Shown piece by piece: positions 1 through 64,000 of a DNA stretch of 64,000 bases. This stretch comes from Eledone cirrhosa (taxonomy: Eukaryota). The notes under the pieces were generated by a model, which did no database searches, was not told where the DNA came from, and was given only the letters and a program-made list of their open reading frames with translations. Position 1 is the stretch's first letter. Each line of letters opens with the position of its first letter. The DNA is taken from the NCBI GenBank assembly GCA_964016885.1, contig OZ024747.1:61504001-61568000 (forward strand). The letters run 5' to 3'. The position numbers and the translations under genes were made by a program.

Positions 1-119
1 AAATCAAAGTAGAACAATGTAGTCATTGTTCACAGCAGTCTTGGCAAAAAGTCTTTCTTTCTTTCCCAATATAGTACCATTAATTGTGTTCCACAAGTAA
101 ACAGCAAAACCACATAATG

Positions 120-760
120 TAACAACAGCTACAACAGTGATGGCAGCAACTATAACAACAACAACACCAGCTATGACAACAACAACAACTATAGCATCAA
201 CAACAACACCAGCTATGACAACAGCTACAATAACAACAACAACAGCTGTGACAACAACATCAACTGTAGCCTCAACAACAACACCAGCTATGACAACACC
301 TACAGCAACAACAACAACAACAACAACAGCTGTGACAACAACATCAACTGTAGCCTCAATAACAACACCAGCTATGACAACACCTACAGCAGCAACAACA
401 ACAACAACAACAACAACAGCTGTGACAACAACATCAACTGTAGCATCAATAACAACACCAGCTATGACAACACCTACAGCAGCAACAACAACAACAGCTG
501 TGACAACACCTACAGCAACAACAACAACAACAACAGCTGTGACAACAACATCAACTGTAGCATCAACAACAACACCAGCTATGACAACAACATCTACAGC
601 AACAACAACATCAACTATGGCTACAACTACAGCTACAGCAGCAACAACATCTACAGCAACAACAACACCAGCTACTACAACATCTACAGCAACAATAACA
701 ACTAAAACAACAGCATCAACAACAACAACACCAGCTACAACAAACATGACAACAACATGT
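120..760. repeat. (ACA)n-derived degenerate tandem repeat with ~60-80 bp higher-order units
   Basis: Recurrent blocks acaacaacaccagctatgacaacacctacagca / gctgtgacaacaacatcaactgtagc; gives Thr-rich and Val-rich low-complexity ORFs on both strands. Confidence 0.85.
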
Positions 761-861
761 CACAGTATGCTTCCACAATTAAGCAGCAAAAGATTCTACC
801 AGAAATCTGCCATTAACAAGTCAAAGACAGAAGAACATCAAGACTGAAGAAACAATATTAT

Positions 862-1052
862 GGCGGTGGATTGGCAGTATCGGTAGAGGGTCTGACGCCA
901 TGCTTTGCAGCAAAGAGTTACGGCCCTTTATGGTCTGAGTTCAAATCCCGCCTGGGTTAACTTTGCCTTTCATCCTTACGGGATCGATAAAATAAAGTAC
1001 CAGTAATACACTGGGATAAATGCTGACCTTGTGCCAAAAGTAGAAACAATTA
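862..1052 (+). mobile_element. tRNA-derived SINE, family A (~190 bp)
   Basis: A-box-like tggcagtatcggtaga, B-box gagttcaaatccc, conserved body gcctttcatccttacggg(g)tcgataaaataaagtaccag, tail gtagaaacaattat; more than 12 copies in the window. Confidence 0.9.
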
Positions 1053-1058
1053 TGGAAT

Positions 1059-1780
1059 ACAACAACAAGAAACAGAGAGACAGGTGTAAAAGACAAACTA
1101 CAACAAGAAATAGAGACAGGTGTAAAAGACAAACTACAACAAGAAATAGAGACAGGTGTAAAAGACAAACTACAACAAGAAACAGAGAGACAGGTGTAAA
1201 AGACAAACTACAACAACAAACAGAGAGACAGGTGTAAAAGACAAACTACAACAAGAAATAGAGACAGGTGTAAAAGACAAACTACAACAAGAAACAGAGA
1301 GACAGGTGTAAAAGACAAACTACAACAAGAAACAGAGAGACAGGTGTAAAAGACAAACTACAACAAGAAATTGAGACAGGTGTAAAAGACAAACTACAAC
1401 AAGAAACAGAGAGACAGGTGTAAAAGACAAACTACAACAAGAAACAGAGAGACAGGTGTAAAAGACAAACTACAACAAGAAATAGAGAGACAGGTGTAAA
1501 AGACAAACTACAACAAGAAACAGAGAGACAGGTGTAAAAGACAAACTACAACAACAAACAGAGAGACAGGTGTAAAAGACAAACTACAACAACAAACAGA
1601 GAGACAGGTGTAAAAGACAAACTACAACAACAAACAGAGAGACAGGTGTAAAAGACAAACTACAACAAGAAATAGAGAGACAGGTGTAAAAGACAAACTA
1701 CAACAAACAGAGAGACAGGTGTAAAAGACAAACTACAACAAGAAATAGAGAGACAGGTGTAAAAGACAAACTACAACAAC
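1059..1780. repeat. 36-38 bp minisatellite, ~19 copies
   Basis: Unit agagacaggtgtaaaagacaaactacaacaagaaac; starts a few bases after the SINE tail. Confidence 0.95.
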
Positions 1781-1994
1781 TTCTATTCTTCCTGCTCAAC
1801 AAGGCCGATGGTCACCCTAAGACAGTGACCCCAAAGCATCATTGTACATAGAGTTGACCAGGTCCAACAACAACAAACAGAGGTGTAAAAACTAAACTCA
1901 CTGTCTTCAATTCGATGTTTATGTATGCCCTTACTATACTATATACTCTACTATACTATAATATATATACTATACACTATACTAAATATTATAC

Positions 1995-2420
1995 TATCAT
2001 CATCATCATCACCGTTTTACGTCCGTTCTTCCATGCTAGCATGGGTTAGACGGGTTGTCCTGTTGTGGGCAGTGTCGGCTGACCTTGTCTTGCTCATACG
2101 GGAATTGATTCTGGCTTTATTTCTACAGCTGGATGCCCTTCCTAACACCAACCTCATTTACATTGAGTGCTGGGTGCTTTTTTTCCATGGCACCTACACG
2201 ACCACTTTACAGTGTGGGCTGGGTGCTTTTTTTGTCATGGCACCTCCACACCCACTTTGCAGGGGAGTGATAGGAACCCCAGTCCCTATCATCTCATTTC
2301 TAGAGTTGAGTAAACTGGAGCAATGTGAAATAAAGTGTCAACACATCACCTGGTCCGAGAATTGAACTCACAACCTTTTGATTGCAAGGCCAATGCTCTA
2401 ACCACTGAGCCATGTGCCTT
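1995..2420 (-). mobile_element. CORE-type SINE with RTE-like 3' tail, family B
   Basis: Minus strand: tRNA head ggcacatggctcagtggttagagc...gagttcaattctc, CORE-like acactttatttcacattgctccagtttactca, tail ggaagggcatccagctgtag...aacccatgctagcatggaa...(tga)n. Confidence 0.85.
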
Positions 2421-2978
2421 CATATATATATATATATTTATTATATTATTCATATATATATATATATTATATTATTCATATATATATATATATATTATAT
2501 TATACACTATACTATATACTATACAATCTTCTAAATATTATACTATATATTGTGCTACATTCTATGCAGTATACTAACTTTGTCCAATCATGATGGGGTG
2601 GAGCATATGTATTTTTTTGAAAACCTGAAAGGGGGGTGTAGGTTACTTAACATTGAAAAACACTATATAAGATGTTCCTATAACAACTCTACACACCATG
2701 TATATAAATCTAACTATAATAAAGTATATAACTGGTATTTCTTTAGTCATACCCAATAGAATTTGAACTTAAGAATATTTTGTTTATATTTCATAGACTG
2801 AGACAAAGTATGTCTTAGCTTGAGTAAAAGAGTTATGGCACTGTTTGCTTTTGACATCATATAATGATTTAGCAGAAAATATCTAAAAACAGGTTTGTTA
2901 ATTCAAATGTTTATCATATCTTTACTAGTGGACAAAATGTGAAAATTGCAGTATTAGAGTAAAGACATTATTCTTTAA

Positions 2979-3477
2979 CCCTTTAGAATTTACAATACTC
3001 TATATTTACTATTATACTTTCATGGTAAAGGCTTTATCTCACATAATTATCTCACATAATATCTCACAACATTTACATTACTTTATATTTACTATTATAT
3101 TTTCACAGTAAAGGCTTTATCTCACATAATATCTCACAACATTTACATTACTTTATATTTACTATTATATTTTCGCAGTAAAGGCTTTACCTCACATAAT
3201 TATCTCACAACATTTACATTACTTTATATTTACTATTATATTTTCACAGTAAAGGCTTTACCTCACATAATTATCTCACAACATTTACATTACTTTATAT
3301 TTACTATTATATTTTCACAGTAAAGGCTTTACCTCACATAATATTGAATCTATGAGATTTTGATATTATTTATTTTGAGAACAATGCCTTAACATTGGTA
3401 TAAGAGGCCAGTTACAGCTGGTTCGAACAGAAAGCCATGAGAGAATTCTGGATACTGCTGGTTTAAATGCTAAAGGG
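2979..3477. mobile_element. piggyBac-type MITE with internal ~61-70 bp tandem expansion
   Basis: TTAA at 2975-2978 and 3478-3481; termini ccctttag...ctaaaggg; about 5 internal repeats of catttacattactttatatttactattatattttcacagtaaaggc. Confidence 0.9.
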
Positions 3478-3539
3478 TTAAAGTAATGAAGTTATCGAGC
3501 TGGATTATTCCTGTCAAGAATATCTCGCAAATGCTTCTT

Positions 3540-3838
3540 CATACAGCTCCCGTTTGGAAATATTTTTTCTCGCTCAGAGTTTCTGAAGCATGGAACAAAC
3601 TACCTGCATCAGTTGTTAGCTGTCAAAACACTGAATCCTTTAAAACCTCCATGCTTCCTGAAATTCGCCAACACTACACCTGATATCCCCCTCAATACAT
3701 ACGCACACATGTATTTCATGATTCATACACTGTTCATTTTCCTGACATTTGAACATTATTCTATGTACTATATATGCACCTTTGATGAGTTGTAGTGCAC
3801 CTGAGCACTGTACACAATAATTTCATTATTATTATTAT
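3540..3838 (+). mobile_element. CR1-group LINE 3' end
   Basis: Translates FFSLRVSEAWNKLPASVVSCQNTESFK, the typical CR1 ORF2 C-terminus; 3'UTR ends in (att)n. Confidence 0.85.
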
Positions 3839-4775
3839 ACAATACATGATGTTAAGATCTGCTTCTGGAAACATATAGTAGATATTACAGTATTACAGTA
3901 AAGACTTCCATTTTTTAATATGGTGCAGTAGTTATACTGTTGTTTTGTATGAATGTTTTAAGAATATTTTGCTAATGTGGTTCCATGTGGTACAGAAGAT
4001 TAAGATTTAATGAAATTATAAAGCTGAGCCTTTCTGTTTGGTATTTCGGGGTAAGCTGTTAGGATGAAGATGAAAATAAACACAGGGCCTGATAGAGGTT
4101 GAAAGGGGTGCAGATATGTTAAACACCAATAACAACAAAAACCATCTCACTGACAAAGACAACACAGATGACACCATCATCATCACCAACAACAAAATCC
4201 ATTCATTGTCATCATCATTATCTTCCTAATTAACAACAACAACAAAAAAATCATTGGAAGCACCATAATCATCATCATCATCATCATCGTCAACAAAATA
4301 AACTGAAAATTTCTTAACTGTGGGAGTGAATTGTGATGAAAGAGAATGTCTTAGATGAAATGAGAGAGAGGGGGGGGGGAGAGAAAGAGAGAATTAAGTC
4401 TAATGATGTCTGTGAAATGTATTGAAAATTTAAAGCACACCAACTTTTTCTGACAGCTGTCTATCCTGTTATACTTTCCACAGCAGACTTTCCATGTCAC
4501 ACACACGCAAACACACACACACACCGACCACACACACACACACGCACACCAACACACACCTGTCTGCCTGCCAAATGTCAATCCTACCATACATTGCTAA
4601 ACACGCTTTAGTCTACTTTACATACACAGACACACATATGCATATATACCAGAACATATGTACACATACATATACACACACATATGCATACTCAGACACT
4701 TAAGTAGCATCATTTCTTTTACTGACTATTAAATACAATTTCATTCAACAAACTATTATTGATATGACATAAACA

Positions 4776-4935
4776 CAGACATGGCTGTGTGGTTAAGGAA
4801 TTCATTTTATAACCATCTGGTTTGAGGTTCAATCTCTCTGGATATCTCTTTTGGCAAGTGTCTTCTACTGTAGCCTCTCATAGACAAATGCCTTCTCAGT
4901 GAAATTTTGTAGATGGAAACTGTGTAGGAGTTTGT
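4776..4935 (+). mobile_element. Diverged octopus-type CORE SINE
   Basis: tggctgtgtggttaag...ggttcaatc...ttggcaagtgtcttctactgtagcctc...gtagatggaaactg. Confidence 0.7.
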
Positions 4936-4984
4936 CATACACACACACTCAAAACCAACCAGCAATAATGTTGTCATATAATAA

Positions 4985-5178
4985 TAATTGTTTCTACTTT
5001 TGGCACAAGGCCAGCTATTACCCCAGTGTATTACTGGTACTTTATTTTATCGACCCCGTAAGGATGAAAGGCAAAGTTAACCTCGGCGGGATTTGAACTC
5101 AGAATGGCAAGGGCCATAACTCTATGCGTCAAAGCATGGTGTCCAACACTCTACCGATACTGCCAATCCAGCGTCCTT
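4985..5178 (-). mobile_element. SINE family A
   Basis: Reverse complement of 862-1052. Confidence 0.9.
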
Positions 5179-5184
5179 GTGATA

Positions 5185-5715
5185 TAATAATAATGAAAAT
5201 GATTGTGCACAGTGCTCAGGTGCACTACAACTCATCAAAGGTGCATGTATAGTACATAGAATAATGTACTAATGTCGGGAAAGTGAACAGTGTATGAGTC
5301 ATGATATACAGACAGACACACTCACACATGAGTGTATGTGTTTGGAAGGGGAATGTCAGGTGTAATGTTGGTGAATTTCAGGAAGCATGGAAGTTTTAAA
5401 AGATTCAGTGTCCCGACAGCTAACGACTGATGCAGGTAGTTTGTTCCATGGAAGTTTTGAAAGATGCAGTGTCCCGACAGCTAACAACTGATGCAGGTAG
5501 TTTGTTCCATGCTTCAGCAACTCTGAGCATGAACATTCTTTTTCTGAAAGTGATGAGAGCTGTACTGTTTTCTGATTTTGTAAGCATGTCAACGGGTGTT
5601 AGACATATGGAATTCAAAAAGGTGCTCAGGGTTGTTGTTGGAAAGATGGTTAATAATTTAGTTGGGTTGGGCGAGATATTGATACAGCCACACATTAATA
5701 GAGAGTACAATTAAA
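5185..5715 (-). mobile_element. CR1-group LINE 3' fragment with internal 59-bp duplication
   Basis: Minus strand RVAEAWNKLPASVVSCRDT occurs twice; same 3'UTR as 3540-3838. Confidence 0.85.
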
Positions 5716-6220
5716 TAAGATATCATATATATTGATAAATATTTAGATAACATATTTATCGACACATTGTTCTGATGGAAACAGATATAGATATAGATAT
5801 TGATATCCGATATATTTATAGACAGAAATATTTCAATAAATATATAGATAGGTATTGATATATTATTTGATAGTCAGGCAGATAACCTAGGTGATGATAG
5901 TTAAAATACCTATCAATACATATAATACATCTGTAGATCAGTAGATCAATACATATACAGATATTCTTATATTCTTTTACTGGTTTCAATTATTGAACTG
6001 TGGCCATACTGGGGCACCTTGAAGAGCTTAATTGATCATATCAATCTATTTGTCGAAATGCAAAATTACCAGACAGTGGTATAGATGTAAAGACAGACAT
6101 AGACATACACGCATGCACACACATACACACACACACAGTGAGGCACACACACATACACACACAGTGCGGCATACACATGTACACGTGCACACACACACAC
6201 AGACACACACACACACACAG

Positions 6221-6254
<34 letters not shown>

Positions 6255-6349
6255 ACACAGCTTTGGCTGTACAAACAGGATAAACAAAACTCAGTAGATG
6301 AAAGAAATATGTATTTTCTTATAGTTTTACAACTATAATAATAATAATA

Positions 6350-7102
6350 ATAATTCTACTTTAGGCACAAGGCCAGCAATTACCCAGTGTATTACTGGTA
6401 CTTTATTTTATCGACCCCGTAAGGATGATAGGCAAAGTTAACCTCAGCGGGATTTGGGCTCAGACCGTAAAGGGACGTAACTCTATTCTGGAAAGCATGG
6501 CGTCCGACCCTCTACTGATACAGCCAATAGTAATGATTTCTTTATTAGCCACACAGGACTCACATTAAGGAAACATTAAAGACAGTACAGGACAATACAG
6601 AGTGGCTTTTTCAGTAGAATAATAATAATAAAAATAATTGTTTCTACTTTTGGCACAAGGCCAGCAATTACACAGTACATTACTGGTACTTTATTTTATC
6701 GACCCCCGTAAGGATGAAAGGCAAAGTTAACCTCGGTGGGATTTGAACTCAGACTGTAAAGGGACGTAACTACCCTCCACCGATACTGTCAATAATAATG
6801 GTTTCTTATATAGGCTCAAGGCCAACAATTTTGGGAAAGGGGGAAAGTCAATTAAATCAACCCCAGTGTGTTACTGGTACGTTATTTTATCAATCCCATA
6901 AGGATGAAAGGCAAAGGTATGATAGGTTTTGTGAGAGAGTTACACGTGTATTTATTAATAATATTATTATTATTACCATGAGTTCAAATCCCGCCGAGGT
7001 CAACTTTGCCTTTCATCCTTACGGGGTCGATAAAATAAAGTACCAGTAATGTACTGGTTATTTGCTGGCCTTGTGCCAAAAGTAGAAACAATTATTATTA
7101 TT
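6350..7102. mobile_element. Cluster of four family A SINE copies or fragments
   Basis: ~6350-6527 (-), ~6635-6792 (-), ~6795-6918 (-), ~6978-7102 (+) all contain the family A body. Confidence 0.85.
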
Positions 7103-7159
7103 ACCACTCCATGCTAACGTGGAAAAATGGACGTAAAATGGTGATGATATATATATATC

Positions 7160-7345
7160 ATCATCATCATCATCATCGTTTAATGTCTATCTTCCACGCT
7201 AGCATGGGTTTAGATGGGAATTGTCCAACTTGAAGCAAGATTGGTCAGGAGACCGCGTCTCGCTCGTATAGGACTGTCTGGCAGGTTTTCTACAGCTGGA
7301 TGCCCTTCCTAACACCAACCATGTTTACAGTGTGGACTGGGAGGT
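7160..7345 (-). mobile_element. RTE LINE 3' tail fragment
   Basis: (cat)n then cttccacgctagcatgggtt...ggatgcccttcctaacaccaacc; same as the tail of the RTE at 22310-23360. Confidence 0.8.
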
Positions 7346-7629
7346 TTTTACTGTGTTACCTACACCTATATATATATATATATACCAAACAGACCTATTA
7401 TATTAAATCTTTGTTGGGTTTTTTCAATAAACAAATATCATTATTTCTGAAGACAGCATATATATGTGTAGGTATGTATATTCCCTCTGATAGTTTGTAA
7501 AATGTTTACATAGATCTATATGATATACATACCAACACACACATATATATCCTAAAAACAATCGTAAAATGATGAATTTTTTAATATAAGGAACTGTTTC
7601 TTTGTTTTTATTCATTATTTTTATTAATT

Positions 7630-7662
<33 letters not shown>

Positions 7663-7672
7663 ATATATTTTA

Positions 7673-7707
<35 letters not shown>

Positions 7708-7710
<3 letters not shown>

Positions 7711-7958
7711 TGGAATTTACCATCTTTCCAGGGGTCTGGGTAAATTTTTCATTCATATATATTTTTATTTGTCTGACCCGAATTCTCTTGGTCGCGTTTT
7801 ACGGCTGTGCGAATGATTGTTTAAGCATCGTCTCTATGTGTTGGTATTTAAACGTTAGTTATAGCTCTGGTTTATCCAAACTATTGAGCACTTTGCCACA
7901 CATTTCGAAGATTGTGTTTCGTTATTTCGTGGGCCGAGGTTCCGATTCTCGATAATTC
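7708..7958. mobile_element. Unclassified interspersed repeat inserted in (TA)n
   Basis: Diverged inverted homologue at ~17655-17895; both copies flanked by TA tracts. Confidence 0.65.
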
Positions 7959-8054
7959 ATATATATATATATATATATAAATGTAAGTATGTATGTATAC
8001 GTACATACATATATGTATACAGACGTACAGTAGCATGCATATATATATACATAT

Positions 8055-8094
<40 letters not shown>

Positions 8095-8256
8095 GCATAC
8101 AGGTACACATACATATATGCACGCATCAGTTTAGCCGACGTTTATTATAACGCCGGCCGCTTTGTTCGTTTGTTTGTCAACAAAGCGAACAGCCTGAATT
8201 TCTGCCATACGGTGTTAAGGCAACCACGTCACCTTTTTGTTCAACACTGACACAGG

Positions 8257-8301
8257 AACGATGTACTAGTTTCAAGCTTGTTAGCTATCATCAGCACCGT
8301 T
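8257..8301 (-). ncRNA. Minimal type I hammerhead ribozyme
   Basis: Reverse complement of 8691-8735. Confidence 0.85.
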
Positions 8302-8554
8302 TACCCATCTGCCAGATAGTTGAACGTTCGAAAGTATATACTTTCCTTATGAAAATTAACGGCTGAGTAGCCTAATTTGCATATTGAGTGAGTTAAATCG
8401 GTCAGGCATACCGAAAACGATAAGTTGAAAAAAATGAAAACGAAATTTCATTTCTCACTCTTAGTATGGCACTTACTTAAATGTAAGTATGTATGTATAC
8501 GTACATACATATATGTATACAGACGTACAGTAGCATGCATATATATATATATAT

Positions 8555-8594
<40 letters not shown>

Positions 8595-8690
8595 GCATAC
8601 AGGTACACATACATATATGCACGCATCAGCCGTTAATTTTCATAAGGAAAGTATATACTTTCGAACGTTCAACTATCTGGCAGATGGGTA

Positions 8691-8735
8691 AACGGTGCTG
8701 ATGATAGCTAACAAGCTTGAAACTAGTACATCGTT
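8691..8735 (+). ncRNA. Minimal type I hammerhead ribozyme
   Basis: aacggtg CTGATGA t-agc-taacaa-gct-t GAAA ctagta catcgtt: 7-bp stem I, intact core, palindromic stem III ACUAGU, GUA cleavage predicted after 8728. Confidence 0.85.
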
Positions 8736-8897
8736 CCTGTGTCAGTGTTGAACAAAAAGGTGACGTGGTTGCCTTAACACCGTATGGCATAAATTCAGGC
8801 TGTTCGCTTTGTTGACAAACAAACGAACAAAGCGGCCGGCGTTATAATAAACGTCGGCTAAACTGATGCGTGCATATATGTATGTGTACCTGTATGC

Positions 8898-8935
<38 letters not shown>

Positions 8936-9065
8936 ATATGTATATATATATGCATGCTACTGTACGTCTGTATACATATATGTATGTACGTATACATACA
9001 TACTTACATTTAAGTAAGTGCCATACTAAGAGTGAGAAATGAAATTTCGTTTTCATTTTTTTCAA

Positions 9066-9127
<62 letters not shown>

Positions 9128-9128
<1 letters not shown>

Positions 9129-9525
9129 TGCAAATGTGGTGGGCGTAAGGAAGGGCATCCAGCAGTAGAAAACCAGCCAGAAACACCCCTATATGACTGA
9201 GACACAGTCACCCGACATAACTTGCCTCAAAATAGGACCTGTGTAACCCAGCTCCAATACTATGGGTATGTGCTGAGAATGTCTCAGGAAAGAATCGCTG
9301 GACAGATTTTACAGACAAAACCAACTGGCAAGAGACCCAGGGGTAGACCCACCCTGAATAAGATCGTTGGATAACAACCATGAACTTGGCCAGTCATGCT
9401 TGGGGATCCAGCCAGATCAGTTGGAGTGGGGTTGCTTCTGACAGGACCCGCTGGAAGGAGTGTTTGAGGACTTTGCCCCCCACAACCCTCTCAAGAAGAA
9501 GAAGAAGAAGAAGAAGAAGAAGAGA
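9128..9525 (+). mobile_element. RTE-clade LINE 3' fragment ending in (gaa)n
   Basis: Translates QLQYYGYVLRMSQERIAGQILQTKPTGKRPRGRP; related fragment at ~31550-31720. Confidence 0.75.
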
Positions 9526-10469
9526 TATGGTAACTTTATAGTGAACACAAAAATCAGTTCATATGAGCGGGAAGAAGAAGAAGAATATTACTGATAATTA
9601 ACTTCTAAACTCTCCAAAATGGGTCAAGGACAGTATTAGAATCTGGTATCACTTGAGCTCAGAACATTTGATTGTCAAGACATTAAATACAGCAAAACAT
9701 TTTGTGAAACTATCCACAATTCTTGCCAATTCATTGCTCAGAATAACAACAACAACAACAACAACAACAACAGTTATCAATCAATCTAAAAGTACTATAG
9801 GAATTTTTGTAGAGTAAAAATTACAAAAATAATAATAATAACTTTTTAAACAAAATTAAAATATGGAAGTTGATAAACAAATATTAAAATGGTATGGGTG
9901 GGGGGGGGGGGCAGTATCAAACAGAAAGATTTTGATTTATAGCAGACTGAAGGATTGCAGACATAACAGAAAGAAATTTTTCAAAGAGAATATTTAATTT
10001 AACTGACAGTGGAAAAAATAAAATTATATAAAAATTTGAAACAAATAAAATTTCCAAGTGGCAGAAAGTTGGCTTCTGTTTGAAAAACAACAATTATTAC
10101 AACAACAACAACAACAACAACAACAACAGAAACAGCAGCAACAACAACAACAACAACAGAAGCAGCAGCAACAACAAAAACAACGTAAGCAGCAGCAACA
10201 ATAATAACAACAGCAACAACAACATAAACAACAACAACAACAACAACCATAACAACCAAAAACTGTCCACCTGAAATCCTTTCGTGTTGTGCTATTTTTC
10301 TTTTACTAGCAGCCTTCAACTGTACAAACAGACATTCCCTGACAGTTTCATTATATATATATATATATGTGTGTGTGTATATATATATATGTGTGTATAT
10401 ATGTATATATATATTTATATATTGATGTATCTAAAATGAATTATGTAATAAAGAATTAAGTCATATTTG

Positions 10470-10930
10470 ATGATGTTGATGGCAGTGGTGGTGTTGCTGG
10501 TGCTGGTGCTGGTGGTGGTGGTGGTGGTGGTGGTGTTGCTGGTGGTGGTGGTAGTGGTGATGCTGGTGGTGGTGGTTTTGGAGCTGGTGGTGGTGATAGT
10601 GCTGATGCTGGTGGTGATGCCGATGGTGGTGGTGATGCTGGGTATTGGTGCCGATGATGGTGTGGTGATCCTGGTGGTGATGATGACGGTGGTGGTGGTG
10701 GTGGTAGTGATGCCGATGGTGGTGGTGATGTTGGTGGTGGTGGTGCTGGTAGTGGTGTCGATGGTGGTGCTGGTAGTGGTGATGGTGGTGGTGATGCTGG
10801 GTATTGGTGCCGATGGCGTGGTGATCCTGGTGGTGATGATGGTGGTGGTGGTGGTGGTGATGCCAATGATGGTGGTGATGGTGGTGATGGTGGTGATGGT
10901 GGTGATGGTGGTGATGGTGGTGATGGTGGT
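10470..10930. repeat. (GGT/GAT)n trinucleotide tract
   Basis: Direct reading; source of the poly-His and poly-Pro ORFs. Confidence 0.95.
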
Positions 10931-11099
10931 TATATTTTGATTTGATGAAGTAGTAGTAGGGGGAAAGAAATAGCAGAGATGTGAGGTAAAATAGCAATCA
11001 ATTCCAACCTGGAATTAAAAGTAGAGCAGCAAAACCTTTCTAATGTCACCCAAGGCCCCAGTTGTTGTATGTCACCTTAGACCTCCATTGGTTCCAGTG

Positions 11100-11985
11100 A
11101 GGGCTCCAGTTGTTTGATCAATGGGAACACCTGCTCAGAAAATTAATGACCAAGTGGCTGAGCCTTCCACAGGCATGTGTACCCTTGATGTACTTCTCAG
11201 GGAGATTCAATGTAGTGTAACTGGTGTATTACAAGGCTGGCCTTTCCACAGACATGTGTATTTCTCAGGGAGATTCTGTGTAACTGGTGTATTACAAGGC
11301 TGGCCTTTCTACAGACATGTATTTTTCTCAGGGAGATTCAGTGTAACTGGTGTATTACAAGGCTGGCCTTACCACAGACATGTGTATTTCTCAGGGAGAT
11401 TCAGTGTAACTGGTGTATTACAAGGCTGGCCTTTCCACAGACATGTGTATTTCTCAGGGAGATTCAGTGTAACTGGTGTATTACAAGGCTGGCCTTTCCA
11501 CAGACATGTGTATTTCTCAGGGAGATTCAGTGTAACTGGTGTATTACAAGGCTGGCCTTACCACAGACATGTGTATTTCTCAGGGAGATTCAGTGTAACT
11601 GGTGTATTACAAGGCTGACCTTTCCACAGACATGTGTATTTCTCAGGGAGATTCAGTGTAACTGGTGTATTACAAGGCTGGCCTTTCCACAGACATGTGT
11701 ATTTCTCAGGGAGATTCAGTGTAACTGGTGTATTACAAGGCTGGCCTTTCCACAGACATGTGTATTTCTCAGGGAGATTCAGTGTAACTGGTGTATTACA
11801 AGGCTGGCCTTTCCACAGGCATGTGTATTTCTCAGGGAGATTCAGTGTAACTGGTGTATTACAAGGCTGGCTTTTCCACAGACATGTGAATCCTTGATGT
11901 ACTTCTCAGGGAGATTCAATGTAGTGTAACTGGTGTATTACAAGGTAGGCCTTTCCACAGGCATGTGTACTCTTAATGTACTTCA
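11100..11985 (-). repeat. 63-bp minisatellite (~11-12 copies) expanded inside a SINE
   Basis: Unit tcagggagattcagtgtaactggtgtattacaaggctggcctttccacagacatgtgtatttc; unit and left flank are the reverse complement of the SINE body at 62280-62420. Confidence 0.9.
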
Positions 11986-12099
11986 AGCAAACTACATTTT
12001 ATTATATTGTTTTACATTTTACTTTTTATAAACAATGTATTAGTTTTTGAATGGTTTCATTTCATTCTTACTTAAAAAAGTTGCATATATGGTGTGGTA

Positions 12100-12480
12100 A
12101 ATAAATATGACCCGCCTTGCCTATGTACAAAGCGAAACCTACAGTCACTACCCCTACTCCATCCACCCACACCCCCCCTTTCTATGTTAAGTTATGTTGG
12201 TACCACAACATCCAGTCCTAATTAAATGAGGTTGTGTAGGTGTCATGACAAAAAAACACACAGTCCACGCTGTAATGTGGCCGTGTAGGTAACACGGTAA
12301 AAACCTCCCAGGCCACACTGTAAACGTGGTTGGTGTTAGGAAGGGCACCCAGCCATAGAAAACCCGCCAAACAGTCCTATACGAGCAAGACAACCAATCT
12401 TGCCTCAAGTGGGAAAATTCCCGTCTAACCCATGCTAGCGTGGAAGATAGACGTTAAACGATGATGATGATGATGATGAT
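12100..12480 (+). mobile_element. RTE LINE 3'UTR fragment
   Basis: Colinear with 22955-23360; ends in (gat)n. Confidence 0.85.
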
Positions 12481-12689
12481 ACACCAGGTCCGAACACAAA
12501 GGAACCAAATGCCCTCTGTCACTGCCTCCATCTCTTCTACTATTATAACCAAATGAGGGGCCATGCGCTGGCGGCCCCATGGCCCTGGCAGACAGCGTAG
12601 AGAAGGCGTTTCACCGGAGGATGGTGAGGGAGATGTGCTGGAAGAGCCTTCCAACCATTCTATACAAAAAGTTGTAAACCATCTTTAGC

Positions 12690-13098
12690 AACCCAGCCAA
12701 ACCCTAACCCTAATCCCCCTCCCCACCAACCTTGCTTGGTGGGGAGGGGGATTTTGGACACTCTGGAATGAAAAACAAAACCCATCAAAGGGCAGAGAAA
12801 CTCAAGAGAGTCAACGGCCATCCAACAAAGTTTTTTTTTTTTTTCGTTTGCATCCAATGATGTAGACCAGTTCTTCTTGTGGGGTAAATGCATTCAATGT
12901 TCAGAGAGTGGGATTGGCTCCGTGCAAAGCCTTTCCTTACTTAAAAAAGCTTCAAGCACAGGCTTTGCTTGATATGTGACATTTTTGCGATGCATGGCAT
13001 TGCTGGCCATAGGCAAGTCCCTAGCAGGACTAAAAAGCCATGTCTGTGATGCTCATGTTTAAGTATCAAGCATTAATTGAAATCGAGTTGCAGCCATC

Positions 13099-13100
<2 letters not shown>
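12690..13100 (+). mobile_element. Diverged non-autonomous RTE-derived element
   Basis: Colinear with 27295-27748 and with 47138-47735 (-); retains KSLAGLKSH remnant. Confidence 0.65.
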
Positions 13101-13142
<42 letters not shown>

Positions 13143-13414
13143 ACATAATTTCTCAGTTTTATATGTATTCAAATACAATCTCACTTCATCTCGATCAGAG
13201 ACAACTTTGTTTTTTCATTTATATCATCATCATCATCATCATAATTTTACGTCCGCTTTTCCCTGCTTGCAAGGGTATATATATATATATATATATGAGT
13301 TTGAATTATTTTTCCCACATCTTACGTTAACTATTTTTCCCATTTTGATGCTATAGTCACTTATATATTATGGAATACTGTTGGCTTTTTGCTACAATAT
13401 TTTCTATACCTTTC

Positions 13415-13473
<59 letters not shown>

Positions 13474-14044
13474 TATATACCCATACACACAGAGTGAGTG
13501 TTTACATTTAAACAAGAAAGATAGCAGAAGCATTAAAAAAAGTGTCAAATCAACTTAATAGAAAGTTTAGATGGATGAGTTTGCTTGAAGCAGATAAGTT
13601 TGTAGTGGCAAAACTATCTAAATTAATCTCATTTCATCTGGAGTGGTTTTGACCAACTTTAAATGATGACCGCTATGAAATTCTAAAATGTGGCTGAAAT
13701 CACCTCTTTCCATTTGGTTTGTTTGGGTTTTTTTTTTGTTGTTTGGTTCTTGTTTTGTTTTTTAAATAACATTTCTATCTTGTTTGTATTGAAGATTTTC
13801 TTCACAAAATTTCCTAAACCCTCCATAATCTCTCTGTCTGTTGTTATCGTAGTTTTGCCAGTTTAAATGATATTAATGTTACTTCAGGAGCGACAACATA
13901 AGAAGGTGATTTAACTAACATCTTTTAATGAAACAAATAAAATGATGACAAATTGAGAAAACAAACCCCAAAAAATAAATAATGCATTATACAGAATTTT
14001 TTTTTTTTAACATGTGTGTATATGAGTGAGATGGTATATAGGCC

Positions 14045-14405
14045 TATATGTATAGAAGGTGGCATCTGTATGTATAGAGGGAGGCATGTATGTGTATAGA
14101 AGGTGGCATGTGTGTGTATAGAGGGAGGCATGTGTGTGTATAGAGGGAGGCATGTGTGTGTGTATAGAGGGAGGCATGTGTTGTGTATACAGGGAGGCAT
14201 GTGTGTGTATACAGGGAGGCAGAGGCATGTGTGTATACAGAGATGCATGTGTGTATACAGAGATGCATGTGTGTATACAGAGATGCATGTGTGTATACAG
14301 AGAGGCATGTATGTGTATACAGAGAGGCATGTGTGTGTATACAAGGAGGCATGTGTGTGTATACAGGGAGGCAGAGGCATGTGTGTGTATACAGGTGTGT
14401 ATACA
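14045..14405. repeat. ~20-28 bp minisatellite gcatgtgtgtgtatacagggag
   Basis: Direct reading; abuts a family A SINE head (14406-14492, -) and a CR1 3'UTR (14497-14700, -). Confidence 0.85.
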
Positions 14406-14875
14406 GGATTTGAACTCAGAATGGCAAGGGCCGTAACTCTATGCGTCAAAGCATGGCGTCTGACCCTCTACCGATACTGCCAATCCGCCACCAAATAATA
14501 ATGAAAATTATTGTGTACAGTGCTCAGGTGCACTACAACTCATCAAATGTGCGTGTATAGTACATAGAATAATGTACAAATGTCAGGAAAATGAACAGTG
14601 TAGGAGACATGATATACACACAGACACAGACACAGATGTATGCATGTATATGGAGGGGGAATATCAGGTGTAGTGTTGGTGAATTTCGGGAAACATGGCA
14701 GTTTTGGCAGACAAGTTATCTCCAGGACAGTATATTGCCAATCTTTTTAGTTCTTTGTCAATGCTGTCATGAGGTTCAGTTACTTAAAGTCAGTCTTCAA
14801 TACTTCATCCTATCTTCCTAAATTTACCTCTTGCGCAATTCTCATCGACTGAAATTTCTTAGCACTTTATATATA

Positions 14876-14910
<35 letters not shown>

Positions 14911-14918
<8 letters not shown>

Positions 14919-15359
14919 TAAAACATGTCTATAGAATCACCAGATAAAATATATACCATTTCCTCTCCCAATTAGCATAATTAACCATATAAAAAATCAA
15001 TTAGACCAAGCTATAAGAATAAAGGCTCCTATGAAGAAATCTCCGACAAATAACCGAAAGCAGCCCCTTCGCGGCGGTTACGACGGATATTTCGACAGCA
15101 TGTATGAATCAACCAGATATACAGTCAACTAAACAGAATTAGGTGTAAATTCATACATGCTGTCGAAATATTCGATAAATAATCCGTCGTAACCGCCGCG
15201 AAGGGGCTGCTTTCGGTTATTTGTCGGAGATTTCTTCATAGGAGCCTTTATTCTTATAGCTTGGTCTAATTGATTTTTTATATGGTTAATTATGCTAATT
15301 GGGCGAGGAAACGGTATATATTTTATCTGGTGATTCTGTGGATATGTTTTATGATATAT
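14911..15359. repeat. ~200 bp near-perfect inverted repeat beside (TA)n, ~40 bp spacer
   Basis: cataaaacat...gcatgtatgaat matches attcatacatgc...atgttttatg in reverse complement. Confidence 0.9.
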
Positions 15360-15750
15360 AGCTCTGATTATTTAATTTATTAATTCTTCATTGAGCCACA
15401 AAGTGACCCGTTGCAAAACACATATATTTATGACTTTATATATATATATGTAAACCTTTATATATATATATATTTTATATCGGTAATTAGATTACCGATA
15501 TAAAAGACACAGAAGTGAAAAGCGAAAACCAACCAAACAGTGAGTGTGTTCTGTTATTAATTCTGGCAATATTACACAAATATGACTCTCCCCAAGTATA
15601 ACAATATATATATATATATATAATCATATACCAGCAGGACTAGATTACAGGATGGACTAGGTGCATTATGCCATGGCACCAGCACAACTACCTTACTTAT
15701 ATAATTATATATATATATATATCAAAGGAATTTGAAGCATTGTATATGGT

Positions 15751-16087
15751 ATAAAGAATTCAAAGTTGGAAAGCCACGACAATGCAGGTTTGGATGGAAA
15801 ATAATTAAATCATAAGAAACAGGTGTTGCTTTTTACCTTAATTTATCCATATGACCTGATATTTCGAGATCAATATCTTTTCTTCCGAGGAAAATAAAGG
15901 AGCTATTCCATTGTCTGATGTGGCTGTCTCTACTATGCTGGCAAGCCGCATCGGACACTGGAATAGTTACTTAATTTTCCTCGGAAGAAGAGATATTAAT
16001 CTCGAAACATCAGGACATATAAATAAATTAAGGTAAAAAACAACCTTTCCATCCAAACCCACATTGTCATGGCTTTTAAACTTCGAA

Positions 16088-16095
<8 letters not shown>
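15751..16095. mobile_element. Imperfect palindromic element in (TA)n with two divergent hammerhead-like motifs
   Basis: Arms pair around ~15930; + strand 15978-16015 tcct CGGAAGA a-gaga-tattaa-tctc GAAA catc agga; inverted copy 15854-15891. Confidence 0.7.
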
Positions 16096-16126
<31 letters not shown>

Positions 16127-16162
16127 GTTAAAACAATCAAATCTTAGTTTAATACATTTATT

Positions 16163-16209
16163 TGCTGATGGCTGTTTCTTCCAGAGGGATGTCTGGAATC
16201 ATCAGAGCA
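16163..16209 (-). ncRNA. Type I hammerhead ribozyme with decayed stem III
   Basis: Minus strand tgct CTGATGA ttccaga-catccc-tctggaa GAAA cagccatc agca; stem III is consistent with CpG decay of palindromic ACGGCCGU. Confidence 0.75.
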
Positions 16210-17094
16210 TAGGGAATGTCTAAACAGGTGATTCAAATCCTAGTCTTCAGAACATTTAGGCAGATACATAAGTGTTGTCAGTGTCCTAGACATCATGTAG
16301 AGAATCGGGAGTTAAAAGAGTGTTATGCTTCAGAGAACTCAATGGTGAAAAGTGCAAAAGGTACAAACAAAAAAAGTTACAAGCAAGAGAAAATGTAAGA
16401 TAGGATAGACATAAGATATCATAGCATTGGAGATCGGATAATATTAAGGGTATATAATGCAAGAGTCAATACAATCAATAAGGCATGTATGAGGAAAGAG
16501 TTATATTACAGCTGAAATAAGCATATTTCGTGTAGACTATCAAAGCATGTTATGAGTGTTAGAAATGTTTAAATTTTTTTAAATGGCGTGCTATATGGTA
16601 GGGAGGCATATGGTGATAAAATAGGTATATGTTCTGTGAGATGTAATGCAGAGCACGTGATTGAATTGGATAGGTAATTTTCATTCAAAAATGTTTATAT
16701 TGGAGTTCGTATATAGATGTATATGTTGGGTGTAACTCAGATGTATTAACCATGGAATTTTCTTAGTTTTAGATGTAATTTTTTTGAGATGTGTGTAGTT
16801 TATAGATATGTGTTTGGTAAAAGTAAATTCACCGAATTACAGGCCATGTTGTTATAGTAAGTATATTATACTATGGATTCCTATCCTCAAATTTTCTATT
16901 AAGGAATATTAGGGTTTGCTTTATGTGCGATTTGCATTAATCGTTATTAGGCTGCTGATAAGCCGTTAAGTTGTTTTAATTTAGTACTTAGTACTTACAT
17001 ATTTATAATTGTATATTAAACATATATAAGTATAAATATTATTATTATTACTATATATATATACACATATATGTAGTTATGTATTTATATATAT

Positions 17095-17543
17095 GACAGC
17101 TGCATAAAAAGGTGCAGAGCACTAGAAGCCATGGAGTGGAGAGACCGAAAAAGACCTGGGATGAGGTGATAAAAGCCGACCTTACCCAATTCTACCTCTC
17201 AACGGCGATGACACATGACTTACCATGGGTACAGCCGAAGCTGAAGCATATAGACAATATGCCCCCACCGCCTCCCACTGCAAAGTGGTCGTGGAGGTGC
17301 CATGGCAAAAAAACACTCAGCTCACACTGTAAAGTGGACGTGCAGGCGCCACGAAAAAAGGCACGCAGCACTCACTGTAAATGAGGTTGGTGTTAGGAAG
17401 GGCACCCAGCTGTAAAAATCAAGCCAGAATCAGTTTTAGTATGAGCAAGACAAGATCAGCCGACCGGACACTGTCCACAACAGGACAACCCGACTAACCC
17501 ATGCTAGCGTGGAAGAACGGACATAAAACGGTGATGATGATAA
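17095..17543 (+). mobile_element. RTE LINE 3' end
   Basis: Translates RPKKTWDEVIKADL; tail shared with family B SINE; ends (gat)n. Confidence 0.85.
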
Positions 17544-17616
17544 TATATATATGCACATATATGTAGTTATTTATATATATATATATATACAGTTTTTTTT
17601 TACACATACACACACG

Positions 17617-17652
<36 letters not shown>

Positions 17653-17895
17653 TAAATTAGCAAGAATCATATTTCAGCTATTGGAAATTAGCGAAAAACA
17701 ACTTCCGAGATGTGTGGCAAGCGCTCCATAGAAGCTAGTGAACTAGAGCTACAACATAAGTTAAAAGGCCAAACAAACTGAGACGATGGTTAAACCATTA
17801 TCTGCACAGCCATAGAAACGACCAAGTAATTCGGGTCAAACAAATAAAATATGATTGAAAATTATACCCGGACCCCTAGAAGGTTGAGTGCTAGA

Positions 17896-18031
17896 AGGTA
17901 AAATGACACAAACAAGAGATGGATAGTTTCCCTTTGTCAATGATCTACTACGGGTCACGGATGTTTCGGTGACCCATAGAAGACAACTGACGAAAGGAAA
18001 CTGTCCATCTCTTGTTTGTGTTGCCTTACCT
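17896..18031. repeat. ~135 bp hairpin within a TA-embedded element
   Basis: acacaaacaagagatggatagtttcc pairs with ggaaactgtccatctcttgtttgtgt; inner gggtcac/gtgaccc. Confidence 0.85.
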
Positions 18032-19132
18032 ACTAACATTCGTTATCAGTAACCACACAGCCTCGTCTCACTCGGTTCATATTTTTATACATATATATAT
18101 ATATATATATATGTTTGTATACATATAAGTGTGTATATGTGCAGACACTCAACACACACACTCTCTCTCTGTGATGTATGTATTTATGTATACACACAAT
18201 TTATCTCTATATATAACACTTTTGTAAAGAACATTTCTACAGAAATGTTCTTTATTGCTAGAATAATTTGCTCTCACTTTGATGACTGTCTTGTAAACTA
18301 TCTTAATATTAGGAGTGAATATCTGACATTAAAGTGTAAACACATCAAAGTCTGTTGATTCACACTGAAATCTTCAAAAATAATTCCTGTAGAATAAAAC
18401 AAAATATATAAAAGTCCCAAGGAAAAATAAATCAAAATTGAATAAAGAAAATAAAATTAGAAAATTGCATAAGACTTGTAGTGAGTTATGTAATAAACTG
18501 AAATCTTGGTTCAAACAACAACAAATGTTTTAAGGCTATTTTCCCAGCTAAAGCAACCCCATGACAACTTCTCCATTTTTTCCCTATCATCTGCATCTCT
18601 GAAACCAACCCTCTGTTTTTTATACTTCCTCCTTCATAACCTCCAGCCATGTCTTTGGTCTACCCTTTTCTCTACTTCCATGTTTATTTGTCATTCCTCT
18701 CACCTACCTCTTTCATTATTCAATACATCTCCTATGTCTCCTAGTTTTATAAAGGATGTTTTCACAACTTCCATTATCACATCATTCCCAAGATCCAGCT
18801 CTCCATCTATAGCTTATCAATACATGAACAACAAATGAAAGTTAGATTCACATTCCTTTGAGATGGATTGGATGTAAGGAAAGTTTTTAATCAGAACTAA
18901 TTCTTTTGATACCAAACTACTTGAAACTGCCTCTGGTTCTATGATACAAAACTATTTATTTTAAAGTGTATATCATCATCACGTTTACATTGATTTTTCC
19001 ATGTTGGCATTGGTTGGATGGAACTTTTTAAGATAATATTTTACAGTTAGATGCCCTTCTTGCCACAAACCCTTTTAGTTATTTCTTACACCACTCAAAA
19101 ATATAGAATCTGTTCTAAACCAGATACTCATG

Positions 19133-19175
<43 letters not shown>

Positions 19176-19199
19176 AGGGGGTTGGGGGGGGCTTTCTCG

Positions 19200-19360
19200 T
19201 CCCCTCAATCTTTCTATTTCTTTTTAAATTTCTCATTATTCTAATGAAGGACTAGCATCCGAAACGTTAAGACCCTCTTCCTGCTATTTCAAGTGTTAAA
19301 TTAATATATTCCTTCTATATACTGTACTGTTTGTTTTGTTATTTCTGTTAACCTTTTACA
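19200..19360 (+). mobile_element. Penelope-pLTR-like fragment with mutated hammerhead (19237-19272)
   Basis: tatt CTAATGA a-gga-ctagca-tcc GAAA cgtt aaga; paralogue at 22100-22250. Confidence 0.65.
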
Positions 19361-19954
19361 TACATATATATACTTCATTTCTGTATTTGCTTTGCAGAAT
19401 TTCTTATCTGAAAACATGTGTTGATGTGTTGAACTCAGAACATATACTATACTACTAAACCCAACACTCTAACAAAAATCTGCCAATCCACAACACTTAA
19501 GTATCTATAAAATAAAGTCAATAAAGTAACAGGCCAAATAATTCTCTGGGCATAATTAATGGATTCAGTTCCTACAGTAATCTAATTAGTGATAGATGTG
19601 GCCAAGTAGTCTAGCTAGGAAGTATTCTGGTTAGAAAAGGAAGGAAAATAGCAGGGAATTGTTACATCTGTCTAATAACAAAAGGTTTCCTATTCTATGT
19701 GAAAGAAATGTCTTGCAACAGTGAGACAGACATTTGATCTGTTTAATACCAAACTGCCTAAAACTGCCGCTGGTTATATGATACTAAGCTGTTAATTTTA
19801 AAGTGTTTATATTTACCTAAAAACCTTCCATCATTATTTTATGTAAGAACCTTTGTTAAGTTATGTTCCAAACATCCCTGGTTCTAAGATACTAAGCTGT
19901 TTATTTCGAAGTGACTATATTTATTTAAAACCTTTCCATCATTATTTTATGTAA

Positions 19955-20135
19955 CTGGCAGTATCGGTAGTGAGTCGGACGCCATGCTTTGAAGCATAGA
20001 GTTACGTCCCTTTATGATCTGAGTTCAAATCCCGCTGAGGTTAACTTTGCCTTTCATCCTTACGGGGTCGCTAAAATAAAGTACCAGTAATGTACTGGGT
20101 AATTGCTGGCCTTATGCCAAAAGTAGAAACAATTA
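19955..20135 (+). mobile_element. SINE family A with target site duplication
   Basis: Flanked by attattttatgtaac on both sides. Confidence 0.9.
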
Positions 20136-20455
20136 TTTTATGTAACCTTTGTTAAGTTATGTTTCAAACATGCCCTGGTTCTACGATACTAAGCTGTATA
20201 TTTTAAAGTGTTTATATTTACCCAAAATCCTTCCATCATAATTTTATATAAAAACATTTAAGTTATTTTACAAACACTAGCTTAATAATGAGAAAGATAA
20301 CTTTATCACTAAATCCCTTCAAATTCTTGATTATATTCAAAATTATTTGAAAGTTAAAGGCATTGGACAGGACTTTTTGAGGTAATGTCTTACAGCTAGA
20401 CATTCTTCATGAAACGTACCTATTTTATACCAAATACACATGGCACACACACACG

Positions 20456-20502
<47 letters not shown>

Positions 20503-20504
<2 letters not shown>

Positions 20505-20612
20505 CGAAGGAAATGTGGTAAGGAACCAGGTGGACCATAACGCACCAGAATTCTAGTCCAGAATTAGCCGTCGAAACGGCTTGGGCTCAGCCCTCGGGGT
20601 CCTACTCGTTCC
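20503..20612. mobile_element. Small GC-rich repeat inserted in (TA)n
   Basis: Inverted, slightly longer homologue at 38322-38464; hairpin agccgt-cgaa-acggct. Confidence 0.75.
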
Positions 20613-20784
20613 TATATATATATATATATATATATATATCCTCATCACCACTTCTGAGCATTAAAGAAGCTATTTTTACTTCTCTATACCTAATCATCCC
20701 AACATCAATAATTCATTCATCCTTTATAGTTTTAGTGAGGGGAATTCTGATTATTATCCTCATTGTTATTATCATCATCATCAT

Positions 20785-20905
20785 CAATAGTGGCAGTAGT
20801 AGTAGTAGTTGTAGTGGTGGTGGTGGTAGTAAGAGTAGTAGGAACAGTGGCAGTAGTAATAGTAGCAGCAGCTGTAGTACTAGTATTAGTGGTAGAGAGC
20901 AACAA

Positions 20906-20941
<36 letters not shown>

Positions 20942-20999
20942 CAGCAGCACTAGAAGTACTAGTAATAGTAGAAGTAGTAGTAGTAATAGGAAGAGGAAC

Positions 21000-21037
<38 letters not shown>

Positions 21038-21050
21038 CAGCAATGGTGAT
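20785..21050. repeat. (AGT)n tract
   Basis: Direct reading. Confidence 0.95.
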
Positions 21051-21373
21051 GTGAATGGATATAATAATTAAAGGAATGTAATCGCTTCAGAGAGCAATAA
21101 TGGTGGAACAATATGAGTGCTGTTAGTACATGTGCACTTGAGCTAGCACCGATAATTGCAGTCTTAAAGAAAAGAGACAATAATAGCAATAAATAGAACT
21201 GCTCACACACAACACAAACGGGCTTATTGGCAGCTGTCATAGTAAAACCATTAGAATAAAACCAGCGTTATTGTTTACAGCACTGACCGATTTCTTGCTG
21301 GTAATTTTGGAAGTGTAGTTTTCCCATTCTCACTGGTTATGGCAAAACAGCATTGATTTCATTTCCTTTCATT

Positions 21374-21890
21374 GGGCGGGGGATTGGCAGTATCGGTAGA
21401 GGGTCTGATGCCATGCTTTGCAGCATAGAGTTACGGCCTTTTGCAGTCTGAGTTCAAATCCCGCCGAGGTTAACTTTGCCTGTCATCCTTACGGGGGTCA
21501 GTAAAATAAAGTACCAGTAATTCACTGGGATAATTGCTGGCCTTGTGCCAAAAGTAGAAACAATTATTATTGGTTATTGAACAAAGTTATTTTAAACTCA
21601 CAACAATATTATATTACTGGTACTTATCTAATCAACTAACCATAAAACTACCATTTTTGTTGGTGTGTGTGTAATAATGGTTCCTGATTTAGGCACAAGG
21701 CCAGAAATTTTACTGGTGGGGAAAGTCGATTAAATTGACCCCAGTGTATGATTGGTACTTTATTTTATTGACCCCATAAGGATGAAAGGTGAAGTTATCC
21801 TTGGCAGGATTTGAAATCAGAACGGAAAGGGCCATAACTCTCTGTTGTGAAGTAAGGTATCTGACGCTTTATCCATACTGCCAATCCACA
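21374..21890. mobile_element. Two family A-type SINEs (21374-21570 +; 21675-21890 -)
   Basis: Family A head and body motifs. Confidence 0.85.
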
Positions 21891-22099
21891 GCCTTTTTCT
21901 TGTGTATAATACAAGAAATTTTGAATTAAAATTAAAGGGAAAAAGATGGGTGTATAATATAGCTAAATAAGCTATAGTTTAGGATCACACACCCTCAAGG
22001 GATTCATTTAAAAAAATATATTTTTATCATTAGTCTTTATTCTTTCACACTAAATATATATATATATATGTATATATATATCCCAATTCCACACTGCCC

Positions 22100-22250
22100 A
22101 TCCCTCAATCTATCTAATTTCTCATTCTTTCTTCTGATGAAGGACTAGCGTTGCAAACGCTAAGACCCGCTTCCTGCTATTTCAAGCGTTAACCTAATAT
22201 ATTCCTTCCATATACTATACCATTTATGTCCTTATTTCTGTTTACCTTTT
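22100..22250 (+). mobile_element. Penelope-pLTR-like fragment with mutated hammerhead (22130-22165)
   Basis: tctt CTGATGA aggactagcgttg CAAA cgct aaga; paralogue of 19200-19360. Confidence 0.65.
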
Positions 22251-22309
22251 ACATATATATATATTATTTATTCTTTATCATTAACATTCATATAAAAATA
22301 ATAATCATA

Positions 22310-23360
22310 GGCAAGCTATCTAAGAACGTAAATTTTATATGTGGCCGATGCTCAGGTGCAATAAGTAGCTCCTTCTATTGCCCAAATGGTTCTATAGAAA
22401 TAGTGCCACTTTCCGTTACCTGGGTGACAAAATCAGCAGTATGGAGGGTTCTCTGAAAATACAGTAGCCAGAGTTAGAACGGGATGGAAAAAGTTCAGAG
22501 AGCTTATACCGCTGTTGGCCACTAAAGGTGTCTCTCTAGAAATGAAAGGCAGATTGTATGATGCTTGTATATGAACAGCAATGTTACATGGTAGTGAGAC
22601 ATGGGCATTGTGTGCAGAGGACCTGCGCAGACTGGAAAGGAACGAAGTATGCATGCTCCGCTGGATGTGTAATAGTAATATACACGAAGAGCAAAACATA
22701 AATGAACTAAGTGAGAAATTAGGAATAAGAGGGATCAGATGCTGTTTACTTGAGAGAAGACTACGTTGGTATGGTCAACATGATGCGCATGAAAGACAAC
22801 AGCTGTATAAAAAAGTGCAGGGCGATCAAAATTGATGGAAGTTACGGAGTAGGCAGACCCAGAAAAACCCATGATAAATTCTGACCTTGCACACTTACAC
22901 CTCTCTAAGACATTGTCACTGGATTGAAATCTTTGGTGCCACGCAGTAATACAGAAGACCCGCCTTCACTACGTGCAAAGTTAACCTACAGTCAGAAAGG
23001 CCCCTCCAAACCAAACATGCACCCCAACCCACTACCCCTATGCCAACACCACCCTTTCGCTATAAAGTTATGTTGGTACCACAACATCCAGTCCAAACAA
23101 ATGAGGTTGTGTACGTGTCACGACAAAAAAAAACGCAGTCCACGCTGTAATGGGACCATGTAGGTAACACGGTAAATAGCTCCCAGTCCACACTGTAAAT
23201 GTGGTTGGTGTTAGGAAGGGCATCCAGCTGTAGAAAACCTGCCAGATAGTCCTATACAAGTGAGACACGGTCACCCGACCAATCTTACCTCAAGAGGGAC
23301 AATTCCCATCTAACCCATGCTAGTGTGGAAGATGGACATTAAATTATGATGATGATGATG
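22310..23360 (+). pseudogene. 5'-truncated RTE-clade LINE: RT C-terminus plus 3'UTR
   Basis: FRYLGDKI...ARVRTGWKKFRELIPLL...MLHGSETWAL...MLRWMC...RRLRWYG...GRPRKT with stop and frameshifts; ends (tga)n. Confidence 0.92.
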
Positions 23361-24126
23361 AATTATGATAAAACTTTTTTAGCAAGCTATATTTAGAGAA
23401 GGGCCTCAAATTTCATAAAGCTTAGGGCCTCAGCAGCTGAAAGTTTGGCCCTGATGATACATGAGTACGTGCTTTCAGAAATGTTTACAAAGTTTAAAAA
23501 TACTCACTTCAACAAAAAAATGTTAACCAGTTGTTATACATTCTTTAATGACATGAGAAGCTGAATATTGTGGTGAAATACATATATAAAATCTAGCTTT
23601 TGATGGATAACATCATATCATCATTTAACATTTATTTTCCATGATTACATGGGTTAGACAGGTTGTCATGAGTCAATTCCTGTAGGTGACCACATCTTGA
23701 TTATACAATCAAATTTTGGTTTGGCTTCTTTCTACAGCTGAATATCTTTCTTGATGTCAACCACATTACAGCAAGTATTGGGACCATTTTTTTGTGGCAC
23801 CTTCACTACCACCTTTACATAAATATTTACAGACATGACCTGTACTCTGGGGTCACATTATACACAAGGAAGTAAATTATTCCTTTTTTTTTTTAGCTTC
23901 AGAAAAAGGACTTGTATAATACCCAAGTAATATTATATACAAAGAAATATGGTTGTCATAACTAGTCATAAAAAGTCGTCTTTACTTACACACTGCCAAC
24001 CACCTTTTGAAAAAACATGCATGGCACAACATCTCATTTCTCCTTGCCTCTAAAATGTATTGCCTCTGTATCTAATCAAAAAGACAGCAGTAATGAGTAT
24101 AGCAGCTTTGAAATTTACTGGTTTAA

Positions 24127-24343
24127 CCCTTCAGCATTTAAACCGGGCATATCCAGCCAGAATTCTCCATCTTTCTTTTCAAACCAGTTGTAACTAGCTG
24201 CTCAACCCAGCGTTAAGTTATTATTCTCAAAATAAATATCAAAATCTCACAGATTCAATGTTATACGAGATAATTATGTGAGATAAAGCCTTTTCCGTGA
24301 AAACACAATAGTGTAAATATAGAGTAATGTGAATGCTAAAGTG
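24127..24343. mobile_element. piggyBac-type MITE
   Basis: TTAA on both sides; cccttcagcattt...aatgctaaagtg. Confidence 0.85.
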
Positions 24344-25140
24344 TTAACTATATAATGTGAATCTAAATATCTTTATCGTTACTATCTCAGAATTGGCAAA
24401 AGTATTAGACTATTAGGAAACTAAATCTCACAACAGAGGTGACAAATGACTGCGAGGACTGGCAACATTCTGCATTGGAGAAAACTCTACTGCCAGTGAA
24501 AAAAATGTGACCTTTCTAGTGTTGGTGTTCTACACAATAAATGCACCCAGTACACTCTGTAAAGTGATTGGTGATACGAAGATCATCTTAGCTGCAAAAT
24601 GTAAAAACGAACCTACCAAAGAAAAGGTTGGAAGGACTCTTCAGCAATGTAAAAAAAAATGACAACTTCCCTAATACTGGTTGTTGTCATTGTCATTGCT
24701 GCTGCTACTGCCTTCTTCTTCTCCATCTTGTTCATCATCTTATCTTGCTTCACTTACTTATTTCTGGGAGGGTCCTGGCAATGTTGAGGCCATCATTGCT
24801 TTAGATGGGCAGCTCACACCAGCCACATCAATAGCATCTGACTACTAAGTCAATGTTTGTAGAAGGAAATCAGGCAGAGGGATGCAGTCAGGTGGCTGCC
24901 CCATGGAAAGCTACAAAGACCAACTAAAACTTGACTAGTTACGACAACCATATTTCTTTGTATTCTCCGACACTCAATGAATTCTGCCAATATTACTTGG
25001 GTATTATGCAAGTCTTTTTTCTGAAGCTAAAAATATGTATTACATTCTTGTGTATAATATGACTTTGTGTATATATATGCAGTATGACCGTATTGAAACG
25101 AACGTAGAAATTAAAGAATAAATTTGAATTGTTCATTTAA

Positions 25141-25347
25141 CCCTTTAATGTTCAAACCGGCCAAAACCGGCCAGAATTCTTTACCTTTTTCTGTTCAAAC
25201 TGGCTGTAACTGGTTGCTCAAACTGATGTTAAGGTATTGTTCTCAAAATAAATAATATCAAGATTTTGTAGATTCGATATTATGCGAGATAAAGCCTTTA
25301 CCATGAAAATATAATAGTATATATAGAGTAATGTGAATGCTAAAGGG
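25141..25347. mobile_element. piggyBac-type MITE
   Basis: TTAA on both sides; cccttta...taaaggg. Confidence 0.9.
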
Positions 25348-25631
25348 TTAAATATATATGTATATTCAATATACCAACCCAAATTAAACAGTGAGTGTGT
25401 TCTGTTATTATTTCTGGCAATATTATAACAATATATATATATACATATATATCCCACCCTTGCAGGCAAGGAAAAGCGGACATAAAATAATGATGATCAT
25501 ATACATTATATATATATATATATATATATATAGTGGTAGGACACTGGAAGGTAATATCCGTAGTGGTAGAGCACTCAGTCCATGGGACGAGTTAGGTAGA
25601 AGTGGTAACACAACAGTTAGTTCACCATACT

Positions 25632-25667
25632 GAGAACAATTGTTTCACCTTAGCGGATCCTCAGCTC
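25632..25667 (-). ncRNA. Minimal type I hammerhead ribozyme
   Basis: Minus strand gag CTGAGGA t-cc-gctaa-gg-t GAAA caattgtt ctc; palindromic stem III ACAAUUGU, GUU site. Confidence 0.75.
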
Positions 25668-25677
25668 GTAAATTTAT

Positions 25678-25713
25678 GAGCTGAGGATCTACTAAGGTGA
25701 AACAATTGTTCTC
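25678..25713 (+). ncRNA. Minimal type I hammerhead ribozyme
   Basis: gag CTGAGGA tctactaaggt GAAA caattgtt ctc. Confidence 0.7.
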
Positions 25714-25821
25714 GGTATGGTGAACTAACTGTTGTGTAACCACTTCTATATATATATATATATATATAACCAAAACTGGAATTGAACCATCAGCACAGTT
25801 GAGGTATGTCAGACATCAATT

Positions 25822-25887
25822 TATTTTATCTGATGAGGACGTACTGATGAAATAGCTCAGTACCTCTGAAATATATATAATAAAATA
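25822..25887 (+). ncRNA. Type I hammerhead ribozyme
   Basis: tattttat CTGATGA gga-c-gtactga tgaaatagc tcagtac-c-tct GAAA tatatata ataaaata: 8-bp stem I, 10-bp stem II, palindromic stem III, AUA site after 25879. Confidence 0.85.
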
Positions 25888-25929
25888 TATTTTATCCCAT
25901 GAATGTCTATATTTATTAATATTTTGAAG

Positions 25930-25980
<51 letters not shown>

Positions 25981-25989
<9 letters not shown>

Positions 25990-26188
25990 CGTAAAATAAG
26001 AAAATTTAAAAAAAAAAAATTTTTTTAAATTTAAAAAAAATTTTAAAAAAATTTTAAAAAAATTTTAAAAAAATTTAAAAAAAAAAATAAAAAAATAAAA
26101 ATTAGTTGGAGTGAAAATTTAAGTAAGTAAGTTAATTTTAAAAAAAAATTTTTTTTTTTTTTAATTTTCTTATTTTACGTCTTTTATA
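25981..26188. repeat. A/T-rich inverted repeat (~45 bp arms)
   Basis: tataaaagacgtaaaataagaaaatt / aattttcttattttacgtcttttata. Confidence 0.8.
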
Positions 26189-26349
26189 TTATTGTTCTGC
26201 ATTCTCCTGCATCGAACCACCTAGGTACTATGACATAACCTGTGTATTTGCTGGCATTGGCGTACATCTGTGCGCTTATGTTAGTAGATATATTAAATTA
26301 TCTATATATATATATATATATAAAAGATATATATATATATATATAAAGA

Positions 26350-27015
26350 CAATGACACACGACCGTGACTTCTGGCGTCACGCAGTAATACAGAGTACCC
26401 GACCTCCCATGGGTACAAGCTGAAGCATATAGACAATATGCCCCCACACCCCCCACCGCAAGGTGGTCGTGGAGGTGCCACGGCAAAAAAGCACCCAGCC
26501 CACACTGTAAAGTGGACGTGTAGGCGCCACGAAAAAGCACCCAGCACTCACTGTAAATGAGGTTGGTGTTAGGAAGGGCATCCAGCTGTAGAAATCAAGC
26601 CAAATCAGTTCCTGTATGAGCAAGGCATGGTCAGCCGACCAGACACTGCCCACAACAGGACAACCCGTCTAACCCATGCTAGCGTGGAAGAACGGACGTA
26701 AAACGGTGATGATGAGGGTGATGATGATTATGGTGGTGCCACACCATCCAGGCCGAAACAAATGAGATCGTGTAGGTGTCACGACAAAAAAAGCACACAG
26801 TCCACGCTGTAACGTGGCCGTGTAGGCAACACGGTAAAAACCTCCCAGACCCACACTGTAAATGTGGTTGGTGTTAGGAAGGGCATCCAACTGTAGAAAA
26901 CCTGCCAGAAAGTCCTATGCGAGCAAGACAATCACTCTTACCTCAAGTGGGAAAACCCCCGTCCAAACCCATGCAAGCGTGGAACACGGACATTAAACGT
27001 TGATGATGATGATGA
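26350..27015 (+). mobile_element. Two adjacent RTE 3'UTR fragments of different subfamilies
   Basis: Each ends aacccatgc...gtggaa...(gat)n; they match the tails of 17095-17543 and 22310-23360 respectively. Confidence 0.85.
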
Positions 27016-27199
27016 TATATACACACACACATTTTGTGTTTGTTTATAGCTGTAAATGTGTCTGACAATAAACAGCAAAATTCCCCGAGACTTTGGATTT
27101 GTTGAAACAAAACTTGTTAAGTTGTGAGAGATTAGTTCTTTCCTATTGTTGTACTCTTAGTCTAACATTAGTCTTTCATCCATACTGGGAACCTCTCTC

Positions 27200-27250
<51 letters not shown>

Positions 27251-27294
27251 GTATGTATATATATATGTATGTATATATATGTATATGTATATGT

Positions 27295-27748
27295 AGGGCA
27301 AAGGAGCTCTTAAGAGTCAATGGCCATCCAAAATCACCGGGAGAGATGACCCCTTAGCCTTTGTCAAGGCAGAATTCTAGGAGAAGGAAAACTCTGATAT
27401 AACACCTGCAACCCTGATGGTATCCAATGATGTTGACTTGTTCTTCTTTTTGGTAAATATCATCTTGGTTAAGAGAGTGGGACTGGCTTTGTGCAGTGCC
27501 TTTGCTCACTATAAAAGCTTCACGGCACAGGCATTGCTTTATATCTGGAGATCTCTCTGCACTTGTCGTCACATGGTACCATGGGCCCAACACTATGTGT
27601 CAATAATTGTCACAAGTGTAGTCTTTGTACCAGAGTTTTCAAGTCGCTGGCTGGACTAAAAAGTCACACTCGTTCAGCGCATCAGTAGGGGTTCTCCTAC
27701 ATGGATATAAAGTAGTGGCCGTACTCGAAAACGAGTTGGCAGCCACCA
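27295..27748 (+). mobile_element. Non-autonomous RTE-derived element
   Basis: Highly similar to 47138-47580 (-); 3' part encodes [17 protein letters not shown], a C-terminal zinc-finger remnant. Confidence 0.75.
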
Positions 27749-28075
27749 TGTATATATATATATATATGTATGTATATATATATGTATATGTGTATGTATA
27801 TATATATATGTGTATGTATATATATATATGTATGTATATATATGTATATGTGTATGTATATATATATGTATATGTGTATGTATATATATGTATATGTGTA
27901 TGTATATATATGTATATGTGTATGTATATATGTATATGTGTATATATATATATATGTATGTATATATATATATATATGTATGTATATATATATATGTATA
28001 TATATATATACATATACACATATATATATATATATATACATATACACACACATATATATATATATATATACATAT

Positions 28076-28124
<49 letters not shown>

Positions 28125-28493
28125 CACACATATATGTATATATATATATACATATACGCACATATATGTATATATGTATATATATATATATACATATACG
28201 CACAAAAATGTATATATATATATACATATATATATATTCATATACGCACATATATGTATATATATATATACATATATATATATATACATATACGCACATA
28301 TATGTATATATATATATATATATATACATAAATATATATACATATACACACATATATATACATATATATATATGTATATATATATACATATATACATACA
28401 TATATACGTATACACACATATATACACATATACATATACACACATATATACACATATATATATAGATATATAGATATATATATATATATATAG

Positions 28494-28524
<31 letters not shown>

Positions 28525-28550
28525 GATATATATATGTATATATATAGAGA
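27749..28550. repeat. Compound (TA)/(TATG)/(TACA) microsatellite, ~800 bp
   Basis: Direct reading. Confidence 0.95.
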
Positions 28551-28821
28551 GAGATTGTAGCATCCTTTCAGGCTAGTAGATAATTTCCGTCTGAGCTCTC
28601 TCTTATAGAAATGCATTCTGCAATGTAGTACAATGTAGTGCAATAACAAGCATGTGGTGTCATACCGTGCAGTCGTGCAGACAGTCTCTGGTTTGTCTCT
28701 TACTAACAGACATGGCAGCCACATACACTCTCTCACATACATACACACACACATATATATATATTTATACATACGTATAGTGTGTGAGTGTGTATGTGTA
28801 ATGCGTATCTGTGCCTATGTG

Positions 28822-28863
<42 letters not shown>

Positions 28864-29645
28864 GCGTGCATGCCTGTGTTAGTGTGTGACTGTGAATGAA
28901 TGTGTGTGATAGTTATTGATTCGAATCAAATCAGCGTCTTAAAGCCACACGCTAACCTCCCACGTACTTCCCCTCTTCCTCCTACTCCTCTTCTTCTTCT
29001 TCCTCATCCTTTTCCTCTAACAAACAAAAAAAAAACATACAAAAAAAAGGAAAGAAAATATCAATAAAATTTACCAAGGGAAAATAAAAACCTTCAACCA
29101 AAATAATAAAAAAATAGCTAAAAACAAAAGAAAGAAATATGAAATAAAATTTAATGATATTGGGTTTGGAAGGATAGGTAGGGGGCATATGGGGGGGGGG
29201 GGGGGGGGTAGTCAGAGTAAATTTGGATGATGTGAATAGAAGAACAATGTTTTAATAGGTGTATGTGGGAGGGGGCTGATGGGGGATAGAGTAGAGTTGT
29301 TTGGGTGGAGTGGAGTGGAGAAGGAAGAGGAAGGGTTGCAGTTCTCCTAGCAAGAGTATCATGTGATCTAGCGCTTCAAAAGAACTTACCGTTTCTATAG
29401 GAACAGTATATAATTTATTTAGAGCGAACATTTTCTATGTGAAAACTATGAGAACAACCAGGAGAACAACACGATGAAAATTTAATTATGCAGTTCCGAT
29501 CATTTAATAATTTGGACAAAGATAACCAAGTTTTCATATATTTTGGTTTTGTTTTTTAAATTCTTTTATATTTCAAAATATTTAATAACTTAGTTAAACC
29601 ACTCCCTGAATTACAAAACACTTGGAGTATATATAACACACACAT

Positions 29646-29676
<31 letters not shown>

Positions 29677-29935
29677 AATACAAAAACCAAAATCCCCAAA
29701 TCCAAAGGGGACTCAATAAGGATTGTATGTACTAATAGTATATATATGTATATATATAGTGGTAAAACATAAGGACGTCATATCCATAGTAAATAGAGGA
29801 CTCAGTCCGTAGGACAAGTATGGTAGAACTTTGCTCAAGTTGAGAATCTGTGTTGGGTAAAACGTGCATTCTCGAGTATGGTTTGCTAATTTGTTGTGGA
29901 ACTAACTTTATATATATATATAGAGAGAGAGAGAG

Positions 29936-29977
<42 letters not shown>

Positions 29978-30163
29978 GGACGATTTGTTAAGCTTTCATT
30001 ACGTTTATTGATTGCTGACGCGCGTTTCACTATAGATCAGCTCAAAGTTCGATCTGTATCAATCTGGCCCAACTCTGGAATCAAAAGCTCATCAAACCTC
30101 TGCTGTTGTAATGATAGAATGGATATCTATCTATCTAGCTATCTATCTATCTATCTATCTATA

Positions 30164-31469
30164 TAGGTTGTGGACAATATTTGTTTGAAATTTTCAACTG
30201 CTAATTTTATGCAAATTTGTTTACTTCTGTTGTCACTCTTGTCTTCATAAAAATAGTGACTATATTTCCATTATTTATTTTAAGAATAATTGATTATGAA
30301 TAATTTTGAACCTCCAAATTTGTGGAAGAGACAGGGAGTTCTTCTTGGAATCCGCGCCAGGAGGACAAATAAGGAAATTTCAGACTTTCTCAGCGTCAGC
30401 AGGAGAATGGTGGAAAAGGTCAGAAAGGAATTGGAAGATTCAGGATTCGACTACGAAGCAACATCAGAGAGGAAAACACATGATCGACGATCTGATGCCT
30501 TCAGAATGCCCGAGTTCGTCGCTGAAGTTGAGGATATCATCAACAATGAACCTAGCTAGTCGATGCGTGCCATTGCAAGGGAGAAAGGCGTGGATGAAAA
30601 GCTCATTAGGCTGGTGGTACATGAAGACATTCGCTACGTTTCATACAAGATGAGGAAAGGACAATTTCTGTCAAAGGCGATGCAAGAAAAGTGACTGAAG
30701 CACGCAAAGAAGCTAATCAACAAGTTGAAACACCCACTGGAGCCTGACATGCTGTGGTTTTTCTCGAATGAGAAAAACTTCTACCAAGACCAGAAGATCA
30801 ACTCCCAGAACAACAGGTGGCTCGCTGTCTCATCCAAAGACGTGCCCAGAGTCATGTAGACAAAGTTTCCACGACAACATTGGTCTTAGGTGTCGTCAGC
30901 AGTCAAGGTGACGTCATGCCACCTCACTTCTTCCCTGAGGGCCTCAAGCTGAACACCGATGGCTACATTTGCGTTTTAAGCAAGGTAGTAAAGCCCTGGA
31001 TTGACCAGGTAGCTGCAGGTAGGCCGTACATGTGGCAGCAAGACTCAGCGCCCTGCCATACCAGCCGAAAGACCCAAGCCTGGCTGTCAGAGAACTTCAT
31101 CGACCACACTTCACCTGACATCTGGCCTCCTAGGTCGCCTGACTGCAACCCCCTCGACTTCTTTGTGTGGGGCGCAGTGGAACGAGACACCAACAGATCT
31201 AGCTGCAATACGAAAGACGATCTGAAGGCCAAGATCACAAGGGCCTTTAGGGGCCTAAGTCAGGGCGACAGTGACGAAAGCCTGTAGCTAGTTCCGAGGC
31301 CGCCTTGAGGCCGTCATTAAAGCCAATGGCGGGTTTATCAAGTGAGATCGTAAGAACAAGTCATGAAGACAAACTGACCCAGGTTTGATAAATATATCTT
31401 AAAAAATAAAACTACTGTGTTATTTTTTCCTAGACAGTAATCTTGCGAACAAATATCGTCCGCACCCTG
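30164..31469 (+). mobile_element. Full-length decayed Tc1/mariner-superfamily element, maT (DD37D) family
   Basis: ~27 bp imperfect TIRs taggttgtggacaatatttgtttgaaa / ttgcgaacaaatatcgtccgcaccctg; TA flanks; 1.3 kb. Confidence 0.92.
30296..31345 (+). pseudogene. DD37D transposase pseudogene
   Basis: WFFSNEKNF (first D mutated to N) ... WQQDSAPCH ... WPPRSPDCNPLDFFVWG with 37 residues between the second and third D; several stops and frameshifts. Confidence 0.92.
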
Positions 31470-31502
<33 letters not shown>

Positions 31503-32259
31503 TTCGGAATTACCTAACACACATATATATATAAACAATACAAGAATACATAACATCCATGAGTTTGGCTGGTCTCCCTTGGGGATCCAGCTGGATCAGT
31601 TGGAGATGGTTGCCTCTGACAGGACCTGCTGGAAGGAGTGTTTGAGGACTCTTGCCCCACAACCCTCCCAGGAATAAGTGGGTGAAGAATAAGATGATGA
31701 AGATGAAGAAAAAGAAGATGTAGATGAAGACGACAATGTTGGCTGCGGCAGTGATGCTTATGACACAGAGGAAGAATACAAAAAACAAACAAATGTGAAG
31801 ATGCATTAACATAAAGTCTTATTAGTTTCATGCTTAAAAGAAAGGGAGTTAAACAGTCAACATGTCAGGTAGTTGCTCTTCATCAGAACAGAGTTCTGAG
31901 TGTAGAATAAAAGGAATAAAGACAGAATAACAAAGGAAAAACACAAAGAAAATAAAAAGGAGAAGGAAGTGGAGTAGTTATGATGGGTGGAGGAGTGTGG
32001 GGTGGGGGTCAAAGTGAGGGGTGCAGATGTGTAGTTGGTGGTCATGTGTGTAGGTGGGCTGCAAATGATGTTGCTTGTATGTGTATGGGTGTTATGTGTT
32101 GTTGGAAGTGTGTGTGTGTGTGCAGGTGTAAAGTCTTTTGTTGTTGGAAGCGTGTGTGTGTGTACGCAGGTGTTAAGTGTTTTGTTGGTGGAAGTATGTG
32201 TATATGTGTATGCATGTATGTGTGTGTGTATATATTCTTTATTGTGGCCAAGTGGTGAG

Positions 32260-32310
32260 TCTTCTTACTCTGGATTTTCACCTGTGTATTTACCTTATCA
32301 TCAGACAAGA
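32260..32310 (-). ncRNA. Degenerate type I hammerhead ribozyme
   Basis: Minus strand tcttgt CTGATGA taaggtaaatacacaggt GAAA atccagagta agaaga; inverted partner of 32486-32530. Confidence 0.6.
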
Positions 32311-32485
32311 TTGAATATTTAGTCACAGAAAGAGTAAATATAGAGAAATGCCTGGGAAGAAGGGGATAGATGTGTGTTTTTAATTAGGATGAGTATGTGG
32401 GGGAGGTGGATTTTAGGGGTGATGAGGGCAATAATTGAGGATATGAGGAAGGTATATAGTGTCTCTGCCATTGAATATTCAGTTG

Positions 32486-32530
32486 TGTCTGATGATCCTG
32501 TGAGTACACAGATGAAACTCCAGAGTAACA
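32486..32530 (+). ncRNA. Type I hammerhead ribozyme
   Basis: tgt CTGATGA tc-ctgtg-agta-cacag-at GAAA ctc-ca-gag-ta aca; GUA site after 32527. Confidence 0.75.
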
Positions 32531-32638
32531 AGACTCAACATCTATCCATAGAAAAGAATATTTAAACTCTACTTTTGTATTGAGTACTCATTCTCACATC
32601 CATCAATATGACACAGATATATATATATTTTTTTTTTT

Positions 32639-32978
32639 GGAGGCACATGGCTTAGTGGTTAGAGCATTGGCCTTGCAATCGAAAGGTTGTGAGTTCAATT
32701 CTCAGACCGGGTGATGTGTTGTTTCCTTGAGCAAGACACTTTATTTCACATTGCTCCAGTTTACTCAGCTGTAGAAATGAGATGATAGGACTGGGGTCCC
32801 TATCATTCCACTGCAAAGTGGTCGTGGAGGTGCCACGGCAAAAAAGTACTCAGCACTCACTGTAAATGAGGTTGGTGTTAGGAAGGGCATCCAGCTGTAG
32901 AAATAAAGCCAGAATCAGTTCCCGTCCCACCCTTGCAAGCAAGGAAAAGTGGACGTAAAATGATGATGATGATGATGA
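32639..32978 (+). mobile_element. CORE SINE family B
   Basis: tRNA head, CORE ccttgagcaagacactttatttcacattgctccagtttactcagctgtagaaatgag, RTE-like tail, (gat)n. Confidence 0.9.
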
Positions 32979-33172
32979 TATACATATATATATTGATTTT
33001 TCCCTGGATTTCACAAAATTCTATGGATTAATCTGTCTTGATTTTTTTAAAATTGAGTTTGAATTATTTTCCCACATCTTACGTTAACTATTTTTCCATT
33101 TTGACGTTATAGTCACTTATATATTATGAAATACTGTTGGCTTCACGCTCACAACAATTTCTATACTTTAAT

Positions 33173-33215
<43 letters not shown>

Positions 33216-33792
33216 ATATACAAATATATACAGTATGACAAAAAACCAAGGGTAACAACTTACATTCACTCTTTTATTTCTATGTCTGTTTCTGTACATA
33301 GAGCTTCTCTCACCTTACCCAAGATAATAGTCAAGTATTCCACTATAATCGCATATATATATATATATGCGACTCCAACAAAATGTGCTCAGTCCACACT
33401 GTAGTATGGTCATTTTGGGGCCACAATAAAAAGCACTCAGCATTCATTGTAAATGTGATTGGTGCTAGGAAGGGAATCCAGCCATAGAAACCAACCCAGA
33501 AACATTTCTGTATGAGCAAGACATGGTCATCTGTCCTGACTTGTCTCACAATGGGACAACTCGTCTAACCCATGCTAGCATGGAAAAATAGATGTTAAAT
33601 AGTGATGATGATGAACGCACATTTACAGTATACATTGTGTATTTTAACAAGGAAGACATGGGTGGAAGCAGCGAATCCAATGTAAGATCATGGCAATGGG
33701 TTGGGTCAAGATTAAGATAGCCAACTATTTCTTACAGATATATCCACTGAGCTAAAGGATCAGAAAGTAGTTTGGTCCAGTTTCTACCTTAA

Positions 33793-34001
33793 CCCTTTAG
33801 TGTTCAAACCGGCCAGAATTCTCTACCTCTTTCTGTTCAAACTGGCTGTAACTAGTCGCTCAAACTGATGTTAAGCTATTGTTCTCAAAACAAATACTTT
33901 CAAATCTCATAGATTCGATATTATGTGAGATAATTATGTGAGGTAAAGCCTTTACCATTAAAATATAATAGTATATATAGAGTAATGTGAATGTTAAAGG
34001 G
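33793..34001. mobile_element. piggyBac-type MITE
   Basis: TTAA on both sides; cccttta...taaaggg. Confidence 0.9.
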
Positions 34002-34636
34002 TTAAAAAAAAGGAAAAGAATGACTTCACTTGTAGTTCTAAAGAATTTAATTCAATTTCATATTATGATTTTACAATTTAGTTTTGTAGATCTAGTAAGT
34101 TCTTTGTTAACTTCGGAGGGGGGGGGGATTTTTAAAGATTCTTGGTTAACTTTATATATGTATATATGTATATATATATAGTCTTGTAAAAGTTCAAAAA
34201 GTTCACATAAATGAATTGAGATGAAATACAATGGTGGTCAATGAATGTAAAAGTAAAACTTATTGAAAAAGTTTATATTTGTAAATTTTCTCCTCTATCA
34301 CTGCACATTTTTATAAATGGTATCAGACACAAGAAAATGGTGCACATCACTGCATTATATTAAGGTGTTTGGTTTTGGTTGAATTATCTCAAACTCACCA
34401 GAATGGTTTTTAATGAAGCATCATTGAGTTTTTTATTGTCTTTTTCCTTTTTTTCTTTTACTGTCTACCTGTCATTTATCATTGAAACTATTTTAGCTTT
34501 CTAGTAAATGTATGTGTGTGTATATGTGTAAATATGTGTGTGTGTGTGTGTATGTGCAGATATGTGTGCAGATATGTGTGTGTATGTGTGTGTGTATATA
34601 TACATAAATATTCATACATTCATAAAAATAAATGCG

Positions 34637-34672
<36 letters not shown>

Positions 34673-34718
34673 CATATACACACACCACATATATATATAT
34701 ATATACATATACACACAC

Positions 34719-34754
<36 letters not shown>

Positions 34755-34999
34755 AACCCATGCTAGCGTGGAAGATAGATGTTAAACAATGATGATGATA
34801 TATATAGACACACACATATATGTACTGGTTTCTTGTAAAACCATATCAAGTATGTGTGAGTGTGTTTGTGTGTGTATGTCTGTGCGTGTTCCTGTTTTTT
34901 TTTCAATAAGATGCCCTACATATTGTGTTGCATTCTCTTAATCTACAGATAATTGTTTTATTCTTTTGCTTTAGTTCTTGAATTTTGCTTTGAAATTTG

Positions 35000-35612
35000 C
35001 AACAACAATTACAATAACAATAACAGCAATAACAACAACAATAATAACAATATTAAAAACAAGAACAATGATAACAATAACAACAATAAAAACAATTATA
35101 ACAATAATAATAATAAAAACAATTATAACAATAAAATCAATAACAGTAATAATAACAATAACAACAATAAAAACAATTATAACAATAACAACAACAGCAA
35201 TAATAACAATAACGACAACAACAACAACAATAATAACAATAACGACAACAATAACAACAACAACAGCAACAATAATAACAATAACGACAACAATAACAAC
35301 AGCAGCAGCAACAATAATAACAATAACGACAACAATAACAACAACAACAGCAACAATAATAACAATAACGACAACAATAACAACAACAGCAATAACAATA
35401 ACAACAACAACAGGAACAACAACAACAACAGCGACAACAATAACGACAACAACAACAGCGACAACAATAACGACAACAACAACAGCAGCAACAACAACAA
35501 CAACAGCGACAACAATAACGACAACAACAACAACAACAGCAATAACAATAACGACAACAACAACAATAACGACAACAACAACAATAACGACAACAACAAC
35601 AGCAACAATAAT
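35000..35612. repeat. (AAC/AAT)n tract
   Basis: Direct reading. Confidence 0.95.
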
Positions 35613-35896
35613 TTGGTGGTAAAATATTTTAATTAAGGAAAAACAGTTGAAAAGGTCACGCAAATTGTTGGGGAAAGTAAAAGAGTATAGTTGAAGAAAT
35701 TTAAATAATTTCTGTTTTAATTATTAATTTTTATTCCATCATATTCTCTTGGCCATTGCCTTCACGACAGAATCATTTCTATTCCACCATTCTCTTTTAT
35801 CTCTGAGACAAATTCCTTCATCTTCCCCCATCACCGTATAACCACTCTTTCCCTAACTGTTGCTTGCTGGTATCAATAGACGTACACATATATATA

Positions 35897-35948
<52 letters not shown>

Positions 35949-36126
35949 ATGTATAAATATATATAATGTGTGTGTGTATGTATAAATATATGCATGTATA
36001 TGTATATATATATCTATGTATATATATATATATGTATGTATGTATGTATATGTAAGTATATATATATTGTATGTATATATATATATATATATATTATATG
36101 TATATCTATATATGTATATATATATG

Positions 36127-36170
<44 letters not shown>

Positions 36171-36251
36171 ATGTGTATATATATATATATATATGTGTAT
36201 GTGTATATATATATATATATATGTGTATGTATATATATATATATATATATT

Positions 36252-36283
<32 letters not shown>

Positions 36284-36308
36284 GTAGTTTCCATTTGTTA
36301 ATATCGTA

Positions 36309-36355
<47 letters not shown>

Positions 36356-36616
36356 GGAAAAAATGAAACGAAATTTCATTTCCCGCTCTTAGTACGGCTG
36401 TCACTTAAATATAAGTATGTACACGTACATACATATATGTATACAGACGTACAGTAGTATGTATATATATATACATACATGCACACATATATATATGTAC
36501 GTATGGATTCACCGAACATTTATTATAATGCTCGGTGTGTTTGTAAACAAACATCCCGTATTAAGCCGTAGTATCTAGCAACCATCGTTGCTCGTTTGTT
36601 CAACACTGGCAAAGGA

Positions 36617-36659
36617 ACGCTGTACTAGTTTCAAGCTTATTAGCTATCGTCAGCAACGT
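36617..36659 (-). ncRNA. Minimal type I hammerhead ribozyme in a diverged copy (36352-36705) of the 8-kb element
   Basis: Minus strand acgttg CTGACGA t-agc-taataa-gct-t GAAA ctagta cagcgt. Confidence 0.85.
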
Positions 36660-36795
36660 ATACCTTCCTGCCAGATTGTTGACCGTATATACTTACTTTA
36701 TGCATTACCTATATGTATATATATATTATATGTATATGTATATATATGTATGTATATGTATATATATATATATATGTATGTATATATATATATAT

Positions 36796-36873
<78 letters not shown>

Positions 36874-36952
36874 CTATCCAGACAGCTTCCAAAAATAATG
36901 GTTGCATTTAATAGGGTACGTCAAAATTATTTATAAAACTGTTTATATATTG

Positions 36953-37017
36953 TATTTTGTCTGATGAAGGCATACCATATTTTAATTTGGTATCCCTGAA
37001 ATATGTATAATGAAATA
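36953..37017 (+). ncRNA. Type I hammerhead ribozyme
   Basis: tattttgt CTGATGA aggcatacca...tggtatccct GAAA tatgtata atgaaata; in TA-embedded element ~36870-37240. Confidence 0.8.
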
Positions 37018-37058
37018 AATATGGTTTTATAAATATAGTTTCCATTTATTAATATCGT

Positions 37059-37137
37059 TTCATCCTTACGGGGTCGATAAAATAAAGTACCAGTAATGCA
37101 CTGGGTAATTGCTGGCCTTGTGCCTAAAGTAGAAACA
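37059..37137 (+). mobile_element. 5'-truncated family A SINE inserted in the hammerhead element
   Basis: Target site duplication attaatatcgt (37048-37058 / 37138-37148); empty site visible in the paralogue near 38110. Confidence 0.9.
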
Positions 37138-37234
37138 ATTAATATCGTATATCTACTCCAAAAACTTGTCGAGTGCTTTATATCAGTTATAAAATATTTA
37201 CTTGTTGTATCCCAACAATTTTAAATAGAACTTT

Positions 37235-37294
<60 letters not shown>

Positions 37295-37529
37295 TTACGT
37301 GTAGCCGGCCTCTGTGTCTGTCTGTGTGTGTGTGTGTGTCTGTGTGTGATACAAGCCGCCCATCCGTCGTCCAAGTTATGACTTTTTTTAGCCGTTGCTC
37401 GCACCAACCGGAGGTATATGGTCTTTAAAGCGATGAAATGCCTATGATAGTTGGAAGATCACTGATGAAGGACAAACTTTTTTCATATGTAACCCATTTG
37501 CAACTCCGCAGCGCCCTTATTATCATATT

Positions 37530-37574
<45 letters not shown>

Positions 37575-37637
37575 TAATGTATGTATATATATATATATAT
37601 ATTACATGTATAATGTATATATATGTGTATATATATA

Positions 37638-37679
<42 letters not shown>

Positions 37680-37795
37680 AAATGTATATATATATATATA
37701 TATATACACACATTCATACATATATATAAATATAAACATATATATATATTTATACGATATTAAACAAATGGAAACTATATTTATAAAACCATATT

Positions 37796-37861
37796 TATTT
37801 CATTATACATATTTCGGGGATACCATATTAAAGATATGGCATGCCTTCGTCAGATAAAATA
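37796..37861 (-). ncRNA. Type I hammerhead ribozyme
   Basis: Inverted copy of 38008-38073. Confidence 0.8.
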
Positions 37862-38007
37862 CAATATATAAACAGTTTTATAAATAATTTTGACGTACCA
37901 TAAATATGAGCGACCATTAGGTAGGAAACTGGTTTGGTAGTTTCCTACCTAATGGTCGCTCATATTTATGGTATGTCAAAATTATTTATAAAACTGTTTA
38001 TATATTG

Positions 38008-38073
38008 TATTTTATCTGACGAAGGCATGCCATATTTTTAATATGGTATCCCCGAAATATGTATAATGAAATA
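38008..38073 (+). ncRNA. Type I hammerhead ribozyme
   Basis: tattttat CTGACGA aggcatgccatat-tttta-atatggtatcccc GAAA tatgtata atgaaata; AUA site after 38065. Confidence 0.8.
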
Positions 38074-38659
38074 AATATGGTTTTATAAATATAGTTTCCA
38101 TTTGTTTAATATCGTATATCTACTCCAAAAACTTGTCGAGTGCTTTATATCAGTTATAAAATATTTACTTGTTGTAACCCAACAATTTTAAATAAAACTT
38201 TTGCATATATATATTTATATATATAATATACATTCATACATATATATAAATATATAAATATATGTACATAAACAATTATATATACATACACATATATATA
38301 TATATATATATATACATACATATAGGAACGAGTAGGACCCCGACGGCGGAGCTCAAGCCGTTTCGACGGCTAATTCTGGACTAAAAATCCCACTCTACTA
38401 CCCTAAGTATTGAGTACTTTGGTGCGTTATGGTCCATCTGGTTCCTTACCACATTTCCTTCGTTATACATACATATATATATACATACATATATATATAC
38501 ATACATATATGAACATACTCATGTATATATATCATAGATATATATAACACCACAAGTGATAATGTCTATTCATTTAGAACAGTGTGTTGTATGCGACTGT
38601 GAATGCGTATATGTGTACTACACACATGTATGTGTGCGTCTCTTTTTGTGCTACACACA

Positions 38660-39400
38660 CTCACACATATGTATACATACATTATATCAATATATACACC
38701 ACATGCATACACGCATATACACATACATACGTACATACGCACATACATACATACCCACACACATACATACACATTCATATATACACATACATATATACAC
38801 GCACACATATACACGCATACATACATACACACGCATATACACACTCAAACATACATACACTCACACACACACACATACATACACATTCATATATACATAC
38901 GTATATACACATACATATAAACACGCACACATACACGCATACATACATACACACTCAAGCATACATACACTCACACACATACACATTCATATATACATAC
39001 GTATATACACATACATATATACACGCACACATATACACACATATACACTCAAACATACATACACTCACACACACGCATACATACACATTCATATATACAT
39101 ACGTATATACACATACATATAAACACGCACATATATACACGCACACATACATACATACAGACACACTCAAACATACATACACACACACACACATATACAC
39201 ACTCAAACATACATACACACACATACATACACACATCACACATATACACACTCAAACATACATACACACACACATACACATACACACTCAAACACACATA
39301 GACACACTCACACGCATGCACCCCCACCCCACCCCCACACATGCACCCCCACCCACCACCCCACACATGCACCCCCACCCACCACCCCACACACATATAC
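38660..39400. repeat. Compound (CA)/(CATA) microsatellite
   Basis: Direct reading. Confidence 0.9.
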
Positions 39401-40024
39401 AAGAGAGAGTGTGTATGTATACATATGTCAACTTACAAATTAATAACATCTCTACGAAGGGACAACTAAATGTAGAGAAATAGTCACATGATCAAATCTT
39501 CTGCATCGTTACACATATTTTTAATATCTGGATTACATTTATATTCACTTTATCCCTGTTGGTGGTGGTGGTGGTGTTGATGGTGGAGGTGGCGGCGGTA
39601 GTGGTGGTGTTGGTGGTGGTATGGTGGTAGTGTGGTATATTGTGGTAGTGTTAGTGGTGGTAGTGGTGGTGGTATGGTGGTAGTGTTGATGTTTGAGCAA
39701 CAAAAGTTAAATGAAACTAGAACTACAAATTAATATAAAACTGTTCATAATTGTTCAATTGAAGATATTTCTAAAATAAGAATTTCTGTGTTATTGATTG
39801 CTTTATTTATTAGTGTACAATTGAGGTGTTAGACAACTGACAACAGGGTTATTAGATTTAACTTAACTAGGCAATGCTATTATTTACACACTTTTGAGCA
39901 TCGGACAGTAGAGCATCGGACACCATGCTTCATAGCATAGAGTTATGGCCCTTTATGTTCTGAGTTCAAATCCCACCAAGGTTAGCTTTGCCTTTCATCC
40001 TTACAGGGTCGATAAAATAAAATA

Positions 40025-40207
40025 CTGGACGACAACTCATTCAGTCTGTCATAATAAAAATAAAAATAAAGATGGCCACCAGAAGTTGAATTACCTGCCT
40101 TTGTTTGAACTCTCAAGCTATATTCAGAAAGAAAACCAAATTCAACTTCTGGCGGCCATCTTTATCTTTATTTTTCTTATGACAAGCTGAATGAGTTGGG
40201 AGTCCAG
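40025..40207. mobile_element. MITE-like element with ~65 bp terminal inverted repeats
   Basis: ctggac...aactcattcag...aaagatggccaccagaagttgaatt / aattcaacttctggcggccatcttt...ctgaatgagtt...gtccag; truncates a family A SINE (39900-40024). Confidence 0.8.
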
Positions 40208-41393
40208 AACCTGAGGAAGCTTAAGTACCTGTTTATGTCACTACTTTCATAAGAGTGAGTACATTTTAGATTCTATCCTACTTAGAACGAAAAACAAATC
40301 CATTACCTTCCCATTATGGAATAAATAAGCATCTATAGTAAAAGAATTTAATGATAAATAACATTTCAAATATACAGCAGAACTGCATCCCTTCCTAAGT
40401 AAAACTCTTCTTTAGAAACTCTTAATTTCCATCAAGAATTTTGTAACAAAATAATCTCACCCTTTCGTTGATAACTCATTCTAGGTTAAAAATAAAAAGA
40501 ACAGCAGAACCAAGTTGTTTAATGTCTTCATCAGACAGAGTTATGTAAAATACAAATATATATTTTGAAACTTCATATAGATTTCCTTTTGTAGCTTGCT
40601 AGTGGAGGGGGTTATACAGAGATGATGGCCTTGTTGTCTTGCATAACATTAGCAGTCACAATTTAGATAGATTTAGAAATGACTATAGATTTATTTAAGG
40701 GGAGTGATTGACCATTAAATATTCATGGGTCCCTTTGAATCTCTAGTCCACCACCAGTATCCTTGGCCTGGTGTACTAGCTGAACTCCCTATTTTTTGGC
40801 TCTGATATTGGTAAAGGAAATGATAGAAAAAGGATTTAGGAACTAGGTACACTAGGGTTCATGAAGCAGAGGTAGGTTGGAAAGAAAGGGATATGGGTTT
40901 GTAAAGGCCATAAGCCTCCACACCAAGGAAACTAAAAAGTAAAGGAACACAATCCCTTTGCATACTCCACTTCTTTTTCTACCACAGAGTACCAACATTA
41001 TATAGGGACTACACATAAATTATATAGGAACTATACAGGGGCTACTGGCATAATATAGGGATCTATATTAGAAGGCACGTGGTTGAATGGTTAGAGAATT
41101 AGATTCGCAATTGGGCAATGCGTTATGTCCTTGAGCAAGATACTTTATTTCATACTGTTTCTTCTGCCTGGATTTGTGACAGACAGACAGTATTAGCAAT
41201 TAGAAAGACCAATGGAAACATTGTTTCCTCGGTCCGATATGACGTGCTCCACCCCACTTGTTAAGCGAATGAGGTCTGGGATCCTGTCAATCGACTGTCA
41301 ATATAGGGGTCTCTAACATTGATAATAACTAAATGGAAGTAACAAAAATGGCTATGATGTGTTTGGCAGAGAGAGAGAGAGAGGGGGCGTTAA

Positions 41394-41778
41394 CCCTTTA
41401 GCATTTAAACAGGCCATATCCGGCCAGAATTCTCTCACCTCTTTCTGTTCAAACTGGCCACTCATACTGATGTTAAAGTATTGTTCTCACAATAAATATA
41501 AAATTCTCATAGATTCGATATTATGTGAGGTAAAGCCTTTATCATGAAAATATAATTGTTTCTACTTTAGGCACAAGGCCAGCAATTAACCAGTACATTA
41601 CTGGTACTTTATTTTATCGACCCCGTAAGGATGAAAGGCAAAGTCAACCTCGCTCAGATCGTAAAGGGACGTAACTATGCTGGAAAGCATGGCGTCCGAC
41701 TCTAACGATACTGCCAATCCACCGCCCTTTATCATGAAAATATAATAGTAAATATAGAGTAATGTAAATGCTAAAGGG
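41394..41778. mobile_element. piggyBac-type MITE with nested family A SINE (41557-41725, -)
   Basis: TTAA flanks; SINE bounded by 21-bp duplication cctttatcatgaaaatataat (41536-41556 / 41726-41746). Confidence 0.92.
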
Positions 41779-42049
41779 TTAAAGGTAGAGGATGCTGGAA
41801 TATAATTTGAAAAGGAAACAAAATAAAATTCTATCTGAGAGGGAAACTAAATAAAGTTAATAAGTATAGACATTGATTAGAAGCTTTATTGATGTTGACA
41901 ACAGCAACATTATCAAACTTATTTGGAGATGATATAAAAATATTATTATATAAAATTGAAACAATAAACAAGAGATAATAGACAAACATCCATTTAGTGT
42001 TGTTATCTCAAACTATCATTGAACGAGACATATTTAATGTCCATCAATC

Positions 42050-43345
42050 CCAACACCACTCCATCACCGACACCACCACCACTCCATCACCAACACCACC
42101 ACCACTCCATCACCGACACCACCACTCCATCACCACCCCCACTCCAACACCACTCCATCACCGACACCACCACCACTCCATCACCAACACCACTCCATCA
42201 CCGACACCTCCATCACCAACACCACCACCACTCCAACACCACCACCACCACCACTCCATCACCACCACCACCACCACTCCATCACCACCACCACCACCAC
42301 TCCATCACCAACCACCACTCCGACACCACCACCACTCCATCACCAACACCACCACCACTCCATCACCGACACCACCACAACAACAACTACATCTCACATA
42401 CTGATCATTATCACCATTACTACTACTACTAATAATAATAATACCACTACTACCACCACCACTACTACTACTACCATCATTATCACCACTACAACTCACA
42501 TACTGATCACTATCACCATTACTACCACTGTTACTACAACTACTACTGCTGCTACTACTACTACCACTGCCACCACTACTACTACCCCCACTGTTTCTAC
42601 TACTACCACCACCACCACCACCACCAACATTCTTATATAACACCACTACTACTATTACTACAACCATCACCATTATAAATAGACCATCATCACCATCACC
42701 ACCAATAATGTACACCACTACCACTCCCCTTAATATCACCCCCCCCCCTCCTCACTATTCTTACACCCAATAACAACTAGAGTCATCACCTCCCCTCCAT
42801 TTCCTCTTCTAACACCCCCACCCTAGCTACCTCCTCTACCACCACATTACCCAACATCCCTACACCCCCCTCATGCCACCACCAGTACCACCACATTACC
42901 CACCACCACCAGCACCACCACCATCACCGCCACACCACCACTACCACACCACCACTACCACACCACCACTACTACCACCACTACCACCACCACTACCACC
43001 ACCACTACCACACCACCACTACCACACCACCACCACCATCACCACCACCACACCACCACCACTACCACCACCACCACCACCACTACCACCACACCACCAC
43101 CACCACTACCACCACCACCACCACTACCACCACCACCACCACTACCACCACCACTACCACCACCATCACCACCACCACCACTACCACCACTACCACCACC
43201 ATCACCACCATCACCACCACTACCACCACCACCACCACCACACCACCACCACACCACCACTACCACACTACCACCACTACTACCACCACTACCACAACCA
43301 TACCACCACCACCACCACCACCACTACCACCACTACCACCACCCG
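42050..43345. repeat. (CAC/TAC)n degenerate tracts
   Basis: Direct reading. Confidence 0.9.
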
Positions 43346-43797
43346 ACATCCCTACTTTTGTTATCTCCCCACATAATTCTCTGCAGGAGAAAACAACATT
43401 GATATAATGTAATTACCTGACATAACTATTTCTTTCCTCCCCTCCCCCGTCTTTTTGTTCCTCTTCTTCTTAGCCTTTCCTTTCTCCTTCTTTACCCACT
43501 TGTTCTTCTTCTTCTTCTCCCCCCCTCCTCCTCTATCCACTTCTGTTAATTTCAAAAATTACCCCCTACCCCAGCTTAATCCACTTCCCATTACTTGGCA
43601 CCAACACACCAGCAACAACAACAACATCAACAACAATAACGCCATCGTCGTCATGTTGCTGCTGTCGTTGTCATCACATTTAATGGCTATTCTTCAGAGT
43701 GTTGTTAATATTATGTTGTTCCTATTATCAGTTCCTTCCTGTCAGTTGGATATCTACACATCTACAATAGAGTTTCTAGCTAAACATTTACTAACAA

Positions 43798-44850
43798 ACC
43801 ATACCACCTCAACAACACTGCCACCTCAACAACACTGCCACCTCAACAACACCACCACCTCAACAACACTACCACCTCAACAACACTACCACCTCAACAA
43901 CACCACCACCTCAACAACACTGCCACCTCAACAACACTGCCACCTCAACAACACCACCACCTCAACAACACTACCACCTCAACAACACCACCACCTCAAC
44001 AACACCACCACCTCAACAACACTGCCACCTCAACAACACTGCCACCTCAACAACACTACCACCTCAACAACACCACCACCTCAACAACACTACCACCTCA
44101 ACAACACCACCACCTCAACAACACCACCACCTCAACAACACTGCCACCTCAACAACACTACCACCTCAACAACACCACCACCTCAACAACACTGCCACCT
44201 CAACAACACTGCCACCTCAACAACACTACCACCTCAACAACACTACCACCTCAACAACACCACCACCTCAACAACACTACCACCTCAACAACACTACCAC
44301 CTCAACAACACCACCACCTCAACAACACTACCACCTCAACAACACTACCACCTCAACAACACTACCACCTCAACAACACTACCACCTCAACAACACTACC
44401 ATCTCAACAACACAACCACCTCAACAACACCACCACCTCAACAACACTACCACCTCAACAACACTACCACCTCAACAACACTACCACCTCAACAACACTA
44501 CCACCTCAACAACACTACCACCTCAACACTACCACCTCAACAAACCATACCACCTCAACAACACCACCACCTCAACAACACTACCACCTCAACAAACCAT
44601 ACCACCTCAACAACACTACCACCTCAACAACACTACCAACTCAACAACACTACCAACTCAACAAACCATACCACCTCAACAACACTACCACCTCAACAGC
44701 ACTACCACCTCAACAGCACTACCACCTCAACAACACTACCACCTCAACAGCACTACCACCTCAACAACACTACCAACTAAACAAACCCTACCACCTCAAC
44801 AGCACTACCACCTCAACAACACTACCACCTCAACAAACCATACCACCTTG
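43798..44850. repeat. 17-bp minisatellite ccacctcaacaacacta, ~60 copies
   Basis: Direct reading; the 441-aa ORF has a 17-aa period equal to three units. Confidence 0.95.
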
Positions 44851-45710
44851 ACAAAACATACCACCACCACTACCACAATACATAGAGAATACTAGTGTAC
44901 ATCATGTCACAATGGTATCTTTACAATTCCATCAGGGGTTGCAGGCCTACAATACAATATGATAGGGTACTACATAGTACTACAAGATGATTTGCAGTAT
45001 TTGTTTAGGCACTTTGCATTCTGAGTTCAAGTCCCTCTCTGGCCTACTTGGTTGATGGACTTGATCTGTTGCCCTGTTTAACAATACCACCTGACCCTTG
45101 GATGCTTTTAACACACTATCAGTGTTACAATTATTCAGGCCAGGTCTCTGATTTGGGGATAACTTTGTTCCCTCAAACCCATCTCAAGAAAAGGGGCATG
45201 TGTATTGCAGTTGTCTCCTTGCTAGGCAGTTAAAACAAATGTTATGTACTATATAGAATATATTATAAACATGGAATGCTGGAGTATTTCACAGCCATTT
45301 CATGGTGTGTAGATAGTAGAGTACAGAAATGAAAGGAGAAGTAGGTATAAGGTATTATACTCTCAGCAGATATGTTCTCCCTCCATATTTACTCCTCCCA
45401 GGTTTCATTCTCTGTCTAACTCTCTCATATATACAAGAGATGTCAACATGAATGGACCTGTTATTTTTCTCTAAAATAATTTGTTCCTGTTTCCACCCTG
45501 CCCGTCTCCTCAATCGTTTTATTTCTTCTTTAATTTCTCATTATTTCTTCTGATGTAACACTACAGGACCCCACAATAGCATTGCAAGGGCCCACTGTAG
45601 TATTTTAGGCACCAATGCTTTGATTTTAAAAATGTCTCAGAGAAAGAATAACATTTTTTTATAAATAAATAAACAAATAAGTAAAGCATTTGGTCAAACA
45701 ATTCCCTACG

Positions 45711-45742
<32 letters not shown>

Positions 45743-46026
45743 TTATTGAAATAACAGATTAAAGTTTAAGCAAAGAATTGCTGCTTTCACCCTTAACGGG
45801 ATCTTCTGTTATTTTAATAAATATTTGCTCTAGGGTTATATATTTGATATATATTTTTCCTTATCGAGCCCTCTTTGGATTTTAGTCTTCAAATTTATTA
45901 TTATTACTATATATATATAGATATATATATAATATTTTTCATCTTGACGTAATAGTCACTTATATGTCTGAATTACTGTTGGCTTCTTGCTTACATTAAT
46001 TTCTCTATTTTCATTTATATATATAA

Positions 46027-46365
46027 GGAGGCACATGGCTTGGTATGGTTTATTGATTTAGCCTTGCAATCGAAAGGTTGTGAGTTCAATTCTCAGACCG
46101 GGTATGTGTTGTTTCCTTGAGCAAGACACTTTATTTCACATTGCTCCAGTTTACTCAGCTGAAGAAATGAGATGATAGGGACTGGGGTCCCTATCATTCC
46201 ACTGCAAAGTGGTCGTGGAGGTGCCACACCAAAAAAGCACCCGGCACTCACTGTAAATGAGGTTGGTGTTAGGAAGGGCATCCAGCTGTAGAAATCAAGC
46301 CAGAATCAGTTCCCGTCCCACCCTTGCAAGCAGCGAAAAGCAGACGTAAAATGAATGAATGAATG
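46027..46365 (+). mobile_element. CORE SINE family B
   Basis: Colinear with 32639-32978. Confidence 0.9.
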
Positions 46366-47137
46366 AATATATATATGTGCATATGTCCATGTATGTATGC
46401 ATGAATACAGCTAGCCAGTAACTCTAACTGCTAGCACTATATATATATATACACACACGCATGCGCACACTGCCATGAGCTGCTGGCCAAATAACTTTTG
46501 ATATCAATGAGTTAAAGATATGTAAAATCAATTAGTGGTCAGTTCTTCAATCTAAAGTCCCATGAATCAAATAATGTTTGAACAAGTTGAAAACATGTAT
46601 GTATACATATATGTATAAATCTATATATACACATGTACACACACTCCCAGATAGGTAGATATATTTAGTGAGTGTGAAAGACCAATGTGTATACTTTTTA
46701 TTGGAGAAGGTAAGAGAGTATACTATACATTCACAATTATTTTAAAATTCAATTATAACATTCTGTATTAACATTTAGTATTACTGTACACTGCTAGTAA
46801 TATATACAGTATATATACACTGTAATTAGTAAAAAATACACAATTTTTTCCCCGCAAAAATTTTATTTCACTGTTTTGTTTTCACTTATGTATTTTTTGA
46901 AAATGTTATCTATTCATTATAAAAATTAAATGATAGCATTCTATATATGTGTGGGCCCCCTTTATCTTCTGGCAACCAATAATTTTAGTTCGCCATTGTA
47001 TGTATATATAGAAAAGGTGAAGGAAGGAAGAGTGCTCTATGTAAAGTACAGAGCTATTTAATTATGTAATAAACAACACAACACAATTATTCTATATACC
47101 AAAGACAGGCGACCTTAACAGAGGTGTACATATACAT

Positions 47138-47735
47138 GGTGGTGGCTGCCAACTCGTTTTCGAGTACAGCCACTACTTTATATCCATGTAGAACTCCTAC
47201 TGATGCGCTGAACAAGTGACTTTTTAGTCCAGCCAGCAACTTGAAAACTCTGGTACAAACACTACACTTGTGACAATTATTGACTGCTGGGCCCATGGTA
47301 CCATGTGACAAGTGCAGAGAGATCTGCAGATATAAAGCACTGCCTAGGCCGTGAAGCTTTTATAGTGAGCAAAGGCACTGCACAAAGCCAGTCCCACTCT
47401 CTTAATCAAGATGATATTTACCAAAAAGAAGAACAAGTCAACATCATTGGATATCATCAGGGTTGCAGGTGTTATATCAGAGTTTTCCTTCTCCTAGAAT
47501 TCTGCCTTGACAAAGGCTAAGGGGTCATCTCTCCCGGTGATTTTGGATGGCCATTGACTCTTAAGAGCTCCTTTGCCCTTTGACAGGTTTTGTTTTTAGT
47601 CCTGCAGGATGTCCAAAGTCACCCTCCTCACCAAGAAACCTTGGTGGGGTTGCCAGTTTAGTCGCCAACGACCCGACCATGAGACAGGTTGTACTGGGAT
47701 ACATGTTACCAGTAGCACCAACTGGTGACCTGACA
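47138..47735 (-). mobile_element. Non-autonomous RTE-derived element (~600 bp, longest close copy)
   Basis: Structured non-coding 5' part joined to CSVCTRVFKLLAGLKSH remnant and 3'UTR. Confidence 0.75.
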
Positions 47736-49480
47736 TATATATATATCATCACTGTTATTTTAATATCTGTTTTCCCTGCTAGCAAGGGTTGGATAGACCA
47801 ATTGCCATCTTGTCCATGGAGAATAGCTGAGATATACTAGCCAACCAAACATGTAGAGTTTGTTCCCACCTCATTTCTTCCTACATTCTTTGTAAATATA
47901 TACACAACTGAGAAGGACCTGTCCAACCCATGCAAACATGGAAAAGCGGATGTAAAAACGATGATGATGAAAAACTGAATATGAAATTTTCAATCAATGC
48001 ATTTTTCACTTTCAAAAGAAGACTTAAGTGGCAACAGAAAAATACTAAATTAATTGTTGAATCAATTCATTATTAAAGTTGGACATTTCTTTTAGAATTT
48101 GCTATGCCACATTGATATCAAATATATTATTCAAAATTCTAATTTCTGTCATATAATTTCTTATTCAAAATATATTATTCAAAATTCCTGCTAAGTCAAC
48201 AAAACTTAGGACACGCTGAGACAATGTTTCTAAATTTCTAGAAAATGGGATACAAATTATGATATTAATGAATGGTGACGCTAACATTTATTTCTATATT
48301 TATCTGTTTCAATTTTAGCTCTTTATGCATACAATTAACAATATCTTGAATATATGATGAATATATGTTGCATTTATTACAAGAAACCATACTGCTATAT
48401 GATAGAAGCATAACTATGTTCACATGTGGGATAAACTAGCATACACACACAGATACATATACACTTATATACTTACTTCACACATTCATGTCCACATGTG
48501 GGATAGACTAGCACATACACACGGATATATACATACACGCACATACACTTACTGTACACATTAAAATGTGGTAGACTAACATATACATATGCTTCATGTT
48601 CACATGTGGAATAGACTAGCACACACACATGGATATATACATACATACACTTACATCACACATTCATTTGTTCATATGTGGGATAGACTTACTTCACACA
48701 TTCACATGTGGTAGACTAACATATATACATACATACTTTACATACTCCAGATATGTTAAACATATACATACATACATGAATGCATTCATATACATACATA
48801 CATGAATACGAGCATATACATACATACATACATACACACACACACATTCACATATGGTTAACAGACATATATGCATAAATACTTCACTCGCTCCAAATGT
48901 GGAGTCACATGAAATAAAACTGTCTTGCTCAAGGACACAATGTGGTACAGTGAATTAAACTCAGGACCTTAGAATAGTGAGCCAAACACCTTAACCTTCT
49001 TTAATACATTTACAAATACAACATAAGATGGAAAAATGTATTAAGTTTTTCATACATAAATTTAAGCACACATACACACACACAGGGTTGGAGGTAGACC
49101 TTGAGGGGCCCAGGTCACTTCAGGTTTATACAGAAAAAAATTAGAATACACAGCCCCCCCCCCCCCCCCTCCATTTTACATTTCAAAGTTAGCTTGGTGC
49201 AAGTAATTGAAATTAAAAAGTTATACATACAGGTAATAAATTAAAAAATTCTAACCATCCTAAAACTAAAAAGCTCAGCTGAGGGAACAAATAAATTGCT
49301 ACAGCCGTTGCTGGTCGGGCCCCCCCACTGCAGGGGTCCGGGGAATTTGCCCCTTTACCCCCATTAAATCCTGTCCTACACACACAAACACACACATACA
49401 CATACCAAAGAGTAAAATTTTGTAATCAATATTCACTGAAAATGTATTCATAAAAATTCTTTTATCTCTGAATTTTTCAG

Positions 49481-49593
49481 GACTCTTGGCAGTTGTCTTG
49501 ATGAACAAGCCTTATGTTACACTTTGGAAGTATCTTTCTTCAGCTACATGAATCTATCAACTGGAACAGCACAACCTTACACTGAACAAGGAT
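49481..49593 (+). CDS. AGBL4: Internal coding exon of cytosolic carboxypeptidase 6-like protein (M14 family, tubulin deglutamylase)
   Basis: Acceptor tctctgaatttttcag; 113 bp reading g-TLGSCLDEQALCYTLEVSFFSYMNLSTGTAQPYTEQG-t, resembling vertebrate CCP6 as I recall it (LGGLLD..SYCYTLEVSFYSY......AVPYTEEAY) and including the catalytic Glu motif; donor at 49594. Confidence 0.88.
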
Positions 49594-49603
49594 GTATCCT
49601 TTT
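49594..49603 (+). promoter_or_regulatory. U12-type (minor spliceosome) 5' splice site
   Basis: GTATCCTTTT matches the RTATCCTTT consensus exactly where protein similarity ends. Confidence 0.85.
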
Positions 49604-50074
49604 TACCATTTACATTAGTCTATATTTGCTATTGTATTTTTGTGGTAAAAGCTTTATCTTACATAATGGACAAGCATGCCTTATTATGACACAAAATAAT
49701 GCCTTAACTCATTACTCTATATTTACAATTATATTTTCATGGTAAAGGCTTTCCCTCACATAATATGGAATCTATGAGATTTTGATGTTATTTATTTTGA
49801 GAACAATACCTTAACATTGGTATGAGTGGCTGATTACAATCGATTTACACCTTTAGCATTCACATTAATTTGTCAAATGTCATGTTTATCTATTCACATT
49901 ATTTTAAGTTAATCGTACTCAAGAGCGTTATCTATTTTATTTGCCTGTAATTTTCTTAATTTCTATGAGCAGACTTGAAATTTTGTCAGTAGATGTTTAA
50001 ATATTAATTTACAATTACATAGTTTTACCTAATTTTTTTGGTTAAATTTGACTTTTATGGGCAGGTGAAATTAA

Positions 50075-51005
50075 TTAACAGGGGCATTTGAAGTATCAAC
50101 TAGGTGTAAATACTGGTTTAATTTTAGATACCTTGTTTTCAGCATAATACTTGATATATTATTGTTTCTACTTTTTTGGCACAAGGCCAGCAATTACCCA
50201 GTACATTACCGGTACTTTATTTTATCAACCCCCGTAAGGATGAAAGGCAAAGTTAACCTCGTCGGGATTTGAACTCAGACCGTAAAGGGACGTAACTATG
50301 CTGGAAAGCATGGCGTCCGACTTTCTACCGACACTGCCAATCCACCGCCCTAAATAATTGTTTCTACTTTTGCAACAAGGCCAGCAATTACCCAGTGCAT
50401 TACTGGTACTTTATTTTATCGACCCCGTAAGGATGAAAGGCAAAGTCAACCTCGGCGGGATTTGAACTCAGATCGTAAAGGGACGTAACTGTGCTAGAAA
50501 GCATGGCGTCCGACCCTCTACCGATACTGCCAATCCACCGCCATTATATACTTGATATATAATGATCACAAAATATTATATCAGTGCTCCAGTAATTCCA
50601 CAGTGTTGGAAATTGTTTTATACTGAACATAACATTTATGCTAAATAATAGTTGCATTTCTGCAGCATCTGTCGGTCACCATAACAGATCGCGTTTTCCT
50701 CGATTTGAAATCTGTTGTTGGGCAAATCGATTAGTCTCTGCTGTCACAACTTTGAAGAAAGTTTGTGGCAAAAACAAACAGTCATAATCCAGTGCTTTTA
50801 GCATCGGGAGGTAATATGTGTTGTGGACGAGTATTTTGAATAAAATCAGGAACATGTATTGGTGTGTATTTTTCAATGGCGCCCTGGAGATCTCCTTTGC
50901 TTTCACTTTCAAAACAACAATCATCGTTGGATGAAATTTCAGAAATATATACGTCTGATTCATTTGAAGATAAATCACTAATATTATCTTTTGTCTTTTG
51001 TTCAT
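50075..51005 (-). pseudogene. piggyBac (DDE_Tnp_1_7-type) transposase fragment split by a SINE pair
   Basis: LFLPQTFFKVVTAETNRFAQQ...W*PTDAAEM...WNYWSTDIIFCDHYISSIMLKTRYLKLNQYLHLVD; frame is continuous once the SINEs and one target duplication are removed. Confidence 0.85.
50160..50545 (-). mobile_element. Two tandem family A SINEs inside one target site duplication
   Basis: Copies ~50160-50349 and ~50355-50543; atacttgatatat on both outer sides. Confidence 0.88.
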
Positions 51006-51076
51006 CGGATATGGTTGTTTAAATGCTAAAGAGTTAAATTTTTCTCTATTTTGGCAGAATTATTAAATCTTTTGAC

Positions 51077-51290
51077 ATAAAATGTACTCACATTTGCAGT
51101 AATAACTATAAAATGTACTCACATTTCCAGTACTAATTATAAAATGTACTCACATTTGCAGTACTAACTATGAAATGTACTCACATTTGCAGTAATAACT
51201 ATAAAATGTACTCACATTTGCAGTACTAATTATAAAATGTACTCACATTTGCAGTACTAACTATGAAATGTACTCACATTTGCAGTACAC
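51077..51290. repeat. 31-bp minisatellite, ~7 copies
   Basis: Unit aaaatgtactcacatttgcagtactaactat. Confidence 0.9.
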
Positions 51291-51834
51291 ACACATAGAA
51301 TACCATTAAATATACACATAACTAAATTGTTAACCATTCAATATAGCAAGATACATTGCTAGCTCTGACATCTACATTGCTGTTTATGAAATTAGAATAT
51401 AACTGTATTACATATCTTGAAAGATATGCATATATATTGTTATATTGCTATCTATAATAAAATTTACAACCAGTTGTATTTCTTTCCATAAGGGCTTAGA
51501 AAGATATAAATGTCTAAAGCACTTCCTCAACAGTAGTGATGTGAGCTACTGGCCTGCACAGTGGTGCTATAAATATTTGCTGGCTGAAATTTATTGATTT
51601 GTAAATTTCAAGTATCACAGATTAGCAGATCAATAAAGAGAATTTGTAAAACAGCGAAAATAGAAATTTATTCCTGAGAGGATTTATTTACTTTGCTTCT
51701 TGGCATAAACTCCCCAAAATAGCAACAGCTCAGCTCTAACTAAGGAAATTATCCACCAAATATCCCTAAATCACAAAATATTTAAAATACTAATATTTTA
51801 GCAAGATGTGAGAATAAAAAAAAATATATATAAC

Positions 51835-52305
51835 AATGGTTTCTATATTTAGCCCAAGGCCAGCAATTTGAAGAGAAGTGGAAAGTCGATTAACCCTTTA
51901 GCAATTACATACTAGCATGGAAGATAGACGTTAAATGATGATGATGATGATTACTCTATATATATTATTGTATTTTCATGGTAAAGGCTTTATCTTACAT
52001 AATATCAAATCTATGAGATTTTGATATTATTTATTTGAGAACAATAATACCTTAACATAAGTATGAGTGGCTGGTTACTGCCAGTTTGAACAGAAAGAGG
52101 TGAGATAATCTGGCCAGATATGGCTGGTTTAAAAGCTAAAGGGTTAAATTGACCCCGGGACATTACTGGTGCTTTATTATCAACCCCATAAGGGTGAAAG
52201 GCAAAGTTAACCTTGGTGGGATTTGAACTCAGAACATACAGGGACATAACTCTGTGCTGCACAACATGTTGTCTAACACTCAACCAACACTGCCAATCCA
52301 CCACC
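51835..52305 (-). mobile_element. SINE interrupted by a piggyBac MITE (51894-52143) that itself carries an RTE tail
   Basis: TTAA duplication at the SINE site gaaagtcga-ttaa-attgacccc; inner tagcatggaagatagacgttaaa(tga)n flanked by attact. Confidence 0.85.
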
Positions 52306-52383
52306 CAATAATAATAATGGTTTCTGATTTAGGCACAAGGCCAGCAATTTGAAGAGAAGGGGAAAGTGAATTAAATCGACCCC

Positions 52384-55300
52384 AGAGACAACAAGTGGAC
52401 TATTAGAGTGACAGAGGACACCTGGGCTGACCATGACTCTCACCCCTGAGACAACAGGGAGGGTGACTATTAGAGTGACAGAGTGGACACCTGGGCTGAC
52501 CATGACTCTCATCTCTGAGACAACAGGGAGGGTGACTATTAGAGTGAGAGTGGACACCTGGGCTGACCATGACTCTCATCTCTGAGACAACAGGGAGGGT
52601 GACTATTAGAGTGACAGAGTGGACACTTGGGCTGACCATGACTCTCACCCCTGAGACAACAGGGAGGGTGACTATTAGAGTGACAGTGGACACCTGGGCT
52701 GACCATGACTCTCATCCCTGAGACAACAGGGAGGGTGACTATTAGAGTGACAGTGGACACCTGGGCTGACCATGACTCTCATCCCTGAGACAACAGGGAG
52801 GGTGACTATTAGAGTGACAGTGGACACCTGGGCTGACCATGACTCTCATCCCTGAGACAACAGGGAGGGTGACTATTAGAGTGACAGTGGACACCTGGGC
52901 TGACCATGACTCTCATCCCTGACACAACAGGGAGGGTGACTATTAGAGTGACAGTGGACACCTGGGCTGACCATGACTCTCATCCCTGAGACAACAGGGA
53001 GGGTGACTATTAGAGTGACAGTGGACACCTGGGCTGACCATGACTCTCATCCCTGACACAACAGGGAGGGTGACTATTAGAGTGACAGTGGACACCTGGG
53101 CTGACCATGACTCTCATCCCTGAGACAACAGGGAGGGTGACTATTAGAGTGACAGTGGACACCTGGGCTGACCATGACTCTCATCCCTGAGACAACAGGG
53201 AGGGTGACTATTAGAGTGACAGTGGACACCTGGGCTGACCATGACTCTCATCCCTGAGACAACAGGGAGGGTGACTATTAGAGTGACAGTGGACACCTGG
53301 GCTGACCATGACTCTCATCCCTGAGACAACAGGGAGGGTGACTATTAGAGTGACAGTGGACACCTGGGCTGACCATGACTCTCATCCCTGAGACAACAGG
53401 GAGGGTGACTATTAGAGTGACAGTGGACACCTGGGCTGACCACGACTCTCACCCCTGAGACAACAGGGAGGGTGACTATTAGAGTGACAGAGGACACCTG
53501 GGCTGACCATGACTCTCATCCCTGAGACAACAGGGAGGGTGACTATTAGAGTGACAGTGGACACCTGGGCTGACCATGACTCTCATCCCTGAGACAACAG
53601 GGAGGGTGACTATTAGAGTGACAGAGGACACCTGGGCTGACCACGACTCTCACCCCTGAGACAACAGGGAGGGTGACTATTAGAGTGACAGAGGACACCT
53701 GGGCTGACCACGACTCTCACCCCTGAGACAACAGGGAGGGTGACTATTAGAGTGACAGAGGACACCTGGGCTGACCATGACTCTCACCCCTGAGACAACA
53801 GGGAGGGTGACTATTAGAGTGACAGTGGACACCTGGGCTGACCATGACTCTCATCCCTGACACAACAGGGAGGGTGACTATTAGAGTGACAGTGGACACC
53901 TGGGCTGACCATGACTCTCACCCCTGAGACAACAGGGAGGGTGACTATTAGAGTGACAGAGGACACCTGGGCTGACCACGACTCTCACCCCTGAGACAAC
54001 AGGGAGGGTGACTATTAGAGTGACAGAGGACACCTGGGCTGACCACGACTCTCACCCCTGAGACAACAGGGAGGGTGACTATTAGAGTGACAGAGGACAC
54101 CTGGGCTGACCATGACTCTCACCCCTGAGACAACAGGGAGGGTGACTATTAGAGTGACAGTGGACACCTGGGCTGACCATGACTCTCATCCCTGACACAA
54201 CAGGGAGGGTGACTATTAGAGTGACAGTGGACACCTGGGCTGACCATGACTCTCACCCCTGAGACAACAGGGAGGGTGACTATTAGAGTGACAGAGTGGA
54301 CACTTGGGCTGACCATGACTCTCATCCCTGAGACAACAGGGAGGGTGACTATTAGAGTGACAGAGTGGACACTTGGGCTGACCATGACTCTCATCCCTGA
54401 GACAACAGGGAGGGTGACTATTAGAGTGACAGTGGACACCTGGGCTGACCACGACTCTCACCCCTGAGACAACAGGGAGGGTGACTATTAGAGTGACAGA
54501 GGACACCTGGGCTGACCATGACTCTCATCCCTGAGACAACAGGGAGGGTGACTATTAGAGTGACAGAGTGGACACTTGGGCTGACCATGACTCTCATCCC
54601 TGAGACAACAGGGAGGGTGACTATTAGAGTGACAGAGGACACCTGGGCTGACCACGACTCTCACCCCTGAGACAACAGGGAGGGTGACTATTAGAGTGAC
54701 AGAGGACACCTGGGCTGACCATGACTCTCATCCCTGAGACAACAGGGAGGGTGACTATTAGAGTGACAGAGTGGACACTTGGGCTGACCATGACTCTCAT
54801 CCCTGAGACAACAGGGAGGGTGACTATTAGAGTGACAGTGGACACCTGGGCTGACCACGACTCTCACCCCTGAGACAACAGGGAGGGTGACTATTAGAGT
54901 GACAGAGTGGACACTTGGGCTGACCATGACTCTCATCCCTGAGACAACAGGGAGGGTGACTATTAGAGTGACAGTGGACACCTGGGCTGACCATGACTCT
55001 CATCCCTGAGACAACAGGGAGGGTGACTATTAGAGTGACAGTGGACACCTGGGCTGACCACGACTCTCACCCCTGAGACAACAGGGAGGGTGACTATTAG
55101 AGTGACAGAGTGGACACTTGGGCTGACCATGACTCTCACCCCTGAGACAACAGGGAGGGTGACTATTAGAGTGACAGTGGACACCTGGGCTGACCATGAC
55201 TCTCATCCCTGAGACAACAGGGAGGGTGACTATTAGAGTGACAGTGGACACCTGGGCTGACCATGACTCTCATCCCTGACACAACAGGGAGGGTGACTAT

Positions 55301-58300
55301 TAGAGTGACAGTGGACACCTGGGCTGACCATGACTCTCATCCCTGACACAACAGGGAGGGTGACTATTAGAGTGACAGTGGACACCTGGGCTGACCATGA
55401 CTCTCACCCCTGAGACAACAGGGAGGGTGACTATTAGAGTGACAGAGGACACCTGGGCTGACCATGACTCTCATCCCTGACACAACAGGGAGGGTGACTA
55501 TTATAGTGACAGTGGACACCTGGGCTGACCATGACTCTCATCCCTGACACAACAGGGAGGGTGACTATTAGAGTGACAGAGGACACCTGGGCTGACCATG
55601 ACTCTCACCCCTGAGACAACAGGGAGGGTGACTATTAGAGTGACAGAGGACACCTGGGCTGACCATGACTCTCATCCCTGACACAACAGGGAGGGTGACT
55701 ATTATAGTGACAGTGGACACCTGGGCTGACCATGACTCTCATCCCTGACACAACAGGGAGGGTGACTATTAGAGTGACAGAGGACACCTGGGCTGACCAT
55801 GACTCTCATCCCTGACACAACAGGGAGGGTGACTATTATAGTGACAGAGGACACCTGGGCTGACCATGACTCTCATCCCTGACACAACAGGGAGGGTGAC
55901 TATTAGAGTGACAGAGGACACCTGGGCTGACCATGACTCTCATCCCTGACACAACAGGGAGGGTGACTATTAGAGTGACAGAGGACACCTGGGCTGACCA
56001 TGACTCTCATCCCTGAGACAACAGGGAGGGTGACTATTAGAGTGACAGAGGACACCTGGGCTGACCATGACTCTCACCCCTGAGACAACAGGGAGGGTGA
56101 CTATTAGAGTGACAGAGGACACCTGGGCTGACCATGACTCTCATCCCTGACACAACAGGGAGGGTGACTATTAGAGTGACAGAGGACACCTGGGCTGACC
56201 ATGACTCTCATCCCTGACACAACAGGGAGGGTGACTATTAGAGTGACAGAGGACACCTGGGCTGACCATGACTCTCATCCCTGAGACAACAGGGAGGGTG
56301 ACTATTAGAGTGACAGAGGACACCTGGGCTGACCACGACTCTCACCCCTGAGACAACAGGGAGGGTGACTATTAGAGTGACAGTGGACACCTGGGCTGAC
56401 CATGACTCTCACCCCTGAGACAACAGGGAGGGTGACTATTAGAGTGACAGAGGACACCTGGGCTGACCATGACTCTCATCCCTGAGACAACAGGGAGGGT
56501 GACTATTAGAGTGACAGAGGACACCTGGGCTGACCACGACTCTCACCCCTGAGACAACAGGGAGGGTGACTATTAGAGTGACAGTGGACACCTGGGCTGA
56601 CCATGACTCTCATCCCTGAGACAACAGGGAGGGTGACTATTAGAGTGACAGAGGACACCTGGGCTGACCATGACTCTCATCCCTGAGACAACAGGGAGGG
56701 TGACTATTAGAGTGACAGTGGACACCTGGGCTGACCATGACTCTCATCCCTGAGACAACAGGGAGGGTGACTATTAGAGTGACAGTGGACACCTGGGCTG
56801 ACCACGACTCTCATCCCTGAGACAACAGGGAGGGTGACTATTAGAGTGACAGAGGACACCTGGGCTGACCATGACTCTCATCCCTGAGACAACAGGGAGG
56901 GTGACTATTAGAGTGACAGTGGACACCTGGGCTGACCACGACTCTCATCCCTGAGACAACAGGGAGGGTGACTATTAGAGTGACAGAGGACACCTGGGCT
57001 GACCATGACTCTCATCCCTGAGACAACAGGGAGGGTGACTATTAGAGTGACAGTGGACACCTGGGCTGACCACGACTCTCATCCCTGAGACAACAGGGAG
57101 GGTGACTATTAGAGTGACAGTGGACACCTGGGCTGACCATGACTCTCATCCCTGAGACAACAGGGAGGGTGACTATTAGAGTGACAGAGGACACCTGGGC
57201 TGACCATGACTCTCATCCCTGAGACAACAGGGAGGGTGACTATTAGAGTGACAGAGGACACCTGGGCTGACCACGACTCTCACCCCTGAGACAACAGGGA
57301 GGGTGACTATTAGAGTGACAGTGGACACCTGGGCTGACCATGACTCTCATCCCTGAGACAACAGGGAGGGTGACTATTAGAGTGACAGAGGACACCTGGG
57401 CTGACCATGACTCTCATCCCTGAGACAACAGGGAGGGTGACTATTAGAGTGACAGTGGACACCTGGGCTGACCATGACTCTCATCCCTGAGACAACAGGG
57501 AGGGTGACTATTAGAGTGACAGTGGACACCTGGGCTGACCACGACTCTCATCCCTGAGACAACAGGGAGGGTGACTATTAGAGTGACAGAGGACACCTGG
57601 GCTGACCATGACTCTCATCCCTGAGACAACAGGGAGGGTGACTATTAGAGTGACAGTGGACACCTGGGCTGACCACGACTCTCATCCCTGAGACAACAGG
57701 GAGGGTGACTATTAGAGTGACAGAGGACACCTGGGCTGACCATGACTCTCATCCCTGAGACAACAGGGAGGGTGACTATTAGAGTGACAGTGGACACCTG
57801 GGCTGACCACGACTCTCATCCCTGAGACAACAGGGAGGGTGACTATTAGAGTGACAGTGGACACCTGGGCTGACCATGACTCTCATCCCTGAGACAACAG
57901 GGAGGGTGACTATTAGAGTGACAGTGGACACCTGGGCTGACCACGACTCTCATCCCTGAGACAACAGGGAGGGGGACTATTAGAGTGACAGTGGACACCT
58001 GGGCTGACCATGACTCTCACCCCTGAGACAACAGGGAGGGTGACTATTAGAGTGACAGAGGACACCTGGGCTGACCATGACTCTCATCCCTGAGACAACA
58101 GGGAGGGTGACTATTAGAGTGACAGTGGACACCTGGGCTGACCATGACTCTCATCCCTGACACAACAGGGAGGGTGACTATTAGAGTGACAGTGGACACC
58201 TGGGCTGACCACGACTCTCATCCCTGAGACAACAGGGAGGGTGACTATTAGAGTGACAGTGGACACCTGGGCTGACCATGACTCTCATCCCTGACACAAC

Positions 58301-60148
58301 AGGGAGGGTGACTATTAGAGTGACAGTGGACACCTGGGCTGACCACGACTCTCATCCCTGAGACAACAGGGAGGGGGACTATTAGAGTGACAGTGGACAC
58401 CTGGGCTGACCATGACTCTCATCCCTGACACAACAGGGAGGGTGACTATTAGAGTGACAGTGGACACCTGGGCTGACCATGACTCTCATCCCTGAGACAA
58501 CAGGGAGGGTGACTATTAGAGTGACAGTGGACACCTGGGCTGACCACGACTCTCATCCCTGAGACAACAGGGAGGGTGACTATTAGAGTGACAGAGGACA
58601 CCTGGGCTGACCATGACTCTCATCCCTGACACAACAGGGAGGGTGACTATTAGAGTGACAGTGGACACCTGGGCTGACCATGACTCTCATCCCTGACACA
58701 ACAGGGAGGGTGACTATTAGAGTGACAGTGGACACCTGGGCTGACCATGACTCTCATCCCTGAGACAACAGGGAGGGTGACTATTAGAGTGACAGTGGAC
58801 ACCTGGGCTGACCACGACTCTCATCCCTGAGACAACAGGGAGGGTGACTATTAGAGTGACAGAGGACACCTGGGCTGACCATGACTCTCATCCCTGACAC
58901 AACAGGGAGGGTGACTATTAGAGTGACAGTGGACACCTGGGCTGACCATGACTCTCATCCCTGACACAACAGGGAGGGTGACTATTAGAGTGACAGTGGA
59001 CACCTGGGCTGACCATGACTCTCATCCCTGAGACAACAGGGAGGGTGACTATTAGAGTGACAGTGGACACCTGGGCTGACCACGACTCTCATCCCTGAGA
59101 CAACAGGGAGGGTGACTATTAGAGTGACAGAGGACACCTGGGCTGACCATGACTCTCATCCCTGACACAACAGGGAGGGTGACTATTAGAGTGACAGTGG
59201 ACACCTGGGCTGACCATGACTCTCATCCCTGACACAACAGGGAGGGTGACTATTAGAGTGACAGTGGACACCTGGGCTGACCATGACTCTCATCCCTGAG
59301 ACAACAGGGAGGGTGACTATTAGAGTGACAGTGGACACCTGGGCTGACCACGACTCTCATCCCTGAGACAACAGGGAGGGTGACTATTAGAGTGACAGAG
59401 GACACCTGGGCTGACCATGACTCTCATCCCTGACACAACAGGGAGGGTGACTATTAGAGTGACAGTGGACACCTGGGCTGACCATGACTCTCATCCCTGA
59501 CACAACAGGGAGGGTGACTATTAGAGTGACAGTGGACACCTGGGCTGACCATGACTCTCATCCCTGAGACAACAGGGAGGGTGACTATTAGAGTGACAGT
59601 GGACACCTGGGCTGACCACGACTCTCATCCCTGAGACAACAGGGAGGGTGACTATTAGAGTGACAGAGGACACCTGGGCTGACCATGACTCTCATCCCTG
59701 ACACAACAGGGAGGGTGACTATTAGAGTGACAGAGGACACCTGGGCTGACCATGACTCTCATCCCTGACACAACAGGGAGGGTGACTATTAGAGTGACAG
59801 TGGACACCTGGGCTGACCATGACTCTCATCCCTGAGACAACAGGGAGGGGGACTATTAGAGTGACAGTGGACACCTGGGCTGACCACGACTCTCATCCCT
59901 GAGACAACAGGGAGGGTGACTATTAGAGTGACAGTGGACACCTGGGCTGACCATGACTCTCATCCCTGAGACAACAGGGAGGGTGACTATTAGAGTGACA
60001 GAGGACACCTGGGCTGACCATGACTCTCATCCCTGAGACAACAGGGAGGGGGACTATTAGAGTGACAGTGGACACCTGGGCTGACCACGACTCTCACCCC
60101 AGAGACAACAGGGAGGGTGACTATTAGAGTGACAGTGGACACCTGGGC
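52384..60148. repeat. 67-bp (some 69-bp) GC-rich minisatellite, ~115 copies, ~7.8 kb
   Basis: Unit gacacctgggctgaccatgactctcatccctgagacaacagggagggtgactattagagtgacagtg. Confidence 0.98.
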
Positions 60149-60299
60149 AGTGGAGAAGAACTAGAAGGTGGCCAAAGGCCAGATGGTGCACTGATCTAAC
60201 CTGATATCTCAGCCCCACATGGTCCAGTATGGCCATAGATAGGATGTGGTGGGGGTTCCTCCCACAGGAGTGAGAAAGCCCTGGATTTGGATTCCAATT

Positions 60300-60700
60300 T
60301 GGAAAAAGTTTATTTCACTGGTGCTCCTTCTCTTAACTGTCTCTGTGTATCTGTCACATGCAAAGTCTACCTTCTTTATTAACCTGCCTACAATCCCACA
60401 ACACCTCTTGCACACCAATTCTATTCCATTCCATTCCATATGGCATATATTGAGTACATCATATGGAGTTCCTTCCTACTCCTTTTCAGAACCTAATCCC
60501 TGATGACAATAGGCTCTTCTTTTTCTTATAAAACCTTAGTCTTTGCTCAATTTACTTTGAGTCTTTTTAATTATAGATTTTATTTCCATGTCTGGGATAT
60601 TTTCTCTAGAACTTCCATAGATTCAACTGTAATAACTGTCATTAGGGGACAAAGGTTCCCACGTACAACTTGTCTGAACTCTTCACATTCCATACTATGT
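60300..60700 (-). pseudogene. Old RTE reverse transcriptase fragment
   Basis: Minus strand LKVN*AKTKV...GVGRNSI*CT...KRCCGIVGRLIKKVDFACDR, overlapping the Cys-rich segment that starts the RTE at 22310. Confidence 0.65.
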
Positions 60701-61371
60701 GAAACTGGATTAGCAAGACATTCTTGAAAAACATACAAAATAGCACGATGACTGCATCTCATCAAATATTTAAAATCTATATTTTAGTTACCTGAAAATT
60801 TTCACAACAATACAGGTAGTATAAACATTTGAATTAACAAACTCATTTTTAGATATTTTCTGATAAACCATTACAGGATGTTAAGACTTAAACTCCTCTT
60901 TAATAGCCTGCTAAGAAATATGATAAACAGGAGCTGGCTGGGGACGGAGTCTTGGTACATACCTATCTGCACACTAAATTCTAAGCTGAACTAACTCATT
61001 ACCAATTCTTACTTTACTGACAGCATCTCTGTACATGTCTTGCACCATTCTCCCAAACCATTCATCTATTAACAAAAATAAATGTCCACACTTATAGAAA
61101 CCATTTATTATGTAGAAAGCAATACATCAAACAAATGTATACAGCCATAGAAAATTAAATTAGCAACAACAAAAAAATTGTAATTTACAAATTAGCAATA
61201 AATAGCGCAAAATAGATGCAGGATTGTCATAACTGATAAATCACTTGTGTTTCAACAAGTGAACATAGAATGTAAATTAGATAGAATTTAAATTATAAAT
61301 TCAGCTCAACACTGATCATTCTTTGATCACTTAATACCTATTCCTGGCACCTAGGCAAGCTGAAGTAATGA

Positions 61372-61830
61372 TCATCATCATCATCATTATCATTTAACAT
61401 CTATTTTCCATGCTTGCATGGGTTAGATAGGCTGTCACATATTGAGGATAGTCTGAGCATAGGATTAATGTCTTGCACATATGCTTTGAATATGGCTTGG
61501 TTTCTAAGGCTGGGTGCCCTTCCTAATGTCAACCAATTTACAGGATTTACTGGGTGCTTTTTATTGTGCCCCTAACATCACCACCTTACAGGATGAATTG
61601 GGTGCTTTTTGTTGGGGCACAAGCATGACCATTTTACAGGGTGAATTGGGTGTTTTTTCTAGTAGCACCAACATGACCACTTTACAAGGTGAATTGGGTG
61701 CTTTTTGCCTTGGCACCAGTATGACCACCTTATGGTGTGGACAGTGCTTTTAGTCATGACACCAGCATGACTACCTTACAGGGTGGAATAGGTGCTTTTT
61801 TTTTGTAGCATCAGCATGACCACCTTACAT
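61372..61830 (-). mobile_element. RTE-type 3' tail with ~6 tandem ~48 bp internal repeats
   Basis: (cat)n, catgcttgcatgggttaga, gcccttcctaa, repeated catgaccac(c/t)ttacagggtgaattgggtgctttt. Confidence 0.75.
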
Positions 61831-62147
61831 GGTTGTGTGTTTCGTCAGAATGTAAAGAGCCAGAATAAATACTGCAATCCCATTTTATTTGATACCTTAC
61901 CAATTCTGACAAACCTCTAGCCTAATATTAAGAAAATATTTTGTTAATAAAACATTAACAAAATATTTGTGTCGTTTCAGTAGGGGACAAGAAGACACAA
62001 TAAAATGAAAAGTGGTTACAAGTTATTCCACCTGTCTGTTAATGACAGGTGGTAACATCTATGATTATCACTCATAATCATAGTATGTATCAAGGTTTTA
62101 TCATTATCATCATAATTTAACATTTGTTTTTCCATGCTCATATGGGT

Positions 62148-62445
62148 TGACGTGTGGCTTTGTTGTTAAGGTATTCGGCTCACAACCATAAGGTCGTGAG
62201 TTCGATTCCCGGCAGTGACACTTTATTTCACATTGCTTCATTTCACTCAGCTGGAAAAAAATGAGTTGTGCCTGTAATTCGAAGGGCAAGCCTTATCACA
62301 TTGTGTCATACTGAATCTCCCTGAGAACTATATTAAGGGTATGCGGGTCTGTGGAATACTCAGCCACTTGCATGTTAATTTCATCAGAAGGCTGTTCCGT
62401 TGATTGGATCAATTGGAACACTCATCATCCGATGGAGTGCCTTCA
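62148..62445 (+). mobile_element. tRNA-derived CORE-type SINE, family C
   Basis: gtggc...gagttcgattccc head, acactttatttcacattgc CORE remnant, body ctgaatctccctgagaacta. Confidence 0.8.
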
Positions 62446-62571
62446 ATAAAGTGGATGGACGAATCATCACATACCAAATCAGTAGTCTGGAGTTATTGTA
62501 TTGTCATCAACAGGCGCAGGGACGACATCTCATATCCGGTTTTAGCATAGATGCCCTTCCTATCACCAAAT

Positions 62572-63582
62572 ACTACCTTGTATATTATATATAAACAGTA
62601 ACATCACAACTACCTTGTATATTATATATAAACAGTAACATCACAACTACCTTGTATATTATATATAAACAGTAACATCACAACTACCTTGTATATTATA
62701 TATAAACAGTAACATCACAACTACCTTGTATATTATATATAAACAGTAACATCACAACTACCTTGTATATTATATATAAACAGTAACATCACAATTACCT
62801 TGTATATTATATGTAAACAGTAACATCACAACTACCTTGTATATTATATATAAACAGTAACATCACAACTACCTTGTATATTATATATAAACAGTAATAT
62901 CACAACTACCTTGTATATTATATATAAACAGTAACATCACAACTACCTTGTATATTATATATAAACAGTAACATCACAACTACCTTGTATATTATATATA
63001 AACAGTAACATCACAACTACCTTGTATATTATATATAAACAGTAACATCACAATTACCTTGTATATTATATGTAAACAGTAACATCACAACTACCTTGTA
63101 TATTATATATAAACAGTAACATCACAACTACCTTGTATATTATATATAAACAGTAACATCACAACTACCTTGTATATTATATATAAACAGTAACATCACA
63201 ACTACCTTGTATATTATATATAAACAGTAACATCACAACTACCTTGTATATTATATATAAACAGTAACATCACAACTACCTTGTATATTATGTATAAACA
63301 GTAACATCACAATTACCTTGTATATTATATGTAAACAGTAACATCACAACTACCTTGTATATTATGTATAAACAGTAACATCACAATTACCTTGTATATT
63401 ATATGTAAACAGTAACATCACAACTACCTTGTATATTATATATAAACAGTAACATCACAACTACCTTGTATATTATATATAAACAGTAACATCACAACTA
63501 GCTTATAAACAGTAACATCACAACTACCTTGTATATTATATATAAACAGTAATATCACAACTACCTTGTATATTATATATAA
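62572..63582. repeat. 37-bp AT-rich minisatellite, ~27 copies
   Basis: Unit actaccttgtatattatatataaacagtaacatcaca. Confidence 0.97.
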
Positions 63583-64000
63583 ATTGTGGCATCACATTTC
63601 ACCTCCTAATCAACAACAATGAATAAACAGTAACAAGGAATGAAGAATGGGTGGGTGGATGTGTGTGTGGGAGGAGGTGGGGGTGGGAAGGTGTGTATGG
63701 AGGGGGGGGGGGGGGTGTAGAAAGGAGGATGGGAATGTGAAGAGGTGGAAGGGAAGGGAGTGGAGAGGTGGGGTAGAGATGTGGAATGGAATGAAGAAGG
63801 GATATAGGGAGGTGAGGTGTGGAGAGGTGGTGTGCAGGGTGGCATGGAGAGAATAGGATTATCAAACGGTATAGACGTGTGGGGGGGGGAGTAGTTGGGT
63901 GAGGTAGGAGAGGTGGGAGAAATAGCAAAAGTAGAAGAGAAGTGGAAAAAAAAATCAGTGAGAGGGGGGGGGGGGGGAGTAATGTGGTAGTGAAATAAAT

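What the first reader, a model, noticed from the sequence alone, without database searches (positions are those of the whole stretch)
8257..38117. All five two-ribozyme inverted duplications share the same divergent polarity
Seen: in 8257-/8691+, 15854-/15978+, 25632-/25678+, 32260-/32486+ and 37796-/38008+, the left arm carries the hammerhead on the minus strand and the right arm on the plus strand. RNA 5' ends therefore face the centre and both 3' ends run outward, mostly into TA tracts. Five unrelated families agreeing (1 in 16 by chance) suggests a shared mechanism. Inference: twin priming at both ends of a break in (TA)n, or fold-back template switching during reverse transcription, similar to the inverted pLTRs of Penelope.
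Basis: partly seen in the sequence, partly recalled or inferred. Interest (0 to 1): 0.75.

Follow-up and report, generated by a model that had tools for sequence, protein, structure and literature searches.

The report
Back-to-back Penelope retrotransposon ends
The five mirror-image ribozyme pairs are real and are back-to-back inserted 3' ends of Penelope-type jumping elements, an arrangement already described; almost every pair carries the element's extra 'tail' on one side only, which likely records the copying enzyme starting twice on one RNA, once from each side of the cut in a TA repeat.

Summary
Confirmed, and largely known. All five loci are head-to-head inverted pairs with minimal type-I hammerhead motifs, 3' ends outward. 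The rule holds beyond the window: 58 of 58 close pairs in four family searches, 13 of 13 inversions in family 1, and 16 divergent against 3 convergent in 590 kb of unselected DNA. Families 3 and 5 are 3' ends of coding Hydra-clade Penelope-like elements (PLEs); family 1 is a non-coding ~500-nt tandem retrozyme; families 2 and 4 have no proven coding partner. Head-to-head polarity, a one-sided tail and (TA)n targets are published for PLEs. Added here: 81 of 84 resolved pairs carry exactly one tail, often on the arm that reaches less far 5', and 10 have abutting or barely overlapping arms. This argues against simple cDNA fold-back and for twin priming at two start sites (inferred). The retrozyme carries the same signature. 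This scan reported the same structure several times in other parts of this genome.

The parts
7979..8629 (-). Locus 1 left arm: 1.3 units of a ~502-nt non-coding tandem retrozyme (family 1); tail-less 3' end into (TA)n
8264..8294 (-). Minimal type-I hammerhead, family 1 (predicted cut after GUA at 8264)
8626..9069 (+). Locus 1 right arm; 4-nt microhomology at the centre (8626-8629); ~58-nt tail 9012-9069 into (TA)n
8698..8728 (+). Minimal type-I hammerhead, family 1
15722..15925 (-). Locus 2 left arm (family 2), variant core CGGAAGA at 15887; remnant tail about 15722-15753
15944..16092 (+). Locus 2 right arm, core at 15982, tail-less; 86% identical to left arm; 18-nt centre
25534..25672 (-). 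Locus 3 left arm: 3' end of a coding Hydra-clade PLE (family 3), core 25664, ~63-nt tail 25534-25596
25673..25748 (+). Locus 3 right arm, core 25681, tail-less; near-perfect palindromic centre
32232..32400 (-). Locus 4 left arm (family 4, old), degenerate hammerhead core at 32304, tail-less; inner boundary approximate
32440..32618 (+). Locus 4 right arm, core 32489, ~56-nt tail 32562-32618; inner boundary approximate
37751..37941 (-). Locus 5 left arm: 3' end of a coding Hydra-clade PLE (family 5), core 37853, tail-less, 5' end at element position -186
37942..38210 (+). Locus 5 right arm, core 38016, 92-nt tail 38119-38210 into (TA)n
36915..37243 (+).
36358..36686 (-). Older solo family-1 copy (core 36653, about 87% identical)
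25820..25890 (+). Solo hammerhead of a further family (core 25830)

Best explanation
The five pairs are single insertions of Penelope-like retroelement 3' ends joined head to head inside (TA)n, and they likely arise because the element's enzyme cuts both target strands and starts reverse transcription twice on one RNA, at two fixed sites 35-92 nt apart. Shown: families 3 and 5 are ends of coding Hydra-clade PLEs; the tail is the next stretch of the tandem unit; both outer ends sit at short TA motifs of the template in families 1 and 5; almost every pair has one tail; the two arms share source variants. Inferred: each target 3' end primes one cDNA, one at the pLTR end and one at the tail end. 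Both are extended towards the RNA 5' end (often a likely start site at -186 in family 5) or stop early, and the two free ends are joined by end joining (0-4 nt microhomology or short filler). Because each cDNA starts at a target end, the element's 3' ends must face outward. Family 1, a non-coding tandem retrozyme, is likely moved in trans by the same kind of enzyme; families 2 and 4 are likely older PLE ends.
For: Polarity: 20/20, 15/15, 15/15, 8/8 close pairs divergent; 13 of 15 family-1 loci hold an inversion, all head-to-head; 16 against 3 in 590 kb of unselected DNA. Coding link: 750-codon open frame in L121 (48) with Hydra motifs and TERT as best fold match; family-3 RT and endonuclease frames. 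Tail = 92 nt directly ahead of the next unit's ORF start. One tail: 31/31 (35, 37), 13/15 full-length loci, 30/30 (70), 7/8 (80). The tailed arm reaches less far 5' by at least 4 nt in 24 of 31 family-5 pairs, so neither arm contains the other. Ten loci have tail-only or barely overlapping partners (L022, L026, L028, L029, L045, L062, L068, L070, L048, L278). Arms share variants: within-locus difference below between-locus in families 5 and 2 (0 of 5000 permutations each), and locus-specific variants on both arms in 6 family-1 loci. PMC11167929: a purified PLE protein cuts and extends both strands, starts at two sites that bound the tail, and is predicted to be a dimer.
Against: No biochemistry and no reads across a junction of this window. 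Exceptions: two tails in L126 and L273, none in L129/L140. The tail lies on the longer arm in 3 of 31 short family-5 pairs, 6 of 13 full-length loci and about 9 of 30 family-3 pairs, so 'tail on the shorter arm' is a tendency, partly explained by the tail's own length. Arms are not closer within than between loci in families 3 and 4 (3647 and 4785 of 5000 permutations). One RNA cannot be told from two RNAs of one source. In PMC11167929 the start site is not homologous to the cut DNA, unlike the TA motifs seen here. Solo copies exist (9 of 38 family-5 loci). No coding partner is proven for families 1, 2 and 4.
Confidence: 0.65

Rival explanations
1. Self-priming hairpin intermediate (PMC3846280): an antisense RNA or a cDNA folds back, a hairpin copy is made, and the endonuclease resolves it so that one end keeps the tail and the other loses it.
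For: Gives head-to-head polarity and shared variants. Near-perfect palindromic centres occur (window locus 3; L019, L038). PMC8557442 ascribes the one-sided tail to endonuclease resolution.
Against: Tail-only and non-overlapping partners (L022, L028, L045, L048, L278) leave no duplicated stem to fold. In 24 of 31 family-5 pairs neither arm is a subset of the other, so extra trimming steps are needed. Blunt centres with no loop or priming stem occur.
Confidence: 0.2
2. Two RNPs or two RNAs from the same source locus prime the two target ends independently (twin priming in trans).
For: Explains overlapping arms without strand displacement; L273 has two tails and arms of different sequence type; no within-locus similarity excess in families 3 and 4.
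Against: Does not by itself explain exactly one tail in 81 of 84 pairs, or arms that stop at the partner's start site.
Confidence: 0.12
3. Assembly or amplification chimeras, or chance juxtaposition of separate insertions.
For: No contig of the laid runs bridges the centre of locus 1 or locus 3; separate insertions do pile up in TA tracts.
Against: Arms differ by up to 25% and by the tail; junctions differ between loci. Contigs of other runs hold other minus-to-plus junctions of families 1 and 3 (36, 71, tables 5 and 5c). Chance gives no polarity bias.
Confidence: 0.03

Closest known systems
EN+ Penelope-like elements with an adjacent inverted 5'-truncated copy and one-sided tail (PMC3846280, passages; PMC8557442, passages)
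   Same: Head-to-head inverted pLTRs described as the most frequent arrangement; tail at one end; partial tandems; hammerhead in the pLTR.
   Different: Tails here are 35-92 nt rather than 30-40; most copies are 150-500-nt stubs; the one-tail rule is counted here; those papers propose self-priming or endonuclease resolution.
Hydra clade of PLEs, including Hydra-1_Obim (PMC8557442 section 11 and supplement passages)
   Same: RW(K/R), DKT, CxCx5C linker, CxxC and CxH motifs, C-terminal endonuclease, hammerhead near the 3' end, (TA)n targets.
   Different: Families 3 and 5 differ from Hydra-1_Obim (their RT and hammerhead motifs were not found in the supplement); family 5 is about 4.1 kb with a 1.8-kb 3' UTR, against under 3 kb in the paper.
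Poseidon_Ac in vitro (PMC11167929, main text parts 1-2 of 4)
   Same: Two reverse-transcription start sites that bound the tail; both target strands cut and extended; AT-rich target.
   Different: Different clade; start site not homologous to the target there; the parts read do not connect the two sites to the inverted arrangement.
Metazoan non-LTR retrozymes (PMC7229834, passages; bioRxiv 10.64898/2026.07.22.740005, part 1 of 5 and passages)
   Same: Family 1: non-coding tandem repeat with one type-I hammerhead per unit; PLE mobilisation proposed there.
   Different: ~500-nt unit; arrays show head-to-head inversions, (TA)n ends and a one-sided tail, which term searches did not find in those two texts ('inverted' 0 in the first; 'tail' 0 and 'head-to' 0 in the second).
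L1 twin priming (recalled from memory, no call)
   Same: Both target strands prime on one RNA, giving an inverted, microhomology-joined piece.
   Different: In L1 the pieces do not overlap and the second site is variable; here both sites are fixed and the arms mostly overlap.

Membership tests
EN+ Penelope-like element (families 3, 5) | Single ORF with telomerase-related RT | tested here: met
   750-codon frame in L121; model pLDDT 82, best PDB match TERT, E 1e-9; Pfam and PDB sequence searches of this ORF blank; homologue P0009 hits RVT_1 below cut-off; family-3 frames 39% identical
EN+ Penelope-like element (families 3, 5) | C-terminal GIY-YIG-type endonuclease | tested here: inconclusive
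   C-terminal domain aligns with homologues and, by eye, with the published Hydra alignment; no profile hit obtained
EN+ Penelope-like element (families 3, 5) | Partial tandem pLTR with tail, and inverted 5'-truncated copy | tested here: met
   family 5: (22 of 30 ORF-start loci have an inverted copy upstream, all head-to-head); family 3: tail and inversion, tandem junction not examined
EN+ Penelope-like element (families 3, 5) | Type-I hammerhead in the pLTR with short palindromic helix III | tested here: met
   against PMC4209133 passages; activity untested
Hydra clade | RWK and DKT motifs, CxCx5C linker, CxxC and CxH, no CCHH | tested here: met
   family 5: RWR, DKT, CxCx5C in most copies (L121 itself has the first Cys changed), CxxC, CxH (48, 65); family 3: linker, CxxC, CxH seen, N-terminal motifs not read; definition
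Hydra clade | (TA)n insertion | tested here: met
Hydra clade | Placement in the RT phylogeny | not tested
   no tree built; similarity to published Hydra sequences judged by eye
Hydra clade | Generally under 3 kb | tested here: not met
   family 5 unit about 4.1 kb (22, 42); the paper says 'generally'
Non-LTR retrozyme (family 1) | Non-coding tandem repeat with a type-I hammerhead in each unit | tested here: met
   arrays of up to more than 11 units, ~500-nt period; no PLE frame inside
Non-LTR retrozyme (family 1) | Self-cleavage and circular RNA | not testable with these tools
   no RNA run holds the stretch beyond a 0.03 share
Coding PLE (families 2, 4) | Hammerhead end continuous with a PLE ORF | tested here: inconclusive
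   Hydra-like frames lie beside family-2 ends in L264-L266 and 2.9 kb upstream of a family-4 end in L267, but continuity was not shown

The most novel reading that the evidence does not exclude
PLE integration is obligate-style twin priming on one RNA: the two known start sites are used together, one per target strand, so every double-ended insertion has 3' ends outward and exactly one tail. A non-coding tandem retrozyme (family 1) is inserted with the same signature, which is direct structural evidence that PLE enzymes move animal retrozymes in trans and can copy multi-kilobase retrozyme concatemers.
Probability: 0.5. Interest if true: 0.55.

Novelty: new member of a known kind. Interest (0 to 1): 0.3.

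Why it matters
The polarity itself is known PLE anatomy. The counts matter because the origin of PLE tandem and inverted structures is stated to be unresolved (PMC8557442). A near-absolute one-tail rule and abutting arms turn that question into a simple two-primer test and link the two in vitro start sites to the inversion. The retrozyme with the same signature supports PLE-driven mobilisation, so far argued from co-occurrence and phylogeny. In practice these stubs are very abundant (42 motifs in 390 kb of spaced samples; roughly 3 x 10^5 per genome by extrapolation) and Rfam and Pfam miss them.

Tried and rejected
Rfam at gathering score: no hit. Pfam and PDB sequence searches of the family-5 ORF: no meaningful hit. 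The atlas look-up gave no result. Read checks: no listed contig bridges the centre of locus 1 or 3 in the runs laid; the families are too repetitive and the individuals may differ, so this is no test; one family-1 joint listed as 'opposite strands' could not be oriented. RNA evidence: only 0.03 shares, not used. Idea 'the tail is always on the shorter arm': dropped; true in 24 of 31 short family-5 pairs but 7 of 13 full-length loci and about 13 of 30 family-3 pairs, and the family-3 query favoured tail-less arms. Idea 'family-1 arms come from different templates' (from end alignments): rejected by the variant table except for L273. Coding partners of families 2 and 4: not established. Junction microhomology cannot separate twin priming from fold-back, since both need the same match. 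Target-site duplications and empty sites: not assessable in (TA)n, and no related genome is held. No tree and no complex prediction were run.
Full report
OBSERVATION. The window is G000:C7:61504001-61568000 of a 3.0-Gb animal genome, likely an octopod (inference only: the best-scoring named homologue is from Argonauta hians). All five inverted pairs are present with the left copy on minus and the right on plus. Cores lie at 8294-/8698+, 15887-/15982+, 25664-/25681+, 32304-/32489+ and 37853-/38016+; arm identities are 99.7, 86, 93, 75 and 99%. The motifs have the CUGANGA/GAAA core, stems I and II and a very short palindromic helix III, as described for PLE hammerheads (PMC4209133, passages). 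Locus 2 reads CGGAAGA in both arms, and the left motif of locus 4 is degenerate. Rfam is blank and folding is not better than shuffles. My descriptor found 33 motifs in 264 kb and none in three shuffles.

POLARITY BEYOND THE WINDOW. Searches score only the best 40 candidates per family. Among listed matches within 4 kb of each other, all pairs were minus-then-plus: 20 of 20 (family 5), 15 of 15 (family 3), 15 of 15 (family 2), 8 of 8 (family 4); the first three counts include the window's own pair. Of 15 family-1 loci fetched, 13 hold an inversion, all head-to-head. In 590 kb taken without regard to content (200 kb flanking the window, 39 spaced 10-kb stretches), 63 motifs gave 16 divergent and 3 convergent inverted partners within 1.5 kb; all 3 convergent ones have 34-62 nt of (TA)n between them. 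Six more convergent neighbours appear in the family-5 loci, the plus copy always ending in TA, five with copies of clearly different divergence. I read these as separate insertions into one TA tract.

WHAT THE FAMILIES ARE. Family 5 is the 3' end of a ~4.1-kb element. L023 shows (TA)n, an inverted copy with tail, an ORF, a 1.8-kb 3' UTR, the hammerhead and (TA)n. L121 holds an open frame of 750 codons. It has 23 relatives at E <= 1e-10, 30-41% identical; the model has mean pLDDT 82 and its best PDB match is telomerase TERT. It shows RWR, DKT, CxCx5C (in most copies), CxxC and CxH, the Hydra-clade marks of PMC8557442 (section 11; alignment 65; supplement passages 63, 67). The 92-nt tail is the start of the next tandem unit, just ahead of the ATG. 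Family 3 is likewise the end of a Hydra-like coding element, 39% identical in protein to family 5. Family 1 is a non-coding ~500-nt unit in arrays of up to more than 11 copies, one hammerhead each: a retrozyme by structure. Families 2 and 4 are older; Hydra-like frames lie next to some copies but continuity was not shown.

THE ONE-TAIL RULE. Each family has two classes of 3' end, 35-92 nt apart; in families 1 and 5 both sites, and in family 3 the first, are followed by TA in the natural template. Family 5: of 38 loci, 29 hits sit in a head-to-head pair and 9 are solo or open; with two incidental pairs, 31 of 31 carry exactly one tail. Full-length family-5 loci: I fetched 20 of the 30 loci, chosen for an upstream inverted copy; 4 lacked the far end, two are one duplicated locus, and of 15 resolved 13 have one tail, one has two and one none. 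Family 3: 30 of 30 resolved pairs among 41 loci; the other 11 are solo, interrupted or separate insertions. Family 1: 7 of 8 resolved; the exception L273 has arms of different sequence type. Total 81 of 84. Families 2 and 4 show the same in most readable pairs, with one apparent tail-less pair (L190); not included in the total. All five window loci have one tail.

MECHANISM. A copy made by folding back on the first cDNA must lie within the first arm. In 24 of 31 family-5 pairs the tailed arm reaches less far 5' by at least 4 nt (4 about equal, 3 longer), so each arm holds sequence the other lacks. Ten loci have a partner that is only tail or overlaps by at most 16 nt (L022, L026, L028, L029, L045, L062, L068, L070, L048, L278). 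This resembles L1 twin priming (recalled). The asymmetry is not general: the tail is on the long arm in 6 of 13 full-length loci, and family 3 is mixed. Both arms come from one source: within-locus difference is lower than between loci in family 5 (0.010 against 0.015) and family 2 (0.095 against 0.123), 0 of 5000 permutations each, but not in families 3 and 4 (53); six family-1 loci carry their own variants on both arms. Gene conversion between arms is not excluded. Centres vary: of 30 mapped family-5 junctions 9 have 1-4 nt overlap, 5 are blunt and 16 have extra letters, some of them short inverted fillers and some due to mismatch with the reference. Of 57 tabulated family-5 arm ends, 17 stop at -187 to -182 and only 1 at -200 to -188 (91); -186 is the A of a TCACT motif, called initiator-like in PMC3846280, so an RNA start there is plausible but untested, and the query selected arms reaching -172. 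A purified PLE protein cuts and extends both strands, starts at two sites bounding the tail and is predicted to be a dimer (PMC11167929). Putting these together, twin priming on one RNA is my reading (0.65), a hairpin intermediate with trimming the main rival (0.2).

ARTEFACT CHECK. No listed contig bridges the centre of locus 1 or 3, so these loci are not confirmed by reads. Contigs of other runs do hold other minus-to-plus junctions of both families, and diverged arms with one-sided tails are not what chimeras give.

KNOWN OR NEW. PMC3846280 (passages) calls head-to-head the most frequently observed arrangement and notes the tail on one inverted pLTR; PMC8557442 shows the same for all EN+ PLEs and lists an octopus Hydra element (63). 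Searches for 'Penelope' with 'twin priming' (3 papers, none on PLE integration by title or abstract start) and with 'head-to-head' and 'pLTR' (1 paper) found no statement of the twin-priming reading or of a counted one-tail rule; searches added none. Older subscription reviews on PLEs are not in the library, and bioRxiv supplements were closed. Earlier notes of this scan reach the same reading on other parts of this genome; they are unchecked and not independent support. A look-up with family-1 DNA returned nothing, though one note mentions a short non-coding ribozyme element. Verdict: real, a known kind, new families; modest interest from the counts and from the retrozyme.

Noticed in passing
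window 37059-37138: An ~80-nt piece of an abundant repeat sits in the family-5 copy exactly at the pLTR/tail boundary, flanked by a 10-nt duplication; the same repeat interrupts PLE ends in L105, L129/L140 and L198 and forms the 193-nt tandem at 50161-50542.
   Followed up: partly
tails of families 3, 4, 5 (e.g. window 38119-38145, 32562-32592): Each tail begins with a similar small bulged hairpin a few nt after the first end site, as earlier scan notes reported; not tested for covariation.
   Followed up: partly
window 15887- and 15982+; L181-L210: Family 2 has CGGAAGA in the core in both window arms and in other copies seen; CCGAAGA cores occur in another family. Activity of such position-4 variants is unknown here.
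   Followed up: no
L280, L283, L049: Family-1 arrays show higher-order repeats (period 2 in L280 on both arms, period 4 in L283, period 3 in L049), suggesting long concatemer templates.
   Followed up: partly
L137:5989-8001: Open frame of a further Hydra-like family (about 71% DNA identity to family 5) directly beside a family-5 insertion.
   Followed up: no
L121:2552-4801: Family-5 ORF has an asparagine-rich, low-confidence insert (about residues 480-514), recalling the N-rich inserts described in PMC3846280.
   Followed up: no
window 52398-60148, 43802-44865, 11214-11888, 1062-1780, 62572-63583: Homogeneous minisatellites (67-nt x 115, 17-nt x 62, 63-nt x 11, 38-nt x 19, 37-nt x 28).
   Followed up: no
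window 14910-15360, 17906-18021, 40033-40198: Further inverted repeats without a detected hammerhead.
   Followed up: no
L049:272-826: RT fragment of another, by recalled motifs Neptune- or Penelope-like, PLE clade near a family-1 array; link not shown.
   Followed up: no
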